Source: Saprospira sp. CCB-QB6
Lineage (GTDB): Bacteria; Bacteroidota; Bacteroidia; Chitinophagales; Saprospiraceae
Assembly (NCBI RefSeq): GCF_028464065.1
Contig: NZ_CP116808.1
Coordinates: 1,327,886 to 1,391,885 of the forward strand
Length of the DNA stretch: 64,000 nucleotides
Direction: 5' to 3'
In this document: positions 1 to 64,000 of the stretch, piece by piece
How the letters are laid out: each line of letters opens with the position of its first letter
Numbering within the stretch: position 1 is the stretch's first letter
Position numbers and translations under genes: made by a program
The notes under the pieces: generated by a model
The model's input: the letters and a program-made list of their open reading frames with translations, nothing else
The model's database searches: none
Told to the model about the DNA's origin: nothing

Positions 1-213
1 ATTGAATCGGTGGCAGTGGTCTTGCAGCTGGTCCATGGCTTTTTGCACCCCAGCAAAAATGCGGAGGATCTTCATCCCGAAATTGCGGCCCAGATTGCGG
101 CCAGTTGTATTCCCCTGCAAACAGAGGCCGCCAATTTGCGCTATATGGCCAAGGCGAGTTTTGGCTTTGGCGATGTGAATAGTTGTTTGCTTTTTGCCCG
201 CTGGGAGGACTAG
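1..213 (+). CDS. 3' end of a beta-ketoacyl-ACP synthase (partial; start lies upstream of the window)
   Basis: C-terminal ...AKASFGFGDVNSCLLFARW matches the conserved KAS C-terminus (SFGFGG-N-S/A-LVF); the ORF is open to the window edge. Confidence 0.5.
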   Translation: MESVAVVLQLVHGFLHPSKNAEDLHPEIAAQIAASCIPLQTEAANLRYMAKASFGFGDVNSCLLFARWED

Positions 214-217
214 TATT

Positions 218-400
218 TTCTTTTGGGGCTGCCCCTCCGGCCCTTTGGGCCTTCGGGTCGGGCCATTGCGCAGCTCGCTGATCGCTCGGCCCTTCGGCGC
301 AAAGCGCCTCGGTCTGCCGCCTACGGCGGCCCTGCTACAGCCCCTCAGCCTGCGGCGGCTTTGCCGCCTGCTATCTGTGCTTGTAGGTTAAAACCTACAG
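218..400 (+). repeat. REP/MITE-like GC-rich intergenic element, copy 1 (long form with 3' hairpin tail)
   Basis: TTTTGGGGCTGCCCC...GGGTCGGGC...GCAGCTCGCT...GCTCGGCCC...GGTCTG...CCTCAGCC blocks shared with about 21 other copies in the window. Confidence 0.7.
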
Positions 401-627
401 CAAGAAGCGGTATTGCTTCGCAATCTTATATGCATGAGGGTTAACACCCTCATGCGTTGAACTTGGACCAAATCTGCAGCTAGCTTTTGCCCGCCTCCCC
501 AAGGGATTCCTTAGGGAATCCCGCAGAGGGGTGGGTGGGCGGGGACATATTGACAAATGAGGAGCGCAGCGACGAATACCGCTTAAAAGGGCGGACCAAA
601 AGGCCGAAGAAGAAGGACCAAGCAAAA

Positions 628-768
628 CCGCCCTGATGAGCGGCCCAGCGCTGCGGAGGGGTGGCCGAAGGCCAGACCAAGCAGGCTTCGCCTGCGCAGG
701 GCCGAACAGTCTTGTGAGCCCCGCAGCATAGCGGCGGCCAGCTTGCTGGCCGCGGGCCCCAAAAAAAA
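628..768 (-). repeat. REP/MITE-like element, copy 2 (reverse orientation)
   Basis: GCGGAGGGGTGGCCGAAGGCCAGACC...GCAGGGCCGAAC...GGGCCCCAAAAAAA; near-identical to the copy at 52088-52258. Confidence 0.65.
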
Positions 769-888
769 TAAAAAAATTTCACCCTCCTAAATAACTGATA
801 AAAAGCAACTTAAAAGAAAGGCAGGAAATAAATGAAGAAAAAAAGCGGCTAAAAATGAAAAAAGATTTGTGAGATCCAAAAAGCCGCC

Positions 889-896
889 TTATATTT
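889..896 (+). promoter_or_regulatory. Bacteroidota-type -7 promoter element (TATATTTG) for tRNA-Leu
   Basis: TAnnTTTG consensus 20 nt upstream of the tRNA 5' end. Confidence 0.45.
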
Positions 897-915
897 GCAA
901 CGTCGAAAATGATAA

Positions 916-1000
916 GCGGATGTGGTGAAATTGGTAGACACGCTAGACTTAGGATCTAGTGCCGCAAGGTGTGTGGGTTCGAGTCCCTCCATCCGCACCA
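916..1000 (+). tRNA. tRNA-Leu (anticodon TAG), type II with long variable arm, CCA encoded
   Basis: Acceptor stem GCGGATG/CATCCGC, anticodon stem CTAGA/TCTAG with loop CTTAGGA (anticodon TAG), 13-nt variable arm, T-loop TTCGAGT, 3' ACCA. Confidence 0.8.
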
Positions 1001-1170
1001 ATTTAGAAAGTGCAAATTCTGATGGGATTTGCGCTTTTTTTTTGTGCAAAACCAAAGATCGGGCTTAAATCTATGCCTAGAATTAAGACAACTTCAGTAT
1101 CTTTGGGCCACTTTTGGGGAAAATCCCTAAAATTACGATTTGATTATTAAGTTATTAAAGACTAGACACG

Positions 1171-2577
1171 ATGCCAGTTGCAACGCATACGTTTAATGAG
1201 GGGGAGCAGACCGTAGTGCTGCACCTGCAGATTGCCAAGAATGAGTATATGAACTTGGTGGATAAAAAGTTGAAAGAAGTTCGCAAAAACTTCCAACAGC
1301 CTGGTTTCCGCCCTGGCAAGGCTCCTATGGGTCTATTGCGTAAGAAATTTGGGAATGAAATCCTTTGGGATGAAATGAACAAAATTTTGGACCAAGAGGT
1401 GCGCAATTTCATCCAAGAAAAAGAACTAAAGGTATTGGGTAACCCTATGCCTCAAAATAGTCTAGAAACGAACATCAACAAACCTGTAGATGTAGAACTA
1501 GACATCGAGATTGGTTATATGCCTAAGCAAGAGATTGTTGGCATTAGCGAAGATACTGCTTTCCCTTTCTACAAAGTAGAAATGAGCGAAACAGAGCTAG
1601 CTGAAGAAATCGAAGCACAGCGCAAGCAGCGTAGCCAAGACCTTAGCGAAGATGCTACGGATATCCAAGACAACGACCTTTTGGAAATCAAAGTAGTAGC
1701 GAACAATGAGGCTGCTTGGACCAATGAGTCGACTATGGTTGCCATGGACAAAGCCACAGCTGATGTACAAACTCAACTCAAAGCTATTGAGGTAGGTGGA
1801 AGCATTGTTTGCAAGTTGTCTGATTTGGATACAGCCCTAACTGCTGAGCGTCGTATGGGTATGTTCTTCCCTGAAGTAGAAACAGAAGAGGAAGATGTAG
1901 AAGTAACTGTAGAAGTACTCAAAGTGAAGCGTCAGATTCTTCGCGAATTGAATGAGGAGTTCTTTGCTGAGCTTTTCCCTGAGGATGAGATCAAAACAGA
2001 AGAAGAATTTAAGGCAAAATTTGCTGAAATGGTCAGCGAGCAATTTGCCCCTGCTGCTAAGAGCATCTACTTCCGTTATGTTTATGAGGAGTTGATGGAG
2101 AAAAACAACTTTGAACTTCCTGAGAAATTCTTGCGCAAATGGCTAGAAGAAAGCCGTGAAGAAAAACAAGAAGAAGTAAATGACGATAACTTTGCAGACT
2201 TTATGCGTCGTCTACGTTGGTCTTTGATCATCGATCAATTGACTAGCGAGCACAATGTAGAAGTAAGCCAAGAAGAAGTAGAGCATGCTATCCGTATGGC
2301 TATCGCTCGTCAGTACAACTTCCAAATTCCTCCTTACCACCCCATCATGGACAGCCAAATCGAGAACTTGATGAAGGATGAGGCTACTGTTCGTCAGTTT
2401 GGAGAGCAAGTACAAGAACAAAAAGTATTTGAAGCCCTCTTCCCTCTCTTTGGTAAAGCTGAAGAAACTGTAGATGCCGCCAAATTTGACGAAGTCTACA
2501 AAGCTCGCTTCGAGCAAAACGAAGCAGCCACTTCTGAAGAAGTTGTAGAAGAAGTAGAAGCGGAAGACGCAGAATAA
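1171..2577 (+). CDS. tig: trigger factor (ribosome-associated chaperone / PPIase) with acidic C-terminal tail
   Basis: N-terminal ribosome-binding signature PGFRPGKAP; about 440 aa plus a Glu-rich tail. Confidence 0.75.
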   Translation: MPVATHTFNEGEQTVVLHLQIAKNEYMNLVDKKLKEVRKNFQQPGFRPGKAPMGLLRKKFGNEILWDEMNKILDQEVRNFIQEKELKVLGNPMPQNSLETNINKPVDVELDIEIGYMPKQEIVGISEDTAFPFYKVEMSETELAEEIEAQRKQRSQDLSEDATDIQDNDLLEIKVVANNEAAWTNESTMVAMDKATADVQTQLKAIEVGGSIVCKLSDLDTALTAERRMGMFFPEVETEEEDVEVTVEVLKVKRQILRELNEEFFAELFPEDEIKTEEEFKAKFAEMVSEQFAPAAKSIYFRYVYEELMEKNNFELPEKFLRKWLEESREEKQEEVNDDNFADFMRRLRWSLIIDQLTSEHNVEVSQEEVEHAIRMAIARQYNFQIPPYHPIMDSQIENLMKDEATVRQFGEQVQEQKVFEALFPLFGKAEETVDAAKFDEVYKARFEQNEAATSEEVVEEVEAEDAE

Positions 2578-2602
2578 CTACTGTCACATATATAGGTATT
2601 AC

Positions 2603-2652
2603 ACCTAAACGAAGAGCAGGACTACAAAATGTAGTTCTGCTCTTTTTTTATC
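2603..2652 (+). terminator. rho-independent terminator after tig
   Basis: AGAGCAGGACTAC-AAAAT-GTAGTTCTGCTCT hairpin followed by a T-run. Confidence 0.6.
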
Positions 2653-2778
2653 TAAATGTTAATTTATATTGATAAACTGTTAACAAATCTAGGCATTCAT
2701 TGCAAAAAGCTAAAAATCAGCGTTTTTTATTTTGAACATTTAAACAATATCTTAATTTTGTAACTGTAGAGACTGCTG

Positions 2779-3168
2779 TTGCATTTTGGCAGTTTCTATA
2801 AAGAAAACAGCTATACTATAAAACAAACTGCTATGCCTACACCGCTTAACAAAAGCTATCACTTTGCAAATGATGAAACAGAGATTCAGTTTCAGTTTAA
2901 AGATTTACGCAAAATCGTTTTAGATCTTCGCGCACTTAATCATGAATTAAGACAACGAATTGTTCGACTTCTGTTGGATAATGGCCCAATGACCGTCACA
3001 CAGCTCTATATTAAATTGCGTATCGAGCAATCTGTAGCCTCCCAACATTTGGCCATCCTCAGAAAAGCTAATATTGTTTTAGCAGAAAGAGAAGGCAAGT
3101 TTATCCATTATCACCTTGATAAAAATCAGCTAGAACGTATTGAAGAGTTACTAGCAGGCCTACAATAA
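2779..3168 (+). CDS. ArsR/SmtB-family winged-HTH transcriptional regulator with no metal-binding Cys; the true start may be the Met at 2833
   Basis: LRQRIVRLL...MTVTQLYIKLRIEQSVASQHLAILRKANIV...FIHYHL matches the ArsR HTH and wing; lies in an AT-rich islet. Confidence 0.6.
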   Translation: MHFGSFYKENSYTIKQTAMPTPLNKSYHFANDETEIQFQFKDLRKIVLDLRALNHELRQRIVRLLLDNGPMTVTQLYIKLRIEQSVASQHLAILRKANIVLAEREGKFIHYHLDKNQLERIEELLAGLQ

Positions 3169-3201
3169 ACTCCTTTTCCATCTTTTAAAATCAACGCAAT
3201 C

Positions 3202-3525
3202 ATGGCAACAACTCTGTCTTCTAACAAACAACCAACTAACCATATCGATTTGCACCTTCTTGATCAAGCTAATCAAACTATCCGGGCACTAGCCCATGCA
3301 CTCCGTCTCGACATTCTGTCTTATATCGACAAACACCCTGGCACGAATGTCAATAGTATCTATAATGCTTTAGAACTAGAGCAATCTATCACCTCTCAGC
3401 ATCTACGCATTCTCCGACAAGCAGAACTCGTTATCTACGAGCGACAAGGAAAACAAATTCTCTATACACTTAACTACTCTAGATTGCATTCGTTACAGTC
3501 TGCAATCAAAGATTTTTTAAAATAA
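3202..3525 (+). CDS. second, tandem ArsR/SmtB-family regulator (paralog of the preceding gene)
   Basis: LRLDILSYIDKHPGTNVNSIYNALELEQSITSQHLRILRQAELVIYERQGKQILYTL has the same fold signature as the upstream gene; no Cys residues. Confidence 0.6.
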   Translation: MATTLSSNKQPTNHIDLHLLDQANQTIRALAHALRLDILSYIDKHPGTNVNSIYNALELEQSITSQHLRILRQAELVIYERQGKQILYTLNYSRLHSLQSAIKDFLK

Positions 3526-3545
3526 AGGCAATTTAGGGACTGCCG

Positions 3546-3588
3546 AAAAAGAAAGCTCCTGCGAGATATCTCGCAGGAGCTTTTCTAA
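3546..3588. terminator. bidirectional rho-independent terminator (perfect 13-bp palindrome GCTCCTGCGAGAT/ATCTCGCAGGAGC flanked by A- and T-runs)
   Basis: Perfect inverted repeat between convergent genes. Confidence 0.7.
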
Positions 3589-3605
3589 TCCTAAGATAAG
3601 GCTGC

Positions 3606-4127
3606 TTAAAAGCGCTCTTTAAAATCTAAACGATTTTTATCCTTCTGATAAATGCTCGTTTTAACGGTTCGCTTGCCCGTTTTACTATCTACCGACTCTT
3701 GCTCAAAACGCAAAAGCTCATTTTTATACGATAAACGGCCTTCTAGCTTTTGCCCAAAGTCTTCCCCAACTTGCAGTAAATAACTCAAACTCTCTACCTT
3801 GGACCCCGATTTCTTAAAGGAAACTGCATCTACCGTAATCATATTTCCAGCCTCCTTTTTGCTAGCATAAAGCAAGACCCAGCCCTTTTTTAAAGCAATT
3901 TTCCCCAAAGGGAAGTATTTAGTCCCCGCCGGAATATAACCTATATCCAATTTGGCCACTTCTGTAGCAGGCAAGGCCTTCGCCAACTGCCCACAAATTT
4001 TTTCCAACTGCTCGGCTTCCAAACTGCCCGAAAGATCTTTAAAATGCCCCAACAAGGCCTCATCTAATTGTGCTGAAAGCCCTAGGCTCAACAACATACT
4101 CAAAGAAAATAATAGGAAATTTTTCAT
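3606..4127 (-). CDS. hypothetical secreted protein (signal peptide)
   Basis: N-terminal MKNFLLFSLSMLLSLGLSAQ; no recognisable domain. Confidence 0.45.
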   Translation of the reverse strand: MKNFLLFSLSMLLSLGLSAQLDEALLGHFKDLSGSLEAEQLEKICGQLAKALPATEVAKLDIGYIPAGTKYFPLGKIALKKGWVLLYASKKEAGNMITVDAVSFKKSGSKVESLSYLLQVGEDFGQKLEGRLSYKNELLRFEQESVDSKTGKRTVKTSIYQKDKNRLDFKERF

Positions 4128-4162
4128 CTTGTCATTTTATACTGAACTCACAAAAAGGAAGC

Positions 4163-5278
4163 CTACTCATAAATTAGGTCCACATAAATAGGTAAATGAT
4201 CGCTAAATCCACCCAAAAACTTGGGCCCACCATAGGTCCGAAATGGCTGCAAACCCATATACGCCCGATCTTCTTCCAGTAAAAAACGAGCTGCAAAAAT
4301 TTGCGCCCCCAAAGGACTCGCCCGCAAATGCCCTTTGGCCGTTTCTTGGACCAATGGCGTAGAAACAACCATATGATCTAAGGTGCCCCAATGTCCTCTA
4401 AATTTATGAGATCCCAATTGCCAATTCTTAGACAATGCATGCATGTAGTTATACATATCGCCCGGCCCCAAATCTTCTTTTTCGGGCACAGCACGCAATA
4501 CTTCGGTCAATGAAATGTTTTCGGCCTCATCATTAAAGTCTCCCATAACGGCTATTTTAGCCTGCGGACTCGCTTTATAAATAGAGTCTATTTTGGCCCG
4601 AACCAAACCCGCTACATAAACCCGCTTGGGCTCACTTGCCGCCTGCCCCCCTCTTCGAGAAGGCCAGTGATTGACAAAAATGTGCAGACTGTCTTTGCTC
4701 CCCAACACTTTTCCGCAAACGTAAAGAACATCCCGCGTTTTGACAGCCGTATCAAATGGAAAAACGACCCGAATGGGCTCATGATGCAAAACCTCAAATT
4801 TGTCTGAGCGATAAATAAAGCCCACATCAATCCCCCGCCGATCGGGAGAGTCCTCATGCACAATTTTATAACGGAATTTCTGCAAAGGGGTCAAACTCAA
4901 CAAATCTTCCAAGACTTTTCGGTTTTCCAACTCGCAAAAGCCCACCATTTCGGGTGGACCGCCCCAGCCCCCAAGGGCCGTCAATACCTTATAAATATTA
5001 CTTAATTTCTGCTTATAGCGATAATAACTCCAGCCCTTCAGGCCCCTTGGCGTAAACTCATCATCCCGTTTTTTGGGGTCGTCTTCTGTGTCAAAGAGGT
5101 TTTCTACATTGTAGAAGGTCAAGCGAACCGCCCGCCCCTGCCGAGCTCCATCATCAAAGTTTTTGAGGCCCAATTTCAAGGCGCCTTCTTCGGCCTCTCG
5201 TAGGGCGCTGCTGTCTGCCTGAGCAGAAAGTTGCCAAAAACTAGCACAACACCATAGTAAAGCTAGATAATACCGCAT
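4163..5278 (-). CDS. secreted endonuclease/exonuclease/phosphatase (EEP) family protein
   Basis: Signal peptide plus LTFYNVENLFDTEDD (EEP N-terminal motif) and a C-terminal SDHLP-type motif. Confidence 0.6.
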   Translation of the reverse strand: MRYYLALLWCCASFWQLSAQADSSALREAEEGALKLGLKNFDDGARQGRAVRLTFYNVENLFDTEDDPKKRDDEFTPRGLKGWSYYRYKQKLSNIYKVLTALGGWGGPPEMVGFCELENRKVLEDLLSLTPLQKFRYKIVHEDSPDRRGIDVGFIYRSDKFEVLHHEPIRVVFPFDTAVKTRDVLYVCGKVLGSKDSLHIFVNHWPSRRGGQAASEPKRVYVAGLVRAKIDSIYKASPQAKIAVMGDFNDEAENISLTEVLRAVPEKEDLGPGDMYNYMHALSKNWQLGSHKFRGHWGTLDHMVVSTPLVQETAKGHLRASPLGAQIFAARFLLEEDRAYMGLQPFRTYGGPKFLGGFSDHLPIYVDLIYE

Positions 5279-5315
5279 TTTCTATAATTTTAAAGTAGAC
5301 TAATGTATTTTTGAT

Positions 5316-5456
5316 TTGGGGCCTGCGGGCCAAAGGCCCGCCCTTACGCTTCGGGGCTCGCTGTTCGCTCGGCCCTGCGGCGGCAAAGCCGCCTGGGTCT
5401 GGCCTTCGGCCACCCCTGCGCATCAGTAGGCCGCTCAACGGCCTTGTTTTGCTTTG
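5316..5456 (+). repeat. REP/MITE-like element copy (forward), first of an inverted pair
   Basis: TTTGGGGCCTGCGGG...GGGGCTCGCTGTTCGCTCGGCCCTGCGGCGG...GGTCTGGCC. Confidence 0.65.
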
Positions 5457-5511
5457 GGCCGAAGGCTGCGGCCGCTGGGCCGCTTTTGGTCCAGAAAGGC
5501 GCGAAGCGCCT

Positions 5512-5642
5512 TGGCTTAGGGATGGAAAGCAGTGGCCCGCAGGGCCAGACCAAGGCGCTGCAAGCGCCGAAGGGCCGAGCGAACAGCGAGCTGCGACACA
5601 GCCCGACCCGACCGCAGGGAGGGGAAGCCCCAAAAAAACAGC
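5512..5642 (-). repeat. REP/MITE-like element copy (reverse), second of an inverted pair
   Basis: GGGATGGAAAGCAGTGGCCCGCAGGGCCAGACC...GAGCTGCGACACAGCCCGACCCG...CCCCAAAAAAA. Confidence 0.65.
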
Positions 5643-5730
5643 TCCCCTACCCTAGCTAAATTACACAAATTGCTGGGCTCCGCCTTAGCCCCTCTACAAT
5701 CTTTACCCTTTTTTAATTTGCGCCGCAAAA

Positions 5731-7425
5731 ATGAAAGCTTGGAAACTTCGCTCTTTTAATACCACTACCGCTCAGCAGCTGCAAGAGGCGCTGAAGGTGC
5801 ATCCTGTTTTTTGCCAGTTGTTGGTCCAAAGAGGGGTGCATGATTTTGAGCAGGCCAAACAATTTTTTCGGCCCAATTTGGCCAATTTGCATGCGCCTAA
5901 TTTGTTGGCGGGTATGCCTGCTGCTTTGGCGCGTTTGGGGCAGGCCTTGGCGCAGGGCGAAAAAACCCTACTTTTTGCCGATTATGATGTCGATGGCCTT
6001 TCCGCTTTGCTCATTTTACATCGCATATTGGACCAAAAGCTGCCTTTAGATTATCTTTTGCCCGATCGTTTTGAGCAGGGTTATGGTCTTTCGGTTTATG
6101 CGGTAGAGTTTGCGCAGGCGGTAAATTGTTCGCTCATTATTGCTTTAGATTGTGGTAGTCGGGACCATAAAGCGTTGGCATTGGCCCAAAAGCTGGGCAT
6201 TGATGTGATTATTGTGGATCATCATGAATTGCTACGTAAGCAGCAGCCCAAAGCAGCGGCTTTAATCAACCCCAAACAAGCCCAATGCGGCTATCCCAAT
6301 TCGGAAATTACGGCGGCGGGCTTGGCCTTTAAGTTAGCCCAAGCCTTGGTGGAGCAAGAAAATTGGCCAGAGGCGCCACTTTGGCCGCTTTTGCAGTGGG
6401 TAGCGCTCAGTTTGGCGGCAGACCAAGCCCCATTGACTGGCGAAAATCGAATTTTGGCCCATCATGGTTTGCGTTTTTTAGAAGAGGAGGGAGAAGAAAT
6501 TTTGCAGCAGATTCAGGAGCGTTTGGAGCGGCCAAGGCCTTATAATATGCAGGCGCTTTATTTTGGTTTGGTGCCCTTGCTCAATGCGCCGGGGCGGATG
6601 GGGCATGCTCAAACGGCTGCTGATTGCTTATTGGCCAAGGGAGAAAAGGAGCAAAAGAAGAAATTGGAGCTTTTGTTTTTGCAAAATCAGGCGAGAAAAA
6701 GGGCTCAGGAAGAGGTTTATCAGGAAATCCAACGAATATTACAAGAGCAGGGGCAATGGTTAGAGCGTTCGCTTTTGTTGTTGGCCCAGCCGCATTGGCC
6801 GCTTGGTGTTTTGGGCATTTTGGCCAGTCGATTGAGTAAAGAATGGGGGCGGCCCTGTCTTCTTTTTGGGCAAAATAAAGCGGGTAACTGGCAGGGATCG
6901 GGTCGTTCTCCTGAAGGGCAAGAATTATTGCCTGCGGTAGAGGCTTGTTCTGCGCAGTTATTACAATATGGTGGGCATAGTCGGGCCTTGGGTTTACAGC
7001 TCAAAAAAGAAGAATTGGCTGCTTTTGAGGCGGCCTTAGAGGCCCAGCTTTATCAGCAGTTGAGTCGGGGGCCAGAGCCAGAAGCCATAGCAATAGATGC
7101 TCAGTTAGATTTTTCTTTAATTGGGCCAAAGTTTTGGAAATTGCTCAAGCAATTTGCGCCCTTTGGGCCGGGCAATCCCAATCCTTGTTTTATGAGTAAA
7201 AACCTTTGTGATAGTGGCTATTCCAAGGCGATCAATCAGAAGCATTTGCGTTTATTTTTGCGGCAGGGGCAAGGGAGTCCGCAAGAGGGAATAGCGTATA
7301 ATTTTATGGAACATTTTGAGCAGATCAAGAGTCGCAAGCCCTTTCATTTATGTTATCAATTGGAAGAGCATTTTTATCGGGGGCGGCGGAAATTGCAATT
7401 TGTGGCTAGAGACATCAAGTTTTAG
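5731..7425 (+). CDS. recJ: single-stranded-DNA-specific exonuclease RecJ
   Basis: DHH-family motifs DYDVDGLSAL and VIIVDHHE; about 560 aa with DHHA1-like C-terminal region. Confidence 0.75.
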   Translation: MKAWKLRSFNTTTAQQLQEALKVHPVFCQLLVQRGVHDFEQAKQFFRPNLANLHAPNLLAGMPAALARLGQALAQGEKTLLFADYDVDGLSALLILHRILDQKLPLDYLLPDRFEQGYGLSVYAVEFAQAVNCSLIIALDCGSRDHKALALAQKLGIDVIIVDHHELLRKQQPKAAALINPKQAQCGYPNSEITAAGLAFKLAQALVEQENWPEAPLWPLLQWVALSLAADQAPLTGENRILAHHGLRFLEEEGEEILQQIQERLERPRPYNMQALYFGLVPLLNAPGRMGHAQTAADCLLAKGEKEQKKKLELLFLQNQARKRAQEEVYQEIQRILQEQGQWLERSLLLLAQPHWPLGVLGILASRLSKEWGRPCLLFGQNKAGNWQGSGRSPEGQELLPAVEACSAQLLQYGGHSRALGLQLKKEELAAFEAALEAQLYQQLSRGPEPEAIAIDAQLDFSLIGPKFWKLLKQFAPFGPGNPNPCFMSKNLCDSGYSKAINQKHLRLFLRQGQGSPQEGIAYNFMEHFEQIKSRKPFHLCYQLEEHFYRGRRKLQFVARDIKF

Positions 7426-7436
7426 TAGTCTAAAAA

Positions 7437-7476
7437 AGGAAAGGGCTAAGCTTAAACAGCTTAGCCCTTTTTTAGG
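7437..7476. terminator. bidirectional terminator between recJ and the giant gene
   Basis: AAGGGCTAAGC-TTAAACA-GCTTAGCCCTT flanked by A- and T-runs. Confidence 0.6.
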
Positions 7477-7479
7477 TCA

Positions 7480-10400
7480 TTAGCCCAAATCATTTTCCAT
7501 TAAGCCGCCGCCATTGAGGCCAGCGCCCAGGTCTAGTTGGACCTCAATTTGGTCAATAAGGCTTTCTCCGGCTTTGAGGTTTAGGCCAGAGAAATCGATA
7601 CTAATATCTCGGCTATTTCCGCCTTCTTCGATAGGGACAGAAAACTGTCCAGCTTGCAGGTTAACTTGTCGGCTACTTTCCAGATATTCAAAAGAATTAG
7701 TATTGAACTTCAGGTCGGCGATTTGGAACTCTACGGCTGCTTGGTGGATCCAGTTTGCTTGGCTATCAGAAGTAAAGAAAGAGCCATTTCCTTGGATTTG
7801 GAGTTGGTTATCTTGGTAAGTGTAGCTTCCTTGGAGCGTAAACTCATCATTTGTCATGCTAAGATAATCGAGCAGGGCTTTGGGTTCGGAGCTACCGCCT
7901 TTAGTAAAGCCGAGTTGGTCTTCGATTCCTTCATAGACGACATTTAGTTCTTCGAAGGCTTCGAAATGTTCTTCTTGGGCCATTTCGAGTTCTTCTTGTA
8001 ATTCGTCTAATTCGGCTCGAATATCGTCTAGTTCGGCTTGTTCCTCTGCAGAGAGTTGATTTTGGCGGGCTTCTAGGCCTTCTTTGGCGATAGTTTTCTC
8101 TTTAATTTGGTCTTGAAGATCGAGGGTTGCATCTTCTGCGGCATAGAAAAGTTCTTGATCTTGGGCGACCACATCAGTATATTCAAAAAGCAGGTCTAGG
8201 ACGGGGTCGTATTGATTGAGTAAAGAAAGGCTATTCACATCTCCATCTTTAATCAGACCTGCTTCGAGTTGTTCGTGTAATTTTTCTACTGCGCTATATT
8301 CTGCATTACCAGAGCCCACACCATCTACGCCAGTATTTCCTTGTAAGACCTCTTGAATAGCTGCGGTATAGCCAGCTTGGAATCCCTCCTTATATTGTTG
8401 AAAAAAGGGTTGAATTTGGCTTTGGTAGAGTGCTTGAAAGTTAGCTTTTAGTTGTTTCCGAATAGATTTATCGAGGCTACGTTTACCATCTTTATCAAAG
8501 TCGGCAATAAAATTATCATATTCTGCTTGTAGGGCTAAAACTTGATCATCAATGTAGTCATTTTGGTTTTGGCCAGGGGCCAAAGCGGTAGGATGCTCCT
8601 GTCCAAAAATGCGAATTAGATCAGCGTAGGCATTAGTAACTGCAACTGCTAAAGCTTCATCTTCATCAGAGGAAGACGTTTGTTGGGCGGCCTCTGATTT
8701 TTCTTTTTTGATTAGTTCATTTAAGGCCTTTCTCATCTCGCCAACTAAGCGGTAGCGACCTTTTTCCATTTCGGCAGAAGAGGAATTGGGACTATTGTAA
8801 GAATCTTCGATCAGGAGTTCCCTTGCTTTTTCGTAGCCTTGGACATATTTATCTTGGCCTACATTTCCGGCAGCGGCTAGGAGTTGAGTTTGATAGTTAG
8901 TTGCTTCGGCTAGGGCGGCTCCTTCTTCGGCTGTTTCGGAATTATTGATTCCTTCTACTAGGCCTTTTCGGGCACCTCGGATATATCCTTCTTTAAAACT
9001 TTGCAGTTGTTTTTCCCATTCGGCAATTGTCTTTCGCATGAATTGTTTGTCCTCATTAGACAGCTGTTCTGTTAGGAGGCCTTCTGCTTGGCTAATGAGT
9101 GTTGTAGTGAGTTCTTGATGATTTTCTAGGGGCGTAGCATTTTGGTCAAACCCTAATAGATTTTGAGCTTGGCCTTCAATTTGGCTTAGGATATTAGGGA
9201 TTTGGCTATCCTCTAATTCTTCGGCGGCCGCTTGGCCTGTTTCTTTTGCGATTTGAATAATTTTGGGTAAGAATGCTTTTAAGTCTTCTAGCATAGTAGG
9301 CACTCCGTTCGCTTCAAACTCTCCTTGGAGGTTAGCCATTTGGCTGGGGCTAGCTTGGCGTTGGTCTCGGCCATAAGAGTAACCTTTTTCATAGGCATTA
9401 GCATAGGCATCGCCTAAGGTAGTTCGCAGCTCTTCTATTCTTTGGTCGAGGACAGAGCTTGACTTTTTGGTTTCTCCATTGATTGTTTGGTTGAGTCCAT
9501 CTTGCCGTCCAGTTGTGCGACCAAGGTGAAACTGTCCTTCTAATTCAGAGGCATAAGACAAAGTAGGATCTTTGGGCGTATAGCTTAATTCCTCAAAATT
9601 ATCTCCTTCTTTTTCGTTAGTTGCGGCTAAATAGCCTTGTTGGTAGCCTAAGTTATAGGCTTCTCCCTTATCAAAAAGGTATTGATAGCCATTTAGGAAA
9701 CCCTCCTGTGTTGGTCCATCTAGTTTTTCGGCTTCTGCTTCCTTTTGGGATTCAAAATTTTCGCCATTGAGCAAAGCTTTTTTGTGTGCAGCAATATCTT
9801 TTCGGGCGATTTCTTGGCCCAATTGATAACCTCTATCGTGGCCTCCGCCTTGTATTTTTCGATTAACTTCTTCTGTACTAATTAGGCCAGCTTGTAGCAT
9901 TTGGGCCATTTTATAGCCTTCGGCCTTACCTGCATTAAAAGCGGCTAGGGTATTTTTATCGGCTTGGGCATATTCTGTATCCTTGCCTGCTGCAGCGGCC
10001 AGCGCCTCTTCTTGTCCGGCCAGTGGAGGATATCCTTCTACTGACTGATAACCAAAGAGGAGACCGTCTTGACGGGCTTTTTCGGCACTATCTTGTTTAG
10101 CCACTTTGGCTGTTGCATCTTCTAATGCTTGCTGGTAACCTTTTTCGATTTCCGCCATTTGGCTATCGACCTTAGCTAGTGGATCTTCGGGAGCGCTTTC
10201 TTTTTTAGGATTAGCAGCAGCTTTTTGAGCCTTCTCTTCTAATTCTTTGCGTTTTTTGCTCAGTGCAGCTTGCATTTTAGCTTCTTTTTGGGCCAAAATC
10301 TCATTAGCTTGAGTTTTAGCCGCAGCTCCAATTTGGGCTTCGGGAGCTTCCTCATCGCCATAAAGTTTTAGGCTTCCACTAAGGTCGCTAGCATCTTGTC

Positions 10401-13400
10401 CATTAGCAAGCTTTGCTATAAACAACCAGTTATCATAATCTAGGTCATAGCCTTCCCTAAATTCATCAGACTGGCCAATAGAAGCTGCTTGAGCGCTATC
10501 ATTTTCGTAGCCCTCAATCATTTGGGAAAGTGCTTGTCCTCTAAAATTATCGTATTGGCTAGCTTGGCGGCCGGCGCTATATCCTTGTTGATAATGAGAG
10601 GTAGGCGTAGCTTGTTTTTGTTTACCCGTCATTGCGTCGTCATAGCCTTCAAAATATTGCTTTCCCTCTCGTTCTCCTGCACTTTTCCCCACGCGATAGC
10701 CCTTAGCAAAAGCCATTTCTAGCTTTTGGGTATCGGCTTTTCCTTGCATTTCTTCTTGGATCACTTTGGCTAAGCCTTCTTTTTTCTTTCTCCAAGCTTC
10801 ATCCGGCGTTTGACTAGGGCGTTCTTTTTGGGCTGTACTTTCATACTTAAACCAAAGCCCATAACCATATTCGCGGCCTTTTTCTACATAATCAACACCT
10901 CCAGCAGTTTGGCCAAATTCCTCTTTAGCATTTCGGAGTTCTTGAGCTTCTGCTCGTTCTTCTTTTGTTTGAGCTTGTTTTCCCCCATCTGCTCCACTAT
11001 AGACAGTTTGATTATAGCCAATATAATAGCCTTTTTCGAACTCCTCGCCTTCTGCTTTGGCATTTGTAAAGGCTTCTTCTACTTTAGCGTCTACTTCTGC
11101 TTTTTTGCTGGCATCGCCTTGAGCGGCTCGATAGTGGTCATAAAAGAGTCCTCCCATATGTCGTCCAGCTTCATAACCTTTTGCTTTTGGGCTATCGGCA
11201 GAGACGGACATTTCTTTATCGACTAGTTTTTGCTTTTCAACATTATAATTTGTATTAAATGCGTGATAATAGCCTGTACTGAACTCTTTTTTGACATTTT
11301 CGTCATTGAGTTGTTCATCGATAGTGGCCAGATTTTCCTCAATCTTTTCGATTTTGGCAGTTAAGGCCTCTTTTTCTTTAGGATCTTCTGTTTGTTTGAG
11401 GTCCTTCTTATAGCGGTCTAAATTTACAGTAGCAGCCGCAGCAATTTTGCCAATATCCTGGCCTTTTTTGTACTCTACACTATTTGTTTTAGCTTTTTGC
11501 TCATTATCTAGCTTTTGCTGCTTAAACTTATTGTAAGAGGCGTTAAACGCATGAAAATAGCCTACCTCAAAGCTTTTCTTTTGCTCTGCAGTTTGTTCTT
11601 TGTCCTTTCCTTCTGCAAAATACTGTTTAGCGGAATCGGGGACAGGAGGAAGGTTTTCTCCCAATTCAGAGAGTGGTAGCGTTCCTTTCAGGACTTGTTT
11701 TGCTTTTTCTTCAGAAGACATAGCGGCCAAGGTTCCCATAACATGGCCTACCGCATAATGGGGATCTTTTTTTCGTTCCTCTTTTTCAGCTTTTACTTTA
11801 GTTTCTTTGCCCTTCATATAGGAGGCATTGAAGCCATGGTAAAATGCGCGAGAGTAAAGCTTTTTGGGATCGTCTGCGATAGGTTGGCCAGAAGCATCTT
11901 TATTATCGTCGGCATAGTTTGCCGCTTGCTTGCCCTGCTCTTTAGTCATGCCTTCTGGGGCTTTGCCTTGGCCTTCTGCTAAACCAATATTGTAGCCCAA
12001 CTCATATCCTTTGCGATAAGTGGGATTTTCCATGAGTTCAGCGGGGCCGGGCATTGATTTTTTGACCGCGGCTGCGCGGGCCTGCATATAAACTGCATTA
12101 AATGCGCGATAATAAGCGACTTGATACGTTTTTGAGCGATTATCTACAGCGGCTTTAAGCACCTTAGCTCTTTCTTTATCCTCCGCTTTGCTGCTATTAC
12201 TTTTTACGGCTGATTCTGTCCCATCTTTAGTCCCTTCCTGGGCTTCTGGGTCGGTAGCCATTTTTTGTTGTTCTTCAATTTGGGCTGCTTCTACTTTTAG
12301 TTTTTGGCCTTCTGGATAGCCTTGGTTGAAGCCTTGATAAAAACCCGTTTGATATTTTTGGCTTTTACTAGCAATAACAGCTCTTTGTGCTTCTACATAA
12401 GCATCAGCAGTTTCTCCTTCTGCAAAGGGAGCCACATTCATTTTTCCAGATTCATCCGTCGTTACTTTTTTACCTAATCCTCCAGACCGGCCTACATCTA
12501 AGCCAAAAGCGCGACCAGCTTCTAGCTCTTGTTCCTCAGCACTTTCTTCGGCAGTTTTTGCTACTGGTCCCATATTCATGCGGGCGGCAAAAGCGGCTCC
12601 CGCCTCTTGTCCTTTTTGGTCTCCAGTTGCTTCAGTTGCAGCAGCTTCTCCACCAGCGGCGGAGTTTTGCTGTTTATTTTGCGGATTACCCGTTGCCGTT
12701 GTTTCTCCTGTTTTGGCATCTCCTTTAGTTTCACCGCCGATCTTAGCTTCTTCGGGACTAACTTCTGTATTTTTTTGGCTTGCTTGGTTCGCAAGTTCTT
12801 CGGATTTAGCTTCTTCTTCAGCCGAAATATTTTCTTCTGATTTAGTCTCTTCTACAGCTCCTTCGGCTAGGGTTTCTTCTAGGGCGGCTTGGAGTTCAGC
12901 TGCAGCGGCAGAGATCTCATCTTGCTCTAGCGTTTCTTCTATAGCGGCATCTAGCTCCGTTTCGTCATAAGTGGGAATCGGTTCGCCTAAGGTTGCGGCA
13001 ATTTCTGCATTGAGTTCAGCCTCATTAAAGGCGGCGCCTAGTGGAGGCAAATCGTCATCATTGGCGGCAGCTGTTTTGCTGCTGCTCTGCTCCTCCTCTC
13101 CTTCTTGCAAAGAGATGCCCTCAGCCAACTTCTCAATACCACTATTTAGGCTAGCCGCCGAGAGTTGTTCGTTGAGAGGGCTAGCCGATTCGTTGAGGGG
13201 TTGGCTAAACTCCTCTTGGGTACTTTCTTGGTGGAAACCTTCTGCGGGAGTTTGGACGACCGCATTGGCTTGGCTATCGACTTGTTCAAAAGCAGATTGA
13301 ACAGATTGCAACTCTTCATTGGCCTCAAATTCTTCGAGGCTTTGGTAGAGCTGTTCGTAAATGCGTTGCTTTTGGTTTTCTTGCGAAGTATTTTGGTTTC

Positions 13401-13410
13401 CCTTAGACAT
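7480..13410 (-). CDS. giant (1976 aa) acidic intracellular repeat protein of unknown function
   Basis: No signal peptide. N-terminal about 330 aa is Glu/Ala/Ser-rich low complexity. About 20 copies of a K-x-[YF]-x-x-G-[YF]-[YF]-x-[GA]-F-N-x-x-Y / E-K-G-Y-x-x-G-Y module (e.g. KYQTGFYQGFNQGY, KTYQVAYYRAFNAVY, KLYSRAFYHGFNASY, SFEVGYFHAFNASY, EFSTGYYHAFNTNY, FEKGYYIGYNQTVY) separated by Lys/Glu-rich predicted coiled-coil linkers. Beta-rich ~130-aa C-terminal domain. Confidence 0.7.
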   Translation of the reverse strand: MSKGNQNTSQENQKQRIYEQLYQSLEEFEANEELQSVQSAFEQVDSQANAVVQTPAEGFHQESTQEEFSQPLNESASPLNEQLSAASLNSGIEKLAEGISLQEGEEEQSSSKTAAANDDDLPPLGAAFNEAELNAEIAATLGEPIPTYDETELDAAIEETLEQDEISAAAAELQAALEETLAEGAVEETKSEENISAEEEAKSEELANQASQKNTEVSPEEAKIGGETKGDAKTGETTATGNPQNKQQNSAAGGEAAATEATGDQKGQEAGAAFAARMNMGPVAKTAEESAEEQELEAGRAFGLDVGRSGGLGKKVTTDESGKMNVAPFAEGETADAYVEAQRAVIASKSQKYQTGFYQGFNQGYPEGQKLKVEAAQIEEQQKMATDPEAQEGTKDGTESAVKSNSSKAEDKERAKVLKAAVDNRSKTYQVAYYRAFNAVYMQARAAAVKKSMPGPAELMENPTYRKGYELGYNIGLAEGQGKAPEGMTKEQGKQAANYADDNKDASGQPIADDPKKLYSRAFYHGFNASYMKGKETKVKAEKEERKKDPHYAVGHVMGTLAAMSSEEKAKQVLKGTLPLSELGENLPPVPDSAKQYFAEGKDKEQTAEQKKSFEVGYFHAFNASYNKFKQQKLDNEQKAKTNSVEYKKGQDIGKIAAAATVNLDRYKKDLKQTEDPKEKEALTAKIEKIEENLATIDEQLNDENVKKEFSTGYYHAFNTNYNVEKQKLVDKEMSVSADSPKAKGYEAGRHMGGLFYDHYRAAQGDASKKAEVDAKVEEAFTNAKAEGEEFEKGYYIGYNQTVYSGADGGKQAQTKEERAEAQELRNAKEEFGQTAGGVDYVEKGREYGYGLWFKYESTAQKERPSQTPDEAWRKKKEGLAKVIQEEMQGKADTQKLEMAFAKGYRVGKSAGEREGKQYFEGYDDAMTGKQKQATPTSHYQQGYSAGRQASQYDNFRGQALSQMIEGYENDSAQAASIGQSDEFREGYDLDYDNWLFIAKLANGQDASDLSGSLKLYGDEEAPEAQIGAAAKTQANEILAQKEAKMQAALSKKRKELEEKAQKAAANPKKESAPEDPLAKVDSQMAEIEKGYQQALEDATAKVAKQDSAEKARQDGLLFGYQSVEGYPPLAGQEEALAAAAGKDTEYAQADKNTLAAFNAGKAEGYKMAQMLQAGLISTEEVNRKIQGGGHDRGYQLGQEIARKDIAAHKKALLNGENFESQKEAEAEKLDGPTQEGFLNGYQYLFDKGEAYNLGYQQGYLAATNEKEGDNFEELSYTPKDPTLSYASELEGQFHLGRTTGRQDGLNQTINGETKKSSSVLDQRIEELRTTLGDAYANAYEKGYSYGRDQRQASPSQMANLQGEFEANGVPTMLEDLKAFLPKIIQIAKETGQAAAEELEDSQIPNILSQIEGQAQNLLGFDQNATPLENHQELTTTLISQAEGLLTEQLSNEDKQFMRKTIAEWEKQLQSFKEGYIRGARKGLVEGINNSETAEEGAALAEATNYQTQLLAAAGNVGQDKYVQGYEKARELLIEDSYNSPNSSSAEMEKGRYRLVGEMRKALNELIKKEKSEAAQQTSSSDEDEALAVAVTNAYADLIRIFGQEHPTALAPGQNQNDYIDDQVLALQAEYDNFIADFDKDGKRSLDKSIRKQLKANFQALYQSQIQPFFQQYKEGFQAGYTAAIQEVLQGNTGVDGVGSGNAEYSAVEKLHEQLEAGLIKDGDVNSLSLLNQYDPVLDLLFEYTDVVAQDQELFYAAEDATLDLQDQIKEKTIAKEGLEARQNQLSAEEQAELDDIRAELDELQEELEMAQEEHFEAFEELNVVYEGIEDQLGFTKGGSSEPKALLDYLSMTNDEFTLQGSYTYQDNQLQIQGNGSFFTSDSQANWIHQAAVEFQIADLKFNTNSFEYLESSRQVNLQAGQFSVPIEEGGNSRDISIDFSGLNLKAGESLIDQIEVQLDLGAGLNGGGLMENDLG

Positions 13411-13557
13411 AACTTATAAGGCTTAATTTGGAGCAAGGTAAAGGTATTGCATAGGCCCTAACAAATTACTAACAAAAGGGCCCTTTGCCAAAACAAAGAC
13501 TATATATTTTTCTTTTCTTTTCCGAATTGCGTACTTAGCAGTTCTTTGAGGGCCATT

Positions 13558-13722
13558 TGCGGCTTTTTTTGGCCTAGCGATGTGCAGGGGTGGCCGATAG
13601 GCCAGACCGAGGCGCCGAAGGCGACGAAGGGCCGAGCGAATAGCGAGCCCCGGAACGTAGCGCCGCAAGCGGCCCGATGAGCATTAGCGAATTCTGGGCT
13701 GCGCAGCGGAGGCCCCAAATCA
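13558..13722 (-). repeat. REP/MITE-like element copy
   Basis: GCAGGGGTGGCCGATAGGCCAGACCGAGGCGCCGAAGG...GGGCCGAGCGAATAGCGAGCCCCGG...GGCCCCAAATCAAAA. Confidence 0.65.
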
Positions 13723-13741
13723 AAATAAAAAGAAATACATC

Positions 13742-14245
13742 ATGAATAGCAAGAAAATTTGGAGCTTAGGCGCTTTACTTTTGTTGGGTTTTAGCCTAGA
13801 GGCGCAGATTGTAGACAATAGTCATTTGATTAACCTCAAAGACGTTCTTCCTTATGTCTATATCTTTTACGTGCTTACTTTCCTGGCCCTTAGTTTACTC
13901 ATTATGAAGCTTTTGAAGCCTCAAATGAAGGCTTATTTGCTTTATGCGGCTTGTATTTTGGCCATATTGGGGGCGGCCTTTACCAATCAGGCCTTTAATA
14001 AGATTCAGGATGAGCAACTGCCGGGGGTAGCGGGCAGTGATATTCCGAAAGAGGAGATGAGTGATTATAGTCGGCAGATGGTAGAGAAGCAAGAGCGGGA
14101 AGTATCGCAGCAGAAGATGGCCAATTTCTGGATCATTGCCATTCCAAACATTATTATGTTGGGTTTGGGGGTTGTCTTAGACATCAAAGCCCGTCAATCA
14201 GGGACTGACGGGCAACAAGTTCGTGGTCGATATGACGGAATGTAA
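13742..14245 (+). CDS. hypothetical membrane protein (signal/TM plus 2-3 TM helices)
   Basis: Hydrophobic segments; no recognisable domain. Confidence 0.4.
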   Translation: MNSKKIWSLGALLLLGFSLEAQIVDNSHLINLKDVLPYVYIFYVLTFLALSLLIMKLLKPQMKAYLLYAACILAILGAAFTNQAFNKIQDEQLPGVAGSDIPKEEMSDYSRQMVEKQEREVSQQKMANFWIIAIPNIIMLGLGVVLDIKARQSGTDGQQVRGRYDGM

Positions 14246-14665
14246 TTAGCGGAGGCGGTCAGAGTCCTTAACGAGTTGGTCATCGGCATTGATGGCGCGA
14301 TTGGCCAAAAAGAGGAACAACATAGATAGAACCGGGGTAAAAAGGCCTAAGCCTGCGCTAATTTCCTCTGCAATATTCATGGTCCAATAAGAAGCTAGTC
14401 CCATAAGGATCAAGCAATTGGCTAGGCTCAAATTATTGAGTAGCATTTGTAGTTTACGATTCTTAAAGAGAAAGATCGTGGCCAAGCTGAGCACCGTTGG
14501 AAAAAGGGCGAGCAGGAGCAAGATAAACTGGTCCATCAAGTCATAATCGCCATCTTGTAGGGGGCCTTCAGCGGTGCTGGGGGCTGTTCCAAAAGGAAAA
14601 ACGAAGAGTAGGGCTAGCGCAAGGGCCGCCAATAACATGTAAATTGTTTGAATACGTTGTATCAT
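14246..14665 (-). CDS. hypothetical 4-TM membrane protein
   Basis: Four hydrophobic helices; its stop codon abuts the stop of the convergent upstream gene. Confidence 0.4.
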   Translation of the reverse strand: MIQRIQTIYMLLAALALALLFVFPFGTAPSTAEGPLQDGDYDLMDQFILLLLALFPTVLSLATIFLFKNRKLQMLLNNLSLANCLILMGLASYWTMNIAEEISAGLGLFTPVLSMLFLFLANRAINADDQLVKDSDRLR

Positions 14666-14722
14666 AATAATTCGGCTTTTTTTCAGATGAAATTAGGCCA
14701 CAAAGTTAATTAATTCAGTTAA

Positions 14723-15916
14723 ATGAACAAGTCTGCTCCCATCTATATCCTAGCAGCGAAAAGGAGTCCTATTGGTCGTTTGTATGGGGCTTTGCGAGAT
14801 ATTCGGCCCGATGATTTAGGCTTAGCGGTCTTGCAGCAAATGACTGATTTTTCGGTTATGGATCTAGAAGCGATTTATGTAGGGGCGGCCAATCAGGCGG
14901 GAGAAGACAACCGAAATTTGGGGCGACAATTAGTTTTTTTGGCCCAATGGCCCCCTCATATTTGGGGCATAACAGTTAATAGCCTTTGTAACTCTGGTCT
15001 AGATGCCTGTATTCAGGCCTTTAGGGCCTTGGCTTTAGGAGAGCAAGAATTAGTTTTGGCGGGTGGGGTTGAAAGCATGAGCCGCAGCCCCTTTGTTCGT
15101 CTAAGGGAAGAAGATAATGAAGTAGATAGCACCATTGGTTGGCGATTAACCAACCCCTACCTTCCCGCTCCCTATGCTCCTTTGAGCATGCCCGAAACAG
15201 CAGAATTATTAGCGCAAAAAAGAGGGATTAGTCGCGCTGAACAAGATGCCTATAGCCATGCTAGTCGGGCCCGCTTTTTAAAGGCGCAAACTGAAGGCGC
15301 TTTTTGTAAAGAATTAGTCCCTATTACTGACCGAGCTGGACAGCTAGTTTTGGCCCAAGACGAACAAGCCCGACCACTCCCCTTATCCCTTTTAGAGAAG
15401 CTCCCGCCCCTGGTCAAAAATGGCCAGTTTATTAGCTTAGGTAATGCCGCTCGCTTAGGCGATGGAGCCGCCTTTTTGCTTTTGGCCCACAAACAATATT
15501 TAGATAGAGAAGGTGGAACGGCCTTGGCCGAAGTTCTTGCCTGGAAAAGCGTTGCTGTTCCTCCAGAAGACATGGGAGAAGCCCAAATTATTGCTGTTCA
15601 GCGCCTGTTGCAGCAAGAAGGACTTAGCAGTAGCGAAATTGATTTTTTTGAATTTGCAGAATCTTTTGCCCTCCAAGGCATCCTAGCCGAAAAGGCTCTA
15701 GCTCTTCGGCCCGAACAACTAAACCCCTATGGCGGCAGCCTAAGTATGGGGAACCCCTTAGGTATGGGCGGAGCCCGCATTGTGGTCTCTCTAGCCCATG
15801 CTTTGGCTCGTCATCCAAAAGCAAAATATGCTATAGGTGCTAGCTCGGCAGGCTTGGGTTTAGGAACGGCTATTTTGTTAAAGAAACATGTAACAAAAAG
15901 TCAAATAGAGGGTTAA
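14723..15916 (+). CDS. thiolase-fold (acetyl-CoA C-acyltransferase-like) protein with substitutions at two canonical catalytic positions
   Basis: N-terminal ILAAKRSPIGRLYGAL and nucleophile region VNSLCNSGLDA match thiolases. The catalytic His motif G-H-P-x-G-A-S-G-A-R reads GNPLGMGGAR (His to Asn). The C-terminal CxGGGxG motif reads SSAGLGLG (Cys to Ser). Alignment was done by eye. Confidence 0.6.
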   Translation: MNKSAPIYILAAKRSPIGRLYGALRDIRPDDLGLAVLQQMTDFSVMDLEAIYVGAANQAGEDNRNLGRQLVFLAQWPPHIWGITVNSLCNSGLDACIQAFRALALGEQELVLAGGVESMSRSPFVRLREEDNEVDSTIGWRLTNPYLPAPYAPLSMPETAELLAQKRGISRAEQDAYSHASRARFLKAQTEGAFCKELVPITDRAGQLVLAQDEQARPLPLSLLEKLPPLVKNGQFISLGNAARLGDGAAFLLLAHKQYLDREGGTALAEVLAWKSVAVPPEDMGEAQIIAVQRLLQQEGLSSSEIDFFEFAESFALQGILAEKALALRPEQLNPYGGSLSMGNPLGMGGARIVVSLAHALARHPKAKYAIGASSAGLGLGTAILLKKHVTKSQIEG

Positions 15917-15998
15917 TTTTAATATGCAAAAAACTTATATTTGCTGCCCATCAATTCCCTCCCCCTCCCCAAACAGCCCTAATATAAAATTATCTATT

Positions 15999-16883
15999 AT
16001 GACTGCTTTTACCGGAGAACTCTCTAGCCTAGCACAATTCAAAGACGCTTATTTTCTATCTGAAGAGGAAATTTCACTCATTCGTGAAAAGAGTAAACAA
16101 CTTCCTCAAGACGCACTAGATAAAGCAATCGAACAGCTTGCCTATTCTTTAGAGCGAGGCCCATTTAGCAGTCATTACCCAGACTTTCTAAAGGTGCATA
16201 TCCACCAAAGAAAAGAACAGATTATAGGGAGCTATAGCCTACATGTTCTAACCGATGATTTTGTTGAAGAACAATCTAAAATTCGCCTCGATATTTTACA
16301 AAGAGGGGTTAGCTTAGAAGCCTTTATTCGATTACTCGCTCAACTACATGAGATTTTCTTCAATATCCTTAGGGAACACTACCCTCAGGATATAGATTTA
16401 CTCATCGCCTACAAGAAGTTCAACCAAATTGATCTCAATATTCTTGCTAGAGAATATCGTCACAAAATGGTCTCTGAACTTCAACAGCAAAATGATGCCC
16501 TTAGAGAACTTTCTACCCCCATCGCCCAAATTTGGCAGGGCATTTTACTCCTCCCCCTTGTCGGCTTTATCGACTCGCACCGAGCTCAAGAAATTATGGG
16601 TAATATGCTCCAACAAATTGCCGAAAAATCTGCCGAAGTCTTTATCCTTGACATCAGCGGAGTGGTTACCGTAGATACCGCCGTCGCCAATTACCTCATC
16701 AAAATGACCCATGCCGCCAAACTCATGGGCACTGAATGTATCATCTCTGGCATTTCCCCCTATGTGGCCCAAACTATGGTAGAACTAGGTATCGATATCG
16801 AACAAATCCATACCACCGCTAGTATGCAAGATGCCCTCAAACAAGCTATCCAAACTAGCCATCACGAGCTAATTACAAAATAA
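15999..16883 (+). CDS. RsbR-like protein: N-terminal sensor (globin-like?) domain plus C-terminal STAS domain; the ORF is open from 15924 but the Met at 15999 is the likelier start
   Basis: C-terminal STPIAQIWQGILLLPLVGFIDSHRAQEI...VFILDISGVVTVDTAVANYLIKMTHAAKLMGTECIISGISPYVAQTMVELGID is a textbook RsbR/RsbS STAS signature. Confidence 0.6.
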   Translation: MTAFTGELSSLAQFKDAYFLSEEEISLIREKSKQLPQDALDKAIEQLAYSLERGPFSSHYPDFLKVHIHQRKEQIIGSYSLHVLTDDFVEEQSKIRLDILQRGVSLEAFIRLLAQLHEIFFNILREHYPQDIDLLIAYKKFNQIDLNILAREYRHKMVSELQQQNDALRELSTPIAQIWQGILLLPLVGFIDSHRAQEIMGNMLQQIAEKSAEVFILDISGVVTVDTAVANYLIKMTHAAKLMGTECIISGISPYVAQTMVELGIDIEQIHTTASMQDALKQAIQTSHHELITK

Positions 16884-16896
16884 ATTCCCTCCCCTT

Positions 16897-16937
16897 ATTC
16901 CACTAAAAAGCCCCAGACTACTTTAGTCTGGGGCTTT
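16897..16937. terminator. bidirectional terminator (AAAAGCCCCAGACTAC-TTTAGTCTGGGGCTTTT)
   Basis: Perfect hairpin with flanking A- and T-runs between convergent genes. Confidence 0.65.
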
Positions 16938-16941
16938 TGCT

Positions 16942-17919
16942 TTATTGCATCAACACATCCATTACCCGATTCGGATAATCACTTATAATTCCATCTAATG
17001 GATAAGCCAACATAGCCTCTATATCCGCTGTCTCATTAACGGTCCAAGGGATCAACTGCATTTTATGCCCCTTTACCCAATCTACCAAAGTATCATTGAC
17101 CATAGAAAAATGACAACTGTAAATCTCTGGCGTGAACCCCAACTCATCCAAATCTTTCTGTGGATCGTCACTCTCCTCCACCAACATAGATATCGGCATT
17201 TTTGGCCGCTTCTGTCGCACCAATCGCAAGGTTTCCCAATCAAAAGCCTGAATATTAGCATGCCCCGCTATGCCCGCACTGTCTATGGCCTCTAACACCA
17301 AATCCACAAATTGATCCACAGGCGGACAATATCGACCATCATACTCCGGCAGTCGCTTGATCTCTATATTATAATGTATCGGCCGCTCTAATTGCGCCTT
17401 CATCTCAAATAAATTTACCGACTTAACCACATCCAACAAGCGAGGCTTAATCACTTTCATCTTCTGCTGAGTCGGAAAATATGGATGCGGCAAACTCCCA
17501 CAATCATACTTAACCAGTTCCGAATAGGGCATCTGATAAATACTATAACGCCGCTCCTCATTCGGCCCTATCGGCTGCCCATCCAACTTGTTGGCCAACA
17601 GATGCGAAATCCAAGGCTCATGAGAAAGCACGACCTGACTATCTTTGGTCACTACTACATCCAATTCTAAGGTCCGAACCCCCAACTCCAATGCTTTCAT
17701 AAAAGCCGGAATCGTATTCTCCGGCATCAATCCACGGCAACCTCTATGGCCCTGAATGTCAATCTCTCTAAATTTAAAACTACTCATTTTAGGTCGTTTT
17801 GCATCCAGCTCCACAACCGCCTCCTCTTCAGCCTGAGGCTCCGAGACGTTAGCACAACTGTAAAGGCCAAAAAATAAGGGCAAAAACCAAAGTAAAAAAG
17901 TATTTTGTCGCTTCATCAT
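16942..17919 (-). CDS. glycerophosphodiester phosphodiesterase (GDPD) family lipoprotein
   Basis: HRGCRGLMPENTIPAF...LELDV GDPD signature; signal peptide with LYSC lipobox. Confidence 0.7.
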   Translation of the reverse strand: MMKRQNTFLLWFLPLFFGLYSCANVSEPQAEEEAVVELDAKRPKMSSFKFREIDIQGHRGCRGLMPENTIPAFMKALELGVRTLELDVVVTKDSQVVLSHEPWISHLLANKLDGQPIGPNEERRYSIYQMPYSELVKYDCGSLPHPYFPTQQKMKVIKPRLLDVVKSVNLFEMKAQLERPIHYNIEIKRLPEYDGRYCPPVDQFVDLVLEAIDSAGIAGHANIQAFDWETLRLVRQKRPKMPISMLVEESDDPQKDLDELGFTPEIYSCHFSMVNDTLVDWVKGHKMQLIPWTVNETADIEAMLAYPLDGIISDYPNRVMDVLMQ

Positions 17920-17954
17920 AGTCTATCTGATTTGATTGTCTTTCTTTCGTATTT

Positions 17955-18200
17955 TTGCTGCTGTTTTGGGGCCTGCAGCGGGCGGTTACTCCCTTTGGTC
18001 GTCGAACTGCAGCCTAAAGGCCTTGTTGTCGTTGCGCAGCTCGCTGCTGTTTTGGGGCCTCCCGCCTGCGGCGGGCGCTACGTTTCGCAGCTCGCTATTC
18101 GCTCGGCCCTTCAGCGCTTCGCGCCTCGGTCTGGCCTGCGGCCACTGCTGCACATCGCTAGGCCAATTGGCCCCCTGGGCCAAAGGCGGCTCCGCCGCCT
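17955..18200 (+). repeat. REP/MITE-like element, about 1.5 tandem units
   Basis: Two successive TTTTGGGGCCT... starts; the second half is near-identical to the copy inside the TPP riboswitch (40078-40205). Confidence 0.65.
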
Positions 18201-18245
18201 CCCAAACGCAAAATATACTTCCAACAAAATACAAAATCCCTAGAG

Positions 18246-19025
18246 ATGTCTAGAGCTATCTTCTTGCTTTTTATGGCTTTTAGTGCAGGCCTTTGGGCTC
18301 AAGCCCCTAGCACTACCGTCAACAAAATTATTTTGGACCAAGAACTAAACCTTAACCAAAAACACAAAAAAACCCATAGCCAACAATTAGATTTACCCCT
18401 AGACCCCGAGTTCTGGACCCAGTTCGAAAGTATCGAGTCGGCCCAACTCCTTTTCTATATCTATTCTGGACCAAATGGCCAGGCTCAATTCATTGCCGAT
18501 AGCCTCGCTAACCCCTCCGAACTCCGCCCCATCCTCCAATGGGCCCAAGGCGATCAAATCTTTAAGCGCCCAGCCAACACCCAACTTCCCTACGGCCTAG
18601 AATGGGCCATTCTCAAAGACCCCGCTAAAGAAAAATGCCTCGAACGCTACCACAAAAAGGGTATCTCCCCCTCTGGCTGGTGGAAACGCTGCATCCTTAA
18701 ACGAGATTACTTTATCTCGCCCAATTATTATAGCCCTGTCTATAGTCTCCCCAGATCTATCTACCTGAAAGAAGTGCCTCAAAGCCTGCCCCTACTGCTC
18801 AGAACTAGCGCCAAAAGCGATACCGTCCGCCTGAGAATTCAAGCAGTACTGCGCCTCAAGGGCAAACGTAAAGCCTATGAGGATTTAGACCAAAGCCTGC
18901 GTACGGGCCAAAAGGGCCGCCAACTGATAACAGACCCGCGCCCCAACATTGCCATCCCATTCCGTAGCAGAACCTACCTCGCAGAGATCAAATCCAATGA
19001 GCTCTTTCCCAGCCTTGGCCAATAA
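18246..19025 (+). CDS. hypothetical secreted protein
   Basis: Signal peptide MSRAIFLLFMAFSAGLWAQA; its 3' end overlaps the convergent arginase-family gene by 140 bp. Confidence 0.4.
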   Translation: MSRAIFLLFMAFSAGLWAQAPSTTVNKIILDQELNLNQKHKKTHSQQLDLPLDPEFWTQFESIESAQLLFYIYSGPNGQAQFIADSLANPSELRPILQWAQGDQIFKRPANTQLPYGLEWAILKDPAKEKCLERYHKKGISPSGWWKRCILKRDYFISPNYYSPVYSLPRSIYLKEVPQSLPLLLRTSAKSDTVRLRIQAVLRLKGKRKAYEDLDQSLRTGQKGRQLITDPRPNIAIPFRSRTYLAEIKSNELFPSLGQ

Positions 19026-19913
19026 CTCAAAAATATAACTGACTTCTGCCAAATCAAAGCCCCCCACGACTGGCGTGCCTGTATTTGGACAAAGTTCTGG
19101 ACGTAAGCCGTCTATATCAAAGCTGATGTATATCTTCTGGGGCAAGCGCTCAATAAATGGCAAGACCATCTGTTCAAAGCTTAGCCCCCGCATTTTTCCA
19201 CGAGCCAAGTCTTGATCAAAAAGGACCTGAATGCGCTCGCCTTGCTGCTTGATGTAATCTACTTCCTCATGACAATAATCCCGAATCCCCATTTGGACCA
19301 AAGACAGTTTGGGCATGCGCTCCAAAGCATTATAGAAAATAGAAGCATGAGAATAAGTGAAGCCCTCATACGCTTCCCGCAAATCACAATGTGCATCAAT
19401 TTGCAAAATGGCAAAGCCCTCTTCATGACGCTCGGCCAAAGCACGCAAATACCCTAAGGGCGTAGAATGGTCGCCCCCTAATAGGCCTACATATTTTCCC
19501 TGCTCTAACAAATCCTTAGCCTGCTGATAAACCCAGTTTTCTAGTTTTTCACAGGCAGAGTTCACCGCCAAACGAGCCGCTTCATCGCCTCCCTCACCAG
19601 CTTCTAAAGCATCTATATGACGAGTGGCCAAACTTCTAGCCGTCTGACTTTGGGCCAATAGCTGCGCATCGGGCTGCCGCATATAAATGCCCATTTTATA
19701 GGCATCTGGGCAATCGGCCAAGTAGAGGTCCAACTGATAAGAAGCCTCTAGGATATTGGCTGGCCCCTCAGCCGTTCCAGCCGAATAAGAAACAGTGGCC
19801 TCCCAAGGGACAGGCAAAAGGACCAAATTAGCGCTCTCCTCCGTAAAAGGTAAGCCAATAAAGTTATCATTCTTTAGGGCAAAGCCACTAGGATCAAAAT
19901 CTTGAATAGACAT
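18885..19913 (-). CDS. arginase/agmatinase/formiminoglutamase (ureohydrolase) family protein
   Basis: Mn-binding motifs GGDHS, DAHCDLRE and SFDIDGL...P.TGTP..GG. Confidence 0.65.
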   Translation of the reverse strand: MSIQDFDPSGFALKNDNFIGLPFTEESANLVLLPVPWEATVSYSAGTAEGPANILEASYQLDLYLADCPDAYKMGIYMRQPDAQLLAQSQTARSLATRHIDALEAGEGGDEAARLAVNSACEKLENWVYQQAKDLLEQGKYVGLLGGDHSTPLGYLRALAERHEEGFAILQIDAHCDLREAYEGFTYSHASIFYNALERMPKLSLVQMGIRDYCHEEVDYIKQQGERIQVLFDQDLARGKMRGLSFEQMVLPFIERLPQKIYISFDIDGLRPELCPNTGTPVVGGFDLAEVSYIFELLAKAGKELIGFDLCEVGSATEWDGNVGARVCYQLAALLARTQALV

Positions 19914-20032
19914 GCGTTAATATTTTGGACGAAGTTCGTGCTTTTCCCTTTTTTTCAAAGCAATTCCCTACAAAAAATTAAGGCTTGGGCCCGCTTCCTT
20001 CTGCTCTTTTTTCCTCCATAGATAAAAGCCTG

Positions 20033-20170
20033 TGGCCCCCTCTGGCTGAGGGATGGATAAGGGTGGCCCGAAGGGCCAGACCCAGGCGGCAAAGCCGCCG
20101 CAGGGCCGAGCGACCTGCGAGCCCTGACACAGCCCGACCCGACCGAAGGGAGGGGCAGCCCCAAAAAACA
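20033..20170 (-). repeat. REP/MITE-like element copy
   Basis: GGCTGAGGGATGGATAAGGGTGGCCCGAAGGGCCAGACC...CTGACACAGCCCGACCCGACC...GGGGCAGCCCCAAAAAA. Confidence 0.7.
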
Positions 20171-20175
20171 TCCCT

Positions 20176-21510
20176 CTACTTCCGCTTCCAATAAGCAAGA
20201 GGCCAAAAGCCCAATTTGCGATAGGCCCAATAGGCCAGACTAAGATCAAAGGCGGCCAAGCCCACAAAGGCCGCTATAGCCGCCCCATCAATGCCTAAAA
20301 TGGGAATCAAACAGTATTGAAGGATAGCCGTGATGGCTAAGGATAGCGCCAAGAGATAAGCCGCCATTTTTTCTTGGCCCACCAAGCCCAACAACTGGCT
20401 AACGGGCCCTACCAACACATGTAGGCCCTTGCCTAAACATAGCCAAACTAAGGCCGTATAGCCCTGCTGATATTCGGGACCATAAATGAGCAAAAACCAA
20501 GGCCCAAAGGCGATAAAAATAGCCAAAACGGCAGTAATAACTACGGTAATCAAAGCCGTACTCCGTTGGTATAGTCGTCCCAACTCCTGTAATTTCCCCT
20601 GATGATAAAGCGAAGAGAAAGTCGGTAAACTAACGGTGGTCAGCACCAAATAGGGAATTAAAGCAATATCCGAGAACTTTAAGGCCACATTATAGTAAGC
20701 GATCTGCTCGGGGGGCAGCTCAAAAAAGCCCAAAAACAAAATATCTATCCGGCTATTGAGCAAATAGAGCAAGGAGCCCAAATTGAAATAAAAACTAGCT
20801 TTTTTGTAGGCAGGAAGGTCCAATGCTGGCCAATTGCTCGCTTTTGGCTGCACCCGACGATAGCGCCGCCAAAGCCAAAAGGCTAGGCCCGCCGCCGCAA
20901 CAAAACTCAGGCTTCGTCCAGCAATCAGGCCCAAATCGCTAATGGGGTAAGCGGAGAAATAAAGCAGGGCCAAAAAGGCAAAGAAGAGCAAAGGCTGCAC
21001 AATTCGGTCCCCCAATTGGCCCCAACTCATCTGTCCCTCTGCCCGCAAGGCCGATTGCCAAAGATGCAAAAAGGCATAGGCGGGAATAATAGGCAGGGCC
21101 CAAAAATAATAATCCGCATAATTGCTCAAGCCAGGTATATTGGTATACCGAAGCAAGAGATAAAAGCCAATCATCAGGAGCAAACTCGCCCAAAGGGTCC
21201 GTTTCTCGGCCCAAGCTAGCAAGGCATCTCGCTTGCCCCAAGCTTTTTGGTCCTTAAAGATAGGTAGCTCTTTAAGCAAAAGATCATCTAGGCCCATATT
21301 GGCCGCTAGTTGAATAATCAATAGCCAACTGAAGACCAAACTATAAATGCCAAAGCCCTCATCTCCCCCCAAACGGGCCAAAAGGACCGAACTGAGAAAA
21401 GTGAGGGCTGATAAGCCTATTTGTAAGATAAAACTCCAACTTGCCGCCTTAATTAAAAAGCGCCCCAAGGGACTTTCTGTTCCAATCTTGGCCAGCCATT
21501 TCTTCCACAT
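20176..21510 (-). CDS. polysaccharide biosynthesis / oligosaccharide flippase (Wzx-like, MOP superfamily) membrane protein
   Basis: About 12-14 TM helices, 444 aa, typical flippase hydropathy and N-terminal region. Confidence 0.55.
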   Translation of the reverse strand: MWKKWLAKIGTESPLGRFLIKAASWSFILQIGLSALTFLSSVLLARLGGDEGFGIYSLVFSWLLIIQLAANMGLDDLLLKELPIFKDQKAWGKRDALLAWAEKRTLWASLLLMIGFYLLLRYTNIPGLSNYADYYFWALPIIPAYAFLHLWQSALRAEGQMSWGQLGDRIVQPLLFFAFLALLYFSAYPISDLGLIAGRSLSFVAAAGLAFWLWRRYRRVQPKASNWPALDLPAYKKASFYFNLGSLLYLLNSRIDILFLGFFELPPEQIAYYNVALKFSDIALIPYLVLTTVSLPTFSSLYHQGKLQELGRLYQRSTALITVVITAVLAIFIAFGPWFLLIYGPEYQQGYTALVWLCLGKGLHVLVGPVSQLLGLVGQEKMAAYLLALSLAITAILQYCLIPILGIDGAAIAAFVGLAAFDLSLAYWAYRKLGFWPLAYWKRK

Positions 21511-21544
21511 TGCTTTCCCTTATTTTTGGCCCAAGATAAGTTTT

Positions 21545-22816
21545 CTATTCTACAATCGACATATCTTTGAAGGGCGAGCGAGGCGTCCACTCTTCTTTAG
21601 GGCTCAAATGGTCAAAGACCAATTTCATCAATTCGCTAGATATGCGATTGCGGTGACGCAGATAACAATCAAACTCTTGAGCTACGGCCCCAACAGAACT
21701 CTTAATTTCTAAGGCCGTACGAGCAAAGTCTATTTTTTCTACCCCTCTATAAATCCCCATACGCACCAAAGCGTACAAAATATTGAGATACAACTGATGC
21801 GAGCGGTTCAAGCTATGATCTAAACCTAAGAAGTGCGCCTCTAAGGTAGAGCCCGAAAATATAGCCGTATAAAAAGCTACCAAACGACCATCTAAATAAC
21901 AAGCCACTAACTCCATATCTTCGCCCAACTCTCTTTTGAGCGAAGAAAAATACTGCTCATCAAAAGCATAGGCATTAAAGTCTACATTGTTTGAGATGTT
22001 TTTGTACAGCTCGTAAATCTCTTTTTCTTGGGCCAGAATCTCCTCTAACTCCAAGGCTCTCCATTCTAGCTCCTGCCCCTTTTTAGCCGCCCGTTTTGCT
22101 CGTACCCGATATTTAGAAGACATCTCCGCCAAGTAATCATCAAAGCATTCCCAATGCGCAGGCAAACGCATATACATACCTGGCTGAATCCGATAGCGAT
22201 GATAACCCTCCGCCTGTAAAATAGGCGCTAAGGTTTTTTCCGTATCTCCCTCCAAAACAAAATCCTTGAACATCTGTAGCTGGTATTTCTTCTGCTCACT
22301 CAGTTCTAGTTCTGTTTGTAGACGATCAGTAGCCTCTTGCAACCAAGCCAATTGTTTGGCTCCATGTCCCTCCTTAAAGTAAAACCCATGCTCTCCTGTC
22401 AAGGTCAAATTACCACAGATAAGCACATTAAATACAGCCTGACGAAGAAAAAACTGCTGCAATTTCTTGCGCAAGTTCCCTAAAAGTCCTTCTCCATCCA
22501 ACTCCTTTTGTACACTTCCCTGCATATCCAAATAATAGGTTTGGTAATAGGCCAAACCCACAGGCTCCTTATCTTTATAAAAGATCAAATAGCAGAAGCC
22601 CATACCTTTGGGAGGATGGGCTTCTAGGGCCTGCAGATATTCGTATTGCAAAAATTTATTTTCTTTAGGAGCTAAGCTTTGCCAATCTGCTTTTAAATCT
22701 GCAACTTGACGGCTTAAGCGAAAGCAGAGTCCTCTTTCTTCTAAGGGACTACAAGCAGGCTGTTCCTCTTGTTCCAAAAGCGAGAGAGAAGCCTTAGTCT
22801 TATTACAACAGTACAT
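21545..22816 (-). CDS. hypothetical protein (possibly FemABX/GNAT-like acyltransferase fold; uncertain)
   Basis: 423 aa, soluble; only a weak resemblance recognised. Confidence 0.3.
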   Translation of the reverse strand: MYCCNKTKASLSLLEQEEQPACSPLEERGLCFRLSRQVADLKADWQSLAPKENKFLQYEYLQALEAHPPKGMGFCYLIFYKDKEPVGLAYYQTYYLDMQGSVQKELDGEGLLGNLRKKLQQFFLRQAVFNVLICGNLTLTGEHGFYFKEGHGAKQLAWLQEATDRLQTELELSEQKKYQLQMFKDFVLEGDTEKTLAPILQAEGYHRYRIQPGMYMRLPAHWECFDDYLAEMSSKYRVRAKRAAKKGQELEWRALELEEILAQEKEIYELYKNISNNVDFNAYAFDEQYFSSLKRELGEDMELVACYLDGRLVAFYTAIFSGSTLEAHFLGLDHSLNRSHQLYLNILYALVRMGIYRGVEKIDFARTALEIKSSVGAVAQEFDCYLRHRNRISSELMKLVFDHLSPKEEWTPRSPFKDMSIVE

Positions 22817-22927
22817 AGTTTTTTTCTTTTAGGTACAAAAACGGAGAGTTATCTTAAATATACAAGCTTTTCGATATGAAGGCTGCTTTTTTACCGATTC
22901 TTTAACGCAAATCCCCCGCTATAGTTT

Positions 22928-23551
22928 ATGTCAGCATGGAGACATCTCAAAGATCCTAAGGACCAGTTAGCTATCTTTCTTAGCTATCTTTTAGCTTGTC
23001 TAGCTTGGTCGCTTTGGCAGTTTGAGCTCAATTTTTTAGTAGGTTGGGGCGGTACGCACTGGCTACATGTTCCCTTTTATACTACCCCCATTATTTGCGG
23101 AATTGCCGCAATTAGCTATATGCTGCCCCTATTTATTTGGGGCCGAAATATCCCCCTCTATAAATATTGGACCATCTTCTTCCTGCTTATGGGCAGTAGC
23201 TGGGGCGCCTATAGCCTCGCTTACCTAGCCTTTGCCAATCTCTATAGCAAAATCCACTTTGGCGATACGGGCTTTCTAGTGGGCTCCGCCCTCTTTGTTT
23301 TGGTTTTCCTTGAAAGCATCGTTTTCTGGGCCACCAGAACTTTCTTTGGCCGCTCTCCTAGCTTTCATATCCTCAGCCTCGCCTTTATGTTCATTATGTG
23401 CGTGCCCCTCAGCCTAATTTCTATCGATTTTTTCCCCGCTTTTGGCGGTGGCCACAACTTTATCGATGCCGTTAAAATGGGTTACCCCATCTTTTGGGTT
23501 TGCCTACAACTGGGTATCCTTTCTTACGCTATTCACCGACGGATGGTTTAG
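22928..23551 (+). CDS. hypothetical polytopic membrane protein
   Basis: Six hydrophobic helices; no recognisable domain. Confidence 0.4.
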   Translation: MSAWRHLKDPKDQLAIFLSYLLACLAWSLWQFELNFLVGWGGTHWLHVPFYTTPIICGIAAISYMLPLFIWGRNIPLYKYWTIFFLLMGSSWGAYSLAYLAFANLYSKIHFGDTGFLVGSALFVLVFLESIVFWATRTFFGRSPSFHILSLAFMFIMCVPLSLISIDFFPAFGGGHNFIDAVKMGYPIFWVCLQLGILSYAIHRRMV

Positions 23552-23595
23552 GCAACTAAGCATTTCTCCACGCTTTTTTCTTGCATAAATAGCCG

Positions 23596-23752
23596 CTTTT
23601 GGGGCTGCCCCTCGCTTCGCTCGGGTCGGGCTGTGTCGCAGCTCGCTACTCGCTCGGCCCTGCGCCGCCAAGGGCGGCTGGGTCTGGACCTTCGGGCCAC
23701 TGCTGTCCATCCCTCAGCCTGCGGGCGCTACGCGCCCTGCTATACCCAAAAA
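23596..23752 (+). repeat. REP/MITE-like element copy (canonical forward form)
   Basis: TTTTGGGGCTGCCCCTCGCTTCGCTCGGGTCGGGCTGTGTCGCAGCTCGCTACTCGCTCGGCCCTGCGCCGCC...GGTCTGGACC...CATCCCTCAGCC. Confidence 0.75.
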
Positions 23753-23806
23753 AGGTCCAGCCATCAGAGAGCTAGACCTTTTATTAAGTATAAGTTCATC
23801 CATATA

Positions 23807-24415
23807 TTACTGAAAATATTTATCATCTACTTTCTGCCGAACAATCGAAAGCACCTTAGTTTTAGAGATCAGCTTCCCAAACTTATCATAAGTAGTAGAA
23901 TTAAGCGGGAACCCCTTGGCCCCTGTTTGGATCAGCGCCTGTATGCCATAGTCATTCTTCAGATAAGCCGCATATTTTTTCAGATCTACATCAATCTCTT
24001 TAACCAACTCGACCTCTGTATTAAATTTATCGGTCTCAATACTCAAGGTATATAGCTGACCAAATTCTACAGACTTTCGGACCTTTTCACTCTTTATCAC
24101 TGCATTGCTTAGGCCCAAGTCAGCCTGAATATCTCGTGAAGATATTTCCTTTTTGCTCTGTCCCTCCTCAGATTGGATGACCATTAACATGCTATTCTTT
24201 TGCGGCTGAGGCACAAAACGCATCTTTAAGGAGTTGGGATCTGATTTGGTCTGCACCTCAAAAGCAATCTGGTCCTTTTTAATGTACCAGTTTAGCTGAT
24301 AACGCATTCCCGCCTCTCCTTCTTGCTCCATTTTAATGACCCCTTCAAAGTTTTGGCCCTGCAAAGGGAGTAGGCCTATGAGTAGGAGGAATAGCCCCCC
24401 GAAAAGCTTATGCAT
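23807..24415 (-). CDS. hypothetical secreted protein
   Basis: Signal peptide MHKLFGGLFLLLIGLLPLQGQ. Confidence 0.4.
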   Translation of the reverse strand: MHKLFGGLFLLLIGLLPLQGQNFEGVIKMEQEGEAGMRYQLNWYIKKDQIAFEVQTKSDPNSLKMRFVPQPQKNSMLMVIQSEEGQSKKEISSRDIQADLGLSNAVIKSEKVRKSVEFGQLYTLSIETDKFNTEVELVKEIDVDLKKYAAYLKNDYGIQALIQTGAKGFPLNSTTYDKFGKLISKTKVLSIVRQKVDDKYFQ

Positions 24416-24591
24416 AAGTAATTGCTCTATTTAAGTTAAGTAGTTCTTCCTTGCTTATTTTACGGTAGTAGAAAAGTTGCAAACAATTTGCCAAGATCGC
24501 TTTCTGACTAAGGTTGGCCGCTAATTTAGGTATTACACCCAAAAAGCCCCCCAATATCTAATTTAGCTTAGGGTTAAATACAGTTTTTGCC

Positions 24592-24744
24592 GCAGAAAGG
24601 GCGCGCAGCGCCCTCAGGCTGAGGGATGGAAAAGGGTGGCCCGAAGGGCCAGACCCAGCCGCCTTTGGCGGCGCAGGGCCGAGCAGAACTGCGAGCCCTG
24701 ACACAGCCCGACCCGAGCGAAGCGAGGGGCAGCCCCAAACTATA
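24592..24744 (-). repeat. REP/MITE-like element copy (canonical reverse form)
   Basis: CTCAGGCTGAGGGATGGAAAAGGGTGGCCCGAAGGGCCAGACC...GAGCCCTGACACAGCCCGACCCGAGCGAAGCGAGGGGCAGCCCCAAA. Confidence 0.75.
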
Positions 24745-24809
24745 CAGTATCCTAAGATTCCTTTCCTCCCCAAAAGTTGAAAGCAATCTGACTCCCCATT
24801 AAAAAATAA

Positions 24810-26240
24810 TTAGTTGCCTACATAGCCCTTCATGGCGCCCGACAAATAGTAGCCATCTATAAAGCTCCCTAATAAGCTATGCCCATTGCGCTTAACCGCA
24901 AAGCCGGCCATACCCCCTGCTGGAAAATTAGTGTTGGGCGGGTCGGGAAAATCTTGATCATAAAGTGTAATCATCCCTACGACGGGCGCCCCCACTTGTA
25001 CCAATACATTGACAAAAAGGTAACCGGCTTGTCCATCTTCTCCATAATCTCCCCCATCACCCCCATAAACATTGGGCGTAATGGTAAAATCTGCCCCAAA
25101 GAGGTTAAAGTTGTAGGGATTGTTCAAGGCGCCGCCTCGACCTCCCTGAGCAAAGGCTCCCGTTCCTGCCGTTTGGCCTGGCTCATAGTATCCAAAGCCC
25201 GATCCTAGGTTGCCTCCAGCCCCACCATAAGCACCGCCGCCACCACCAGCACCAATGCCTAGGTTATAAGTCCCAATGCCCAAGTTAATGGGTTGGATCA
25301 TCCCCACAGAACCTCCTCCACCTCCACCAGAATAGATGCGGCCTTGGTTACGCAAATCAGTATCTACCGTAAGGCTAATGGCATGTGTCCCATCAAAGCC
25401 TGTTCCTGCTCCACCACCACTAGCGCCCGCCCCAGCGCCACCATCTCCCCCACGGGCCAAAAGGGTGCCCTGGTTAAGTAGCCCTACTTTAGAATCAGGA
25501 TGTAGCCCCCCCGTCGTAAAGACCTGTGGGGCTGTAGGATTATCTAGGAGCACGCCCGGACCAATGGTAGCCAGCACACAGATAGGTACGGCCGTCGGCA
25601 AACTATTGGCCGCTTGCAAATCATAATCACTCTGTGGCGAGTTAATATATACTTCCATACAACTATCTACAGCCACCACAAACACTTGGTTACCGACAGT
25701 ATTTCCACAAACGGCCTGAACAATCACAGAATAGACGCCAGGAGGCGCAAAGATATCGGCCTCCACATTGAGTTGTATCGTATCCGTTCCATTCACTATA
25801 TGCTGGTCCAAACTAGCCGTAATGCCCGCAGGCAGGTTAGGGATGATGTAGACCGAGATATCATTGGAAAATCCATTGCGTTGATTGAGGTACAAATAAG
25901 CCGAATCTCGATTGGTATACACTCGGTCAATATGCCCAGCAGGATTATCTATCCGAAAATCAAAGGCGCAATCATCACAACTACTCTGATTGAATGCCAA
26001 CCAGCAGTTGCCGTTAAAATATTCCATAATACTGTCCGTCGCATTATAAACCGTAAGCCCCGGCTTGGGGTTCTGTATGTTGTCGCGCTGTTGGCGACTC
26101 ATCCGAGGAGGCAAAAAGCCCCGGTCAGTCGATTCCAGATGCAAGACGGCACTACTATCTGGCTGCAAAATGTTAATCCCGACTTGTGCACTAAGCGGAA
26201 GGGCCAAAAGTAAGCCCAAAAAAGCAAGTATTGTTTTCAT
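24810..26240 (-). CDS. secreted glycine-rich protein of unknown function
   Basis: Signal peptide; central region with (G)4-6 runs and GxGxG repeats. Confidence 0.5.
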   Translation of the reverse strand: MKTILAFLGLLLALPLSAQVGINILQPDSSAVLHLESTDRGFLPPRMSRQQRDNIQNPKPGLTVYNATDSIMEYFNGNCWLAFNQSSCDDCAFDFRIDNPAGHIDRVYTNRDSAYLYLNQRNGFSNDISVYIIPNLPAGITASLDQHIVNGTDTIQLNVEADIFAPPGVYSVIVQAVCGNTVGNQVFVVAVDSCMEVYINSPQSDYDLQAANSLPTAVPICVLATIGPGVLLDNPTAPQVFTTGGLHPDSKVGLLNQGTLLARGGDGGAGAGASGGGAGTGFDGTHAISLTVDTDLRNQGRIYSGGGGGGSVGMIQPINLGIGTYNLGIGAGGGGGAYGGAGGNLGSGFGYYEPGQTAGTGAFAQGGRGGALNNPYNFNLFGADFTITPNVYGGDGGDYGEDGQAGYLFVNVLVQVGAPVVGMITLYDQDFPDPPNTNFPAGGMAGFAVKRNGHSLLGSFIDGYYLSGAMKGYVGN

Positions 26241-26325
26241 TATAGTTGTAGTATTGTAGCTAGCCCTAAAAATAGCTAAAAGCTTAGCTTCTAATATTAA
26301 GGATAAATTTTTAAATCAATATAAT

Positions 26326-27495
26326 ATGGATACTTCTTATTTGCTGACGCATTTAGGAGAAGAACGAGAAGACTATTTTAATGCGGTCATTCCGCCCATC
26401 GTACAATCTTCTAATTTTTCCTATGATAGCTTGGCCGACTTTAGATCTGCGATTCTCAACGAATTAGATAATTTTGTCTATACCCGTGGCAATAATCCCA
26501 CAGTGGCCATCTTGCGCCAAAAATTAGCCGCCTTAGAACAAGCCGAGGATGCCTTGGTCTTCGGCAGTGGTAGCGCAGCTTGTGCAGTGGCTATTATTTC
26601 GCAGCTCCAAGCAGGCGATCACCTGCTCTCGGTACAAAGTCCCTACTCCTGGACCTTTAAATTGATTAGCAAGTTCCTTAGCCGCTTCGGCATTAGCTAT
26701 GATTTTATTGACGCTAGCGATCTCCAACAAATTGAGGCCGCTATACGCCCCAATACTAAAGTCCTTTTCCTAGAATCTCCCAATTCGCTCACCTTTGAGC
26801 TACAAGATTTGGCCGCCTGTGCCGCCTTGGCCAAGAAACATGGCATTCGGACCATTTGCGATAATAGTTATGCTAGCCCAATTTACCAAAACCCCATTGC
26901 CTTGGGCATTGATCTCGTCATTCATTCGGCTACCAAATACCTTAACGGCCATAGTGATGTGGTCGCGGGGGTGGTCTGTGGAAGCAAGGCCCTGATTCAA
27001 AAGATGTTTGAGCTAGATTACATGGCCCTAGGTCCCGCTATTTCTCCCAATGATGCTTGGTTGCTGCTCAGAGGGCTGCGCACCCTGCCGCTCCGCATTC
27101 AAAAAGCAAATGAACATGCTAAAAAGGTGGTGGATTATCTGGCCCAACATCCCAAGGTCGATTATGTCCTCTATCCTGGCCATCCCTCTCATCCCCAATA
27201 TGAATTGGCCCAAAAACAGATGTCTGGCTTTGGCGGCTTATTCTCGGTAAACTTCAAAGCCAAGCGTATCGAACAAATGGAGCGCTTCTCAGAGGCCCTT
27301 ATGCCTACTTTTTTGCTAGCAGTATCTTGGGGAGGCTTCGAGTCTTTGCAAGTCCCTACGGCCTGCTTCTATAATCTAGGCACAGCGCCCCCTCCTCCCC
27401 TGCCCTTTAGCTTTGTGCGCTACTATGTGGGCCTAGAAGATCCAGACTATATTATCGATGCCTTCGAAAAGGCCTTTGTCCATCTAGAGGATTAG
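26326..27495 (+). CDS. PLP-dependent trans-sulfuration enzyme (cystathionine gamma-synthase/beta-lyase family)
   Basis: Conserved PLP-lysine context SATKYLNGHSDVVAGVV; about 390 aa, typical of this family. Confidence 0.65.
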   Translation: MDTSYLLTHLGEEREDYFNAVIPPIVQSSNFSYDSLADFRSAILNELDNFVYTRGNNPTVAILRQKLAALEQAEDALVFGSGSAACAVAIISQLQAGDHLLSVQSPYSWTFKLISKFLSRFGISYDFIDASDLQQIEAAIRPNTKVLFLESPNSLTFELQDLAACAALAKKHGIRTICDNSYASPIYQNPIALGIDLVIHSATKYLNGHSDVVAGVVCGSKALIQKMFELDYMALGPAISPNDAWLLLRGLRTLPLRIQKANEHAKKVVDYLAQHPKVDYVLYPGHPSHPQYELAQKQMSGFGGLFSVNFKAKRIEQMERFSEALMPTFLLAVSWGGFESLQVPTACFYNLGTAPPPPLPFSFVRYYVGLEDPDYIIDAFEKAFVHLED

Positions 27496-27498
27496 GTT

Positions 27499-27640
27499 TT
27501 GGGGCTGCCCCTCGCTCTGCTCGGGTCGGGCTGTCTCACAGCTCGCTGTTCGCTCGGCCCTGCGGCGCCAAAGGCGCCTTGGTCTGGCCCTTCGGCCACC
27601 CTTTTCCATCCCTCAGCCTGCGGGCGCTGCGGCCAGTGGG
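27499..27640 (+). repeat. REP/MITE-like element copy
   Basis: TTTTGGGGCTGCCCCTCGCTCTGCTCGGGTCGGGCTGTCTCACAGCTCGCTGTTCGCTCGGCCCTGCGG...CATCCCTCAGCC. Confidence 0.75.
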
Positions 27641-27842
27641 GCCTTGGCCCGCCCAGCTTGGCATTTTCCTCTTTTCATCGCTTCGGCAGTGGGCCAAGCC
27701 CCCAAAAGAACCCTCTTCCTCTATTATTTTTCCAGCTAATGCTCCAAAAGGACTGCATGGTCTATATTCTTTTTCAGCGAATAGTCGAAAAGAGTTGTCA
27801 TGGACCATTATTTTTCCAGCAATTGCTCCATGACAACTCTTT

Positions 27843-28236
27843 CAGACCATTATTTTTCTAGCCAATGGGCTGGGAAGTTCTACCAGACCATTATTTTTCC
27901 AGCCAATGAGCTGGGAAGTTCTATCAGACCATTATTTTTCCAGCCAACGAGCTGGGAAGTTCTACCAGACCATTATTTTTCCAGCCAACGAGCTGGGAAG
28001 TTCTATCAGACCATTATTTTTCCAGCCAACGAGCTGGGAAGTTCTATCAGACCATTATTTTTTCAGCCAATGAGCTGGGAAGTTCTACCAGACCATTTCT
28101 TTTCCAGCGAACGAGCTGGGAAGTTCTATCAGACCATTATTTTTCCAGCCAACGAGCTGGGAAGTTCTATCAGACCATTATTTTTTCAGCCAATGAGCTG
28201 GGAAGTTCTACCAGACCATTTCTTTTCCAGCGAACC
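27843..28236 (+). repeat. tandem array of about 9.6 x 41-bp direct repeats (CAGACCATTATTTTTCCAGCCAAYGAGCTGGGAAGTTCTAY) with a 123-bp higher-order repeat; degenerate copies extend upstream to about 27700
   Basis: Units start at 27843, 27884, 27925, 27966, 28007, 28048, 28089, 28130, 28171 and 28212. The triplet at units 5-7 is repeated exactly as units 8-10. No unique spacers. Confidence 0.9.
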
Positions 28237-28254
28237 AATAAAAAGAGAACTATC

Positions 28255-29502
28255 ATGAGATATTCGATAATGAGTATTTTATTATTGGCCCTAATCCTAG
28301 GGGCTTGTCAATCAGAAGCGCCCAAAGTGGAGAGCAAGCAAACTATGGCTTTATTTCAAGGGCCTTGGCGGGGCAGTTTGGCCCTTAATGATAGTTTGGA
28401 GCTTCCCTTTGAGTTGGCTTATGATGGACAAGTTTGGGAAATCATCAATGGGGAGGAGCGCATTGCCTTGCAGCTAGATTCCTTAGGGCCAGATAGTATG
28501 CGTTGGACCTTGCCTGTTTTTGGGACCTACTTCAACATCAAGCAAATAGGACCCAAAAGCCTAAAAGGAGAATGGGTAAACAGTCAAAAAGAAGACTACC
28601 GAATTCCCTTTAAGGCCGAAGGGGGCAAAAACTTTCGTTTTGGACCAAAGGCAGCGGCTCAAAGCAGCTTAGCTAAAAAGTGGGCCGTGCAATTTTCGCC
28701 TCAGGACAGCGCCAATAGCTATCCTGGAATTGCCCTCTTTAAGCTAGACCCTCAAACGTCTATTGTATCGGGAAGCTTTATGACCGAAACAGGGGATTAT
28801 CGCTATTTGGCTGGAGAATTTAAGGGGGATAGCTTGCAACTTTCTGCCTTTGATGGGGCCCATGCCTTCTTATTCACGGCCCAACGACAGGGCGACGGCA
28901 GCTTATGGGGCCAATTTTACTCGGGCAAGCATTGGTCTACTTACTGGAGGGCCCAGCCCAACCCTAAAGCACAGCTTCGTCCCATGGACAGCCTCTCCTT
29001 CTTAAAAGCAGGCTATGAAAAGCTCGCCTTTAGCTTCCCAAATGCACAGGGCGATAGTCTTAGTTTGGAAGATGAGCGCTTTAAGGGCAAGGTTGTTATT
29101 GTCCAAGTTATGGGAAGCTGGTGCCCCAACTGCATGGATGAAAGCCGTTTGTTAGAAGAGTACTATAGACGTTATCGGAAAGAGGGCCTAGAAATCATAG
29201 CCTTGGCCTATGAACTCCGTCCTGATTTGGAGAAATTCCAAGCTATAGAAAAGCGTCTCCGCAAAGATTTGGGGATGAGCTACCCTATTGTTTTGGCTGG
29301 ACCAGCCAATAAGCAAGAGGCCGCTAAGAGTTTGCCCATGCTCAATCATATTCTTTCCTTTCCCACGGCCATCATTATTGACCGTCAGGGGAAGGTGCAG
29401 AAAATACATACAGGATTTAATGGGCCTGGAACGGGAGAATACTACGAACAATATCGAGAAGAGTTGGCCCAATTGATTGAGCAACTTCTGGTGGCTCAAT
29501 AA
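28255..29502 (+). CDS. TlpA/ResA-like thiol-disulfide oxidoreductase lipoprotein (thioredoxin fold, CPNC active site) with N-terminal domain of unknown function
   Basis: Lipobox LLALILGAC; VVIVQVMGSWCPNCMDE thioredoxin-like CxxC motif. Confidence 0.65.
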   Translation: MRYSIMSILLLALILGACQSEAPKVESKQTMALFQGPWRGSLALNDSLELPFELAYDGQVWEIINGEERIALQLDSLGPDSMRWTLPVFGTYFNIKQIGPKSLKGEWVNSQKEDYRIPFKAEGGKNFRFGPKAAAQSSLAKKWAVQFSPQDSANSYPGIALFKLDPQTSIVSGSFMTETGDYRYLAGEFKGDSLQLSAFDGAHAFLFTAQRQGDGSLWGQFYSGKHWSTYWRAQPNPKAQLRPMDSLSFLKAGYEKLAFSFPNAQGDSLSLEDERFKGKVVIVQVMGSWCPNCMDESRLLEEYYRRYRKEGLEIIALAYELRPDLEKFQAIEKRLRKDLGMSYPIVLAGPANKQEAAKSLPMLNHILSFPTAIIIDRQGKVQKIHTGFNGPGTGEYYEQYREELAQLIEQLLVAQ

Positions 29503-29527
29503 GTCCCCCACAGCTAGCTATGGGCAA

Positions 29528-29696
29528 CAGACAAATGCGTCCTACAGGGCCGCAGGGCCGAGCGCCCCGACCAACGGGAGCCGATGCAGCGAAGCAACTA
29601 ACAGCGAGCTGCAGAAGGACAGCAAGGCCTTTAGGCCGTCTTCGACGACCGAAGGGAGTAAGCGCCCGCCTGCGGCGGGCGGCTCCAAAACAGAAA
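29528..29696 (-). repeat. degenerate REP/MITE-like element copy
   Basis: GGGCCGCAGGGCCGAGCGCC...AGCGAGCTGCAGAAGG...GCCTGCGGCGGGCGGCTCCAAAAC. Confidence 0.5.
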
Positions 29697-29706
29697 AATA
29701 AACATT

Positions 29707-31440
29707 ATGATTCGATACTATTTACTTTATAGCTTTCTCATTAGCAGTCTAATCTTGCAGGCTCAGCAGCCTATTCTCCCAATATATAAGGAAAATCAGA
29801 GCTATGATTATGCTGCTGTTCGGGCGGCCTATCAAGCCATAGCCGAGGCTTATCCAGCCCAGACACATTTGGAAGAAATGGGCTTATCGGATCAGGGTCG
29901 GCCCATAGACTTCTTTATTTTATCGGAAGAGGGACTACAAACTGCGGCGGCGGCCAAGGCATCGGGCAAGTTGATCGTATGGATCAATAATGGGATTCAT
30001 CCGGGGGAGCCCTGTGGGATAGATGCCAGTTTGGAATTGGTTCAAAACATCTTGCGCAGGCCCAAGCAGCGGGCTTGGTTGAAAGAGATTGTACTTTGTG
30101 TTGTGCCTATCTATAATGTAGGTGGGGCGCATCAGCGCTCTTGTTGTAGTCGGGCGGCACAAAATGGCCCCTTGGCTTATGGTTTTAGGGGGAATGCGCA
30201 GCATTTGGACCTCAATAGAGACTTCATCAAATGTGATAGTCGGAATGCCCAGGCCTTTAATCGTTATTATTCGCTTTGGCAGCCCGACTTCTTTGTAGAC
30301 ACGCATACCACCAATGGCTCTGACCACCAATATACCTTAACCTTAATTGCTGGACAGGCGGATAAGATGCAAAGCTTGCAAGCGGCTTATCAGGAAGAGG
30401 AGCTGTTGCCGGCCTTATATGCGGGCATGAAAAAGCGGAAGAAGGAAATGATTCCCTATGTCTATACCATGGGCCCTACTCCAGAGGATGGTATCAAAGG
30501 CTTTTTGGAGACCCCTCGATACTCTTCGGGTTATGCCAATCTGTTTCAGTCTTGGGCCTTCATTACCGAGGCTTTAAAATACAAGCCCTATGCGGAGCGG
30601 GTAGAGCATAGTTTAGCTTTCTTAGAGGAGCTATTAGCTTATGGGGCGGCGCATCGGTTAGAGTTACAGCAAGTAAGGGCCAAAGCCAGAGCGGCAGTTT
30701 TGGCGCAAGACAGTTTTTGTTTGCGTTGGGCCTTGGATACTAGTCGGGCAGAGGAGCTGGTATTTAAGGGTTATGAGACAGAAATGCAGCCCTCTCCTTT
30801 TGGGGAAGATGAGCAGCGTTTGGTTTATCGCAAAGATCGGCCATATAGCAAAGTGATTCCTTATTATCCGCACTACAAAGAAGAAGTAGTTGTCAAAGCG
30901 CCTAGGGCCTATATTGTTCCACAATCGCAATGGCGTTTATTGAATCGGCTGCGTTGGAATGGAGTAGAAATGCGTCCCTTGGAGGCAGATACGAGCATAG
31001 CGGTAGAGGCATATTATATTCGGGACCTACAGACCGTCAAGCAAGCTTATGAGGGGCATTATTTGCATCAATCGGTAGCCGTAGAGAGGGTCTATATGCC
31101 TATGCAGTTCTATAAGGGGGATTATGTAGTTTCTTGTGGGCAGCCATTGAAGCGGTATTTAGTAGAAACCTTAGAGCCTCAGGGCCATGATGCCTTCTTT
31201 GCTTGGAATTTCTTTGATGCTATTTTGCAACAAAAAGAGTGGTTTTCGCCTTTCTCTTTTGAGTCGATTGCCCTTGAACTTTTGGAGAATGACCCTTATC
31301 TTAAAGCAGCCTTTGAGGCTAAGAAAAAAGAGGAGGAAGCCTTTGCCAAGAGTCGTTATCAGCAGCTCTACTTCATCTATCAGCATTCTCCTTATTATGA
31401 GCCTAGTCATCGGCTTTACCCTATAGCTAGACTACCTTAA
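29707..31440 (+). CDS. secreted M14-family zinc carboxypeptidase
   Basis: Signal peptide; HPGE (HxxE zinc ligands) and LDLNRDF (M14 N-R motif). Confidence 0.55.
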   Translation: MIRYYLLYSFLISSLILQAQQPILPIYKENQSYDYAAVRAAYQAIAEAYPAQTHLEEMGLSDQGRPIDFFILSEEGLQTAAAAKASGKLIVWINNGIHPGEPCGIDASLELVQNILRRPKQRAWLKEIVLCVVPIYNVGGAHQRSCCSRAAQNGPLAYGFRGNAQHLDLNRDFIKCDSRNAQAFNRYYSLWQPDFFVDTHTTNGSDHQYTLTLIAGQADKMQSLQAAYQEEELLPALYAGMKKRKKEMIPYVYTMGPTPEDGIKGFLETPRYSSGYANLFQSWAFITEALKYKPYAERVEHSLAFLEELLAYGAAHRLELQQVRAKARAAVLAQDSFCLRWALDTSRAEELVFKGYETEMQPSPFGEDEQRLVYRKDRPYSKVIPYYPHYKEEVVVKAPRAYIVPQSQWRLLNRLRWNGVEMRPLEADTSIAVEAYYIRDLQTVKQAYEGHYLHQSVAVERVYMPMQFYKGDYVVSCGQPLKRYLVETLEPQGHDAFFAWNFFDAILQQKEWFSPFSFESIALELLENDPYLKAAFEAKKKEEEAFAKSRYQQLYFIYQHSPYYEPSHRLYPIARLP

Positions 31441-31449
31441 AGACTATAT

Positions 31450-32118
31450 TTGATGCGCTTTCTTAGTGGGCCAGCGGCCCTTCTGAATGAGTTTGAGTTA
31501 ATAGCGGACAAAGAGAGCTTTGCCATGCTTCATTTTTATGAGCGGAACAAAGTGGAATTGGCCCTTTTACCTTTTGCAGACTATTACCGTCTGCGGACTT
31601 ATTATGCCAATGCTTTATTGGCGGCGCAGGCCTATGAGCAGCACATTGTAGAGGCAGATTGGTTAATTGAGCAATCTATCATTGAGGATATTCGGGAAGT
31701 AGATGGGCGGGATGTCTATTTGCATTTTCTATATACTTCTATGTTGGCCTTTTTTTATTTGGGCCAATATGATACTTCTTTTAAGCGGATAAAGGCCTTA
31801 GTGGCTATGCGGCCATATGAGCCCAAGTATTTGCTTTGGCTAAGGCGCAATTTAATGCTTCGACGGCCCAATTGGGTGCGTTGGGGTTTTGCGGGGGCCA
31901 TATTGAGTTTGGCAAGTTGGTTAATCCTTAGTTTTTTCTCGCTTTTTTTGGTAGATCCCTTTTTTCCTTATTTGCGGGAAGTTATTTTGGGGGCTCGGCA
32001 GCTCACGGCAGGGCTTGGGGCGGCTGCAATAAGCTTTGCGATATTTGGGCAATACTACTATGTAGAAAGAGAATTGCGTAAGTTAATAAAAGGTAGGGGG
32101 GCCAAAGGGGCCTCTTGA
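31450..32118 (+). CDS. hypothetical protein with C-terminal TM helices
   Basis: No recognisable domain. Confidence 0.35.
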   Translation: MMRFLSGPAALLNEFELIADKESFAMLHFYERNKVELALLPFADYYRLRTYYANALLAAQAYEQHIVEADWLIEQSIIEDIREVDGRDVYLHFLYTSMLAFFYLGQYDTSFKRIKALVAMRPYEPKYLLWLRRNLMLRRPNWVRWGFAGAILSLASWLILSFFSLFLVDPFFPYLREVILGARQLTAGLGAAAISFAIFGQYYYVERELRKLIKGRGAKGAS

Positions 32119-32123
32119 GTGAA

Positions 32124-32160
32124 CTAAAAAGAGCCCTGCGATTGCAGGGCTCTTTTGTTT
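32124..32160. terminator. bidirectional terminator (AAAAGAGCCCTGC-GATT-GCAGGGCTCTTTT)
   Basis: Perfect hairpin between convergent genes. Confidence 0.65.
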
Positions 32161-32171
32161 TATTGACTGGC

Positions 32172-33224
32172 TTAATCTAGGCAGTGATTAGTTGCTTTAA
32201 GGGCTTGGAAGTTGAGCAATTGGCCCATAACAGCAGCTATTCTAGCTCGTTCTTTTTTTGGGCGGTCAAAAGCATTTTTGAGGAAGACCGCATAATAGAG
32301 GGGGCGTTGGCCGGCTTCTCTTTCTATCCAGCCGGCATCATTATAAATCCCTGGTAGGCTTCCTGTTTTGTGGGCAACTTTGCGGTTTGGGGGGAGGACC
32401 TCTGGGAGGAAATAGCTACCGGTTCGGCAAGAGAGCAGGCAATCTCTTAGCCATTGGCTAGATTGGGGATTCAGCCATTGTTCTTGATCTAGGCCTTTGA
32501 GGAGTTGGACAAAGGCTTTTGGGGAGCCTTGATCTCTGCGGTCCCAAAGAAATTTACGTCTAGCAATTTTGCGTTCGGACCAAGGGGAGCTGGACAAAAT
32601 TTGGGTAGCGCGGCTATAGGTCCATAGGCTTTGGTCTTCGGGTAATTCTCGGTTAGCTAGATCAATAAAGATTTCAATCAAATAACGGTTAATGTTAATA
32701 TCGGAGACCATCCAGCTTTTGAGTTGAGCTTGGACATATTCTGGTCCACCGAGTTGGCGCAGCAGAGCGTCTGTTGCGCAATTATCGCTATATCGCATCA
32801 TGTAATGGGCTAATTCTTCGATTTGGGGACCAAAGGCCGTCTTGCCAGTACTATCCCAATCCATAAAACAGCCAGAGTGGCGACGGTCCTCTAGGTTGAG
32901 CGGAATAGAATCATATAGAGAGAGTTTGCCGGCCTCTTGAGCAGCTAGCAAACTGGCGGCTATGGGAAGTTTATAGACGCTAGCTAGGGGAAAAAGGCTA
33001 TCTCCAGCAATGGAGAAGCTTTGGTCCAATTGTGCGTCATAGATATAGATGCCCATTTGGCCTTTGGGGTTTTGGCAAATGAGCTGTAAGCTATCTTTGA
33101 GGGCCTCAAAACCACTTAGATTTTCCTGGTAGATGGGGACTTGGCTAAATGGGGGATGTTTTTCCTTTTGGCAGGCGAAAAGGAAGAGGAATAAAAAAGG
33201 GCAAAAAAAGTAAAGTGTTTTCAT
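32172..33224 (-). CDS. class A beta-lactamase-related serine hydrolase lipoprotein
   Basis: SxxK (SVYK), SDN (YSDNCA) and KTG (HKTGS) motifs in the canonical order; lipoprotein signal. Confidence 0.55.
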   Translation of the reverse strand: MKTLYFFCPFLFLFLFACQKEKHPPFSQVPIYQENLSGFEALKDSLQLICQNPKGQMGIYIYDAQLDQSFSIAGDSLFPLASVYKLPIAASLLAAQEAGKLSLYDSIPLNLEDRRHSGCFMDWDSTGKTAFGPQIEELAHYMMRYSDNCATDALLRQLGGPEYVQAQLKSWMVSDININRYLIEIFIDLANRELPEDQSLWTYSRATQILSSSPWSERKIARRKFLWDRRDQGSPKAFVQLLKGLDQEQWLNPQSSQWLRDCLLSCRTGSYFLPEVLPPNRKVAHKTGSLPGIYNDAGWIEREAGQRPLYYAVFLKNAFDRPKKERARIAAVMGQLLNFQALKATNHCLD

Positions 33225-33461
33225 AAGCTATTGGTTATAGTGTTGGGTCACAAATTAAGGAATTGAGCAGACTTTAAGAGGAGGAATACTTGAGGCTTTG
33301 GCCTTTTTAGAAAGGGGGGAAGGCGAAGAATTGGGCCTGGGGGGAGGAAAGCATAAAGTTTATTTTAGAGAATTACAAACTTATCTCCTTAGACAATCAA
33401 GCAGTTAGCAAAAACATTAAATAAAAGGGCATTAAAAGCTTGGAAAAAGAGATTCTTGCCG

Positions 33462-33469
33462 TATATTTG
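33462..33469 (+). promoter_or_regulatory. Bacteroidota-type -7 promoter element TATATTTG for tRNA-Met
   Basis: TAnnTTTG consensus immediately upstream of the tRNA. Confidence 0.45.
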
Positions 33470-33472
33470 CAA

Positions 33473-33546
<74 letters not shown>

Positions 33547-33547
33547 A

Positions 33548-33583
33548 GGTAAAGCCTTCCAGTGATGGAAGGCTTTTTTTTAT
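33548..33583 (+). terminator. rho-independent terminator after tRNA-Met (AAGGTAAAGCCTTCCA-GTGA-TGGAAGGCTTTTTTTT)
   Basis: Hairpin plus T-run. Confidence 0.7.
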
Positions 33584-33631
33584 GCCTATATCCAGCCTGC
33601 TCCGCAACCTAAAGAATTATTATTTGTATAA

Positions 33632-34549
33632 TTGCAAACTTTATTTTTGAGTCTTTGGCTGATGAGTTATTGGCCTACTGCAAGTTTGTATATGATGAAA
33701 AACTACCTTTCTTTAATTAAATTCAGTCATACTATTTTTGCGTTGCCCTTTGCGATGATTGGCTTTTTCTTGGCCACGGTAGAGGGGAATGGGCAATTGG
33801 ATTGGCGGTTATTTGCTTTGGTCCTTTTATGTATGGTCTTTGCGCGTTCGGCGGCTATGGCCTTTAATCGTTATGCAGATCGGGATATTGATCGGCGGAA
33901 TCCGCGGACGGTCACAAGAGAGATTCCTGCGGGGGTAATTTCGGCTCGAAATGCACTCTTTTTTGTGTTGATTAACTGTGCTTTATTTGTGGCCACCACC
34001 TATTTTATCAATTGGCTTTGCTTTTTGCTTTCGCCCATTGCGCTTTTAGTGGTTTTGGGCTACTCTTATACAAAGCGGTTTACGGCCCTTTGCCATTTTG
34101 TTTTGGGGGTAGGTTTAGCCTTGGCGCCTATTGGGGCTTATATTGCGGTGAGCAATCAATTTGCCTTATTGCCGATTATTTACTCCTTTGTGGTTTTATT
34201 TTGGGTATCGGGTTTTGATATTATTTATGCTTTGCAAGATGAGGAGTTTGACCGTTCCTTGGGCTTAAATTCAATTCCCGCTGCTTTAGGGAAAAAGCGC
34301 GCCTTGATGGTGTCTAATGTATTGCATGGACTCACGGCTCTTTTGGTGATTTATCCAGGCATACAAGCGACTGAATTCTTTGGGCTTTATTATTGGATTG
34401 CGGTGGCTTTATTTATTGGCTTATTGGCCTATCAGCATTTTTTGGTCAAGCCAAATGATTTGTCTAAGGTGAATCTGGCCTTTTTTACGACTAATGGAAT
34501 TGCCTCTACTATTTTTGGGACATTGGTAATCTTTGATTTGTATTTTTAG
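33632..34549 (+). CDS. UbiA-family aromatic prenyltransferase (MenA/UbiA-like)
   Basis: NRYADRDIDRRNPRT (NxxxDxxxD) motif and about 8 TM helices. Confidence 0.65.
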   Translation: MQTLFLSLWLMSYWPTASLYMMKNYLSLIKFSHTIFALPFAMIGFFLATVEGNGQLDWRLFALVLLCMVFARSAAMAFNRYADRDIDRRNPRTVTREIPAGVISARNALFFVLINCALFVATTYFINWLCFLLSPIALLVVLGYSYTKRFTALCHFVLGVGLALAPIGAYIAVSNQFALLPIIYSFVVLFWVSGFDIIYALQDEEFDRSLGLNSIPAALGKKRALMVSNVLHGLTALLVIYPGIQATEFFGLYYWIAVALFIGLLAYQHFLVKPNDLSKVNLAFFTTNGIASTIFGTLVIFDLYF

Positions 34550-34683
34550 ATGGCCATTATTTCTTTTTGCTCCCCGCCTGCTTTTCTGAGTAGGCGGGGA
34601 TTTTTTGTTGGTTTTGGGGCATAAAAAAGGCCATCCTTTCCGTTCTGGACTGAATGGCTAATCTATAATATCTACTGCTATTT

Positions 34684-34812
34684 TGGGGCCTCCGCAGCAA
34701 AGCTGCGGCGCTACGTTTCAGGGCTCGCAGGTCTGCTCGGCCCTGCGGCCTAACGGCCTTGGTCTGCGGCTTCGCCGCCCCCTTTCACATCGCTAGGCCT
34801 GCGGCCCTTCGG
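34684..34812 (+). repeat. REP/MITE-like element copy (forward; inverted pair with the next copy)
   Basis: TTTTGGGGCCTCCGCAGC...GCTCGCAGGTCTGCTCGGCCCTGCGGCC...GGTCTGCGGC. Confidence 0.65.
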
Positions 34813-34859
34813 GCCTATTGAATGGCAGCGGCTAAAGGCCGCCAGCCATTTTTGGGTTT

Positions 34860-34998
34860 CAACCCACAATATTGGCTGAGGGATGGATAGCAGTGGCCGC
34901 AGGCCAGACCCAGGGCTTTTGAAGCAAAGCGAAAAAGCCCGCAGGGCCGAGCAGACCTGCGAGCTGCGGCACAGCCCGACCCAGCCGCAGGCTGGGGC
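34860..34998 (-). repeat. REP/MITE-like element copy (reverse)
   Basis: GGCTGAGGGATGGATAGCAGTGGCCGCAGGCCAGACC...GCAGGGCCGAGCAGACCTGCGAGCTGCGGCACAGCCCGACCC...GGGGCAGCCCCAAAAAAA. Confidence 0.7.
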
Positions 34999-35012
34999 AG
35001 CCCCAAAAAAAG

Positions 35013-35861
35013 CTACTTCTTCTTGGTCTGTTCCACTAACGTTTCTATAGTATTATATAGATTTTGGATAATCGTTGATTGATTTTGGACCATTTTGCGG
35101 AGCTCGTCCATTTCGGAGCGGAGCATATTTTTAATATTGGAAGGAGAGGGCAAAAAGGGAGAAATTTTGGCGCGGACATACCAAATCTCTTGAATATCCT
35201 TCACGCTCATTTCAAAGGGTTCATAGTAAGTATTGTCGGACAGGAGCAGCAGTTTTTGGTCGGCTTTGATGTGGTTGTGTATGCGTTTGATGAGGACATC
35301 GCCTTTAGTGACCACCACATAGACATAATTATCTTTGAGGGAAGAGGCCCAGAGGCTGGGTTCTAGGTAGCTACAAACCACCTTATCGCCTTCAAAGAGG
35401 GTGGGTTCCATACTATCGCCAGAGAGGTCAAATGAGCGGTGGGTACCCACCTTATACTTATAGTCGGGCAAGGTATAGCTGGGTAATTCTTGGATAAAAG
35501 TGGGGTCTTTAGACTCGGAGGCATAGCCTGCTTGAGCGGGCACGGGCACATGCACAATGCGTTCATCATTGTGGGAGTCAGTGACTACGGTAAGGACTTT
35601 CAAGTTAGGTTGAGCCTCTTCTGTCATAAAAAGGGGCCCTTCGCCAGAGAAGAGATAGACGGGATTCATCTTATAGACCTCTATGGCTTTTCGGAGCAGC
35701 TCAATAGTCACATCTCGGCGTTGTTTGAGGATTTCGCTCAGGCTTTGGGGCAAATAATCGAGGGAAAGGGCAAATTGTCGGCTAGAGCGGATGCGTTGTT
35801 CCTTCTTGAGTTGGTCGTGGCAATGGATAAAACGTTCGGTTACTATAGAATTCATAAGCAA
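35013..35861 (-). CDS. LexA-like repressor: N-terminal HTH plus C-terminal S24 peptidase domain
   Basis: LSGDSMEPTLFEGDKVV (Ser nucleophile) and downstream VLIKRI (Lys) S24 motifs; N-terminal HTH-like region. Confidence 0.6.
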   Translation of the reverse strand: MLMNSIVTERFIHCHDQLKKEQRIRSSRQFALSLDYLPQSLSEILKQRRDVTIELLRKAIEVYKMNPVYLFSGEGPLFMTEEAQPNLKVLTVVTDSHNDERIVHVPVPAQAGYASESKDPTFIQELPSYTLPDYKYKVGTHRSFDLSGDSMEPTLFEGDKVVCSYLEPSLWASSLKDNYVYVVVTKGDVLIKRIHNHIKADQKLLLLSDNTYYEPFEMSVKDIQEIWYVRAKISPFLPSPSNIKNMLRSEMDELRKMVQNQSTIIQNLYNTIETLVEQTKKK

Positions 35862-36189
35862 AAAGTTAATGCCCTAAAGCTATTATAGTGAGTGCAATAA
35901 GGCCCTCACAAAACAAATTTAACTTTTTGCGTGTACAGCAACAACTATTTACGCAAATAATTTAAACTCAACTCCTTTATTATTTAGATAAGTTCAAAAC
36001 AATAGACTTTAACAAGTCAGCTGTTCAAAGTCATTAGACAATTTAGGGTTGCTACATTAACTTCATATAGCCTTAACAAAACCTTTAGGTATTTTGCCTA
36101 AATTTCAACAATTGGTTAAATCAGGCTTAATAAATTTGGAAATATATAGTTATTGCGATACTTCCAATGGAACAAATAAAAAACAACTT

Positions 36190-36486
36190 ATGGAAAATTA
36201 TTACATGCTAGAATTCGAGGTACCTGCAGATATGCAGGCCCATGTAGAGGCTCGTTCTGCAGAGCATCATGCGAAGGTAGAGGAATTAATGGCCCAAGGT
36301 CGCATTCAGTCTTTTTCTTATTCGGCCAACGCCATGCGTTCTTGGGCTATTGTAAAGGCTAGTTCTGCAATTGAGGTGATGCGTTTGATTCAGGAGTTAC
36401 CTTTGCAGGATTGCATGATTCCTAGCATTATTAGCCTAGAGAGCCATTATTCGGCAGCGCCTAGACTAGCGACAGCTGCACACTAG
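36190..36486 (+). CDS. muconolactone delta-isomerase-like small protein (the ORF is open from 36094; start chosen at Met 36190)
   Basis: YYMLEFEVPADMQ...IQSFSY...AIVKASSAIEVMRLIQELPLQDCM resembles the MLI family (MLFHVKM...LHDTLMQLPLFPYM). Confidence 0.45.
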   Translation: MENYYMLEFEVPADMQAHVEARSAEHHAKVEELMAQGRIQSFSYSANAMRSWAIVKASSAIEVMRLIQELPLQDCMIPSIISLESHYSAAPRLATAAH

Positions 36487-36518
36487 CTATAAAAATTAAT
36501 ATAAAGGCAAAGTTGGCT

Positions 36519-36941
36519 TTAAGAGCAATAGCGGTTCTTTTGCGAACAATTGACATATATAATCCTCGCTTGTTCTAGATCTAAGCGTTGTTTTTGTCTT
36601 GCTTTTACCCAAATAGCAAATTCTGAGGGCGCTTCTTCTTGAAACTCGTCCAACTTCAATACGGTATACACCCCCTCTCCTGCAGGCAATAACCAACTGT
36701 GCTCATCCAGAGCAATCAGCTGGCCTTCGGGATAGGCATGTACAGATAAGGCTGGCCTAGATGCCTGTTCTTTAAGGACTTCTAGTGCCATTTGGGCCAA
36801 TTCATCAGCAGAGGGGTCTTCCTTCTCGGCTTCTAAAATAACACAGCTTCCATTTTGGAAGAGGACCCAGTGGGGATAATGTTCGGCGGTCAACTCAGTA
36901 ATTGTAGTTAACCATTGTTCGTGTATAACTGGATTGTTCAA
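36519..36941 (-). CDS. hypothetical protein
   Basis: ORF only. Confidence 0.35.
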   Translation of the reverse strand: MNNPVIHEQWLTTITELTAEHYPHWVLFQNGSCVILEAEKEDPSADELAQMALEVLKEQASRPALSVHAYPEGQLIALDEHSWLLPAGEGVYTVLKLDEFQEEAPSEFAIWVKARQKQRLDLEQARIIYVNCSQKNRYCS

Positions 36942-37007
36942 TAGTCTGTTTTTTGGTTTACTACCAATAAGTTAGAACAAATAATTAGGCTATACAATAG
37001 GCCAAGG

Positions 37008-37050
37008 GCCCAGCTTGCAGGTTTAGCAAGCTGGGCCCTTTTTGTTAAAA
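37008..37050 (+). terminator. orphan plus-strand rho-independent terminator (13-bp perfect stem GGGCCCAGCTTGC/GCAAGCTGGGCCC followed by TTTTT)
   Basis: No plus-strand CDS ends nearby. Confidence 0.5.
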
Positions 37051-37292
37051 TAAGGTTAACTGATCGAACTGTGATTAGTGTTACTACATCTATCTGTTTA
37101 ATCTCTGATCTTTGTAATAGACAAAAGGGCTAGAAGATGATTGGCCAACAAAAAAATAGCTTTTGTCAATTTGGTCACAAAGATATACGAGAAGCTCACA
37201 TACTTTTGTAAGGAACAAAAAAGGATGGGCAAGCTTTTGAAATAAAATTTCTGCTTGTCGTAAAAGTCACAAACAATCTTTTATTCCTACCT

Positions 37293-37300
37293 TATCTTTG
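37293..37300 (+). promoter_or_regulatory. candidate -7 promoter element TATCTTTG upstream of the PDO-rhodanese gene
   Basis: TAnnTTTG match 46 nt upstream of the ATG. Confidence 0.35.
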
Positions 37301-37345
37301 TATCAACAACAATTTACTAAACATCACACTTAAAATATAAGCATT

Positions 37346-38752
37346 ATGAAAGTTGAACAGCTGTATACTGGATGTCTCGCACAAGGTGCCTACTATATTG
37401 AATCTGAAGGCGAAGCGGCTATCATTGACCCCCTTCGTGAAACTGCCCCTTATTTGGAAATGGCCGAAGAGCGTGGCGCAAAGATCAAATACATCTTGGA
37501 AACTCACTTTCATGCCGACTTTGTTTCTGGTCATATCGATCTAGCTAAGAAATCGGGCGCTCAAATTGTCTTTGGCCCCAAAGCAGAAACTGGCTACGAC
37601 GCTTATGTCGCTAAAGATAATGAGGAGTTGAAGCTTGGAAAGTTGCGCATCAAAGTATTGCACACTCCTGGCCACACTCAAGAGTCTAGCAGTTTCCTTC
37701 TGCTTGATGAAGAAGGCGAACAACTCGCCATCTTTACTGGTGATACTCTATTTATTGGAGATGTTGGACGCCCTGACCTCGCCATTAAATCAGATGTTAC
37801 TATGGACGATTTGGCTGGCATGCTCTACGACTCGCTTCACAATAAAATCATGCCCCTAAACGACGATCTCATCGTTTATCCTGGCCATGGCGCTGGCTCT
37901 GCCTGCGGTAAAAATATGTCTAAAGAAACTTATGCTACTTTGGGCAACCAAAAAGAGTTTAACTACGCACTACAACCCATGAGCCGCCAAGAATTCATCA
38001 CTAAAGTAACTGCGGGCTTGGCTACGCCTCCCCAATACTTTGGCTATAACGCTATGATGAATAAAGCTGGTTACAATAGCTTCGATGAAGCCCTCGCCCA
38101 AGGAACTACTCCCCTAGATATAGAAGCCTTCAAAGCAGAAATGGCAAAAGGAACCCTTATCCTCGATACCCGCCATCAAGATGTCTTTGAAAAAGGATAT
38201 ATCCCTGGCGCAATTAGCATCGGCCTAGATGGTAATTTCGCTCCCTGGGTAGGCGCTATGATCGTAAACCTCCAACGCCCTATCTTACTGATCGTGCAAG
38301 AAGGCCGCGAAGAAGAAGCCGTTACTCGCTTGGCTCGCGTAGGCTACGACAATGTGGTCGGCTTCCTTAAAGGTGGACTAGATGCCTGGACTGCCGCAGG
38401 AGAAGATGTTGCCACCGTAAAAACTATTCCCGCTACCGAATTGGCCCAACTGATCGCCAAGGAAGATGACTTAAAGGTAATTGATGTCCGCAATGAAGGA
38501 GAATTTATCTCTGAACACCTTCTCGCCGCGACCAACTACCCCCTAGCCGAAATGGCTAAACAAGTAGAGGATCTGGACAAAAAAGCAACTTACTATGTCC
38601 ACTGTGCCGGTGGATACCGCTCAATGATCGCCTCTGCCGTACTCCAAAATATGGGCTTCGAAAATATTATTAACGTAGCCGGCGGCTTTACAGCCATCAG
38701 CGAAACAGATGCGCCCAAAAGTGACTACGTTTGCCCTTCTACCCTACTCTAA
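37346..38752 (+). CDS. persulfide dioxygenase (ETHE1-like MBL fold) fused to two rhodanese domains (CstB-like)
   Basis: N-terminal MBL motif ETHFHADFVSGH...HTPGHT; C-terminal rhodanese active-site Cys in YVHCAGGYRS. Confidence 0.7.
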   Translation: MKVEQLYTGCLAQGAYYIESEGEAAIIDPLRETAPYLEMAEERGAKIKYILETHFHADFVSGHIDLAKKSGAQIVFGPKAETGYDAYVAKDNEELKLGKLRIKVLHTPGHTQESSSFLLLDEEGEQLAIFTGDTLFIGDVGRPDLAIKSDVTMDDLAGMLYDSLHNKIMPLNDDLIVYPGHGAGSACGKNMSKETYATLGNQKEFNYALQPMSRQEFITKVTAGLATPPQYFGYNAMMNKAGYNSFDEALAQGTTPLDIEAFKAEMAKGTLILDTRHQDVFEKGYIPGAISIGLDGNFAPWVGAMIVNLQRPILLIVQEGREEEAVTRLARVGYDNVVGFLKGGLDAWTAAGEDVATVKTIPATELAQLIAKEDDLKVIDVRNEGEFISEHLLAATNYPLAEMAKQVEDLDKKATYYVHCAGGYRSMIASAVLQNMGFENIINVAGGFTAISETDAPKSDYVCPSTLL

Positions 38753-38864
38753 CACAACCATAGAGCACACCCAATTATACAACTATCACCACTAAAGAAA
38801 AGCGCCTAAACCAGCAGGCAACTAGCTGGTTTAGCGCCTTTTTCTAGCTAAATTTCAATTCATC

Positions 38865-39470
38865 ATGTTCTTATTTGCGCAAGATGTTACAGAGATGTTG
38901 TCCCAACCTTGGCCCTGGTATGTGGCCGGGGCAATGATTGTCCTCGTTATGCAACTCCTCGTTTTTAACGGCAAATCCTTTGGCGTTTCCGCTAGCATGC
39001 GCGCCGCTTGCTCCGCTATGGGCGCAGGCAAAAGTGTCTCTTTCTTCGATTTTGACTGGAAAGGAAGCCAAGGATGGAATATGCTCTTTATCATCGGTGC
39101 CGCTATCGGAGGTTTTATCTCTATGCAGTTTATCTCTGGCAGCGAACCTATGGAACTAGGTGCCAGAACGATTGAATACGTAGAAAGCATCGGTTTCTCC
39201 GCCCCCACAGCAACAAACGGTAAAACCAACCTCTTGCCCCAAGAAATTAGTGACCCCAATTTTGTCTTCTCCGCTAAAGGCCTGTTTATTCTCATCTTTG
39301 GTGGACTCCTTATCGGATTTGGCGCCCGCTATGCCGGCGGCTGTACCTCTGGCCACGCAATTAGCGGCCTGTCTCAACTCCAAATCCCTTCTCTTATCGC
39401 TGTAATCGGCTTCTTTATCGGCGGCCTAACAATGACTTACTTTATCCTGCCACTACTTTTTGGCGCCTAA
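38865..39470 (+). CDS. YeeE/YedE-family sulfur-compound transporter, N-terminal half
   Basis: Family signature YAGGCTSGHAISG. Confidence 0.7.
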   Translation: MFLFAQDVTEMLSQPWPWYVAGAMIVLVMQLLVFNGKSFGVSASMRAACSAMGAGKSVSFFDFDWKGSQGWNMLFIIGAAIGGFISMQFISGSEPMELGARTIEYVESIGFSAPTATNGKTNLLPQEISDPNFVFSAKGLFILIFGGLLIGFGARYAGGCTSGHAISGLSQLQIPSLIAVIGFFIGGLTMTYFILPLLFGA

Positions 39471-39897
39471 ATCTACCTATGCTATGAAGTTTGTAAAATA
39501 TCTAGGTCTGGGCATCCTCTTTGGCGTGGTCATGACCAAATCAGAAGCCGTTTCTTGGTACAGAATCCAAGAGATGTTCCTCTTCGATAATTTTCACATG
39601 TACGGAATGATCGGCACCGCCGTCATCCTCGGTATTATCACTACCGCCCTAATCAAAGCACTCAAGCTGCAAACCTTTAAGGGCGAAGAAATTAAGTTCC
39701 ACCCCAAAAATATGTCTATTCCTCGCTACCTCATCGGTGGCATTATCTTCGGCCTCGGCTGGTCCATGACCGGCGCCTGCCCCGGCCCAATGTATACCCT
39801 ACTCGGCCAAGGCTATTGGGCCGTACTCATTATTATCGCTTCTGCCCTAGTCGGTACTTACCTATACGGCGCCCTGCGCTCCAAATTACCGCACTAG
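39460..39897 (+). CDS. YeeE/YedE-family sulfur-compound transporter, C-terminal half
   Basis: Second conserved Cys motif MTGACPG; overlaps the upstream gene by 11 nt (translational coupling). Confidence 0.7.
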   Translation: MAPKSTYAMKFVKYLGLGILFGVVMTKSEAVSWYRIQEMFLFDNFHMYGMIGTAVILGIITTALIKALKLQTFKGEEIKFHPKNMSIPRYLIGGIIFGLGWSMTGACPGPMYTLLGQGYWAVLIIIASALVGTYLYGALRSKLPH

Positions 39898-40054
39898 TCC
39901 GCATATAATTTAGCTAGTTGTTTGGACCGGACGACTAGTCTAGGAGGGGAAATCGGTCTGGCTCATCTTCTTTTATAGAGGATGGGCCTTTTATTTTTCC
40001 TCCCTAGCCTAAACTTTTGCCTCAAAAGTTCCTTAACTTTGACAGCAATACATC

Positions 40055-40281
40055 CACTTTAGGGGTGTTTAGTTTTTTTTTAGGGGCCTCCCGCCTGCGG
40101 CGGGCGCTACGTTGCGGGGCTCGCTATTCGCTCGGCCCTTCGCAGGCTTCGCCTGCTCGGTCTGGCCTACGGCCACCCCTCCACATCGCTAGGCCAATAA
40201 CGCCCAGCCACTAAGCAAAAACTAAACTGAGAATAGACCCTTATCACCTGATGCAGCTCATACTGCCGTAGGGAAAAGTGC
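40055..40281 (+). promoter_or_regulatory. TPP (thiamine pyrophosphate) riboswitch with a REP element inside the P3 loop
   Basis: AGGGGUG at 40061-40067. The 3' core CUGAGAAUAGACCCUUAUCACCUGAUGCAGCUCAUACUGCCGUAGGGAA (40227-40275) is near-identical to the thiM consensus CUGAGAAAUACCCGUAUCACCUGAUCUGGAUAAUGCCAGCGUAGGGAA. P1 is CACUUU/AAAGUG. P3 is UUUAGUUUUU/AAAAACUAAA flanking the inserted repeat. Confidence 0.8.
40078..40205 (+). repeat. REP/MITE-like element copy located inside the TPP-riboswitch P3 loop
   Basis: TTTTAGGGGCCTCCCGCCTGCGGCGGGCGCTACG...GCTCGCTATTCGCTCGGCCCTTCG...GGTCTGGCC; near-identical to 18060-18200. Confidence 0.7.
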
Positions 40282-40346
40282 CGTCCTCTCTCTTCAGGAT
40301 AGCCATACCTATGCCAGCCAAGAGCCGCCTAAGCCATAGAAATCCT

Positions 40347-40562
40347 ATGCCGAACGCTATCCAAATTTATCTCAATGGCCAAGCCATGAGCTGCCCCACA
40401 AATTATAGCCTCTTCCAACTCCTCCAACAATTAAATAAAGAAGAGGAAGGCGGCCTCGCCCTCGCCCTCAATCAAGAGGTCATCCCCAAAGCCCTCTGGG
40501 CCAACACTTTTCTAAACGACCAAGATCGCGTTTTACTCATTACGGCTACCCAAGGCGGTTAG
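40347..40562 (+). CDS. thiS: ThiS sulfur-carrier protein (70 aa, C-terminal GG); the ORF track start at 40278 is probably too early
   Basis: Ends ...LLITATQGG; lies between the riboswitch and thiC. Confidence 0.65.
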   Translation: MPNAIQIYLNGQAMSCPTNYSLFQLLQQLNKEEEGGLALALNQEVIPKALWANTFLNDQDRVLLITATQGG

Positions 40563-40581
40563 CCCCAATTTGCTATGCTAA

Positions 40582-42465
<1,884 letters not shown>

Positions 42466-42477
42466 AGATAGCTCCCC

Positions 42478-42656
42478 GCCCCTTCTGCGGGCTTCGCCCG
42501 CAGAAAAGGAGCGCAGCGACTGGCTGAGGGATGGTAGGCAGTGGCCCAAAGGGCCAGACCAAAGGCTTTTGAAGTGAAGCGAAAAAGCCTGAAGGGCCGA
42601 ACGAACAGCGAGCTGCCGAACAGCCCGACCCGCCCGCAGGGCGGGGCAGCCCCAAA
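42478..42656 (-). repeat. REP/MITE-like element copy inside the thi operon (between thiC and tenI-like)
   Basis: GGCTGAGGGATGGTAGGCAGTGGCCCAAAGGGCCAGACC...AGCGAGCTGCCGAACAGCCCGACCCGCCCGCAGGGCGGGGCAGCCCCAAA. Confidence 0.7.
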
Positions 42657-42668
42657 TCATTCATCTAA

Positions 42669-43343
42669 TTGTTAAAGGCCTCTACTATGGGGCCTTTGGC
42701 TTTTGAAATAGAAAAAATGAAGATCAGATTATTGACACATCCCGAGCTCTTGACGGATGAAATACAACTTATCAATGCCCTTTTTGCAGAGGGTCTAGCC
42801 TGTCTCAATTTGCGTAAGCCCAATTTTACGGCCCAGCAATATGAGGACTTTCTGGCCCAAATTGATGCCCAATACCACCCCAAAATTATTTTGCACGACC
42901 ATTATGAACTCTGCGATAAATATAAGGTGCAGGGGATTCATTTGGGCGAGGCCCGCCGCCGCAGTTATAGCCCAGAAGAACTCTTGGCCCTCCGCCAAAA
43001 GCTCCAAAAAGCAGGCTTGGCCCTAGGCTCTTCGGTACATGAACGCAGCACTTTAGACGAATTGGCCCCCAAGCATTTCGATTATATTTTTGTGAGTCCC
43101 GTCTTTAGCTCGATCTCTAAGCAAGGCTATGGCCCCAAAGAAGATTGGAGCATTAGCCCCTACAAGGACCAATATGATTTTAGCCTTGTGGGCTTGGGCG
43201 GCATTGATTTGGACAGCCTAGCTGCCGCCGCCGAAAAAGGCTTTGAAGAAGTAGGCGCTCTAGGCTCCGTTTGGCTCAAAGGCGAGGCCGCCCCCGCCTA
43301 TTTTGCTAAAATGCTTGCAGCATGTCAGGCCCTTTTGTCTTAA
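42669..43343 (+). CDS. ThiE/TenI-family protein (probable TenI-like thiazole tautomerase or second TMP synthase)
   Basis: GIHLGE...SSVH...DYIFVSPVFSSISK...GLGGI motifs of the TMP-synthase/TenI fold. Confidence 0.55.
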   Translation: MLKASTMGPLAFEIEKMKIRLLTHPELLTDEIQLINALFAEGLACLNLRKPNFTAQQYEDFLAQIDAQYHPKIILHDHYELCDKYKVQGIHLGEARRRSYSPEELLALRQKLQKAGLALGSSVHERSTLDELAPKHFDYIFVSPVFSSISKQGYGPKEDWSISPYKDQYDFSLVGLGGIDLDSLAAAAEKGFEEVGALGSVWLKGEAAPAYFAKMLAACQALLS

Positions 43344-44083
43344 GTATTGCGGGTTTTGATCCCTCTGCAGGGGCCGGCCTTTTGGCCGATATCAAAACCT
43401 TTGAACAGCTGGGCGTCTATGGCCTCTCGGTTTGTAGCGCCCAAACCATACAACGGCCCGGCTGCTTTGCCGATTTGCGCTGGACCGAAGCCGATTGGGT
43501 GGAGCGACAACTGGCCTTTTTGCTACAAAGCTATACGCCCAAGGCCGTGAAAATCGGCATTATTGGAGACTTGGCCCTTTTGGGTCGCCTCTTGGACCAA
43601 CTAGCGGCCTTGGCCGCTCCGCCCCTGATTGTTTGGGACCCCGTGCTTAGTGCCTCTGCGGGTTTTGACTTTCAGCAGGCCGATGCTTTTGAAGACCTCA
43701 AAGCACTGATTGAGCGAGTGGATGTTTTTATGCCCAATCGCCAAGAGCTAGAGCGCCTTTGGCCCAAACAATCGCCCTTAGCCGTGGCCCAAAGCATTAG
43801 CCAACAAACGGCTTTATTGCTTAAAGGGGGACATGATCCCCAAGCGAAGGGATTGGACCAACTCTTTTTGGCGGGCGAGCTAGCCGCTCAATGGCCCCCC
43901 AAAATGATTGCTCCCCAAGACAAGCATGGAACAGGTTGCGTGCTTTCCTCTGCCCTAACCGCCTTTTTGGCCCTAGGGCTCCCCTTAACCACAGCCTTTG
44001 GAAAAGCCAAAGACTACAACCTTCAATTTATGAACAGCCAGCCCTCTCTGCTCGGTTGGCACAGGAGCTATCAAGATGAGTAA
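43322..44083 (+). CDS. thiD: hydroxymethylpyrimidine/phosphomethylpyrimidine kinase ThiD
   Basis: VLSIAGFDPSAGAGLLADIKTF N-terminal signature; C-terminal GTGCxLSSA. Confidence 0.75.
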   Translation: MSGPFVLSIAGFDPSAGAGLLADIKTFEQLGVYGLSVCSAQTIQRPGCFADLRWTEADWVERQLAFLLQSYTPKAVKIGIIGDLALLGRLLDQLAALAAPPLIVWDPVLSASAGFDFQQADAFEDLKALIERVDVFMPNRQELERLWPKQSPLAVAQSISQQTALLLKGGHDPQAKGLDQLFLAGELAAQWPPKMIAPQDKHGTGCVLSSALTAFLALGLPLTTAFGKAKDYNLQFMNSQPSLLGWHRSYQDE

Positions 44084-44732
44084 AAAAGAAATTGCCGCCT
44101 TACAATATGTGAGTAGCGGGCAGCGAATACAAGAACATCTGGACCAAATTGCAGATTTTCTGGCGGCAGGTGGCCGCTGGGTTCAACTTCGCCTCAAAGA
44201 AGTGAGCCAGGCCGATTATTTGGCCGCTGGAAAAACCGCCCGCGCTATCTGCGATCAGCATCAGGCCCAACTCATTATTAACGACCAAATTGAGGTGGCC
44301 CAAGCCGTAGCCGCCGATGGCCTACACCTAGGCCGTAGCGATATGCCCTTGGAGGAAGCTAGGGCCATTCTGGGCCCAGGTTTTATTTTGGGCGGCACCG
44401 CCAATAGCTGGGAAGATATTCAGGAGGTTTATTTGGCTGGAGCCGATTATATTGGGCTGGGCCCCTTCCGATTTACCCCCACCAAAAAGAAATTAAGCCC
44501 TATTTTGGGCATGAAAGGCTATCGCGAACGGCTGCAACAACTAGAGCGCAAGGGCTGGGAGATTCCCATGGTCGGTATTGGCGGCATTAAGCTAGCCGAT
44601 ATAGAAGGCTTATTGCGGACTGGTCTGCATGGGGTGGCCCTTTCTGGCCTAATTAACCAAACGACAGACAAAAAGACCCTAGTCAAAACAATTTATCAAC
44701 TTTTGGAAATGGCCCCTAGCGGGTATAAATGA
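44076..44732 (+). CDS. thiE: thiamine-phosphate synthase ThiE
   Basis: LQYVSSGQ...VQLRLKE...INDQIEVA...DGLHLG...[13 protein letters not shown]...VGIGGI. Confidence 0.75.
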
Positions 44733-45511
44733 AGATAGGCATGGATACATTAAAAATTGCCGATAAGGAATTTAACTCAAGATTATTTACGGGCACAGGC
44801 AAGTTTGCCTCTTCTGCCCTGATGCGGGAGGCCCTTTTGGCCTCTGGTTCGGAGCTGGTCACGGTGGCCCTCAAGCGGATGAATGTGGAGAAGTCAGAGG
44901 ACCCTATTGTGGACCAGCTCGATGCACCGCATATCCACCTTTTGCCCAATACCTCTGGCGCGCGCACGGCCGAGGAGGCCATTTTTGCGGCCCAATTGGC
45001 CAGAGAAGCCTTGGGGACCAACTGGTTGAAACTCGAAATTCATCCAGATCCCAAATACTTGATGCCCGATCCCATCGAGACCCTCAAAGCTGCCGAAAAG
45101 CTCGTCAAATTGGGCTTTGTGGTCCTGCCCTACATCCATGCTGATCCCGTGCTTTGCAAGCGCTTGGAAGAGGTAGGCGTGGCTGCCGTCATGCCTTTGG
45201 GCTCGCCAATTGGGAGTAATAAGGGCCTGAGAACCCTAGATTTCCTAGAGATTATCATTGAGCAAAGTCAGCTGCCCGTGGTGGTCGATGCGGGTATCGG
45301 TAGCCCTTCTGATGCCGCCAAAGCCCTAGAAATGGGGGCCGATGCGGTTTTGGTCAATACCGCTATTGCCGCCGCTCAAGACCCAGTAGAAATGGCCAAA
45401 GCCTTTAAATTGGGCGTTATGGCGGGGCGCATGGCCTTTGAGGCCCGCCTAGCCGAGCAGCGCATGGGGGCCGAGGCCAGCAGTCCCTTGACCTCCTTCC
45501 TTGGCGATTAA
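44729..45511 (+). CDS. thiG: thiazole synthase ThiG
   Basis: [20 protein letters not shown]-terminal signature and (beta/alpha)8 ThiG core. Confidence 0.8.
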
Positions 45512-45567
45512 GCGCCCATCAACAACATTTAGCAAGCCCTACTATTCTTGGATAGTGGGGCTTTTCT

Positions 45568-45750
45568 TATTGCTATTTTGGGGCCTGCCGCCTTCGGCGG
45601 CCGGGCCCTTGCAGGGCTCGCAGGGCTGCTCGGCCCTTCAGCCCTTCGGGCTTCGGTCTGGCCTGACGGCCACCCTTTCAGGCCCCTAGGCCGTTTGGCC
45701 TTCGGCCATTTGCGGCGGCTTCGCCGCCTGCTATCTGTCGGTCTAGACCT
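45568..45750 (+). repeat. REP/MITE-like element copy (long form; tail CGCCGCCTGCTATCTGT as in copy 1)
   Basis: TTTTGGGGCCTGCCGCCTTCGGCGGCCGGG...GCTCGGCCC...GGTCTGGCC...CGGCGGCTTCGCCGCCTGCTATCTGT. Confidence 0.7.
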
Positions 45751-45792
45751 AGCCTAAATACCTGCCTGCTATCTCCTATATGATATGGATAC

Positions 45793-45870
45793 CTGTGGGT
45801 TAAAACCCACAGCAACCAAAGCGGCTATACTGGGCGCAATAAAAATGAGCCGATGGTTAAAACCATCGGC
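45793..45870. other. two hairpins with a conserved GG-TTAAAA-CC loop and covarying stems (CTGTGGG-TTAAAA-CCCACAG at 45793-45812; GCCGATGG-TTAAAA-CCATCGGC at 45849-45870)
   Basis: Same architecture as hairpins at 382-399 (TGTAGG-TTAAAA-CCTACA) and 432-455 (GCATGAGGG-TTAACA-CCCTCATGC). Confidence 0.6.
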
Positions 45871-45930
45871 CCATAACGAATGCTAATACAAGCAGAGACT
45901 GTTAAAAATTTTGTGTGCGCCCTTTCCTGC

Positions 45931-46094
45931 GCCTAGGGACAAGCCCCTAGGCTAACTTTTTCAGACAGCCCTCTAAAGAGGGCCTTTGGATAAGGACCTG
46001 CTCTGCAATAACTATTTAGCAAAGCCGTATATATCAGCCTTTGAGGCCCTTTAGGGCGGACTCCATTGGATTCGCCTAGGGGCTTGTCCCTAGG
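45931..46094. repeat. 22-bp inverted repeats (GCCTAGGGACAAGCCCCTAGGC at 45931-45952 and GCCTAGGGGCTTGTCCCTAGGC at 46073-46094) flanking a 120-bp segment
   Basis: The two arms are exact reverse complements of each other. Confidence 0.6.
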
Positions 46095-46257
46095 CAATTA
46101 TTGGCTGAATCCTAACAAGCTAAAGACCAAAATTTTATTCTAATACACAAAATCCTGAACAGTCTCACCTTCTCTGCAATAATCCCTTACCTAAACTTAG
46201 GTAAGCTAATTGACAGACATCTAATTGCTTACTCCAGTTGGAATGCCCTAGTTGACA

Positions 46258-46446
46258 GAGATCAAGGCCTTTAGGCGGTTTAGCAGGCGGCGAAGCCGCC
46301 TGCAAAGGAGCGAAGCGACTTGGCCTAGCGATGCGGAGGGGTGGCCGTCAGGCCAGACCGAGGCGCCACAGGCGCCGAAGGGCCGAGCAGCCCTGCGAGC
46401 CCTGAAGCGTAGCGCCTGCAGCTTTGCTGCAGGAGGCCCCTCAAAA
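46258..46446 (-). repeat. REP/MITE-like element copy (reverse)
   Basis: GCGGAGGGGTGGCCGTCAGGCCAGACCGAGGCGCC...GAAGGGCCGAGCAGCCCTGCGAGCCC...GGCCCCTCAAAAAA. Confidence 0.65.
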
Positions 46447-46503
46447 AACAAAAAGGCCCAAAACCGAAGTTCAGGGCCTTTTCAGGAGAAAATTGATTAG
46501 GAA

Positions 46504-48519
46504 TTAGTTGATCCCGTGCATCCAGCGTTTCACCACTCCAGAGAGGAGGATGAGGAGGACACCGCCACCAACGGCAACAAAACCAAGAATCATAAATACG
46601 TTGATACAGATCACTAGTGTATCCTCGGCCACTGTTTTGGATACAGCGGCATTGGGGCTAGCGGCCATCATCTCTTCGATTTGATCTTTGGGGAACTGCT
46701 TAGGCTCTTCTGTTTTGAGGCTAGCATCGGTAGAGAGGAAGCTAATTTTTGCCTTTTTGATGAGGCCTTCTTTATAGAGGCCCTCTTCTTGTTTGGCGGC
46801 TTCTTCCATGATTGCTTTATCGGCAACGGTAACGGCATGATACTTCTCGCCATTTTTGTTGAGTTCCTTAATGAAGAAATCGCTAAGGACAAACTCTTGG
46901 ACCGAGTGTGTTTCTGTGGCGTCTTCGGCGGTAAAGCCGAGTTCCTTCATTTTGGTCGTATCTTTAGAGCTACCTACATACATTTTGTAGACCTCTTTAT
47001 TGGCGAGCATGGCAGTTTTGATATCATCATTCTCCATGCTATTGTTGAAGCGTTCTAGGCGTTCGGTTTCCACCATTAGCTCAGACATATCGACATTAGT
47101 CATCTGGGCAATTTTGGCCCCTGCCAAGTGAGCGAAAGAGGTAGACATCAGCCAGAAGCCCATGATAAAGCCCACCACTTTGGCGGGAGAGAGCTTAGTT
47201 ACTAGAGAGAGGCCCACAGGAGAGAGGGCTAGTTCGCCCAAAGTGTGGAGGAGGTACAAAAGGGCCATAAAGATAGCGGGGATCATCCCTGCGGTGGCCA
47301 TCCCTTCTCCGAGTTTGAGGACCAAGAAACCGGCCCCCAAAAGAACGAGAGCGATACCGAACTTCACGGGAGCAGCGGGTTCCTTCTTTGCTTTAGCCAA
47401 CTGAATCCACATAAAGGAGAAAACAGGGGCAAACATCATGATATAAAGTGGGTTGAGCGACTGGAACATGGTAGTAGTCAGGAAGCTCGTTTTGGCCACA
47501 TTATTATCGGTAAATACGGTAAGGGCACTACCCGCTAGCTCGAAGAAGGTCCAGAAAATAATAGTAAAGAAGAAGAGCGTAAGCACTACCCAGAGGCGTT
47601 CTCTTTGGACCTTTTCATAGCCTAGAGAAGTAAAGATCAGGTAGCCAATCATACCGCATCCCATGAGCAAAACGATAAGATCAAGTAGGCCATGGCTTTG
47701 GAGGAGGAACCAAACGAGGGGGACCACCACCAAGCTAATAATATAAATAGCCCAGTTGACAGGGAGTCCCAACAATTTGGGTGAGCTAGCATTTTCCTCT
47801 AGGGTATAAGAGGGTACCTCTTCATCACTTACCTCATCTTCAGTAGCTTCATGAGGGGCATAGCCTTTATCCTCTAGGACACCAGAGCGTTGGGCCATCC
47901 AGAAAATGATAAGGCCTAAAAGCATCCCTACACCGGCTAGAGAGAAACCCCAGTGCCAGCCTTCGATCTCTCCGACCACCCCACAGGTAAGGCCAGAAAG
48001 GAAAGCTCCGATATTGATCCCCATATAGAATAGGGTAAAGGCACCATCTCGGCGGGGGTCTGTTCTAGAGTAGAACTTACCAATCATACTCGAGATATTG
48101 GGCTTAAAGAAGCCATTACCGAGGATCAGCATAGCGAGGGCGGTAAGGAAAATATATTCATGTTCGAAAGCCATGAGGAAGTGGCCAATCATCATCAGGA
48201 TGGCTCCCCACATAATGGCTTTTCGGTAGCCCATAAAGCGCTCGGCTAATAATCCCCCGATTAGAGGTGTAGCGTATACCATAGAGCCGTAGGCCCCATA
48301 AACGCTATAGGCTTGGTCATAATCATATTCGAGCATACCTTTGGTCATATAAAGGACCAAGAGGGCACGCATACCGTAATAAGAAAAGCGCTCCCACATT
48401 TCCACAAAGAAAAGGTAGAAAAGAGCTTTGGGGTGGGCCTTGCGGTTCGTCATGATCACGAAAGCGATCCAAGCAATGCTAGCCACCCAAGCTATCGTCA
48501 TGATAGTATAAGGATGCAT
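46504..48519 (-). CDS. POT/PTR2-family proton-dependent di/tripeptide transporter with a large soluble insertion
   Basis: FVEMWERFSYYGMRALLVLYM (PTR2 signature 1) and 14 predicted TMs; 671 aa. Confidence 0.75.
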   Translation of the reverse strand: MHPYTIMTIAWVASIAWIAFVIMTNRKAHPKALFYLFFVEMWERFSYYGMRALLVLYMTKGMLEYDYDQAYSVYGAYGSMVYATPLIGGLLAERFMGYRKAIMWGAILMMIGHFLMAFEHEYIFLTALAMLILGNGFFKPNISSMIGKFYSRTDPRRDGAFTLFYMGINIGAFLSGLTCGVVGEIEGWHWGFSLAGVGMLLGLIIFWMAQRSGVLEDKGYAPHEATEDEVSDEEVPSYTLEENASSPKLLGLPVNWAIYIISLVVVPLVWFLLQSHGLLDLIVLLMGCGMIGYLIFTSLGYEKVQRERLWVVLTLFFFTIIFWTFFELAGSALTVFTDNNVAKTSFLTTTMFQSLNPLYIMMFAPVFSFMWIQLAKAKKEPAAPVKFGIALVLLGAGFLVLKLGEGMATAGMIPAIFMALLYLLHTLGELALSPVGLSLVTKLSPAKVVGFIMGFWLMSTSFAHLAGAKIAQMTNVDMSELMVETERLERFNNSMENDDIKTAMLANKEVYKMYVGSSKDTTKMKELGFTAEDATETHSVQEFVLSDFFIKELNKNGEKYHAVTVADKAIMEEAAKQEEGLYKEGLIKKAKISFLSTDASLKTEEPKQFPKDQIEEMMAASPNAAVSKTVAEDTLVICINVFMILGFVAVGGGVLLILLSGVVKRWMHGIN

Positions 48520-48555
48520 AGTTTAAAATAAGTAGGTTTGATAATGAAGTAGTTT

Positions 48556-48612
48556 GTCCCCCCAAAAAAAGGGATGTCCTTTTGGGGCCTTAGCGCGACA
48601 AGAGGACATCCT
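48556..48612 (-). terminator. rho-independent terminator for the ACR3 gene (minus strand: GGATGTCCTCTTGTCGCGCTAAGGCCCCAAAAGGACATCC followed by a T-run)
   Basis: 9-bp stem followed by CTTTTTTTGGGG on the minus strand. Confidence 0.5.
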
Positions 48613-48718
48613 GGGGTGTTAATCTTAGATTAAGCTTGCATCAAGGTAATAAAAAGCTAGAAATTATGGAACCTCCCGATAGATTTTAAGTGCGTGGGGG
48701 CAGCTCAGTTTGTCTACA

Positions 48719-49747
48719 TTACAAATTATCATAATATTTTCGCTTGAGGTAGAAAGCCAAGCGGACCAATAAAATAAGGGCGGGGACCTCAATCAATGGG
48801 CCCACTACAGCCACAAAGGCCGCAATAGAATCTAGACCAAAAAGGGCAATCGCCACCACAATAGCCAGCTCAAAGTTGTTGCCTGCTGCCGTGAACGAAA
48901 TGGCTACATTCTGATCATAAGGGACCTTTTGCCAGCGGCTAATAAAAAAGCCCAATAAAAACATCAAGACAAAATAAAGACTAAGCGGAAGGGCCAAATG
49001 CAAGACCTGCAAGGGCAGCTCAAAGATGATATCTGCCTTGAGCGAAAACATCAACACAATAGTAAAGAGTAGGAAAAGCAGGGTCAGCGGACCTATTTTG
49101 GGCAGAAACTTTTGTTCATAGTTGGCTTTGCCCCAATATTTCTGTCCTAAAAAGCGGCTCAAGCCACCTAGCGCAAGGGGAATTCCTAAATAAATCCCCA
49201 CCGTCTTAAGCAAGTAGTGAAATGGAATTTCTGGAATCGCATCTAGTTCAATCCCTAGCCAAGCTGGCAGATAGTTAATAAAAAATAAAGCATAAGCCCC
49301 ATAGCCAAAAAGTTGAAACAGGCTATTGAGCGCAACCAAAGCCGCTGCATATTCTTTATTTCCCTTGGCCAAATCGTTCCAAACCAAAACCATAGCAATA
49401 CAGCGGGCCAAGCCAATGAGAATAAGGCCCGTCATATACATAGGTTGATTGGCAAAGAACAAAACCGCAAGGCCAAACATCAAAAAGGGGCCAATAATCC
49501 AGTTGAGGACCAAAGAAAGCCCCAAAACCTTGAGGTTTTTCATTAGGCTTGGCAATAGCCGATAATCTACCTTAGCTAAGGGAGGATACATCATTAAGAT
49601 CAATCCAATAGCTAAAGGGATATTCACTTCTTGATACTCCCAACTAGCCAGAATTTCTCCCCAATTGGGAATGAATTTCCCAAACACTAAGCCTAATAGC
49701 ATAGCGATAAAAATCCATACGGTCAGGTATTTATCTAAGTATTTCAT
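48719..49747 (-). CDS. acr3: ACR3-family arsenite efflux permease
   Basis: N-terminal MKYLDKYLTVWIFIAML matches the ACR3 signature (LSFLDRYLTLWIF); 10 TMs; 342 aa. Confidence 0.7.
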   Translation of the reverse strand: MKYLDKYLTVWIFIAMLLGLVFGKFIPNWGEILASWEYQEVNIPLAIGLILMMYPPLAKVDYRLLPSLMKNLKVLGLSLVLNWIIGPFLMFGLAVLFFANQPMYMTGLILIGLARCIAMVLVWNDLAKGNKEYAAALVALNSLFQLFGYGAYALFFINYLPAWLGIELDAIPEIPFHYLLKTVGIYLGIPLALGGLSRFLGQKYWGKANYEQKFLPKIGPLTLLFLLFTIVLMFSLKADIIFELPLQVLHLALPLSLYFVLMFLLGFFISRWQKVPYDQNVAISFTAAGNNFELAIVVAIALFGLDSIAAFVAVVGPLIEVPALILLVRLAFYLKRKYYDNL

Positions 49748-50321
49748 TTTGGCTGCATTTGCTGAAAATATAAAAGAGGTCTCGCCCTATTTCTTGTGCT
49801 CGCTGACGATATACAAAAGCAGCCTGAGCACGACCATCCATTTTCGAGGGATCTTCATAAGGCAATGAAAAGCGCTGATAAGCCTCGGGCAAATAAGGAC
49901 AGTCGGCCTCCACTTCACTACAAAGCATAAAGGCATAAATAGGCTGTTCACTTTGCCCCTCTATAGCCCAAAGCTTGGTCTTCAATTGGCTTCCTTGATT
50001 CTCGGCCCAATATAAATACCCTCCAACTAACGAAAAGCCCAGCTGTTGAAGGCAGGCTGTAGTTTGAGGCGCTAGAGGACCTGCTACAGTTCCCGCAGAA
50101 TAAATCTGAAAATTCAATCCAAAATAATGATTGAATAAATGCGCCCAAAATTCAGCAAATTGACTTCTTCGGCTATTGTGTCGACACACAAAATAAAGCT
50201 GACTGTTTTTGGGCGCAGCCCTTAAAGCAGCTATGATTGAAGCAAAACGATCAACAGGATAATCCGCAACCTCTTTCTCCAATTGCTCAATTTGCTTGAG
50301 GAGTTTTGGATAAATAGACAT
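49731..50321 (-). CDS. arsC: LMW-PTP-family arsenate reductase (ArsC-like) with N-terminal ~35-aa extension (the ORF is open to 50363)
   Basis: P-loop LYFVCRHNSRRSQFAEFWA (CX5R), YSAGT, LCSEVEADCPYLP and YEDP align with B. subtilis ArsC, retaining the Cys10/Cys82/Cys89 equivalents. Confidence 0.6.
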   Translation of the reverse strand: MSIYPKLLKQIEQLEKEVADYPVDRFASIIAALRAAPKNSQLYFVCRHNSRRSQFAEFWAHLFNHYFGLNFQIYSAGTVAGPLAPQTTACLQQLGFSLVGGYLYWAENQGSQLKTKLWAIEGQSEQPIYAFMLCSEVEADCPYLPEAYQRFSLPYEDPSKMDGRAQAAFVYRQRAQEIGRDLFYIFSKCSQNEILR

Positions 50322-50332
50322 GGATTTAAGAT

Positions 50333-50785
50333 TTAACAACAACCAGAATTTGGTCCACAACAAGAAGATTTTTTCTCCTCCTCAAAGGGAATTCCACAAG
50401 CCTCCTTAGCCAAACAATCCGTTTGCTTAGCTTGCAAGACCAACTGCCCCAAGTTATTCAATCCCAACCAATAATACTCCAAACTATTAGGCCCCTGATA
50501 CTCCACAGCCAATTCTAAATCAGCTAATTGCAGCTTTTCTTCTGCCAACTCAATAATCTTGAGCATCTTGCTGGGCGCCAAACGATGCTCCACATCATCA
50601 GCTACCCAAAACTGCAGGACCAACTCCTTTTGCTCCCGGAGCTGCCCCCCACAATCCATAAACCTTTTCTGAACCTCCCCCAATTCTGTCAAATGAAAAT
50701 GCGCAGGAATCAACTGCCCATCTTGCTGAAAAATACTAAGTGCTTCGGCCTGGGCCAAATGAGCTTTCAATGCAGATAGTTTCAT
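50333..50785 (-). CDS. hypothetical protein with vicinal-cysteine C-terminal tail SSCCGPNSGCC (ArsD-tail-like), in an ars operon
   Basis: The tail resembles the ArsD C-terminus (...CCGGNTSCC); the rest is not ArsD-like (no N-terminal CC-x4-C). Confidence 0.45.
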   Translation of the reverse strand: MKLSALKAHLAQAEALSIFQQDGQLIPAHFHLTELGEVQKRFMDCGGQLREQKELVLQFWVADDVEHRLAPSKMLKIIELAEEKLQLADLELAVEYQGPNSLEYYWLGLNNLGQLVLQAKQTDCLAKEACGIPFEEEKKSSCCGPNSGCC

Positions 50786-50877
50786 AAGATCGTATTTTTG
50801 CGATAGATTAGATAAAAAGAAAAGGCCATTTCGGCCTAGTAATCGTAAAAGTACGATAAGTAATTTAACTGACTAAA

Positions 50878-51216
50878 TTAGCAGCATTTTTTATCAGAAT
50901 TTAACAATTCTGTTCCATTGATGAGTGGACCTAAAGTCTTTTGCAAATGTTGCCAGCCCGCAGAATCAATACAATAATTTCGGCGAACGCCCTCTATATT
51001 TCCCTGAATAAGCCCAGCTTCTTTCAGGGCTTTTAAGTGCTGACTAACAGTAGCCTGAGCCAAGCCAAGCTCCTCCACCAAATCACTCGTAATACAGGCC
51101 TCCGCAGCAATGAGGCGCTCCAGAATAGCAATTCTAGCGGGATGCGCCAAAGCTTTAGCCAATTTGGCCATCTCATTTTGTGCCGTAGTAAAGAGTTCCG
51201 TTTTGCTGCTCGCCAT
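50878..51216 (-). CDS. arsR: ArsR/SmtB-family metalloid-responsive repressor
   Basis: [48 protein letters not shown]; has the Cys in helix alpha-3 (EAC). Confidence 0.7.
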
Positions 51217-51218
51217 AT

Positions 51219-51767
51219 TTACTTTTTAGATTTTTTCTCTTCTTCCTCCAAAAGTTCTTCCTGCTCTCGAATATAAGCTTCAATCAATTTGTCCAAAATT
51301 TGTCGCATCGGTTTATTCTCCTGTCGGGCAATGGTTTTAAACTGATCAATTTTCTTGCTATTGAGCACCACGGTCAATCGACGAGTCTTTTGCTTAGACT
51401 TTCGGCTGCCGTTCGTTTCTTGTTCTTCTGGACTTTCGGGCACGGTACGCTTGAGCAAAAGCTCGATACCCACGGCCTTTTCGCCATCTTTATTTTGCAC
51501 AACGCCTCTTTTCACCTCAGCTACAGAGGTCCCATCCTTACCAAAAGAGCTCTCGATACTTTCCTTAAAGAAGCTTTCGAGATTATCGGCAAAAGACTTT
51601 CGGCTACTTTTGCGTTTTTTGCTGCTTTTCTGCTTGCTTTTTTTGCTGCTTTCCTCCTCTTCCACAGTCAATACAGAAGGGTTATCTTGGGCATTATCTT
51701 CATAGAGCGTATGCTCAAACAAAGATTCTAAGTCGGTTGAAAAGGATTTTTTATTACGCTTGGCCAT
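51219..51767 (-). CDS. Lys/Ser-rich hypothetical protein with internal duplication ([13 protein letters not shown] / [13 protein letters not shown]) and a C-terminal ribbon-helix-helix-like segment; the longer track ORF reads through a REP copy and is trimmed here
   Basis: Met at 51767; [36 protein letters not shown] is beta-strand then helix-helix like; directly upstream of arsR on the same strand. Confidence 0.4.
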
Positions 51768-51821
51768 GATGCGGATACGATTGGAGAAAGCAGTTAAAAT
51801 AGTGGTTAGGGGAAGTATTTG

Positions 51822-51966
51822 GGGCTTCCCCTTCGGCCCTTTGGGCCTGCGGGTCGGGCTGTGTCGGGGCTCGCTATTCGCTCGGCCCTGCGCGGGCTTT
51901 GCCCGCTGGGTCTGCGGCTTTGCCGCCCCCCTATCCATCCCTAAGCCGGCGGCTGCGCCGCCTCTA
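51822..51966 (+). repeat. REP/MITE-like element copy (forward)
   Basis: TTTGGGGCTTCCCCTTCGGCCCTTTGGGCCTGCGGGTCGGGCTGTGTCGGGGCTCGCTATTCGCTCGGCCCTGCGCGGG...CATCCCTAAGCC. Confidence 0.7.
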
Positions 51967-52087
51967 GGTCCAAGAAGCTCTTGAACGCATAGCAATATAA
52001 CAAAAAAAATCTTTTCTTCTTTGCTCTTGCCTTGGCTAGTCCCTGCATAAGAGCAAAAGCGGCCAATTTGTTCCTTTTGGTCCTGCT

Positions 52088-52258
52088 TTTTGAGGCGGCG
52101 CAGCCGCCTGCGAGCGCAGCGAGCCATGGCCCAGCGCTGCGGAGGGGTGGCCGAAGGCCAGACCGAGCCAGCTTGCTGGCGAAGGGCCGAGCGAATAGCG
52201 AGCCCCGCAGCATAGCGGCGGCCGCCCCGCTATAAAGGGCGGCCGCGGGCCCCAAAAT
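52088..52258 (-). repeat. REP/MITE-like element copy (reverse)
   Basis: GCGGAGGGGTGGCCGAAGGCCAGACCGAGCC...GAAGGGCCGAGCGAATAGCGAGCCCCGCAGC...GGGCCCCAAAA. Confidence 0.7.
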
Positions 52259-52261
52259 CAA

Positions 52262-52768
52262 CTAGTTATATTCCTCCTCCTCCTCTTCTTCTTCAGGATC
52301 GGGATTATTCATATAATCGATTGCTTCTTGGGCCATGCGGCTGTTTGGATATTCAGCTAAAACGCGCTCGTAGGCGGCTCGAGCTTCGTCCCAGCGATCT
52401 TCTTGAAAATAGCAGAGGGCTTGGTTAATCAGGGCCATTTCCTTATAGCTCATATTCGAGATGCTGAGAATAAAAAAAGAGCGGTAATCATCTAGCCAAG
52501 CATGCTGTTTAAAGTAATCGTAGCTACAGGCAAAAGCTTGGCGGGCCAGCTCATAATCCTCATTTTGCAGGGCCTTCATGCCCGAACGATGATGATGAGG
52601 AATAATATTTTGGAGCAAAACAGAGAGGCCCAAATAGAGCAGGGCGCCCAACCAAGGCGCCATATCCCAGCCCAAGCCCAAAGCTTTGAGCAAGGCAATA
52701 AAGAGGGCAAAAACGATTAGGTGGGGCCAAATGGCCAGCCACTTAATTTGTCGAAGTAAAGAGAGCAT
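52262..52768 (-). CDS. hypothetical membrane protein with TPR-like region and poly-Glu C-terminus
   Basis: Two N-terminal TMs; EEEEEEEEY tail. Confidence 0.4.
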   Translation of the reverse strand: MLSLLRQIKWLAIWPHLIVFALFIALLKALGLGWDMAPWLGALLYLGLSVLLQNIIPHHHRSGMKALQNEDYELARQAFACSYDYFKQHAWLDDYRSFFILSISNMSYKEMALINQALCYFQEDRWDEARAAYERVLAEYPNSRMAQEAIDYMNNPDPEEEEEEEEYN

Positions 52769-52771
52769 AAA

Positions 52772-53194
52772 TTAGATTGTCCAGTCCTTGCCCTGAGCGA
52801 CCTGCCAGGCGGCAAAACCACCACGCAAGGCATAGAGCTGTTTAAAACCATTATTGTACATAACTTGGCAGGCTTTGGCCGCCCACTGTCCGTGCTCGCA
52901 ATATACAAAATAAGGCTGGTCCTGATCTAGCCCATGTAGAAATTCTACAAACTGTATGCGTTGCTCAAAATTGACTAAAACGGCATTGGGGATACTGTCT
53001 CGGCCCAAGGCCGCATTTCCTCGAATATCCAAAATGATGGCATTGGGCCGTTGTTCTAGGGCCTGCAACCAATCTTCAATATCTAAATTCTGGAAGGGAA
53101 GAAGCTGCTGTTTTTGTCCTTTTCCTCGAATAAAAAACAGCCAAACAAAGATAGCGCCTACGATAAATACCGTTGCAAAGAAAACCGGATTCAT
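52772..53194 (-). CDS. membrane-anchored rhodanese-like domain protein
   Basis: N-terminal TM; rhodanese fold with Cys in FVYCEHGQWAA. Confidence 0.5.
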   Translation of the reverse strand: MNPVFFATVFIVGAIFVWLFFIRGKGQKQQLLPFQNLDIEDWLQALEQRPNAIILDIRGNAALGRDSIPNAVLVNFEQRIQFVEFLHGLDQDQPYFVYCEHGQWAAKACQVMYNNGFKQLYALRGGFAAWQVAQGKDWTI

Positions 53195-53314
53195 ACTAAA
53201 TAATTATTCTTTTGCTCTTTAGCGCTGCAGTTAGGAGGGGCTTGAAGACTAGGCAGCGGCCAGCCGATGATCGGCTGGCCTTTGCTTAGCGTCTTTTAAT
53301 GAACTTGAGAACGC

Positions 53315-53626
53315 CTATACCTGAGTATGTTCCCAAGCCATCATGCCTCCGTCCAAATTCGTGACTTCAGCATAGCCATTTTGGGCCAAAAATGCACAAG
53401 CACTTGCTGAGCGGCGGCCAGAGCGGCAATAAATGTAATAAGATTTGTTGGCGTCCAATTTAAGGACCTCCTGTTGAAAATTGTCGTCGAAGAAGTTGAG
53501 CTCAATCGCTCCCTCAATCTTACCCTCGGCAATCTCTTCGGGAGTGCGTACGTCTAGTACAACAGCGTTTTCATCAGCTTCGAAGGCTGCCTTAAATTCG
53601 GCAGGCCCTAGATTAGGAAAGCTCAT
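53315..53626 (-). CDS. single-domain rhodanese (thiosulfate sulfurtransferase-like)
   Basis: Active-site loop YIYCRSGRRSA (CX5R style). Confidence 0.65.
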   Translation of the reverse strand: MSFPNLGPAEFKAAFEADENAVVLDVRTPEEIAEGKIEGAIELNFFDDNFQQEVLKLDANKSYYIYCRSGRRSASACAFLAQNGYAEVTNLDGGMMAWEHTQV

Positions 53627-53727
53627 AGTTTCATCATTTAGCAGTTTTAAGAATGGCTGTAAGATAATGCATTCTTTTGGGCTACAATGTGACTTTGTTC
53701 CTATAACGCTTTTTTATTCTTCTGGTT

Positions 53728-54576
53728 TTATTGTAGCAGGTTCCGCTCTTCGGCCTCTTGCAAGGCAGAGTGTAGAACAACGGGCTCTGATTTCTTGTCC
53801 ATCCGCAAAACTAACATCTGTACTAAGGTCGAAAAGGCAATGGCAAAATACAAATAGCCCTTAGGAATAGCCTCAATATGGAAGTCTCCAATCGCAGCAT
53901 GGGCCAAATGCCCACCCTCTGCAATTAACATAAAGGAGATAAGGAGCAAGAAAGAAAGCGCCAACATCTGAATAGAAGGGTGCTTATTGATATAGCGACC
54001 AATAGGTCCAGCAAAGGCGATCATAATCAATACCGAAAAGATTACCCCTAAGATCATGACAGGCAAAGCATTCAAATCACTTTGGGTCAGGTCTTGGGTC
54101 AACCCAATAGCGGTAAGAATAGAATCTACAGAAAAGACCATATTGATAATGGTAATCTGAATAATCACATCCATTAACTTGGCCCCTGTTCCATCATTGT
54201 TCTCGGGGTTGTGCCCCTCCAACTTATGATGAATCTCTTTAATGGTTTTGTAGAGGAGAAACACCCCTCCCAAAATAAGCACAACGGCCTGCCCATTAGG
54301 CTGAGCATGAAAACTTAGGATGTGTAAATCGCCCCAACTAGCCGTGAGGTACTGCAAGAGAATAGAAATACCAAAAAGAAGCAATACCCGAAGGACCATC
54401 GCCAAAAGCAAACCGATATTTCGCGCCTTGGGCTGCTCCTCTTCCGAGAGCTTATTAGCCACAATCGAAATGAATACAATATTGTCAATTCCTAAGATGA
54501 CCTCCATAAAGGTAAGCGTCAGCAAGGCAGTCCAAGCTTGCGGAGAGGCAATCAATTCCGCTAATCCTTCAAACAT
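53728..54576 (-). CDS. TerC-family integral membrane protein
   Basis: LGIDNIVFISIV motif and about 8 TMs. Confidence 0.65.
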   Translation of the reverse strand: MFEGLAELIASPQAWTALLTLTFMEVILGIDNIVFISIVANKLSEEEQPKARNIGLLLAMVLRVLLLFGISILLQYLTASWGDLHILSFHAQPNGQAVVLILGGVFLLYKTIKEIHHKLEGHNPENNDGTGAKLMDVIIQITIINMVFSVDSILTAIGLTQDLTQSDLNALPVMILGVIFSVLIMIAFAGPIGRYINKHPSIQMLALSFLLLISFMLIAEGGHLAHAAIGDFHIEAIPKGYLYFAIAFSTLVQMLVLRMDKKSEPVVLHSALQEAEERNLLQ

Positions 54577-54579
54577 AGC

Positions 54580-56241
54580 TTATTTATTAGTTTTCATGTT
54601 GCGAATAAATTCGTCCAGTCGAGCTTGAGCAGTTTGAAGCTCCTCCTCATAAGAAGGGACCACAGAACCCTGCCCAGGCATAGTTTCCACATAAACAGAG
54701 GTAGAAGGGAAGGCAATCTGCACCCCAAGGGCCTCTGCAAGTCGCAAGATAGCAAAAATAAGCTCTTCTTTCCAAGCTAATTCCTGCCCCCAATCATTCG
54801 TCTTGAAGTAGACCATAAAGAGGACATCTAAGGAGGAGGCCCCCATATTATTCAAATGAATATAGTAGGTTTCCTTATCCGTATGCGGATGCGCTTCATT
54901 CAGTTTTCTCAAGCCCTGAATAAAGGTCTCAATTAAGGCTGGAGGCGTATGATAAGCTACCCCAATTGTCGTATTAAAACGGCGCAATTCCCGCTCCCCC
55001 AAGTTATTGATGGTCTCATTCATGAGGTTACCATTGGGCACAGAAATCACAGAGGTGTCCATGGTTTTAATTCGCGTAGAACGAAAACCAATATCGGTCA
55101 CGGTCCCCGTTACGGTCCCCACAGTCACAAAATCCCCAATCTGAAAGGGCCGATCCGCATAAATCATCATAGAGCCCAAGAGGTTGCGCAAGGCTTCTTG
55201 GGCCGCTAGGGCCACCGCCAAACCACCCAAAGAAAGCCCCGCCAATAGGGCCGTTACATTGACCCCACAAACGCTTAAAGCATGTATAAAGGCCGAAGCA
55301 ATGATTAGGGCATTGACAATGCGTATGAAAATAGGCAATAGATACTCATCTGTTGTGGTCTTGGTCCTACTGGTCAACCACTCCAAATAAGAACGGAAAA
55401 AGGCCAGGGTCCGCATGGCCAAAACCGCAAACAAGACCGTATTGGTCAACTTGAGCATCAACAGCAGATAAAAACTCAAGCCAATAGGCAACTGCAATAC
55501 AGGCACAAAGGTATAGACAATATAAAGAACCAAAAGATAGCTCAAGACCTTGGCCATTCGAATGACTTGCTTCTCATCAAAATGCCCCTTGCCCAAACGG
55601 CTATTCGCAAAAAAGTGAATGGTCCACCTAAACAAACGCGAGATAAAGGCATGCAATATAAAACTCAAGGCAATCAAAATCAACATCCCCAAATACTGCC
55701 AACTCGCCAAGCCCAAAAAACGCTGCTGCCCCAACTGTGGCAAAACACTGAGCAAAATATCACTCCCAAAGGGATAAACCTGCTTGTGCAGTTGCGGAAT
55801 CGCCCGCTCCGTCTCCCTCGAATAATGCCATTTGCCCGATATTTTATTCCGCTCCAAATAGACCTCCGGCAATTCTTGCGGATAGGGAATATAGACATTT
55901 TTCTGCCCCACAGAATCCCTATACATGGGGTCCTCTGGTATCCGACTCAAAGACACCCGCAAGCCTTTTCCATCCCAAATCTGCTTGAGCTTTAAAGCCA
56001 AATCCTGGCCCGCCTCGCCCCGCTTATAAAAAGCCCTAGCCGCCATGCTCGCATCATAATGATCCGCCTGCAAATAGTACAAATGCGTATAAATCGCATC
56101 ATAGGGCGTCAGCAAATTGGCCTCGGGCTTTTCTGAAGGATCTGCAGTTTGCCCCCAAGCCAAAAAGGGTAAAAGAAGTAGTAGTAATAATGATAATCGC
56201 TTGTTTGTAAAGCGCATAAATGCTCTTGTTTTTATGTACAA
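54580..56241 (-). CDS. MscS-family mechanosensitive channel with periplasmic N-terminal domain
   Basis: IYADRPFQIGDFVTVGTVTGTVTDIGFRSTRIKT...VISVPNGNL (MscS TM3/beta-domain signature); signal peptide. Confidence 0.7.
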   Translation of the reverse strand: MYIKTRAFMRFTNKRLSLLLLLLLPFLAWGQTADPSEKPEANLLTPYDAIYTHLYYLQADHYDASMAARAFYKRGEAGQDLALKLKQIWDGKGLRVSLSRIPEDPMYRDSVGQKNVYIPYPQELPEVYLERNKISGKWHYSRETERAIPQLHKQVYPFGSDILLSVLPQLGQQRFLGLASWQYLGMLILIALSFILHAFISRLFRWTIHFFANSRLGKGHFDEKQVIRMAKVLSYLLVLYIVYTFVPVLQLPIGLSFYLLLMLKLTNTVLFAVLAMRTLAFFRSYLEWLTSRTKTTTDEYLLPIFIRIVNALIIASAFIHALSVCGVNVTALLAGLSLGGLAVALAAQEALRNLLGSMMIYADRPFQIGDFVTVGTVTGTVTDIGFRSTRIKTMDTSVISVPNGNLMNETINNLGERELRRFNTTIGVAYHTPPALIETFIQGLRKLNEAHPHTDKETYYIHLNNMGASSLDVLFMVYFKTNDWGQELAWKEELIFAILRLAEALGVQIAFPSTSVYVETMPGQGSVVPSYEEELQTAQARLDEFIRNMKTNK

Positions 56242-56315
56242 AGGTTTTCCAAGCCCAAAGTTAAGCTTTCTCTAGCGCTTTAAAGAGGTTCTGTTCTTAA
56301 GGTTATGTTTATCTT

Positions 56316-56452
56316 TTTTGGGGCCTGCCGCCTTCGGCGGCCGGGCTGTGCACTGGCTCGCAGGTCTGCTCGGCCCTGCGGGGCTTCCGCTGCGCTTCAG
56401 CCCCTGGGTCTGCGGCTGCGCCGCCCCAGTTACCATCCCTAGGCCGCTCATC
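56316..56452 (+). repeat. REP/MITE-like element copy
   Basis: TTTTTTGGGGCCTGCCGCCTTCGGCGGCCGGGCTGTGCACTGGCTCGCAGGTCTGCTCGGCCCTGCGGGG...CATCCCTAGGCC. Confidence 0.65.
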
Positions 56453-56469
56453 CTTGAGTTTTCAGGCTA

Positions 56470-57130
56470 GCCATTTTGCTTCGGCCCAATATCCGCTAGA
56501 GGGCTTCCCTTAACCATTGAGAGGGGTACACCTACCCCTCTGGAGGATTTCCCATACCCGTCAGAAGGAGTTACATACTCATCGGGAGGGGTCACTTAGG
56601 CATCGGAATGGGGTCCGCTAGCTATCAAGAGGGTTTTACCTACCCATCGGGAGGGGTACAGTTACCCCTCTGGAGGATTTCACTTAGCCATCCGAAGGGG
56701 TACAATAGCCCTCTCTAGGGCTAGACGTAGTCCTCTACAGGGCTACTCCTAATCATCAAGAGCATTCCCTAACCTCCGAGCGAGGGTCTCTTCTAATCCT
56801 CGATAGGGGCTGGGCAAATCCTCTTAAGAGCTGGCTCTAATCCTCCAGATTAGGCCCCTAGTCATCAAGACCATTATTCTACCTAGAAGCGAGGACTTAG
56901 GCTAGTCATTAGTAGGACTTGAACTACCCCAAAGCATGACCTATAGAGATCCTCCAGGGCAACTAGGCCTATAGTATAAAGGACTTGAATAGGCCCAAAA
57001 GAGGACCTACACTAGCCCTATCAAGAACCTCCCCTAGCCCAAGCGAGGACTTGCCAAAGTCCTCTTGAGGACCTAGGCAAATCCAAGAGAGGAGCTAACT
57101 AAATCCTGCTGAAGGGGTTTACTACTCCTC
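56470..57130. repeat. about 650-bp non-coding array of ~30 degenerate ~22-bp repeats (approximate consensus cTAnnCaTCnaGAGGGgtnac), CTAG-rich, with adjacent units forming imperfect palindromes (e.g. GAGGGGTACACCTACCCCTC)
   Basis: Period of about 21-23 bp visible by eye over 30 units. At least 12 CTAG tetramers against about 2.5 expected. No ORF of 60 aa or more on any frame between 56242 and 57320. Confidence 0.7.
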
Positions 57131-57283
57131 CCCCTTATTTTAGGTGCTCTTGGGGGTGGACTAGGCACAAAAAAGAGCCAAGGCCACAAGATCTCGGCTC
57201 CTTTTGAGGAAAGAACTGAATTAAAATTCTAACAAAAAAGTCAATTCTTCTATTTCAATCTATAGTTTTAAATTATCTATTTT

Positions 57284-57291
57284 TATATTTG
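57284..57291 (+). promoter_or_regulatory. -7 promoter element TATATTTG 30 nt upstream of the ATG at 57321
   Basis: TAnnTTTG consensus. Confidence 0.4.
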
Positions 57292-57320
57292 GTTATTATT
57301 TAAATAATAATTTAACCTGC

Positions 57321-58523
57321 ATGCACGAGCACAGACAGACAGACAGACAGACAGACAGCCCTAACCAGCATAATATATTAGGCGCAACTATTTCTGAAAG
57401 TGACTTAATACTTGATGAAGAAGAACAACTATGCAACAGCTATGAATTTAAGCCACAACTTGATGGGCTCTCTTTTGACAAAGCATTCTTAGATGAATTA
57501 GAGATTGGAAGCAATGGTCCTGTACATATACTTGCTTCTGCACGTAATGCACTTTTTGGCATCCCCGGCTTGGATTATTTCCCACTTATAACGCTTAGTA
57601 GTCAAGGAAATGGAATTTGGGAATTTTATAGTGCTGGAGTTCATAATACCTCTTTGGGATTAAGTAATGCACCTATTTCTTTTTCATGGAAAGAAGATGA
57701 GCCTTTAGAAGGCTCATTGAAACAATATCTAGATAAAAACAGTACTGCTAAAAATGAAAAAGGTCGAATTCGGTACGTCCAGTTAATCAAGAAAACAATA
57801 GTAGCTAATGGTCAAACAATTGAATATCTTTATCCAGAAGCTGATGCAGATCTAGAAAACCCTAAGTATAAAGACCTCATATCCAATATCGAAAAAATAC
57901 GATTAGGTTCTGCTAGCTTCAGAGCCCTTAATGAGCTTATCGAGGAATCAGGAGAAGAAGTTTGTATTGGTTTACTCCCTAGTGACGATCCGTTTTGGGA
58001 GAATTACGGAGCTTCTGCTGTTGCACAGCAACCGATGGGAGTATATCAAGATTTACCTGGTGTAATTGCATATAAAACTCCAGCATCACCTTTAATGTTC
58101 AATGCTGAAGAGATTTCTACGATTACAGAAGAGTTATTTCATCAGTATCAGAATATTCTTTATGAAAGATTATTTGAGTTTGGAATCCACAACATCAATC
58201 CTGTATTAACTGTCAATATGGAGGCTGAGGCAAAAGTATTCAACAAGCTTGTTATTGATGAATTAGGGTTAGAATTTTCCCCTTATCTTCCAGATTACCT
58301 ACTAACTATCTACACAAACAATAGTTACACTCATGGATTGGAAGGCTTTCCACAACATCTGTATAAAATAAGTCAAGAAAACAATCAACTTATTGAAGGC
58401 CATTTGTTAGAGGACTACTTTACTTACTTAAAGGTGTTTGAAGCTAACCAGTACAGAAATAAAAACTATGAAGAAATTCCTCCCGATGCTTTTAACAATG
58501 TTATACGGCAAAAAAATAAATAG
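57321..58523 (+). CDS. hypothetical protein (400 aa) in an AT-rich islet; carries an (ACAG)7 repeat at codons 4-13
   Basis: The ORF is open with the repeat in its present length; no domain recognised. Confidence 0.45.
   Translation: MHEHRQTDRQTDSPNQHNILGATISESDLILDEEEQLCNSYEFKPQLDGLSFDKAFLDELEIGSNGPVHILASARNALFGIPGLDYFPLITLSSQGNGIWEFYSAGVHNTSLGLSNAPISFSWKEDEPLEGSLKQYLDKNSTAKNEKGRIRYVQLIKKTIVANGQTIEYLYPEADADLENPKYKDLISNIEKIRLGSASFRALNELIEESGEEVCIGLLPSDDPFWENYGASAVAQQPMGVYQDLPGVIAYKTPASPLMFNAEEISTITEELFHQYQNILYERLFEFGIHNINPVLTVNMEAEAKVFNKLVIDELGLEFSPYLPDYLLTIYTNNSYTHGLEGFPQHLYKISQENNQLIEGHLLEDYFTYLKVFEANQYRNKNYEEIPPDAFNNVIRQKNK
57331..57358 (+). repeat. (ACAG)7 tetranucleotide microsatellite inside the 5' end of a CDS
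   Basis: ACAGACAGACAGACAGACAGACAGACAG translated as TDRQTDRQTD. Confidence 0.95.
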
Positions 58524-59022
58524 CTTCACTTTGTGTTGTTGTTTAAGTTTAAGCCTTTTAGGACAGTCCTCGGCAGGGCCTTGTAGTGAAACCATCTGTG
58601 ATTCTTGCGTCATTAAGCTAGAGGGGATCCATTATACCTTTAAGCCTAACCCTTTTTGTGTTTTTCAAAAAGAATATGAAGTGAAAGCAAGCCTTCCTAA
58701 AGAAAAAAGAGCTGCCGCCGAGGCTATATTTTTCATCTGGGGGGGAGGCAAAAATAGAACAACTGCATACTGCAAAAAAATTAGATCTAAAACTACACTT
58801 TCGTCTAACGATAGTCTTTTTTTAGAAGAACTATCAGCTAGAATTAGCTGCACAGTTAAAGCCTATTATTCAGAGCCTTATTACAATGACTTTGCGATGA
58901 TGTTCTATTTTTACAAGGATAAAGAGAACCAAAACAGATTAAAACGGCAAGCGAAACCCCTTAATGGGCTATTAAGTATTTGGAGTATTTTACAGCCTAT
59001 TTTCTACCTAGATAAAAATTAG
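58468..59022 (+). CDS. small Cys-rich secreted hypothetical protein (the track ORF starts at 58438; the Met at 58468 gives the signal peptide MKKFLPMLL...)
   Basis: Signal-like N-terminus, 11 Cys; overlaps the 3' end of the upstream gene in another frame. Confidence 0.35.
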   Translation: MKKFLPMLLTMLYGKKINSFTLCCCLSLSLLGQSSAGPCSETICDSCVIKLEGIHYTFKPNPFCVFQKEYEVKASLPKEKRAAAEAIFFIWGGGKNRTTAYCKKIRSKTTLSSNDSLFLEELSARISCTVKAYYSEPYYNDFAMMFYFYKDKENQNRLKRQAKPLNGLLSIWSILQPIFYLDKN

Positions 59023-59087
59023 CGTTACAGCATTATCCCTTTTTATTAGTTGTAGAACAGCCTCTTATATTGTGGTAGGTTTCACAT

Positions 59088-59228
59088 ACATCCTACAGGG
59101 CCGAAGGCCCGCAGGCCTAGGGGCCTGAAAGGGTGGCCGCAGGCCAGACCGAAGCCCGAAGGGCTGAAGGACCGAGCAGACCTGCGAGCCCTGCAAGGGC
59201 CCGGCCGCCGCAGGCGGCAGGCCCCAAA
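59088..59228 (-). repeat. REP/MITE-like element copy
   Basis: GGGTGGCCGCAGGCCAGACCGAAGCCCGAAGGGCTGAAGGACCGAGCAGACCTGCGAGCCCTGCAAGGGCCCGGCCGCCGCAGGCGGCAGGCCCCAAATCC. Confidence 0.6.
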
Positions 59229-59230
59229 TC

Positions 59231-60865
59231 CTAACCTACTACTCCACTCACTTTAATGAGATAGACATCTTGCAATTGTTCGGCTCGGCTAGCAGGGTTG
59301 AGGAACTTAGCGGTTAGTCGGGTAACGTGGAAGTGATTGAAATGCTTAATCTTCTCGTAGCGAATGCCTGCTTTATCGAGTTCGGCTAGGCTTTTTCCAC
59401 GGATGAGGATAATCCATTCGGCTTGTCCTGCGGCCTTTTCGACATCCTTGGGAGAATCGAAAACCTTGGCCACCTTGCCTAGGTAGAAATCAAAAGAGTG
59501 TTGAGAGAAATCGTAGACGCCAATTTCTTGATCGGCCAGGTCCTCTTGCACTAAATACTGAGCGGCTTCGGAGCCAGATTGATAGGGTAAGAGCTCTTGA
59601 TAGACATAGGCATTTAGGCCTACATTCACGATAGCCATGGCAAAAACGGCGGGTAAGACCAATTGCATAGGGCGCTCTTGTTTAAATTTAAAGTAGGGGA
59701 TAAAGCTAGCTAAAGCGGCTAAAATAAGAAGGGCCAGCAACCAAATAGGGGCGCCGGGGAAAACCCAGCCCATCAAAAGGGCCAAAAAGGCTAGGGCTGC
59801 GATATGTAGGACAATACTTTGGCCGAGAGCCAGCGGCCAAGCCCAAGACTTGCTCGATTTGGCCAAATTCATTAACTGATGAGCCACCAAAACGGCCATC
59901 ATGCCATACATGGGAAAAATATAGTGCGGCAACTTATAGCGAGAAAAAGAGAGAGCAATAAAGGGGAGCACAAAGCCACCAAGCGTGAGTAATTCCACCT
60001 TTTTGCCCTGCCAAAACTCTTGCAAGCGACGGAGCATAGCCCAGATAGCGAGGGCAGACCAAGGCAAAAAGGACCATAAGAAAGTGTGTACAAAAAAGAA
60101 CTTTCCGCTATCATTGGCCCATTCATTTTCTCCAGTGATACGGCCAAAGCTTTGTTTCCAGAAAAAGAAATAGATTCCCTCCCAATCGGGAAACTGCAGA
60201 TAGAGTCCATACAACATAGGGGCTAAAACCAGCAAAACAATAGGTGCGCCGAGCAGCCACTGCCAGCGGAAGAGCATCTTCCAATTTTTTTGGCCCAGGA
60301 GATAGCAGCCAATAGCGGCGCCGGGGACCACTGCTCCCAATGGGCCTTTGGCCATCATGGCAAAGCCCACGGCCACAAAGCCCCAAAACAAATGTTTGAG
60401 TTGGGCGCCATTTACGTACTTGACCAACTGCCAGATCGCCAAGATAGAGAAGTTAGAGATCAGGGTATCGGTGCGCACATCATGATTAAACATCAGCCAA
60501 GCTTGGGTACTGGCTAAAATCAGGGCGGCCAATTGGCCCGTTTGTTTATTGTAGAGCTCCTTACCGAGTTGGTAAGTGGCCCAGAAGCCCATAATTGAAG
60601 AGAGGACCGAGGGCAGGCGGAAAGCCCATTGAGAAACGCCAAAGATGGCGTAAAACAAAGCCGAGGACCAGAATAAAAGTGGTGGTTTATCCAAATAATC
60701 CTTAGCCTTATGGTGGACTTGCAACCATTCGCCCGATTGCAACATCTCTTGACTAATAGATGCATATTGGGCCGAATCCACATCCATAATAGTGACCATA
60801 AAAAGCCCCAAAACATAGGCTAAGGCCAAGGCGGGCCATGCCCATTTATAAGCTGTAGGCTGCAT
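59231..60865 (-). CDS. GT39/ArnT-like (PMT family) membrane glycosyltransferase with C-terminal soluble domain
   Basis: DVDSAQYASISQEMLQSGEWL...KDYLDKPPLLFW matches the ArnT/PMT N-terminal loop; about 11 TMs. Confidence 0.6.
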   Translation of the reverse strand: MQPTAYKWAWPALALAYVLGLFMVTIMDVDSAQYASISQEMLQSGEWLQVHHKAKDYLDKPPLLFWSSALFYAIFGVSQWAFRLPSVLSSIMGFWATYQLGKELYNKQTGQLAALILASTQAWLMFNHDVRTDTLISNFSILAIWQLVKYVNGAQLKHLFWGFVAVGFAMMAKGPLGAVVPGAAIGCYLLGQKNWKMLFRWQWLLGAPIVLLVLAPMLYGLYLQFPDWEGIYFFFWKQSFGRITGENEWANDSGKFFFVHTFLWSFLPWSALAIWAMLRRLQEFWQGKKVELLTLGGFVLPFIALSFSRYKLPHYIFPMYGMMAVLVAHQLMNLAKSSKSWAWPLALGQSIVLHIAALAFLALLMGWVFPGAPIWLLALLILAALASFIPYFKFKQERPMQLVLPAVFAMAIVNVGLNAYVYQELLPYQSGSEAAQYLVQEDLADQEIGVYDFSQHSFDFYLGKVAKVFDSPKDVEKAAGQAEWIILIRGKSLAELDKAGIRYEKIKHFNHFHVTRLTAKFLNPASRAEQLQDVYLIKVSGVVG

Positions 60866-61104
60866 AAAAGCCGTTTTTGATGTTTAAAAAACTGCGCAAA
60901 AGTAGCACTTTTCAACTAGATTCATCGGCTATTCCTTGGCCTTGCTCGGAAAACCCCCATAAACTGAAAGCCTTTAGGGATGATTTTGTAATTTTACTAG
61001 CTGTTTGAGTGCTGCCCCCCTTGAGTAGAGAGATCCTTCTTCTTGCTCAGCAGTTGTTCAGCAGCCCCTCCATCTAATTTCTATCATTTGAAACACCAGA
61101 ATTT

Positions 61105-62127
61105 ATGCTTGCCCAGATGACTCATGGCGAACAACTAAAAGAACTGCTACAGACGCCAAAAAACATCGTCATTAGTGGACATGTCAATCCAGATGCCGAT
61201 GCTCTTGGTTCTACCTTGGCCCTTTACCACTACCTTCAAACCCTTGGGCATCGTGTTCAAGTGATTATGCCTAGTGAATTGCCGCAGATGTTAGACTTTA
61301 TGCCAGGTTTTCATCTTATTTGGAACTATGAGCGTAAGCAGAAGACCAGCAATGCGACTATTCTGCAGGCGGACATTCTCTTTTCCTTAGACTATAGTGC
61401 CTTAGATCGTTTGGACAGCATGGAAAGCGTCTGGCGAAATGCCAAGGGCTACAAAGTATTGATTGACCATCATATGCAGCCAGAGGATTTTGCTCAAAGT
61501 CAGCTTTGGCGGACAACCTCTAGCTCTACGGCCGAGTTGGTCTATGACTACTTTGCAGAATTGGGGGTATTGGACCAAGTACCGCTTATGGCTTTCGAGT
61601 GTCTTTATGTGGGCATACTTGGGGATACGGGTCGTTTTCAGCATGCGACCAATGCTCATCTTTTCCGCATCATTGCGGATATGACGGATCGGGGCTTGAA
61701 CAGCAACTACATTACGAATATGATGACCAATTCTTTTAGTGAGAAGAAGATGCGTCTTTTTGGTCATTGTATTAGTAAAATGTCTTTTGTAGAGGGGTTA
61801 GATGTGGGGTATATTGCTCTTACCCAGGCTGAGCATCAGGAATTTGATATTCAGAGAGGAGATTTAGAGGGGGTCGTGAATACTATTTTGCAAATTCGCA
61901 GAGTGAAGGTAGCTGCCCTGATTACAGAGAGAAAAGACCGGGTAAAATTATCTTTGCGTTCCAAGGGAGATTTCTCGGTTCAGGAGGTCTGCAAGAACCA
62001 CTTTAATGGAGGGGGGCATCGGAATGCTTCTGGGGGGATGACTCGAGAGAGTTTAGAAGAAACATTAGCTCGCTTTAAACGCCTGATGAATGAAGACTAT
62101 GCTTCGGTTTTGCGTACTGTTGATTAG
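61105..62127 (+). CDS. nrnA: DHH/DHHA1 phosphoesterase NrnA-like (oligoribonuclease / pAp phosphatase)
   Basis: GHVNPDADALGS, DHH (LIDHHMQ) and C-terminal GGGH (DHHA1) motifs. Confidence 0.65.
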   Translation: MLAQMTHGEQLKELLQTPKNIVISGHVNPDADALGSTLALYHYLQTLGHRVQVIMPSELPQMLDFMPGFHLIWNYERKQKTSNATILQADILFSLDYSALDRLDSMESVWRNAKGYKVLIDHHMQPEDFAQSQLWRTTSSSTAELVYDYFAELGVLDQVPLMAFECLYVGILGDTGRFQHATNAHLFRIIADMTDRGLNSNYITNMMTNSFSEKKMRLFGHCISKMSFVEGLDVGYIALTQAEHQEFDIQRGDLEGVVNTILQIRRVKVAALITERKDRVKLSLRSKGDFSVQEVCKNHFNGGGHRNASGGMTRESLEETLARFKRLMNEDYASVLRTVD

Positions 62128-62947
62128 CAGTAGTTTACTTTGGGCTTGTCAGGTGGATCCTTGGGAGCAGGCGGAAGAGGGCTATTTGTTTAGGTTCTTA
62201 GAGCAGGCTTCGGCTGAGGGGCTAGCCCCTCAGTTTGGGGATTCTATATGTTTTAGCTATAGTTTAGTTTTGCCAGATAGTGTTCAGCGGGCCAAGCGTT
62301 GTCTTATTTACCCAGTAAAGGAGCAGCGCAACTTCTTTTTGTATCCTTTGGCCCAAATGCGTACAGGAGATAGTTTAGCTGTGGTTTGGAGCTATGCTCA
62401 ATTGGCCGAAGAATGGCCAGAGGGGGCAGAACAATTTGCTCCTACGGATAGTGTAAGGGTACAGTATCGTTTAGCTTATGTTTTGGATCGGCTATCGTTA
62501 AAGGCGAAGCGGGAGCAGGACTATGCTTTGGCTAAAGGTTTTGTTCAAGTAGAAGACTGGCAAGAAGAACGTTTATTGAAGCTGGAGCAGGCAGATAGTT
62601 TGGAGACTTTGCTTACTGATTATCGGGCGGCATATTTGGCCCAGATATTAAACTTTGAGCAAGCGGAAGAGGGTTTCTTCTTTAAGTTAGAAGGGCAAGG
62701 GCAGGGAAAAGCAGCTGCTTATTGGGCCTATTATATCTTATTGGAATTGGATAATGCTCAGTTGCTTGATAATAATTTGCGGAGAGCTGATCGGTTACCC
62801 TTAGAACAGGCTAGCAATAAGCTACCCAACTACTACCAACAGGCTGTGGCAAAAATGGAAGTAGGGCAAAGGGGGTACTTTATTTTCCCTGAAAGTAGCA
62901 AAGTACTTTATTTGGAATTAGTGGCTGCAAAAGAGCAAGCAGAATAA
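62090..62947 (+). CDS. hypothetical lipoprotein
   Basis: Signal MKTMLRFCVLLISSSLLWAC; overlaps the nrnA 3' end by 38 nt. Confidence 0.4.
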   Translation: MKTMLRFCVLLISSSLLWACQVDPWEQAEEGYLFRFLEQASAEGLAPQFGDSICFSYSLVLPDSVQRAKRCLIYPVKEQRNFFLYPLAQMRTGDSLAVVWSYAQLAEEWPEGAEQFAPTDSVRVQYRLAYVLDRLSLKAKREQDYALAKGFVQVEDWQEERLLKLEQADSLETLLTDYRAAYLAQILNFEQAEEGFFFKLEGQGQGKAAAYWAYYILLELDNAQLLDNNLRRADRLPLEQASNKLPNYYQQAVAKMEVGQRGYFIFPESSKVLYLELVAAKEQAE

Positions 62948-62957
62948 GCTCAAATCT

Positions 62958-63995
62958 ATGTTTAGATTTACGGAACTACAGGCGGCAGAACCGCCGCAGG
63001 CTGAGGGATGGGCAGCAGTGGCCGCAGGCCAGACCGAGCCGCCTTTGGCGGCGAAGGGCCGAGCGAATAGCGAGCTGCGAGACAGCCCGACCCGCAGGCC
63101 CAAAGGGCCGAAGGGGCAGCCCCAAAAAAATGGTTTCTACCTTTTCGCACTACTTATTTTCGGTTTATTTTTAACTGCTTGTCGGTCGGTGCCCAAGGGT
63201 TGGAGCAGTTATAATCGGGGGCAATTTTGGTATAAGAGCATGAGGGAAAGGGAGGCCGACTCGCTGTTTTTGCCTCAAGAGGGGGATCAATTAGAGATCA
63301 ATTATAGTATTTGGAAGGGAGATAGTTTGCTTTTGAGTTCTGCCCAGCAAATGCAGCCTGTTTTGGTAGAAATGCCCTCGGCCAAGGCACATAATTTATT
63401 TACGGAGGCTTTGAGTTTAATGGCTGAAGGGGATAGTTTAGAGGTTTTGGTTTTGGCGGAAGAGGCAGCGGATATTTTGGGCCCTTATGCGGCTGAATTT
63501 GGGGCGAAAGAGCGGGTGCGATTTGGGTATCGGCTCAAAACGCTAAAAAGCAAGGCACAATTGGAGGCAGAGATTCAAGCGGAGCGGGCAAGGGTAGCAG
63601 AGCGGCGAGCTTGGATTTTGGCAGAATTGGAAATAGATAGCAGTCTGAATCAGTTAGCGGGAAAAGGGAGAGAAGGACTTCGGTTTAAGAAGCTAAAGTC
63701 TAGTAAAGGTCCAAAACTTCAGCTTGGGCAGCTGGCTCAAATCCAATATATTTGTCTCCTACCTAATGGAGAAATCATAGATGATAGTTTTTTGAGTATG
63801 CGTCCAATTTGGGTAGAATTAGGTGATCTCAAGATGATTCGGGGTTGGTCCTTGGCCCTACAAGAATTTGCAGAGGGGGAACAAGGGCTAATTTATTTGC
63901 CAGCAGCTTTAGCTTATGGGCAATTGGGGAATCCGCCTTTTGTGCCGCCTAATAGTCCACTCATATTTTATATAGAAGTACTGACCACTAAATAA
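62958..63995 (+). CDS. FKBP-type peptidyl-prolyl cis-trans isomerase lipoprotein (start uncertain because a REP copy occupies codons 8-57)
   Basis: C-terminal FKBP domain GQLAQIQYICLLPNGEIIDDSF...PIWVELGDLKMIRGWSLALQEFAEGEQGLIYLPAALAYGQLGNPPFVPPNSPLIFYIEVL; lipoprotein signal FYLFALLIFGLFLTAC after the repeat. Confidence 0.6.
   Translation: MFRFTELQAAEPPQAEGWAAVAAGQTEPPLAAKGRANSELRDSPTRRPKGPKGQPQKNGFYLFALLIFGLFLTACRSVPKGWSSYNRGQFWYKSMREREADSLFLPQEGDQLEINYSIWKGDSLLLSSAQQMQPVLVEMPSAKAHNLFTEALSLMAEGDSLEVLVLAEEAADILGPYAAEFGAKERVRFGYRLKTLKSKAQLEAEIQAERARVAERRAWILAELEIDSSLNQLAGKGREGLRFKKLKSSKGPKLQLGQLAQIQYICLLPNGEIIDDSFLSMRPIWVELGDLKMIRGWSLALQEFAEGEQGLIYLPAALAYGQLGNPPFVPPNSPLIFYIEVLTTK
62988..63130 (-). 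repeat. REP/MITE-like element copy lying inside the 5' end of the FKBP lipoprotein ORF
   Basis: GGCTGAGGGATGGGCAGCAGTGGCCGCAGGCCAGACCGAGCCGCCTTTGGCGGCGAAGGGCCGAGCGAATAGCGAGCTGCGAGACAGCCCGACCCG...GGGGCAGCCCCAAAAAAA. Confidence 0.7.
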
Positions 63996-64000
63996 GAACA

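Follow-up and report, generated by a model that had tools for sequence, protein, structure and literature searches.

What is the GC-rich sequence that recurs between the genes of Saprospira, and is it a mobile element? The question is raised by a 64 kb stretch of Saprospira DNA (the window), in which an earlier note had described about 22 copies in both orientations, often as inverted pairs, and had compared them with REP sequences and MITEs. That the window holds a high-density, REP-like intergenic family, often in inverted pairs, is supported by the analysis reported here.

Copies in the window and beyond

A profile built from ten seed copies (nhmmer) gave 21 full-length matches in the window, and a covariance model (cmsearch) gave the same 21 (Table 1). 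The 22nd copy is divergent and is the sole other intergenic GC-rich island in the window that bears the family blocks. The repeat unit is 125–180 nt long. About 40 alignment columns are invariant or near-invariant among the 21 copies, the head motif TTTTGGGGCYGCCCC occurs nine times in the window where 0.04 are expected, and the core pattern GCTCGC-N5-6-GCTCGGCCCT-N12-42-GGTCTG occurs 18 times, compared with none in 100 shuffles. Random pairs of copies have a mean identity of 68% over the profile columns, above the 60% that the earlier note took as the lower limit for a single family. The best match between copies has a median identity of 91%, and near-identical bursts are absent.

Table 1. 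Copies of the repeat in the window, with detection and local context
Copy	Positions	Strand	Detection	Remarks
c221	221–350	+	nhmmer; cmsearch 89.6 bits	Core from T-run to end of terminal helix P1; DSM 2844 orthologue L022 1762–1893
c764	642–764	-	nhmmer; 108.6 bits	Convergent partner of c221, spacer 292 nt; orthologue L022 2157–2281
c5315	5314–5432	+	nhmmer; 115.5 bits	Divergent intergenic region; orthologue in metagenome contig L174
c5635	5513–5635	-	nhmmer; 117.2 bits	Convergent partner of c5315, spacer 80 nt
c13719	13571–13720	-	nhmmer; 111.4 bits	Long insertion in hairpin P2
c18050	18050–18164	+	nhmmer; 109.1 bits	
c20166	20044–20166	-	nhmmer; 118.7 bits	5' end 9 nt past stop codon of ORF 20176–21510(-)
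c23597	23597–23719	+	nhmmer; 114 bits	Orthologue L073 6248–6370
c24739	24617–24740	-	nhmmer; 118.3 bits	Orthologue L073 5064–5188, every stem swapped, pairing retained
c27497	27497–27618	+	nhmmer; 118 bits	Begins 1 nt past stop codon of ORF 26326–27495; helix P4 broken, ACAG opposite CCCT
Divergent copy	29517–29696	-	Alignment and GC-island scan	Head TTTTGGAGCC, 42-nt sub-module, enlarged P5 loop, GCAGCTCGCTG and GCTCGGCCCTGCGG blocks; missed by covariance model at E ≤ 0.001; absent from metagenome orthologue L240
c34681	34681–34799	+	nhmmer; 102.7 bits	DSM 2844 orthologue has additional 42-nt sub-module; different repeat module at this site in L240
c35008	34874–35008	-	nhmmer; 103.9 bits	Convergent partner of c34681, spacer 74 nt; 5' end 4 nt past a stop codon
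c40079	40079–40195	+	117.9 bits	Within P3 loop of thiC TPP riboswitch
c42656	42522–42657	-	nhmmer; 101.2 bits	Antisense in thiC–tenI spacer
c45576	45576–45692	+	nhmmer; 96.8 bits	64 nt past thiG stop codon
c46441	46322–46444	-	nhmmer; 108.5 bits	Convergent partner of c45576, spacer contains 530-nt insert; 94% identical to L054
c51818	51817–51947	+	nhmmer; 105.8 bits	
c52257	52128–52257	-	nhmmer; 101.9 bits	Convergent partner of c51818; minimum-energy fold of the single sequence is the consensus fold
c56316	56316–56445	+	nhmmer; 86.1 bits	With c59228 brackets AT-rich islet
c59228	59114–59228	-	nhmmer; 92.1 bits	5' end 1 nt past stop codon of ORF 59231–60865(-)
c63127	62999–63127	-	nhmmer; 114.4 bits	Read through in frame by ORF 62958–63995, just ahead of that ORF's lipoprotein signal peptide

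The copies make up 4.4% of the window and about 22% of its intergenic DNA. They lie outside the coding cores, and spurious GC-rich ORFs do occur (for example 51219–52127), while a further ORF reads through c63127. Elsewhere, 278 copies were counted in 856 kb of Saprospira grandis DSM 2844, taken from bins chosen because the motif is present, and 272 in 752 kb of metagenome contigs. Two S. grandis plasmids carry 21 and 22 copies per 50 kb, a density equal to that of the chromosome. Relatives of the repeat are present in other Saprospiraceae. Because copy number is high genome-wide, the family described in the earlier note is not confined to this locus. No Rfam family matches the repeat, which is apparently undescribed there and in the searchable literature.

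Some of the occupied sites are functional. Among divergent intergenic regions, where promoters lie, 39% contain copies, and copies also occur in the transcripts of the pur and paa operons, one per intergenic gap. The insertion into a riboswitch that had been proposed is confirmed by the strands around it: the aptamer of the thiC TPP riboswitch (40054–40280) has P1 strands at 40054–58 and 40276–80, and c40079 lies between the P3 strands, 40068–74 and 40219–25. The TPP model matches here with 31.6 bits, in the 3' part only. The copy is also present in the orthologue L223, so that the riboswitch loop is occupied in two genomes. The copy reported in the intra-operon thiC–tenI spacer is likewise there (c42656).

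Fold, covariation and exchange between copies

Each copy has the same closed, self-contained and branched single-strand fold of eight or nine helices, and not the one long hairpin suggested previously. A 5 bp terminal helix, P1, links both ends of the repeat. Within it lie the 5' hairpin P2 and the long-range helices P3, P3b and P4, the last three enclosing a junction of invariant sequence (GCTCGC-N5-6-GCTCGGCCCT and GGTCTG). The junction carries a short predicted P5 (two pairs) and P6, both unsupported because their pairs never vary, and bears two hairpins, P7 and P8, that are free in sequence. On the 3' side there is usually at least one additional small GC hairpin.

Of the 29 pairs predicted by RNAalifold, 18 show compensatory changes. 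Among 149 distinct copies, 98.6% of the base-pair cells are paired compared with 76.2% in shuffles, double changes number 913 compared with 308, and pairing falls to 33–62% when the partner columns are slid. Mutual information from a structure-blind alignment recovers P1, P2, P3, P4, P7 and P8 and adds P3b. Comparison across genera yields at least nine Watson–Crick versions of P4, and a Saprospiraceae metagenome-assembled genome (MAG) shows covariation in P1; the single-stranded blocks do not vary between genera. Folded one sequence at a time, the copies give weak z-scores (-0.6 to -2.9).

The window is 81–93% identical to DSM 2844. The two plasmids are 95–96% identical to each other, and all 18 repeat sites compared are occupied in both, with no gain or loss; with a genome about 85% identical, eight of eight sites are shared as well. 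The mobility implied by the earlier note is therefore not visible now. No clean empty site was recovered in the compared genomes, in which differences in presence or absence are replacements of modules. The elements on the two plasmids differ by 9.3%, with the differences clustered. Both partners have changed in 37 base pairs, of which 35 remain paired, compared with 12 base pairs in which one partner has changed, and the P4 domain has been swapped whole in four copies. Comparison with DSM 2844 reveals the same pattern of helix swaps with pairing kept. Such exchange of whole helices argues for gene conversion between copies.

DNA or RNA, orientation and ends

The repeat could instead be a structured RNA element that acts in cis for the host, a role that has been put forward for ERIC and, as mRNA stabilisers, for REP sequences. 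It would then be transcribed together with the adjacent genes and affect how their mRNA is processed, how stable it is or where it ends, and sense and antisense copies on either side of a gene might base-pair with each other. The copies in operon transcripts are in keeping with this, as are a closed fold tolerated in a riboswitch loop, site retention between species, covariation as strong as in bona fide RNAs and the invariant single-stranded blocks. We nevertheless consider such a role possible at best. Sense and antisense copies are equally frequent in tandem intergenic regions (46 each), and the alternation of orientation discussed below is equally strong between neighbours that cannot be co-transcribed (86% compared with 90%). 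Paired neighbours are no more complementary than random copies, the only conserved motif upstream is the T-run, with nothing promoter-like, and an Rfam match is lacking.

The details of the pairing point in the same direction. Wobble is not enriched on either strand (G.T 13, A.C 18). In P8, 112 copies have a TNC loop and no copy has GNA, and a C(TNC)G hairpin loop is C(GNA)G on the opposite strand. As a DNA loop C(GNA)G is hyperstable, whereas C(UNC)G triloops are not known to be stable in RNA. With DNA folding parameters, 234 of 263 copies are more stable on the reverse strand. A bottom-strand fold would, on the other hand, leave P6 with an invariant A.C mismatch in place of G.T. The best reading of the transcription-independent orientation, the lack of wobble excess, the loop type and the strand stability is that the functional form is DNA rather than RNA. 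The replication-strand bias expected of ssDNA transposons is, however, absent among the copies.

The inverted pairs listed in the earlier note (5314/5635, 34681/35008, 51817/52257, 45576/46444 and 56316/59228) are real, and they belong to a wider pattern, unseen in that note, in which orientation alternates throughout the genome. Successive copies alternate in 19 of 21 cases in the window, 19 of 20 and 21 of 21 on the plasmids, 164 of 191 in DSM 2844 and 135 of 152 in the metagenome contigs. The fraction of same-orientation neighbours increases with distance, no genes are flanked by two direct-orientation copies (about 17 expected) and, where gaps are short, the 3' ends almost always face each other. 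Convergent pairs bracket zero to three genes, also in another genus (4/4 pairs in MAG binchicken_co367_12), and paired copies enclose housekeeping genes of diverse kinds.

This arrangement could be that of architectural DNA sites of the host, bound by a nucleoid or topology protein in opposed pairs that bracket blocks of genes. BIMEs are bound by gyrase, IHF and Pol I. The near-perfect alternation, its independence of transcription, the conservation of positions between strains and species, and the equal densities on chromosome and plasmid all suit such sites. We think this role unlikely, however, since the long-range helices P1, P3 and P4 require a single-strand fold and not a simple cruciform, no candidate protein was found, and the copies in the riboswitch loop and within an ORF look like insertion accidents.

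The 5' boundary is sharp, directly after a near-invariant TTT(T) (T at 95–98% of positions -1 to -3), and frequently lies 4–17 nt past a stop codon. The 3' end is ragged. Of the TTTT...AAAA termini described earlier, the 5' run stands and the 3' run is merely frequent, with the first AAAA 20–50 nt past the core in about 39% of copies; nothing points to a target-site duplication in the T/A runs. A classical MITE, that is a deletion derivative of a DDE-type IS with terminal inverted repeats and T/A-rich duplications, mobilised in trans, would match the repeat in size, in its high copy number and in its spread between genes, as well as in flanks that are T-rich at the 5' end and often A-rich at the 3' end. 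Such a structure is unsupported because the sole complementarity of the ends is the 5 bp helix, covarying rather than conserved, and because the 3' end is ragged. TTTT follows within 10 nt of the core in just 5% of copies, the ends of the IS3 and IS5 elements of S. grandis are unrelated to the repeat, and neither near-identical bursts nor gain or loss between the plasmids is seen. The MITE interpretation is largely refuted and we judge it very improbable. Intrinsic terminators or chance palindromes without a common origin, brought to mind by the stop codons that precede many copies and by the terminator-like hairpin and T-run ahead of some, have next to no likelihood, being refuted by the alignment statistics (invariant columns and core pattern), by the occupied promoter regions and by a T-run that stands ahead of the hairpins, not behind.

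Relation to known repeats and a proposed history

We favour, at about even odds, a non-autonomous, old and largely sedentary GC-rich interspersed repeat of Saprospira and related Saprospiraceae, similar to REP/BIME or ERIC sequences and not a cut-and-paste MITE. With the REP, BIME and REPIN sequences of Proteobacteria it shares an extragenic, GC-rich, hairpin-forming character, hundreds of copies, long vertical persistence at fixed sites without target-site duplication and a presumed recognition on single-stranded DNA; neighbours in BIMEs (Y and Z REPs) are also inverted and of unlike subtype. A REP, however, is a 20–40-nt imperfect palindrome headed by GTAG or CGTC, compared with 125–180 nt, eight or nine helices and a TTT(T)-GGGGC head here, and BIME alternation is restricted to clusters whereas that of Saprospira spans kilobases and genes. 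ERIC (IRU; about 127 nt) is similar in size, in its two orientations and in its intergenic position within transcripts. ERIC is conserved across genera with compensatory changes that preserve the fold, as is the Saprospira repeat. Its fold is one long imperfect hairpin without the branches and invariant junction, and its density is far lower.

Palindrome-associated elements derived from IS200/IS605 (HUH) likewise have a sharp left boundary after a short conserved flank (TTTT), no duplication, structured ends, a fold meaningful only in the single strand and, on one strand, loops typical of stable DNA hairpins. In those elements only the ends are structured, whereas the entire Saprospira element is, and the orientation bias expected from lagging-strand targeting is missing here. 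Integron attC sites also conserve a fold with free stem sequence, and ssDNA would be the recognised form in both; attC sites form same-orientation arrays beside an integrase gene, in contrast to dispersed, alternating copies that flank core housekeeping genes. Correia (Neisseria), RPE (Rickettsia) and BOX (pneumococcus) elements are similarly small, abundant and modular and can sit inside transcripts or even ORFs (c63127, as RPEs). Correia elements, however, have defined terminal inverted repeats with TA duplication, RPEs are AT-rich and compatible with protein coding, BOX consists of simple A-B-C modules, and none of the three has the branched, covarying fold.

REP systems have a RAYT. In this member of the Bacteroidota, no transposase or RAYT domain was detected in the 50 window ORFs scanned, in agreement with the earlier note, and the linked RAYT or IS200-like tnpA that it had envisaged gave nothing credible in 1.87 Mb with tblastn, an insensitive single-sequence search with E. 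coli RayT and an approximate IS200 TnpA query; the search is incomplete, and neither TnpA nor TnpB was found. As no partner protein was found, mobility and recognition by a protein can only be inferred.

For the sedentary repeat that we favour, we propose the following history. Copies would have entered T-runs beside gene ends, and at least one a riboswitch loop, and would now be inherited vertically at fixed sites. The alternation would be best explained if lineages with two close copies in direct orientation had been lost, such pairs being prone to deletion; this purging does not explain the preference for facing 3' ends at short gaps. A protein acting in trans, its gene lying elsewhere in the genome, may read the fold as ssDNA, most likely on the strand ending ...GGGGCAGCCCCAAAA. 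Frequent ectopic gene conversion, swapping whole helices or domains, would keep the copies intact, with selection for the fold probably acting alongside it.

Copy number and covarying fold

With a profile made from ten seed copies, 21 full-length copies of the GC-rich repeat are detected in the window, ten on the plus strand and eleven on the minus strand, and a scan for GC-rich islands adds one more intergenic island with blocks of the family, a divergent copy in which a loop is enlarged and a further 42-nt sub-module is present. This agrees with the count of about 22 in the earlier note, at whose positions repeat finding returned many overlapping families. The copies make up 4.4% of the window and about 22% of its intergenic DNA. 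Nine occurrences of the head motif TTTTGGGGCYGCCCC compare with 0.04 expected, and the core pattern GCTCGC-N5-6-GCTCGGCCCT-N12-42-GGTCTG is matched by 18 of the 21 copies and never in 100 shuffles. Random pairs of copies are on average 68% identical, above the 60% that the earlier note took as the lower limit for a single family. The best match between copies has a median identity of 91%, and there has been no recent burst of copies.

Identity between the window and Saprospira grandis DSM 2844 ranges over 81-93%. In a scan of one genome per species, the matches listed include at least 107 eight-kilobase bins of DSM 2844, bins from other Saprospiraceae metagenome-assembled genomes (MAGs) and weak relatives in Lewinellaceae. 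Copies are abundant in the DSM 2844 bins, chosen for having the motif, where about 90% of hits are full length. The unbiased density of the window, one copy per 2.9 kb, extrapolates to some 1,400-1,500 copies in a genome of about 4.3 Mb. A phage vector was considered and rejected: a phage collection gave no match, and an IMG/VR contig classed as viral carries a single weak relative.

Copies and orientation of neighbouring copies in the sequence sets compared
Sequence set	Extent	Copies	Opposite neighbours	Chance
Window		22	19/21	1e-4
DSM 2844	856 kb, bins chosen for having the motif	278	164/191	
Metagenome contigs	752 kb, mostly one Saprospira-like population	272	135/152	
S. grandis Lewin plasmid	first 50 kb	21	19/20	2e-5
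S. grandis WH-T plasmid	first 50 kb	22	21/21	5e-7

The unit is 115-150 nt long and has eight or nine helices. Its 5' boundary is sharp, with T in 95-98% of copies at -1 to -3 and in 84% at -4, followed by GGGGC. On the 3' side of helix P1 there are 20-25 nt, usually with one more GC hairpin, and then background composition; an A-run is found on this side in about 40% of copies. The consensus fold from RNAalifold has 29 pairs, with compensatory changes in 18. P1 joins 5'-terminal GGCNN to 3'-terminal NNGCC, P2 is a 5' hairpin, P3 and P4 are long-range, and P7 and P8 are hairpins of free sequence; these all covary. P5, a short hairpin between GCTCGC and GCTCGGCCCT, has two pairs only, one invariant and the other double-changed in five copies. 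P6 (GGCC with GGTC) never varies and includes an invariant G.T, and is therefore itself unsupported.

Among 149 distinct copies from the window and DSM 2844, standard pairs occupy 98.6% of cells against 76.2% in column shuffles, double-sided changes number 913 cells against 308, and sliding the 3' partners by 1-3 columns lowers pairing to 33-62%. Since that alignment was fitted to the model, the test was repeated with 263 copies aligned by an HMM blind to structure. In this alignment the pairs of highest mutual information are again those of P7, P4, P1, P2, P8 and P3, and a further short helix emerges, P3b, which pairs profile positions 41-42 with 116-117. Across genera P4 takes the versions GCAG, GGGG, AGGG, CTGG, ATGG, AGAG, GCGG, ACGG and GGCG, each with its exact complement, and in one Saprospiraceae MAG P1 has changed from GGC to GCG. 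The blocks GCTCGCTrTTCGCTCGGCCCT, GGTCTG and CA(T/G)CGCT are unchanged even in a genome stretch of 38% G+C. The evidence for the fold is this covariation; single-sequence folding z-scores (-0.6 to -2.9) are uninformative for a sequence this GC-rich.

The folded strand and the setting of the copies

Orientation indifference, Watson-Crick stems, loop asymmetry and DNA folding energies lead us to infer that it is single-stranded DNA that folds. Orientation does not depend on transcription: single copies in tandem intergenic regions are sense in 46 cases and antisense in 46, and copies occupy 43% of convergent, 39% of divergent and 28% of tandem intergenic regions. RNA stems usually show an excess of wobble pairs. 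Here, with the invariant G.T set aside, some 4,100 stem cells contain 13 G.T and 18 A.C, so that a wobble excess is absent on both strands. The P8 loops, closed by C-G, read TNC in 112 copies and GNA in none, and those of P7 read TNC in 38 and GNA in four; on the other strand TNC becomes C(GNA)G, reportedly a hyperstable DNA mini-hairpin loop in the work of Hirao, Yoshizawa and colleagues. Under DNA parameters 234 of 263 copies give a more stable fold on the opposite strand (mean 2.1 kcal/mol, p=2e-38), and with RNA parameters the strands of these copies differ little. The folded strand is probably the one ending GGGGCAGCCCCAAAA.

Copies are certainly transcribed within operons, and the pur and paa operons of the plasmids have one copy per gap. 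Only two tRNAs match Rfam in the window at gathering thresholds, and a search in E-value mode over three copies gave nothing relevant. A Bacteroidetes promoter (TAnnTTTG) ending in the head TTTG was rejected, with A at -6 in only 6% of copies.

Two copies lie in host sites where the earlier note had placed them. The first, c40079, sits between the P3 strands of the thiC TPP riboswitch (THI-box), which scores 31.6 bits against an Rfam gathering threshold of 54.3 only because the copy occupies the P3 loop; the same insertion is found in a metagenome orthologue (L223) that is 93% identical. The second, the antisense copy c63127, is in frame within the open reading frame of an FKBP-type lipoprotein, directly before the signal peptide LFLTAC, and the frame stays open through it. 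In the stretch read between the copy and this lipobox no in-frame ATG, GTG or TTG start was seen, and the protein has either a 57-residue N-terminal extension encoded by the repeat or an unusual start.

Elsewhere many copies lie close to gene ends. Behind a co-directional open reading frame, 41 of 73 start 4-17 nt past the stop codon. In the plasmids sense copies begin 0-4 nt past it, and the 5' ends of antisense copies lie 10-41 nt upstream of the next start codon. A terminator-like hairpin with a T-run immediately precedes some copies. The target-site duplication suggested earlier from flanking T- and A-runs is not visible: the T-run is on the 5' side only, and TTTT falls within 10 nt of the core 3' end in 12 of 235 copies, a test limited by the ragged 3' end.

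Coordinates of the features discussed (window positions unless a locus is named)
Feature	Coordinates	Strand	Remarks
Long open reading frame	7480-13410		1,976 residues; no NCBIfam or Pfam match
c27497	27497-27618	+	broken P4
Tandem array	27838-28235		41-nt unit, 9.7 copies, 92% match; within open reading frame 27800-28258 (no Pfam hit)
Divergent copy	29517-29696	-	
Pair c34681/c35008	34681-35008		sub-module in neither partner; DSM 2844 L059 3683-4113 has it in both
TPP riboswitch	40054-40280		
TPP P1	40054-58 with 40276-80		
TPP P2	40062-67		GGGGTG
TPP P3 stem	40068-74 and 40219-25		TTTAGTT/AACTAAA
c40079	40079-40195	+	
c45576	45576-45692	+	
530-nt insert	45711-46241		non-coding
c46441	46322-46444	-	
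Site of 4.2-kb insert	48692/48718		insert at DSM 2844 L054 1278-5489
AT-rich islet	56446-59113		40% G+C; between copies c56316 and c59228
Degenerate 44-nt array	56522-56704		in AT-rich islet
Open reading frames of islet	57321-58523, 58438-59022		no Pfam match
Lipoprotein open reading frame	62958-63995		
c63127	62999-63127	-	
90-nt module	~488-600		also in L095, L011, L099 and L240 6960-7080
Weak relative	L121 4638-4741		IMGVR_UViG_3300017971_000039; 38.5 bits, without hairpin P7

Some spacers hold further repeats. The 530-nt insert between c45576 and c46441, which the orthologue L223 lacks, has two hairpins whose loops read GGTTAAAACC and also contains an internal inverted repeat (GCCTAGGGACAAGCCCCTAGGC). 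Since it resembles a stretch of DSM 2844 (L034) at 88%, it is a second repeat family. A module of about 90 nt (CCCGCC..GGGATTCCTTAGGGAATCCC..GGGGTGGGTGGGCGGG..GAGCGCAGCGACGAATACC) recurs between convergent copies, and in the metagenome locus L240 occupies the site of c34681. The stretch of the 41-nt tandem array measures about 556 nt in the window and about 45 nt in L240.

Alternating orientation and turnover

Neighbouring copies were said to be frequently inverted, and the tendency is strong. The order in the window is + - + - - + - + - + - + - + - + - + - + - -, and in another genus all four pairs read + then -. Where the gap is below 2 kb, 84 pairs have 3' ends facing, seven have 5' ends facing and six share an orientation; the same-orientation fraction is 6% below 2 kb and reaches 36% above 4.5 kb. 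About 17 called genes would be expected to lie between two directly oriented copies, and none does. To our knowledge near-perfect alternation is not a feature of other bacterial repeat families outside short BIME clusters.

Random single insertions cannot yield this pattern. We favour the removal of lineages with close direct repeats: such repeats would be deletion-prone, whether through recombination or a strand-specific enzyme, and the lineages would be lost. This leaves unexplained why short gaps nearly always have 3' ends facing. A replication-strand logic for the rare same-orientation neighbours found no association with GC skew (p=0.54) in what is a weak test. Local inverted duplication as the source of the pairs is contradicted by partners that are no more alike than random copies (0.66 versus 0.68), and sense-antisense RNA pairing by alternation that is much the same across strand switches (86%) and within co-directional runs (90%). 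The genes between paired copies are ordinary (thiC, agmatinase, purH, purD, fmt, ClpS).

Occupied sites are stable, as the comparison of orthologous sites that the earlier note had proposed makes clear. The two plasmids are 95-96% identical, and each of the 18 sites compared has a copy in both; of the window copies in regions that DSM 2844 also has, eight of eight are matched by an orthologue. The elements themselves diverge by 9.3% between the plasmids, roughly double the background, and the changes fall in clusters. Of 37 base pairs changed on both sides 35 still pair, and one-sided changes number 12. The whole domain enclosed by P4 (profile positions 46-112) has been replaced in four copies, and P7 or P2 alone in others. 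Relative to DSM 2844 the flanks and junction blocks are retained and every stem has been exchanged for another complementary version.

We interpret this as concerted evolution through helix-respecting gene conversion between dispersed copies; point mutation, on our reading, cannot give whole-stem swaps in the time available, and ectopic conversion between copies can. The broken P4 of c27497 looks like a partial conversion tract. Unpaired cells amount to only about 1.4%, and products with broken helices must therefore be removed or re-converted. Orthologues also differ by gain or loss of a 42-44-nt sub-module (GKTACTCCCKTYGGTCGTCGAAC; small hairpin, TTGTC), by tandem 5' half-copies and by replacement with other repeat modules. 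These module replacements and half-copies left no clean empty site from which to define the ends. Arrangements of a 5' half-copy followed by a full copy recur, with the junction between ...GCTCGCTGCTG and TTTTGGGGCC.

The earlier note reported no transposase or RAYT gene in the window, and a domain search of 50 open reading frames likewise found no transposase, recombinase or Y1 domain. Searches with E. coli RayT and IS200 TnpA (tblastn and phmmer; single-sequence queries, that for IS200 approximate) over 1.87 Mb of partial genomes gave only spurious frames. Multi-copy open reading frames in DSM 2844 encode IS3-type and IS5-type transposases; in a comparison confined to IS5-type ends, these (GAGCTTGTTTAAATTTTT...) are AT-rich and unrelated to the repeat, and a parent of this type was rejected. 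An autonomous partner within segments bracketed by convergent pairs was likewise discarded: the 58 segments hold unrelated housekeeping genes with no shared family, and transposase domains were not found in the bracketed frames of the window. The neighbours of low-copy relatives (DapF, HtrA-like, RecQ, FtsK, MeaB/mutase, fmt, ClpS) suggested no partner. Separately, the 4.2-kb insert of DSM 2844 that is absent from the window holds fragments of IS3-type orfA/orfB transposase.

Relation to known elements and significance

The description of the family as REP/MITE-like is partly supported. It shares with REP and BIME-REPIN elements an extragenic location, high copy number and inverted neighbours. 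The REP unit, however, is a short imperfect palindrome of about 20-40 nt with a GTAG or CGTC head, neither of which is present at either end here, where the head is TTT(T)GGGGC in 95-98%. A MITE has terminal inverted repeats matching a parent IS and a target-site duplication; the ends of this repeat share just a 5-bp covarying helix, and the duplication is lacking as far as the ragged 3' end allows a test. Elements of the IS200/IS605 type insert on the 3' side of a fixed short target and create no duplication; TTT(T) before GGGGC with no counterpart repeat on the 3' side is compatible with this and is no proof. The replication-tied orientation bias of that type is not seen, since orientation alternates and the rare same-orientation pairs have no link to GC skew, in a weak test. 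ERIC/IRU elements form one long imperfect hairpin, from which the branched fold of the repeat differs. Integron attC sites form same-orientation arrays with cassettes beside intI, whereas these copies are dispersed and alternating between genes such as thiC, purH, purD and fmt. In function the repeat behaves like REP/BIME/REPIN and ERIC elements in being extragenic, structured, abundant, inverted relative to neighbours and long-lived at fixed sites.

We found no description of Saprospira repeats in the literature, where the 2012 Lewin genome paper may hold a passing mention. Three features stand out as unusual: the branched, covarying fold is conserved from genus to genus, concerted evolution respects the helices, and orientation alternates almost perfectly.

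Instead of being junk, the copies could conceivably be sites of a Saprospiraceae protein-nucleic-acid system, an idea we consider improbable, in which a trans-acting factor would read the branched single-stranded DNA (or RNA) fold at an extrapolated 1,400 or so sites per genome. Strict head-to-head and tail-to-tail alternation would then serve a function, each second gene block lying between paired sites; or the alternation might be the footprint of a new class of strand-specific recombinase or transposase that deletes DNA between direct sites.

The repeats matter in practice. They create spurious GC-rich open reading frames and misplaced start codons, hide the thiC TPP riboswitch from standard scans and break short-read assemblies. 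The longest public short-read contigs with the exact ThiG of the window (L122-L128; about 2.8-3.0 kb) span only the genes between c42656, the copy in the thiC-tenI spacer, and c45576, which suggests such breakage. They also offer a strain-typing handle for Saprospira. For the organism, one structured repeat makes up about 4-5% of the genome of a free-living bacterium and at least a fifth of its intergenic DNA. The family combines covariation as clean as that of a riboswitch with features pointing to DNA, not RNA, and its helix-respecting conversion would be a natural system in which to study the upkeep of a fold over about a thousand loci.

Follow-up and report, generated by a model that had tools for sequence, protein, structure and literature searches.

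A giant, mostly helical Saprospiraceae protein with recurrent aromatic-glycine motifs and a possible link to an injection system

A single giant gene and its family

The window, a 64-kb stretch of DNA from Saprospira sp. CCB-QB6, carries at 7480..13410 on the minus strand a single ORF without interruption that starts with ATG and encodes 1976 aa, 100% identical to the NCBI hypothetical protein PPO43_05125 of this strain. A terminator-like hairpin with a 13 bp stem and a following T-run (7440..7470, minus strand) lies directly 3' of the stop codon and separates the giant gene from convergent recJ. On the other side, a 331-nt intergenic region (13411..13741) contains one copy of a GC-rich dispersed repeat and presumably carries the promoters of the giant gene and of a divergent gene for a 167-aa membrane protein (13742..14245, plus strand). 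The spurious reverse-strand ORFs reported in the original prediction were also seen.

The orthologue in S. grandis DSM 2844 is 1979 aa long and shares synteny with Saprospira sp. CCB-QB6; 1979 aa is also the length in strain Lewin and in further records of S. grandis. Comparison of CCB-QB6 with S. grandis gave a dN/dS of 0.09 overall and 0.04-0.12 in each segment, values that indicate purifying selection on the giant gene. All nine gap columns in the codon comparison are in-frame and fall within the first 233 codons. Together with the PPO43_05125 identity and the full-length homologues described below, these results bear out the original view of one intact ORF, neither a fusion nor a frameshift artefact.

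Full-length collinear homologues with 20-26% identity occur in about eight lineages beyond CCB-QB6 and S. grandis. The collinear family thus comprises about ten lineages with lengths of 1957-2316 aa, and was seen only in Saprospira-like predatory bacteria: Saprospira, one Aureispira-like contig and metagenomic relatives. The giant gene is single-copy and sits in a conserved order of thiolase, DUF4293, membrane protein and giant; a core component passed on vertically would look like this, a shuffled effector would not. No family in Pfam or NCBIfam matched the protein at E<=1, nor did any PADLOC family or, by sequence or fold search, any PDB entry. PHROGs yielded a single non-significant match to a function-unknown family (E=0.088), and tblastn against 50,697 phage records yielded none.

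Protein architecture and the aromatic-glycine motif

The giant is a Saprospiraceae-specific, cytoplasmic, mostly alpha-helical protein with a net charge of -141. Its first 40 residues are polar (mean hydropathy -1.45), so that there is no signal peptide, and because its strongest 19-residue hydropathy window reaches only 1.02 it has no TM segment. Neither hallmark of T9SS adhesins and surface repeat proteins, a Sec signal peptide and a C-terminal sorting domain, was found, and Pfam and NCBIfam gave no match to any part of the protein, the C-terminal region included. These results agree with the original prediction of an intracellular protein rather than an adhesin.

The N-terminal region (aa 1-300; 12511..13410, minus strand) is acidic and rich in Glu, Ala, Ser and Gln, with a net charge of about -50 and 8-22% hydrophobic residues. 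It is poorly conserved, ranges from about 250 to 480 aa across the family and is mostly gaps in the family alignment, and its dN/dS versus S. grandis is still 0.118. The Glu/Ala/Ser-rich N-terminus of the original prediction is therefore confirmed in its acidic composition, few hydrophobic residues and length of ~300 aa, and its disorder is probable on compositional grounds. The structured part starts at a conserved GLGKKVT motif (aa 311-328; 12427..12480, minus strand), in which G311, L312, G313, K314, K315, V316 and T317 are invariant in alignment A1 and which is present by pattern in seven of nine members. AF2 predicts a small beta-hairpin here (aa 314-328; strands at model residues 15-19 and 25-29).

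In the AF2 model of aa 300-830 the hairpin is followed by helices only, each of 15-36 aa (mean pLDDT 75); the pTM is 0.36, so the tertiary arrangement is not established. Composition suggests that aa 831-1739 are helical too. Further on, long acidic helices at 1742-1780 and 1788-1833 (together aa 1742-1833; 7912..8187, minus strand) were predicted with block pLDDT mostly 77-95. They precede a conserved domain with a terminal helix (aa 1836-1976; 7483..7905, minus strand), where Y1849, G1861, G1874, G1876, G1921, P1926 and Q1954 are invariant in a 12-sequence alignment. AF2 gives this domain about nine strands and a helix at low confidence (pLDDT <55), and a PDB search with it found no match. 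The beta-rich C-terminal domain originally described thus holds as ~140 aa of predicted strands conserved across the family, its fold being a low-confidence model. The helical middle shows degenerate units, about 76-96 aa in length, in which an A-motif helix precedes a GxxxG helix. The spacers, helical in AF2, had been expected to form coiled coils, an expectation that is mostly unsupported: by a simple home-made heptad score (not COILS or Marcoil), canonical heptads are confined to aa 678-710, 33 of 1506 residues.

The strict motif [GA][YF][YF]x[GA][FY]N occurs six times against 0.00 expected from shuffles, and the loose motif [YF]xxG[YFAL]xx[GA] 20 times against 0.6 expected, a count reached by 0/2000 shuffles. 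The "about 20 copies" originally reported are therefore well above chance and true of the loose form only. Self-BLAST found no internal repeats at E<=1, and the aromatic module is real yet not a tandem repeat. Motif scan, alignment and AF2 place about 18 positionally conserved [YF]xxG[YF]xx[GA] motifs in the helical region (aa 340-1700; 8311..12393, minus strand), with about 17 sites at fixed positions that 9-11 of the 11 family members conserve; across the family, the GxxxG glycines vary least. Motif scan and family conservation mark the strict modules, all on the minus strand, at aa 353-366 (YQTGFYQGFNQGYP, a triple GxxxG; 12313..12354), aa 429-442 (YQVAYYRAFNAVYM; 12085..12126), aa 519-532 (YSRAFYHGFNASYM; 11815..11856) and aa 791-804 (FEKGYYIGYNQTVY; 10999..11040). 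The other two, aa 614-627 (FEVGYFHAFNASYN; 11530..11571) and aa 710-723 (FSTGYYHAFNTNYN; 11242..11283), are conserved in 11/11 members.

Within aa 345-370 only, the protein gave sub-threshold matches to Yae1_N (PF09811; E=0.0087, 16.2 bits against a Pfam cut-off of 27.5) and SMN_YG-box (PF20635; E=0.066, 13.4 bits against 21.3). As in YG-box and glycine-zipper helices, one face of the helix carries Tyr/Phe and Gly in alternation, spaced i and i+4, for example in YQTGFYQGFNQGY (aa 353-365), and the repeated aromatic-x-x-Gly spacing of glycine-zipper families is present in 20 copies. FliH-type GxxxG repeats are a further glycine-zipper type. Unlike the SMN YG-box and the Yae1_N deca-GX3 family, however, the giant scores below the curated cut-offs, repeats its motif about 18 times along 1500 aa of helical protein, usually with the extension F-N-x-x-Y, which is absent from both. 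The resemblance is one of motif type only and not of family. Since Pfam, NCBIfam, PHROG, PADLOC and PDB otherwise gave no match, the module belongs to no curated family, in keeping with the original prediction.

Linkage to a Cis7 homologue and a membrane-protein partner

Read from its sequence, the divergent 167-aa partner begins with a signal-like segment, has three hydrophobic segments and ends in a conserved basic tail, RGRYD; it matched nothing in Pfam or PADLOC. Its orthologues adjoin the giant gene in loci L001, L004, L008, L010 and L011 with 30-88% identity, and a small 3-TM protein gene is divergent from the giant gene in all six loci with upstream sequence.

On the 3' side, the order giant (or its expected position), ~97-aa protein, CIS_tube+LysM protein is found in at least three divergent lineages whose giants are 20-26% identical. 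In one of these, the Aureispira MAG contig L012, we infer the giant upstream because the ~97-aa and CIS_tube+LysM genes begin the contig; in the related locus L010, what remains of the ~97-aa gene is 36 aa long and follows the giant directly. The CIS_tube+LysM protein matches Pfam PF19266 and the solved Cis7 structures of tCIS (All3321, E=7e-26) and AlgoCIS (Alg7, 7e-23), matches that identify it as a Cis7 (tube-initiator) homologue. The Saprospira locus is without both the ~97-aa and the Cis7-like neighbours, and in the window none of the 39 further larger ORFs that were scanned matches a CIS family. Loci that do have the Cis7-like gene show no other CIS gene within the next 10 kb, and the genes downstream are unrelated.

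This linkage bears on the cytoskeletal or scaffold role put forward in the original prediction, which could take the form of a rod independent of any injection system: a string of spectrin-like helical bundles, membrane-tethered by the partner, that would serve filament shape or gliding, the host bacteria being helical and multicellular. The degenerate two-helix units do resemble rod-forming helical repeats, the Saprospira gene has a housekeeping neighbourhood, and the giant is kept in Saprospira and one Aureispira-like contig where the Cis7-like neighbour is lost. Nevertheless, adjacency to a Cis7 homologue across giants so diverged is hard to attribute to chance, canonical coiled coil is almost absent, and no known cytoskeletal family is similar by sequence or fold search. 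We consider such a rod very unlikely. Nothing supports a cytoskeletal or phase-separating role, against which the near-absent coiled coil, the Cis7-homologue linkage and the host clade's 420-nm T6SSiv all speak.

Saprospiraceae build type-6 subtype iv injection systems of ~420 nm, historically called "rhapidosomes", and in Aureispira the T6SSiv measures 420 +/- 8 nm (10.1101/2024.01.29.577165). The giant could be another accessory or structural part of this machine. As a cytoplasmic scaffold, for instance, it would act with its 3-TM partner and with the ~97-aa protein (membrane-bound or secreted) to tether or place the baseplate or the trans-envelope complex at the inner membrane. The consistent pairing with the 3-TM protein (6/6 loci) fits this arrangement, and the partner's basic cytoplasmic tail could bind an acidic protein. 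Furthermore, proteins have yet to be assigned to the densities that anchor the Aureispira T6SSiv at the inner membrane and to its trans-envelope complex (10.1101/2024.01.29.577165), and in Aureispira-like contigs the island around the giant gene includes VWA and PP2C genes and encodes a 1928-aa beta-repeat protein. A helical protein of ~2000 aa, however, far exceeds the needs of an anchor, and conserved size and a position upstream of cis7 suit a ruler better. We regard an accessory role as unlikely.

A candidate ruler or tube-lumen protein

Because the gene in relatives adjoins a part of a phage-tail-like tube, the giant probably belongs to the ~400-nm contractile apparatus. The reading we favor, tentatively and at somewhat short of an even chance, is an injection-system-associated ruler or tube-lumen protein of the T6SSiv. 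The giant perhaps sets the length of the apparatus; both its physical presence in the machine and this ruler role are what we infer. The conserved C-terminal beta-rich domain would dock in the baseplate hub, beside the tube-initiator rings (Cis5/Cis7), and the helical region of ~1500 residues would extend through the tube lumen during polymerisation and so fix the ~400-nm length. The ~18 aromatic-glycine zipper helices ([YF]xxG[YF]xxG, YG-box-like) may keep adjacent helices or chains in register, and the variable acidic N-terminal tail might lie at or past the distal end. The lack of an export signal is consistent with cytoplasmic assembly. The scaffold role originally suggested survives only when narrowed to an assembly scaffold for the T6SSiv, or its ruler.

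A place in the tube lumen would also suit a cargo or effector, with the acidic N-terminal region as a loading sequence, the Cis7-like protein as a dedicated adaptor or chaperone, on the model of Hcp-effector pairs, and the membrane protein as an immunity or accessory factor. The characterised CIS cargos Cgo1/2, Pdp1, Pnf and Pne1 depend for loading on a disordered N-terminal domain specific to each system, and the giant, with its ~300-aa tail, likewise has a probably disordered N-terminus before a structured body and a putative lumen location, as in the cargos of AlgoCIS (Cgo1/Cgo2), MAC (Mif1/Pne1) and PVC (Pdp1/Pnf). The Saprospira gene lies away from any CIS cluster, as is often the case for effectors, the effectors of the Aureispira system are still to be identified, and a T6SS effector translocation domain contains glycine-zipper motifs (PMC10240207). 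By contrast with such cargos, the giant is much larger and carries neither DUF4157 nor a domain of toxin or enzyme type (Pfam gave nothing at E<=1), and in Saprospira its gene is neither in nor beside a CIS cluster. Its motif helices are polar and not membrane-like (maximum hydropathy 1.02), and N-terminal sequences are not conserved among family members. The family is single-copy, collinear and vertical, with fixed synteny and strong purifying selection, which sets it apart from typical polymorphic effectors; the gene for the membrane protein is divergent, whereas immunity genes are usually co-transcribed. On our analysis a cargo role is improbable.

Returning to the ruler, eCIS tape measures have mixed alpha/beta N- and C-terminal regions around an almost purely alpha-helical middle (bioRxiv 10.64898/2026.05.27.728243). 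The giant has the same plan: AF2 gives a beta-hairpin at aa 314-328, helices to aa 830 and again at 1742-1833, and low-confidence strands beyond, with the stretch between assigned by composition. Like Cis14, Afp14 and Alg14, it is very large, acidic and cytoplasmic, has no export signal and places a long helical center between small mixed alpha/beta ends; in relatives its gene lies upstream of cis7, as for Cis14. Unlike them, it has no detectable sequence or profile similarity to tape measures and matches no tape-measure model, it adds a low-complexity N-terminal tail of 250-480 aa, and in Saprospira it is encoded outside any CIS cluster. The absence of CIS genes in the window and of tape-measure homology counts against the ruler reading, and the alternatives account for some features just as well. 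Lien et al. assign cis14 to the Aureispira T6SS gene cluster; a separate canonical Cis14, if present, would mean that the ruler role is already filled.

Measured ruler coefficients, in nm per residue, are 0.229 (AlgoCIS Alg14) and, across systems, 0.2156 (bioRxiv 10.64898/2026.05.27.728243). For 1976 aa they predict 426-452 nm; the T6SSiv of Aureispira, a sister genus, measures 420 +/- 8 nm, a loose fit of the kind that would be expected of a Cis14. The structured part alone (1666 aa) predicts 359-382 nm. For the Aureispira-like homologue P0014, the full length of 2316 aa corresponds to 499-530 nm and the structured 1894 aa to 408-434 nm. The length argument is loose, as omitting the N-terminal tail is a post-hoc choice.

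A comparable gene order is found in Aureibacter tunicatorum. The annotated CIS tape measure of this species, WP_309942634.1 on plasmid pAT3, showed no relationship to the giant by BLASTP (E>0.5) or hhalign (probability 0.1%) and has none of the aromatic-glycine motifs, of which the giant has about 18. It is 3843 aa long with a net charge of -107, and its gene lies upstream of Cis15, DUF5908 and Cis7 in the complete CIS cluster of pAT3. The order TMP ... Cis6, Cis7 in this cluster is a partial parallel to the Cis7 homologue downstream of the giant in relatives. The phylum therefore has examples of giant, acidic CIS rulers whose genes lie upstream of cis7.

A single intact gene among housekeeping genes

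The giant protein is encoded by one unbroken open reading frame (ORF) of 1976 aa with an ATG start (7480..13410 (-)), and a terminator-like hairpin (7440-7470) follows its stop codon. In NCBI its product corresponds, with 100% identity, to the hypothetical protein PPO43_05125 of Saprospira sp. CCB-QB6. The orthologue in S. grandis DSM 2844 has 1979 aa, ~86% identity and the same synteny as the window; records from S. grandis Lewin and other S. grandis share the DSM 2844 length and are annotated "hypothetical protein" throughout. In a codon-level comparison of the window gene with that of S. grandis, dN/dS was 0.09 overall and 0.04-0.12 per segment (n=6), and every indel was in-frame and confined to codons 1-233. 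Orthologue length, collinearity and dN/dS rule out a fusion of several genes or an artefactual frameshift, so the ORF is a single real gene, as originally predicted. The protein carries a net charge of -141. It has neither a transmembrane segment (top 19-residue hydropathy window 1.02) nor a signal peptide, and its N-terminus is polar; this absence of export signals rules out a secreted adhesin.

The neighbours of the giant gene in the window are housekeeping genes, among them convergent recJ (5731-7425) and genes for a STAS protein, GDPD, arginase, thiamine biosynthesis and transporters. On the other side lie a divergent gene for a small membrane protein of 167 aa (13742-14245), with a signal-like N-terminus, three hydrophobic segments and a basic, conserved RGRYD tail, then genes for a DUF4293 membrane protein (14246-14665 (-)) and a thiolase (14723-15916 (+)). 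None of the 39 other window ORFs scanned matches a contractile injection system (CIS) family.

Aromatic-glycine motifs in a predicted helical body

The strict motif [GA][YF][YF]x[GA][FY]N occurs in six copies, starting near aa 356, 432, 522, 617, 713 and 794, against 0.00 in shuffles. Its loose form, [YF]xxG[YFAL]xx[GA], occurs 20 times where 0.6 are expected, a count reached in 0/2000 shuffles. Self-BLAST detected no tandem repeats, internal similarity being absent at E<=1. At ~17 motif sites the aromatic and small residues are conserved in 9-11 of 11 family members, although overall identity is just 20-26%. Residues invariant across all members are mostly glycines at i/i+4 (G360/G364, G393/G397, G468/G472, G555/G559, G904/G908/G912 and G1161/G1165).

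When aa 300-830 were modelled with AF2 (mean pLDDT 75, pTM 0.36), each motif opened a 15-36-residue helix. Between aa 350 and 810 the model contains degenerate units of 76-96 aa, each pairing an "A" helix (Ar-x-x-G-Ar-Ar-x-[GA]-F-N-x-x-Y) with a "B" helix (Y-x-x-G-x-x-x-G) ~35 residues further on. When Pfam was run on ten sub-segments of the giant protein at E<=10, sub-threshold matches to Yae1_N (E=0.0087) and the SMN YG-box (E=0.066) appeared, at aa 345-370, and the rest was noise. These two are the sole database echoes, and both are glycine-zipper helix-packing motifs. The aromatic modules are therefore probably helix-helix packing sites of glycine-zipper type, as judged from the type of motif and not from membership of a family. 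The original observation of a giant ORF carrying an aromatic module was confirmed, with corrections. In particular, the spacers had been described as probable coiled coils; those modelled are helical, but by a simple heptad score aa 678-710 are the sole canonical coiled coil, so that this description was largely wrong.

The C-terminal domain is the most widely shared part of the family. AF2 places two long helices, mostly at high confidence, at aa 1742-1833, and beyond them about nine strands ending in a helix, here with low confidence (pLDDT <55), a model too uncertain for a fold search. Invariant residues in a 12-sequence alignment are Y1849, G1861, G1874, G1876, G1921, P1926 and Q1954, and the corresponding profile recovered no PDB relative of the domain, only coiled-coil noise.

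A word-indexed search of 5.8 billion proteins returned three family members only. A HMMER profile of aa 777-1976 matched 19 proteins at E<=1e-3 among 1.84 billion cluster representatives, including full-length members of 1957, 1976, 1984 and 2179 aa; two remoter members, of 2293 and 2316 aa, match the profile in their C-terminal part only, yet have the same motifs, and the remaining matches are fragments. Two members, P0001 and P0003, are collinear in a single BLAST segment (residues 281-1971). All members are without a name or "hypothetical". Pfam, NCBIfam and PADLOC models gave zero matches to any member tested, and PHROGs only one, non-significant match. Sequence-profile search of the PDB with aa 777-1976 yielded coiled-coil noise only, tblastn with the giant protein matched nothing in phage records, and scans of metagenome contigs and IMG/VR for relatives gave no usable loci. 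Foldseek with the aa 300-830 model found nothing at E<0.1 in the PDB and BFVD (TM-score <=0.18). The family is unannotated everywhere and lies outside all curated models.

Linkage to a Cis7-like gene in relatives

Orthologues of the 167-aa membrane protein (30-88% identity) adjoin the giant gene in all loci with upstream sequence, namely S. grandis and contigs L004, L008, L010 and L011. On the contig encoding P0003 and on L004, L006, L007 and L011, a gene for a ~97-aa protein and one for a 258-261-aa protein resembling the tube-initiator Cis7 come after the giant gene, on its strand; the exception is L007, whose sole ~97-aa gene lies upstream instead of between the other two. The 258-261-aa protein combines Pfam CIS_tube (PF19266) with a LysM domain and matches solved Cis7 structures, tCIS All3321 (7b5h, E=7e-26) and AlgoCIS Alg7 (7aeb, E=7e-23), and weakly Afp7. 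Contig L012, from an Aureispira MAG, opens with the same ~97-aa and Cis7-like pair.

Proteins of the ~97-101-aa family start with a hydrophobic N-terminus, share a conserved W-D-T-x-T-G-K-S core, end in QLPSSPLY and match nothing in Pfam. Their genes accompany the giant gene, in some loci as two flanking copies (L004 9045-9338; L006 9360-9662 and 16004-16309; L007 8498-8800; L011 9688-9981; L012 358-651). The gene is absent from the Saprospira window, and on the Aureispira-like contig L010 a 36-aa remnant of it immediately follows the giant gene. In Saprospira and in one Aureispira-like genome the giant gene was kept while both the ~97-aa and the Cis7-like gene were lost.

On L011, a 1.3-Mb contig, the order is thiolase, DUF4293, membrane protein, giant protein, 97-aa protein and Cis7-like protein, followed by unrelated genes. 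The giant/Cis7-like island lies outside any complete CIS cluster. Upstream synteny on L011 is that of the window, implying that the island is old and vertically inherited. The DUF4293 and thiolase genes keep their positions beside the membrane-protein/giant pair in L008 and L011, where the giant protein has 20-25% identity.

Just downstream of the island in Aureispira-like contigs lies a gene for a 1928-aa protein with repeats of ~300 aa (L012 2690-8476, in Aureispira sp. MAG GCA_024222455.1; L010 10320-15491), followed by PQQ-propeller-like, VWA and PP2C genes. The protein matches nothing in Pfam and lacks an obvious signal peptide. Its Gly/Ser/Thr/Asn-rich beta-repeats are not helical, which rules it out as a ruler; it may be a fibre/antenna component or regulator module of the system considered below.

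Candidate roles in the type-6 subtype iv system

Saprospira and Aureispira are ixotrophic predators whose CIS, used to kill Vibrio and cyanobacteria, are both unusually long (420 nm) and unusually stable. Aureispira kills prey by means of a type-6 subtype iv system (T6SSiv), the likely identity of "rhapidosomes", whose extended length is uniform at 420 +/- 8 nm; a related cluster is present in S. grandis, and two of three spontaneous IS insertions that abolished assembly struck cis14, the putative tape measure (Lien et al., 10.1101/2024.01.29.577165). The Cis7 homologue has stayed next to the giant gene even in lineages whose giant proteins are identical at only roughly a fifth to a quarter of positions, and the clade itself is defined by this machine; for these reasons the giant family probably works with the T6SSiv. 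A rod unrelated to any CIS and tethered to the membrane by its partner would be hard to square with the conserved Cis7 linkage, and is improbable. At 2000 residues, confined to the clade and linked to a Cis7 paralogue, the giant protein makes a concrete candidate for a missing machine part.

In AlgoCIS each residue of the ruler Alg14 accounts for 0.229 nm, the slope across systems being 0.2156 nm per residue, and tape measures of eCIS have an all-helical middle between N- and C-terminal mixed alpha/beta regions (10.64898/2026.05.27.728243). Multiplying residues by these published coefficients (0.2156-0.229 nm per residue) predicts 426-452 nm for the full-length window protein (1976 residues) and 359-382 nm for its structured part (1666 residues). 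For P0014, an Aureispira-like homologue, the values are 499-530 nm (2316 residues) and 408-434 nm (1894 residues). These predictions bracket the measured 420 nm without pinning the value.

As a reference order we used the complete CIS cluster on plasmid pAT3 of Aureibacter tunicatorum (Bacteroidota; NZ_AP025308.1), which runs tape measure, Cis15-like ATPase, DUF5908, Cis7 homologue, VgrG, PAAR, gp25 and further genes. RefSeq annotates the first, of 3843 aa (L013 6885-18416), as "contractile injection system tape measure protein"; NCBIfam models leave it unmatched. Its net charge is -107, the giant protein being likewise acidic. That an annotated tape measure is giant, acidic and encoded upstream of cis7 suggests that these traits are normal for CIS rulers in this phylum. 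Unlike the giant family, it has zero aromatic-glycine motifs, and BLASTP and hhalign detected no similarity between the two. At 3843 aa, the published coefficients imply a particle of ~800 nm.

Within a T6SSiv role we tentatively prefer a ruler or lumen protein, which jointly explains the size, architecture, position relative to cis7, absence of export signals and core-gene-like inheritance. Against this, known rulers are not homologous, the giant gene lies outside any CIS cluster, and the published Aureispira cis14 may be a separate, canonical gene. The first ~300 residues are acidic, contain few hydrophobic residues and align poorly among homologues. They could be the disordered loading region of a lumen cargo, an unlikely alternative. 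We likewise consider it unlikely that the protein is some other accessory or anchoring part acting with the membrane protein, for which the pairing of their genes speaks. Returning to the ruler or lumen protein, a fuller version is conceivable but doubtful, in which the family is a hitherto undescribed, non-canonical Saprospiraceae T6SSiv component. It would be a lumen protein of ~2000 residues without sequence relationship to Afp14-type tape measures, and its ~18 YG-type glycine-zipper "staples" would set the exceptional 420-nm length or reinforce the unusually stable inner tube; its gene would lie apart from the main cluster, together with a Cis7 paralogue and a membrane partner of its own. 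The cytoskeletal or phase-separating role of the original prediction is only partly supported.

If the giant protein is a ruler, contractile machines would have a second solution to length control, sequence-unrelated to the first, and the conserved zipper motifs would offer a handle to engineer particle length and cargo capacity. A Saprospiraceae T6SSiv ruler of this kind would be unusual in its ~18 conserved YG-type zipper motifs, long acidic tail and dedicated membrane partner. Should it be the cis14 of Lien et al., it is partly in print already, though the protein is uncharacterised. Were it to act outside the machine, the family would still be an uncharacterised one with a clean, testable oligomerisation motif.

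Separately, a GC-rich dispersed repeat of ~70-100 nt occurs at 10 or more, mostly intergenic, sites in the window, with 85-91% identity between copies, and looks REP- or MITE-like. One copy (13569-13664) falls in the presumed promoter region between the giant gene and its divergent neighbour; others are at 40103-40197, 18074-18166, 46320-46388, 5352-5424, 27541-27601 and 63026-63075.

Follow-up and report, generated by a model that had tools for sequence, protein, structure and literature searches.

The leader of the thi operon of Saprospira sp. CCB-QB6 raises the question of whether a TPP riboswitch aptamer can remain intact when its P3 loop is occupied by a copy of a dispersed repeat. We analyzed this locus within a stretch of 64,000 nucleotides of the genome (hereafter, the window). 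Our results suggest that an intact TPP riboswitch aptamer probably controls thiS-thiC-tenI-thiD-thiE-thiG, and that a clade-specific, self-folding repeat inserted into its P3 and has been tolerated there.

Both halves of a thi-box aptamer precede thiS

A complete TPP (thi-box) aptamer lies at 40055-40280 of the window, 5' of thiS-thiC-tenI-thiD-thiE-thiG (Table 1), and the segments that form the ligand pocket and the junction (GGGGUG, CUGAGA, ACCUGAU and CGUAGGGA) were all found in it. The original prediction had placed a thi-box aptamer upstream of thiS-thiC; its AGGGGUG, CUGAGA and ACCUGAU...CGUAGGGAA blocks are present as described, with the core extending to 40275, and so is the AU-rich stem between GGGGUG and CUGAGA, in which GUUUAGUUUUU pairs with AAAAACUAAAC over 11 bp. 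Its statement that the core matches the E. coli thiM aptamer almost base for base was too strong. Between CUGAGA and GGGAA, 37 of 49 positions (76%) are identical to the thiM sequence of PDB 2GDI; the conserved junction segments do agree, and the identity is concentrated in them. With the 3' core as query, BLAST returned no meaningful match in E. coli genomes.

The two basal strands of P3 are separated by 139 nt (40078-40216). Measured from the 5' 11-mer to CUGAGA, the P3 span is 159 nt in the window, compared to 8-26 nt at 42 Bacteroidota thiC loci. The 5' motif CUUUAGGGGUG (40057-67) is common to the window aptamer and to 42 relatives, and the 11-mer CTTTAGGGGTG, which also heads the aptamer at 42 related thiC loci, occurs once in the 64-kb window against 0.09 occurrences expected.

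Upstream of P1, the pattern TTTG...TAACTTTG resembles, from its sequence, a Bacteroidota promoter. The TAACTTTG box of this putative promoter ends 13 nt 5' of P1; TAACTTTG or TAATTTTG is similarly placed in three relatives (L001, L086 and L093), and the promoter pattern is identical in the sister lineages B and C described below. Directly upstream of the thi operon, at 37346-39897, the window also carries a metallo-beta-lactamase/rhodanese fusion gene and two half-size YeeE/YedE-type sulfur-transport genes. Their synteny with the thi operon is kept in lineages A, B and C, and they may be relevant to the supply of sulfur for ThiS and thiazole synthesis.

Table 1. Position, strand and supporting evidence of the features at the thi locus, numbered from the first letter of the window.
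Feature	Position	Strand	Evidence
Intrinsic-terminator-like hairpin and T-run ending the upstream sulfur-transport/rhodanese genes	39960-39998	+	Terminator scan; Pfam on ORFs
Putative Bacteroidota-type promoter (TTTG 40016-19, TAACTTTG 40034-41)	40016-40041	+	Pattern read from sequence
P1 5' strand, CACUU	40055-40059	+	MFE fold; model R1 alignment
P2 5' strand, UAGGGGU (pyrimidine-sensor side)	40060-40066	+	MFE fold; model R1
AGGGGUG motif (GGGGUG 40062-67)	40061-40067	+	
P3 basal stem, 5' strand GUUUAGUUUUU	40067-40077	+	11 bp with 40217-27
Structured repeat copy in the P3 loop (about 120 nt, sense orientation)	40079-40197	+	nhmmer, 94 bits, E=2e-28; family alignment, covariation
Locus-specific tail after the repeat copy	40198-40216	+	2 changes across lineages B and C
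P3 basal stem, 3' strand AAAAACUAAAC	40217-40227	+	MFE fold; pair probability; model R1
J3/2 with invariant CUGAGA (40227-32)	40227-40236	+	Rfam alignment
P2 3' strand, ACCCUUA	40237-40243	+	MFE fold; truncated RF00059 match; model R1
P4/P5 pyrophosphate-sensor arm, ACCUGAU (40246-52) and CGUAGGGA (40267-74)	40244-40274	+	RF00059 5'-truncated match
P4	40247-50 with 40269-72	+	Pair probability 0.92
P5	40253-56 with 40263-66	+	Pair probability 0.98
P1 3' strand, AAGUG	40276-40280	+	MFE folds; model R1
Candidate expression platform, GGAUAGC (40297-303) with GCUAUCC (40356-62), enclosing the thiS start codon (40347)	40284-40362	+	MFE folds
Operon proposed to be regulated	40347-45511	+	Pfam
thiS	40347-40562	+	Pfam
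thiC	40594-42465	+	Pfam
Second repeat copy, between thiC and the next gene	42521-42657	-	nhmmer; orthologous in lineages A, B and C
tenI-like	42669-43343	+	Pfam
thiD	43322-44083	+	Pfam
thiE	44076-44732	+	Pfam
thiG	44729-45511	+	Pfam

A lineage-informed covariance model spans the insert

The original prediction had looked to the Rfam TPP model (RF00059) to call an aptamer across the insert, and this did not happen: over the whole window, RF00059 gave no match at its gathering score of 54.3 bits. A permissive search returned 31.6 bits for 40203-40293, in an alignment that took CCACU (40208-12) as a surrogate P1 and skipped the 5' strand of P2 together with P3. When the pieces were searched separately, the 3' piece matched RF00059 as a 5'-truncated TPP aptamer (42.2 bits, E=9e-8), and the 39-nt 5' piece (40040-40078), being too short, gave no TPP match. 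A 2024 survey of fungal TPP riboswitches has reported that RF00059 often truncates or misses aptamers with a P3 longer than about 60 nt, and that lineage-specific covariance models rescue the detection of such long-P3 aptamers (PMC11683625). The failure of RF00059 in the window can therefore be attributed to the length of P3 and is not a valid refutation of the aptamer.

We built a second model, R1, from 27 ordinary Bacteroidota thiC-leader aptamers and 3 sister-lineage sequences, with the window's own lineage excluded. The model owes its acceptance of a long insert to the sister lineages, which have the insertion in common with the window, and its scoring of the core to the ordinary aptamers. 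R1 produced a single match in the window, at 40049-40290, with 75.0 bits (E=2e-20) over all 97 model positions; ordinary aptamers that were held out reach 53-94 bits with R1. The alignment took the whole insert as one P3-loop insertion and flagged no non-canonical pair in the window.

The split aptamer is conserved in three lineages

The ThiC protein of the window is 82-89% identical, among the matches listed, to those of Aureispira and other Saprospiraceae MAGs. Insert-free orthologues of the aptamer pass the gathering score of RF00059, with 74.5 bits and a P3 of 16 nt in L086, 70.9 bits and 26 nt in L001, and 64.4 bits and 41 nt in L085. All three start with xACUUUAGGGGUGU like the window (GGGGGUGU in L085), and the P3 sequence of these nearest insert-free orthologues is unlike that of the window. 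Both halves of the window aptamer have orthologous counterparts in the ordinary aptamers found at this locus in Aureispira and other Saprospiraceae, which speaks against the possibility, raised with the original prediction, that they come from unrelated elements. The 41-nt P3 of L085, a Saprospiraceae MAG, holds the inverted repeat AGUUUUGUAAUUACAAACU with one mismatch, so P3 length is already variable in the family without the repeat. A further ThiS-like ORF precedes the riboswitch in L085 (spans 1944-2162 and 2462-2581).

Protein-anchored look-ups yielded three lineages in which the insert has the same position and orientation: A (the window, L081 and L082), B (L094, L095 and L096) and C (L083 and L097-L100). 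Across five genes, 21-22% of third codon positions differ between the window and lineage B and between the window and lineage C. The aptamer core (40054-77 plus 40217-83) differs from the window at only 3 of 90 positions in B and 1 of 91 in C. These changes consist of an A-U to G-U replacement in P3 of lineage B that keeps the pairing, a junction base at which the family consensus varies and a base in the P5 loop, and all 23 of the 23 consensus pairs are canonical in A, B and C. The insert diverges from the window by 9% in B and 16% in C, where a 42-bp module is added. Conservation of the aptamer core is significant against the third-position rate (P<=1e-6) and relative to the remaining non-coding sequence of the locus (Fisher P=2e-4 for C, 3e-4 pooled); for lineage B alone, the aptamer is not significantly more conserved than the rest of the intergenic region, which is also conserved (P=0.22-0.32). 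The scarcity of aptamer changes beside the diverged codons and insert indicates that the insertion predates the split of the lineages and that both halves are under purifying selection. No other evidence argues as strongly for a working split aptamer as this conservation does, and on that basis the aptamer is probably functional.

A comparison with an empty site in related genomes had been suggested, and no such site was found within the clade. Among the matches listed in a scan of genomes with ThiC, the relatives had 82% identity or less, included no Saprospira genome and gave no close empty site, and an exact look-up of the window's ThiC matched no record; insert-free orthologues were present only in more distant relatives, and a DNA-pattern scan of metagenomes recovered unrelated TPP switches only. 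Five short-read contigs (L082, L095, L096, L098 and L099) all start inside the riboswitch repeat, which indicates that assemblies break there, so that in many metagenomes the aptamer's 5' half will be missed.

Expansion at a different site was seen in uncultured Fluviicola MAGs, where the thiC-leader TPP aptamers of L018 (3524-3662) and L025 (3130-3267) carry an insertion of about 46-49 nt with two extra hairpins between the 5' strand of P4 and P5. The two MAGs do not share the sequences of these hairpins, the L025 fold is very stable (z=-4.6), and a third Fluviicola locus (L017) is without this insertion.

The insert belongs to a dense family of structured repeats

The presence of a repeat copy in the P3 loop, claimed from the outset, was confirmed with nhmmer, which found 21 full-length copies in 64 kb (about 1 per 3 kb), in both orientations and all effectively intergenic. 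The limits first given for it (40078-40205) did not hold, as the conserved core is 40079-40197. Every copy starts with (T/A)TTTGGGGC and finishes with ..(A/C)(A/G)GCC. In the P3 copy, GGCCU (40085-89) and AGGCC (40191-95) form the terminal helix, while CUAAG in the tail (40211-15) pairs with UUUAG (40079-83) and lengthens P3 by 5 bp. Judging by its letters, AATAACGCCCAGCC in the tail resembles a second, degenerate version of the repeat's 3' end.

Aligning 23 copies gave support for a closed nine-helix fold with paired 5' and 3' ends. In this fold, 96.9% of cells are paired and 19 of 30 pairs show compensatory change; the covariation score is 0.44 compared to 0.13 in shuffles, none of 500 shuffles is as good, and slid controls score far lower. 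The terminal helix has only 5 bp (GGCCU with AGGCC, or GGCUG with CAGCC), and these covary. The self-complementarity originally noticed in the insert is thus that of a covarying closed fold, and its paired ends mean that the insert sits on P3 as a closed side-domain, which explains how it fits in a hairpin loop. An invariant G-U pair makes the fold strand-specific, and the orientation of the riboswitch copy places the G-U-containing strand in the mRNA.

Direct repeats compatible with a target-site duplication were present at no more than 1 of the 21 copies, for any k of 4-8 and any offset. Flanks are complementary only at the P3 copy (duplex z=-2.9, against -1.9 to +1.3 for the other copies). 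We considered and rejected a preference of the repeat for hairpin loops, since only the P3 copy has complementary flanks, and a T-run as the insertion target, since TTTT belongs to every copy, whatever is upstream. Of the two proposals, that the repeat was selecting a permissive loop or surviving only in one, the data accordingly favour survival. The label REP/MITE is apt as a resemblance and fails as a definition, there being no target-site duplication and the unit not being a 20-40-nt palindrome.

The repeat has no match in Rfam and was absent from phage records and from 813 kb of other Bacteroidota loci. On the Saprospira grandis plasmids of about 54 kb, we observed 13 (NZ_CP110855.1) and 14 (NC_016936.1) copies at about 84% identity, with no annotated feature beneath them. 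Within incomplete full-text coverage, a literature search found nothing relevant on Saprospira repeats, and the family seems to be uncharacterised.

Comparison of orthologous copies (42521-42657 against L081, L094 and L097; the P3 copy against L094 and L083) showed that the framework is almost invariant, with conservation far above that of third codon positions. Single hairpins are swapped wholesale for other fully complementary versions that are also present in paralogous copies, as with GGCCC-TTT-GGGCC and GCGGC-TGC-GCCGC, and the central hairpin of the P3 copy exists in three versions. One repeat module differs even between the window and the near-identical strain L081. This pattern points to gene conversion between copies or to structural selection. 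The hairpin at 40142-40156, GCAGGC-TTC-GCCTGC in the window, reads GCAGGC-GAA-GCCTGC in the near-identical contig L081; such an exact inversion is, on sequence grounds, the signature of a template switch. A second small module, GCCTAAAGGCCTTGTTGTCGTT (window, about 18012-18033), adjoins the repeat copy at 18050 and also forms the extra 42-bp segment in the P3 insert of lineage C (L083, 2470-2515), and short GC hairpins, for example GCGGCGGCTTCGCCGCC, come after many copies. The adjoining modules and GC hairpins show the repeats to be mosaic.

About 10 of the 21 copies lie within about 130 nt downstream of the 3' end of a gene, in the sense (G-U-containing) orientation, and two convergent gene pairs have two facing copies each (34681/34872 and 45576/46320). 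This placement hints at a 3'-UTR or RNA-level role.

Predicted folding of the aptamer with its insert

The unconstrained MFE structure of 40050-40290 contains P1 (5 bp), P2 (7 bp), P3 (11 bp and the 5-bp extension) and P4/P5, with the insert forming a branched domain atop P3. The same P1-P5 architecture was obtained in the unconstrained MFE of five out of five natural full-length variants. Together with the R1 match across the insert, these folds uphold the earlier suggestion that the aptamer may still fold. Ensemble pairing probabilities with the native insert were 0.37 for P1, 0.35 for P2, 0.94 for the AU-rich basal stem of P3, 0.92 for P4 and 0.98 for P5. The comparison of folds with and without the insert, proposed with the original prediction, was made against a P3 capped by GAAA and gave equal helix probabilities, within rounding.

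When the insert was replaced by 150 dinucleotide-shuffled versions, 73% kept every aptamer helix in the MFE, and none reached the P3 pairing probability of the native insert, which was the best. Since most shuffles are harmless, the fold prediction shows that P3 is permissive and not that the insert is special. In these thermodynamic models the P3 loop is broadly permissive, with the native insert predicted to be among the least disruptive.

In the crystal structures of the thiM and A. thaliana ThiC aptamers, the L5-P3 tertiary contact involves proximal P3. By analogy, the 11-bp basal P3 stem should preserve this contact in the window aptamer.

A proposed model for the control of thiS

Bacteroidota are a phylum largely without Shine-Dalgarno sequences, and the candidate expression platform encloses the start codon of thiS (Table 1). 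The segment UCAGGAUAG is also partly complementary to the aptamer segment UAUCACCUGA, and L086 has an analogous complementarity (AGGUAUU with AAUACCU). As lineages A, B and C conserve the sequence of the platform, its pairing shows no covariation. A terminator scan of the mRNA strand found no terminator-like hairpin followed by a T-run inside the insert; apart from the terminator of the upstream genes, its sole other site, 40050-40068, is the 5' strand of P1/P2 followed by the U-run of P3.

We propose, with low confidence as far as the modelled platform is concerned, that control would proceed as follows. Before the divergence of at least three lineages that exist today, a repeat copy probably entered the distal loop of P3 and left the 11-bp basal stem in place, so that the insert would point away from the ligand pocket, as a closed side-domain of several hairpins. 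Transcription would start near 40050 and read through the insert, and the aptamer would fold as usual, with P1, the P2/P3 pyrimidine arm and the P4/P5 pyrophosphate arm. Binding of TPP would stabilise P1/P2 and free the downstream segment, so that GGAUAGC could pair with GCUAUCC and sequester the thiS AUG region, switching translation off. Without ligand, UCAGGAUAG may pair with UAUCACCUGA of the aptamer instead. The insert would be a tolerated passenger, and selection would have eliminated insertions in other parts of the leader.

Alternative explanations for the locus

That the insert is such a passenger is the most likely reading, and it has to be weighed against co-option, in which the insert would serve as a protein or RNase III site (making a two-piece riboswitch), as a kinetic spacer for ligand sensing or as a stabiliser of P3. 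The retention of the insert through about 21% synonymous divergence speaks for such a use, as do the preservation of all family helices in three orthologous versions despite a wholly different central hairpin sequence, the orientation, which gives the G-U-containing, fully paired fold, and a P3 pairing probability above that of any of the 150 shuffles. However, framework conservation and hairpin swapping were also found in the copy downstream of thiC, outside any riboswitch, and they are therefore a property of the repeat family and not of the P3 locus. The helix probabilities equal those of a GAAA-capped P3, and relatives work with a P3 of 8-41 nt. Co-option is thus an unlikely explanation. 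A closely related idea, to which we also give only a small chance, is that the insert is active. The family, with its strand-specific fold, near-invariant framework and exchanged hairpin cassettes, may act at the level of RNA, and in P3 the repeat could then supply the riboswitch with another input, such as a protein or RNase site, or make it a processed, two-piece one. Repeat capture could, more generally, have given rise to the long P3 of eukaryotic TPP riboswitches.

The insertion might instead have broken the aptamer, leaving the operon constitutive or otherwise signalled and the two halves not yet decayed. A score below the gathering score of RF00059 is what a dead riboswitch could give, and the aptamer of lineage B is not clearly more conserved than the neighbouring non-coding DNA. 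Against this, P3 length accounts for the RF00059 result (PMC11683625), and the aptamer has accumulated 1-3 changes per about 90 nt compared to 21% at third positions and 9-16% in the insert. Every one of these changes is structure-neutral and all consensus pairs have stayed canonical, so that loss of function is very unlikely. Finally, the alignment given by cmscan (31.6 bits) could be taken at face value, with only 40203-40293 a thi-box remnant, P1 formed by CCACU (40208-12) and the upstream GGGGUG unrelated to it. This alignment is without the 5' strand of P2 and without P3, and an alignment spanning the insert scores 75 bits. CUUUAGGGGUG occurs only once in the window and agrees exactly with the 5' motif of 42 related aptamers, and its distance to TAACTTTG equals that in L001. 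The motif and the spanning match effectively refute CCACU as the true P1, and we give a chance juxtaposition hardly any credence.

Comparison with known systems

With bacterial TPP riboswitches (RF00059; the E. coli thiM and thiC leaders), the window aptamer shares the three-way junction, the conserved segments and the position in the leader of a thi gene. It departs from the ordinary ones in its P3 of 159 nt, compared to 18 nt in the E. coli TPP aptamer (PMC11683625), in the origin of the extra length, a dispersed-repeat copy, and in being missed by RF00059 at the gathering score. In fungal TPP riboswitches P3 averages about 150 nt and reaches 172 nt (PMC11683625), in line with the original remark that P3 tolerates length variation and is long in eukaryotes. 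As in the TPP riboswitches of fungi and plants, the expansion affects P3, and the aptamer in the window is detected by a dedicated model where RF00059 fails. The fungal and plant riboswitches, with a P3 of 100-170 nt, are eukaryotic and control splicing, whereas the window riboswitch is bacterial and its expansion has an identifiable origin in a repeat copy.

The repeat itself is like the REP/BIME (REPIN) elements of Proteobacteria in being high-copy, GC-rich, intergenic, hairpin-forming, present in both orientations, often located just 3' of genes and mosaic. It is unlike them in its unit, which is a multi-branched structure of about 120 nt with an invariant framework, found in Bacteroidota, and not a 20-40-nt palindrome or an inverted pair of these. 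Bacterial MITEs in mRNAs (Correia/NEMIS, ERIC and RUP) are, like the window repeat, non-coding repeats of about 100-150 bp with paired ends that fold as RNA; the window repeat differs from MITEs in having no target-site duplication and a 5-bp terminal helix in place of long terminal inverted repeats, and we know of no parent IS element for it. The intervening sequences of 23S rRNA, where the tip of a helix is exchanged for additional structured sequence and the RNA keeps its function, provide another parallel to the P3 insert. These are excised by RNase III, whereas nothing at the window locus shows processing.

Within incomplete full-text coverage, the literature yielded no riboswitch aptamer that harbours a REP, MITE or transposable element. 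In principle the case is no surprise, since the length tolerance of P3 is already known. What is new here is the combination of a bacterial host with a eukaryote-sized P3 of identifiable dispersed-repeat origin, which extends a known tolerance and brings no new mechanism.

Significance

The locus represents a natural insertion experiment, in which P3 has carried a foreign, GC-rich and self-folding RNA segment of about 140 nt through species-level divergence with the aptamer under selection. The insert thereby documents in vivo the modularity that structural work had implied, and the capture of a repeat offers a concrete origin for long P3 domains. Since the standard Rfam model misses the riboswitch in the window, repeat-rich genomes may hide riboswitches of this kind, and the thi operon would be annotated as unregulated. 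Our results also draw attention to a very dense family of Saprospira repeats with strong structural covariation.

Follow-up and report, generated by a model that had tools for sequence, protein, structure and literature searches.

An intergenic stretch on the chromosome of Saprospira sp. CCB-QB6 (hereafter QB6), a marine gliding member of the Saprospiraceae (Bacteroidota), is occupied by a genuine, conserved and phase-locked minisatellite, an array of 30 head-to-tail 22-bp units (56487..57142) that is specific to the lineage comprising Saprospira grandis and QB6. All positions refer to the window, that is, the whole 64,000-nucleotide stretch of this chromosome that was analysed. Given the symmetry of the units and the way in which they have diverged, we tentatively favour the view that the array offers some 30 binding sites, set in phase, to a putative dimeric, sequence-specific DNA-binding protein. 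In bacteria, minisatellites tend to be regarded as typing markers or junk. The combination of a strict two-helical-turn register, a self-reverse-complementary unit profile and slowly evolving motif positions makes the present array a candidate, amenable to testing, for a naturally occurring chromosomal scaffold of multiple protein-DNA sites. Should no binder exist, the locus would nonetheless illustrate well that a tandem array may retain its motif without a function at the level of the organism.

The 22-bp array and its genomic setting

The first-pass annotation had described a 650-bp array of roughly 22-bp repeats devoid of open reading frames, and periodicity analysis bears out this description. 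Autocorrelation of positions 56440-57140 peaked at lag 22 with a self-match of 0.46, whereas the background was about 0.25; harmonics followed at lags of 44, 66, 88 and 110. For the segment 56487-57143, the lag-22 match was 0.468. By comparison, 500 shuffles did not exceed 0.322 at lags of 5 to 60, and other segments of this length in the window reached at most 0.335 at lag 22; the array is without counterpart elsewhere in the 64 kb. TRF recognized the best-preserved parts only, reporting periods of 22 and 44 at 56521-56704 and a period of 22 at 56993-57050. Chaining units with a position weight matrix yielded 29-30 units from 56487 to 57142, all in the same orientation, at a spacing of 22 bp that is reduced to 21 bp four times, and no frame of the array holds an ORF of more than 42 aa. 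The unit consensus is CCTAGTCCTCTAGAGGACTTCC, consisting of a 16-bp dyad motif, ANYCMTC-NN-GAKGRNT, and a variable linker of about 6 bp. Information is high at positions 3, 4, 6-10, 14-17 and 19 of the unit, and virtually nil at the two central and the six linker bases.

The tetramer CTAG had been singled out at first reading as occurring at least 12 times in the array and as being under-represented in many bacteria. The excess itself is real, with 11 occurrences where the remainder of the window predicts 2.8 (Poisson P=1.6e-4), whereas the count was slightly overstated and the presumed rarity does not apply: overall, CTAG was observed 279 times against 247 (mononucleotide) or 294 (Markov) expected, so that this genome shows no depletion of the tetramer. 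Elsewhere in the window, a stretch of 661 bp holds 10 copies. The CTAG excess is a mere by-product of the unit consensus that carries no separate signal.

The array is housed in a 1.1-kb gene-free gap, which comprises, from left to right, the promoter region of an MscS-family gene, a copy of a REP element, the array and an AT-rich stretch preceding an orphan ORF. The MscS-family mechanosensitive channel gene (545 aa, 54580..56217, minus strand) constitutes the conserved left anchor of the locus. Its perfect Bacteroidetes -7 promoter box, TAACTTTG (56256..56263, minus strand), lies between the gene and the REP copy, such that the array is positioned upstream of the MscS promoter. The REP copy (56316..56452) belongs to a dispersed family of this genome, a GC-rich element of 130 nt with 13 further copies in the window, and in each strain compared it borders the array on the side of MscS. 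It is a neighbour and not a part of the array, in agreement with the earlier distinction between the 22-bp units and the REP family. We also rejected a derivation of the units from the 3' end of REP, as the resemblance is limited to the 5-nt motif CCATC. REP/BIME elements in general are dispersed in many copies and form clusters of alternating orientation. The array resembles them in having short imperfect palindromes in intergenic DNA, but differs in that its 22-bp unit is confined to the array in the sequence scanned and occurs in a single orientation. A CRISPR array, which had been discounted before, was likewise rejected: the units abut, leaving only about 6 variable bases between 16-bp dyads instead of spacers, and no cas genes or leader are found nearby.

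Within the array, two parts can be distinguished. The REP-proximal part (56487..56703) contains 10 units of the CCCATC..GAGGGGT type, partly organized in a 44-bp super-period, and the distal part (56704..57142) contains 20 units of the TCCTC..GAGGAC type. To the right of the array follows a strain-specific insertion (57144..58505, plus strand), the right limit of which is approximate and was set where similarity to S. grandis DSM 2844 resumes. The insertion comprises weak hairpins, an AT-rich islet (57200-57320), a perfect Bacteroidetes -7 box, TATATTTG (57284-57291), and, just downstream of the latter, a 400-aa orphan ORF on the plus strand (57321-58523) that bears (ACAG)7 at 57331-57358. The ORF is 100% identical to the hypothetical protein PPO43_05340 of Saprospira sp. 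CCB-QB6 and has no Pfam or PHROGs match; an exact-match query with this protein and with the TerC protein of the window retrieved no record. Both the islet and the ORF are missing from the locus in all four S. grandis sequences compared. Accordingly, the AT-rich islet, which is the promoter region of the inserted gene, forms part of the strain-specific insertion and not of the array; it is real, and its earlier association with the repeats turns out to be coincidental. The 400-aa gene was also rejected as a partner of the array, because its homologues reside at other loci that lack the repeats, as exemplified by DSM 2844, where the homologue has no array nearby.

Conservation, turnover and constraint among relatives

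Relatives were collected by a protein-guided scan of one genome per species, complemented by look-ups of members of the MscS 90% cluster. The orthologous locus was recovered from S. grandis DSM 2844 (L003), S. grandis str. Lewin (L010), S. grandis CP110854 (L012), an ENA metagenome contig (L014) and several shorter contigs. As the comparison with relatives proposed in the first-pass annotation had called for, the array could be traced to the same place, in the same orientation and beside the same REP copy, in four of four long S. grandis sequences. The order of units is also conserved among the five genomes and contigs, and the unit spacing in S. grandis is exactly 22 bp, with a single 21 in Lewin. 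Unit number varies from 29 to 39 among the S. grandis sequences. More distant Saprospiraceae with an MscS protein of 57-69% identity to that of the window showed no 22-bp periodicity in the sequence upstream of the gene, where such sequence was present; in two relatives with MscS at 66-68%, the upstream intergenic region measures only about 250 bp. The array is therefore confined to the S. grandis / CCB-QB6 clade.

The two ends of the array behave differently. In the REP-proximal part, the number of units depends on the strain, and the alignment of QB6 to DSM 2844 reaches an identity of 0.71 with 35 gap positions. Runs of identical or near-identical units are found in this part, five in DSM 2844 and about ten in ENA contig_37517, and Lewin carries a duplicated multi-unit block. 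These differences in number, together with the identical runs, indicate that the REP-proximal end is still being amplified and homogenized. The 20 distal units, by comparison, align one-to-one in all five sequences, with an identity of 0.82 to DSM 2844 and one gap in 440 bp. The earlier suggestion of a decayed, once-identical array thus holds in part: the distal units are indeed old and degenerate, but homogenization continues at the REP-proximal end and the old units are constrained. The surrounding locus is particularly prone to small repeats and insertions, including the REP copy, an element of about 290 bp flanked by duplicated CCCAATAT in L013, and strain-specific genes. Across strains, the genes around the array encode MscS, TerC, rhodaneses, an ars cluster, a PMT_2 glycosyltransferase and orphan ORFs.

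To quantify constraint, the 20 orthologous units of QB6 and S. grandis were compared position by position. Taken over all positions, divergence was 0.19, with the nine core positions at 0.10 and the remainder at 0.25, as compared to 0.36-0.46 at 4-fold sites of the adjacent MscS and TerC genes. Core positions thus change 2.5 times more slowly than the linkers and about 4 times more slowly than 4-fold sites. Moreover, the information content of a position, determined from the QB6 paralogues, correlates inversely with its divergence between orthologues (Spearman -0.84, P=8e-7). The register is equally well kept, with the one gap in 440 bp of distal array contrasting with 13 gap positions in the roughly 100-bp MscS 5' intergenic region. 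Within S. grandis, the signal is less pronounced: the distal array diverges by 0.03-0.12 vs 0.10-0.18 at 4-fold sites, although the ratio of core to other positions is again about one half. Because these array values are close to those of 4-fold sites, the overall constraint is only moderate. We read the data as moderate purifying selection on the motif and its register, with the caveat that gene conversion within the array could raise the divergence of linkers relative to the core, a point that also bears on any interpretation of the units as binding sites.

One ENA metagenome contig (L200, from the sample behind ERZ27275609) carries the locus without the array. Its MscS and TerC genes share 98.5% identity with the window and have a 4-fold divergence of 0.05, so that it can be assigned to the same species as QB6; however, not a single 22-bp unit is present on the contig. 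Here, the identical left flank, ending in GCTTCGGCCCAATAT, runs straight into a hairpin-bearing sequence that elsewhere is located to the left of the array (L013) or to its right (CP110854). Either the deletion is real, in which case recombination between two copies of this flanking element might have produced it, or the assembler skipped from one such copy to the other. If the deletion is real, the array is non-essential. The array is therefore probably dispensable, and any function that it has would be accessory. This array-less relative may offer a ready natural comparison.

Dyad symmetry and the favoured reading as phased binding sites

The palindromic, hairpin-capable character that had been ascribed to the units could be confirmed and localized, as each unit is symmetric about its own centre. 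Mirrored positions within a unit are complementary in 0.50 of cases, compared to 0.21-0.35 in other registers. When the position-frequency matrix of the unit was correlated with its own reverse complement, r was 0.78 in register and at most 0.23 out of register, with values of 0.82-1.00 for the individual positions 4-10 against 19-13. The mirror symmetry even extends to degenerate positions, where Y at position 6 faces R at 17, and a mixture of A/C/G at position 5 faces T/G/C at 18. The symmetry is, however, not matched by pairing within individual units. The right arm of a unit is complementary to its own left arm at 0.56-0.63, to the left arm of the next unit at 0.57-0.65 and to the left arms of non-adjacent units at 0.53-0.58. 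Since an arm pairs with its own partner about as well as with unrelated ones, it is the consensus that is palindromic, rather than any unit taken by itself. A homodimeric binder of double-stranded DNA would be expected to leave just such a pattern, two mirror-image half-sites conserved to the same degree but devoid of unit-specific pairing; selection acting on RNA stems would not.

In structural terms, each unit would provide one 16-bp dyad-symmetric recognition motif, 5'-A-N-Y-C-M-T-C-N-N-G-A-K-G-R-N-T-3', followed by a 6-bp variable linker, and would accommodate one dimer. With a 22-bp step, corresponding to about 2.1 helical turns, successive dimers would be aligned along nearly one side of the helix, drifting slowly around it from unit to unit. 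This geometry, which is that of iteron arrays and plasmid centromeres, might support a cooperative nucleoprotein filament or allow the array to titrate the protein. Slippage or unequal exchange at the REP-proximal end would let the array grow and shrink, while older units persist distally. The resulting complex could serve in regulating the flanking genes, in titration or in organizing the chromosome. Dyad symmetry, slow core positions and the kept register thus favour the array of degenerate binding sites that had been listed among the initial possibilities, whereas nothing points to the 'nucleoid or silencing type' of protein suggested along with it. Among the neighbours of the array, no candidate for the binding protein was identified, and copies of the dyad elsewhere in the window are at chance level (2 matches vs 0.9 expected). 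Furthermore, mirrored pairing of only about 59% in the old units means that many of them are poor dyads, which counts against the binding-site reading.

A more far-reaching version of the binding-site reading, which we put forward as speculation and consider unlikely, is that the array is a selectively maintained 'satellite'. Here, some 30 phased, operator-like palindromes would nucleate a large cooperative complex with the putative dimeric protein and would serve to mark a place on the chromosome, to form a boundary or to titrate the protein, resembling a centromere or an iteron array but free of replication and partition genes.

Alternative explanations and known repeat systems

A functionless minisatellite, born from slippage or associated with a mobile element, could account for many of the same observations. 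Such an array would be shaped by neutral turnover and conversion and would have at most incidental effects on its neighbours. It would explain why one end of the array differs from strain to strain in the number and make-up of its units, why a conspecific contig lacks the array, and why array divergence within S. grandis comes close to that of 4-fold sites. It also fits a locus that is rich in small repeats and insertions, and a window in which an unrelated 41-bp minisatellite lies beside another REP copy. Neutral decay, however, predicts an even loss of information accompanied by indels, whereas the core positions have remained slow and the register has been kept. A mobile origin is likewise at odds with the borders of the array: local alignment of the 60-nt borders, in inverted and direct orientation, gave scores within the shuffle range in five of five sequences and thus no indication of terminal inverted repeats or target-site duplications. 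In addition, no second copy of the array, and no unit scoring at least 17 bits, exists outside the array in the 64-kb window or in the roughly 60 kb of the S. grandis loci. Taking both sides into account, we regard a purely functionless array as the main rival explanation, though a somewhat unlikely one.

The nearest published analogue that we found, BrickBuilt of Porphyromonas gingivalis, is of this mobile kind. BrickBuilt consists of intergenic, spacer-less 23-nt tandem repeats in up to about 23 copies, showing dyad symmetry and predicted stem-loops (PMC4596501). It occurs in 19 dispersed copies per genome, has leader and tail segments, and forms part of a MITE with IS5-like terminal inverted repeats (Klein et al. 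2015, PMC4596501). Its copy number varies between strains at a conserved locus, it is limited to one or two species and it has no Rfam match; P. gingivalis also carries 22-nt and 41-nt tandem repeats, such that minisatellites of 22, 23 and 41 nt are documented in Bacteroidetes (PMC4596501). The Saprospira array can be likened to BrickBuilt in many respects, sharing with it the phylum Bacteroidota, the intergenic and spacer-less arrangement, a similar period (22 vs 23 nt), a unit with both conserved and variable positions, dyad symmetry and predicted stem-loops, a copy number that differs between strains and restriction to few species. It differs in having no sequence similarity to BrickBuilt and no terminal inverted repeats or target-site duplications, and in that its old units are constrained and kept in strict register.

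The two remaining explanations, a hairpin RNA and a relic origin of a mobile element, are less likely than either a binding-site array or a functionless minisatellite. According to the first, one strand of the array would be transcribed into a non-coding RNA of many short hairpins, for instance a CsrB/RsmZ-like sponge for an RNA-binding protein. The array does fold better than dinucleotide shuffles on both strands (z=-4.6 for the plus and -4.8 for the minus strand), as would be expected of any palindromic array. In all strains, a weak hairpin followed by CCCTTATTTT terminates the conserved region on the plus strand, and in S. grandis a strong hairpin with T- and A-tracts separates REP and array; the latter is missing in QB6. 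Plus-strand mismatches comprise 104 A-C vs 49 G-T, so that the minus strand would gain G-U pairs. Combined with the folding energies, this gives a slight lean toward the minus strand that is not decisive for assigning a strand. The alignment itself speaks against selection on stems. Covariation was within the range of shuffles for both the intra-unit (0.035 vs 0.037) and the inter-unit hairpin model (0.036 vs 0.039), in a five-sequence alignment of limited power, and only 58-59% of cells in the distal units of the five sequences pair under either model, with several of the modelled 'helices' pairing in fewer than 35% of cells. Most substitutions between orthologues affect one partner of a pair only, which they thereby break or create; compensatory double changes are restricted to 0-1 per comparison, and arm complementarity is set by the consensus, as described above.

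A scan of positions 55500-58000 against Rfam at a permissive E-value returned chance-level matches only, all with E of at least 0.5. The TAnnTTTG box is absent from the borders of the array in every strain, whereas both flanking genes have perfect ones; a sigma-70 promoter scan, a model not applicable to Bacteroidota, yielded nothing notable. In CsrB, GGA is displayed in hairpin loops and the stems covary. The array is reminiscent of CsrB/RsmZ in that some 20-30 GGA-containing motifs recur over several hundred non-coding nucleotides capable of forming hairpins; motifs of the form A/GAGGA/G number about 29. Its AGG(A/G), however, resides in a sequence-conserved arm, and it is the loops and linkers that vary, which is the reverse of CsrB-type sites; in addition, the array lacks covariation, a promoter box and an Rfam match. 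The structured RNA with many short hairpins that had initially been considered is thus unsupported, and we deem it improbable.

Finally, an integrated plasmid or phage-like element might have left the array behind as a relic of its replication origin or partition site, its own genes having later disappeared or given way to others; we consider this explanation very improbable. Iteron origins contain 4-9 units, lie beside a rep gene and possess a conserved AT-rich element for unwinding, in many cases along with DnaA boxes. Iterons of 22 bp are known from R6K and pPS10, the iterons of lambda ori are each an inverted repeat, and the units are bound by a sequence-specific initiator. Among repeat-type centromeres, F sopC comprises twelve 43-bp repeats, each with a 16-bp inverted repeat, and others include R1 parC and pSK41 parC. 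Such centromeres adjoin operons of the parA/parB or parM/parR type on plasmids, and the palindromes of their units are bound by dimers that assemble into a higher-order nucleoprotein complex. The 22-bp period and the dyad units of the Saprospira array are typical of both classes. Like iteron arrays, in which direct repeats of 17-22 bp recur every 22 bp or so, it consists of direct repeats (29-39 units) at a step of two helical turns, with an AT-rich stretch nearby in QB6; like partition centromeres, it is a long, phased tandem array with a short palindrome in each unit. Its right flank is, furthermore, a variable, island-like region with orphan genes, and short arrays of 22-bp palindromic units exist in viral contigs.

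The gene content and the distribution of the array are difficult to reconcile with such an origin. No rep, par or phage gene lies beside it in any strain (Pfam, PHROGs); specifically, genes for ParA/ParB, ParM/ParR or TubZ/TubR are absent within about 4-10 kb of the array in five strains (Pfam). The AT-rich stretch is restricted to QB6, and there is no conserved AT-rich element. DnaA boxes do not cluster either: 17 boxes with one mismatch are spread over the 64 kb vs 12.4 expected, and we rejected a replication origin on this basis, GC skew being uninformative on this point at the 64-kb scale. About 30 units are far above the usual count of an origin. In contrast to plasmid centromeres, the array is chromosomal and probably dispensable, and it has become fixed beside housekeeping genes across the clade under ongoing constraint. 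Searching the array by blastn (word size 11) against 72,556 plasmids and 50,697 phages gave no match, nor did a class-A two-unit pattern in viral contigs. A loose five-unit C-N6-AGG pattern retrieved 67 matches from viral contigs, all of which were unrelated tandem repeats, and the class-A two-unit pattern retrieved 117 stretches from metagenomes, none of the Saprospira type and most of them short, unrelated 22-bp palindromic arrays of 3-9 units. Pseudo-translations of homogeneous units, compared with 5.8 billion proteins for spurious ORFs in other arrays, returned nothing.

The unrelated minisatellite mentioned above is located at 27838-28235 of the window and comprises 9.7 copies of a 41-bp unit, with degenerate units at one end. 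As it also adjoins a REP copy, such arrays seem to be a habit of the Saprospira sp. CCB-QB6 genome.

The variable right flank of the 22-bp array

Which small ORFs and which hairpin elements follow the 22-bp array on its right varies from strain to strain, making this flank a variable hot spot. In QB6, it holds a ~1.4-kb stretch (57144 to about 58505) that comprises an AT-rich promoter region and the 400-aa orphan ORF, and that is missing from the same locus in four S. grandis sequences. The ORF itself (57321-58523) contains a perfect (ACAG)7 tract at 57331-57358, spanning codons 4-12 and encoding the peptide RQTDRQTD; MQDHRQTDRQTD also begins P0002, the DSM 2844 homologue of the ORF product. 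The tract is a candidate slipped-strand phase-variation switch. Members of the 400-aa ORF family have ~130 N-terminal residues in common and differ in their C-termini, with P0002 carrying an HESGH metalloprotease-like motif.

A hairpin-bearing element of ~290 bp, with the sequence GCCTAGGGACAAGCCCCTAGGC ... ACACAAA..TGAACAGTC when read on the minus strand, is located at about 50-330 of L013, another contig of the same locus. In this contig, both flanks of the element bear a duplicated CCCAATAT. Related sequence is found in S. grandis CP110854 on the opposite side of the 22-bp array as compared to L013, and stands alone in L200, the conspecific metagenome contig that has no array. The element may represent a small mobile element, and it could possibly serve as a substrate for the loss of the array.

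Similar palindromic arrays elsewhere

Scans for 22-bp repeat patterns uncovered an intergenic region in two IMG/VR viral contigs (L068, 2290-2700; L019, about 5700-5815), where 11-bp repeats (TATAAGGGGCT/TGTAGGGGC) are followed by five palindromic 22-bp units (CCTAGACCCCTGAAGGGGTACC). The ORFs adjoining this region had no PHROG match. These units are analogous in form to those of Saprospira, but kinship between them is not demonstrable. Metagenome contigs also yielded a recurrent family in which a 22-bp unit, G.TTACCCTCACGAGGGGTTTG, is repeated 4-7 times in tandem; it is present in L179 (4480-4589) and in contigs L161, L148, L126, L097, L108, L141 and L088. In L179, the units lie immediately upstream of a gene with a signal-peptide-like start, and arrays of this type are another case of short phased palindromic arrays preceding genes.

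Other repeats and an arsenic-resistance-like cluster

A GC-rich REP family of ~130 nt, closed by a conserved TCCATCCCTAAGCC-like motif, is dispersed over the window, with one copy at 56316-56452 and 13 others (for example 34879-35015, 51852-51948 and 5513-5637). Long spurious ORFs run across several copies, including 51219-52127 and the start of 62958-63995, and short-read assemblies end at the REP copy ~120 bp upstream of MscS. Another copy (about 27500-27640) flanks a second minisatellite, unrelated to the 22-bp array, that comprises 9.7 copies of a 41-bp unit with 92% matches (27838-28235) and is bordered on its other side by the ATG of the next gene (28255). Every unit harbors a CCAGC..GCTGG hairpin, and degenerate, older copies extend from about 27700, toward the REP.

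An arsenic-resistance-like cluster occupies 48719-51200 on the minus strand. It includes a 342-aa permease of the ACR3 type, a 210-aa ORF that is phosphatase-like, and an ORF of 150 aa with a Cys-rich tail at its end. According to the gene lists, the corresponding S. grandis region holds DUF6428 and an ArsR-type regulator of 112 aa.
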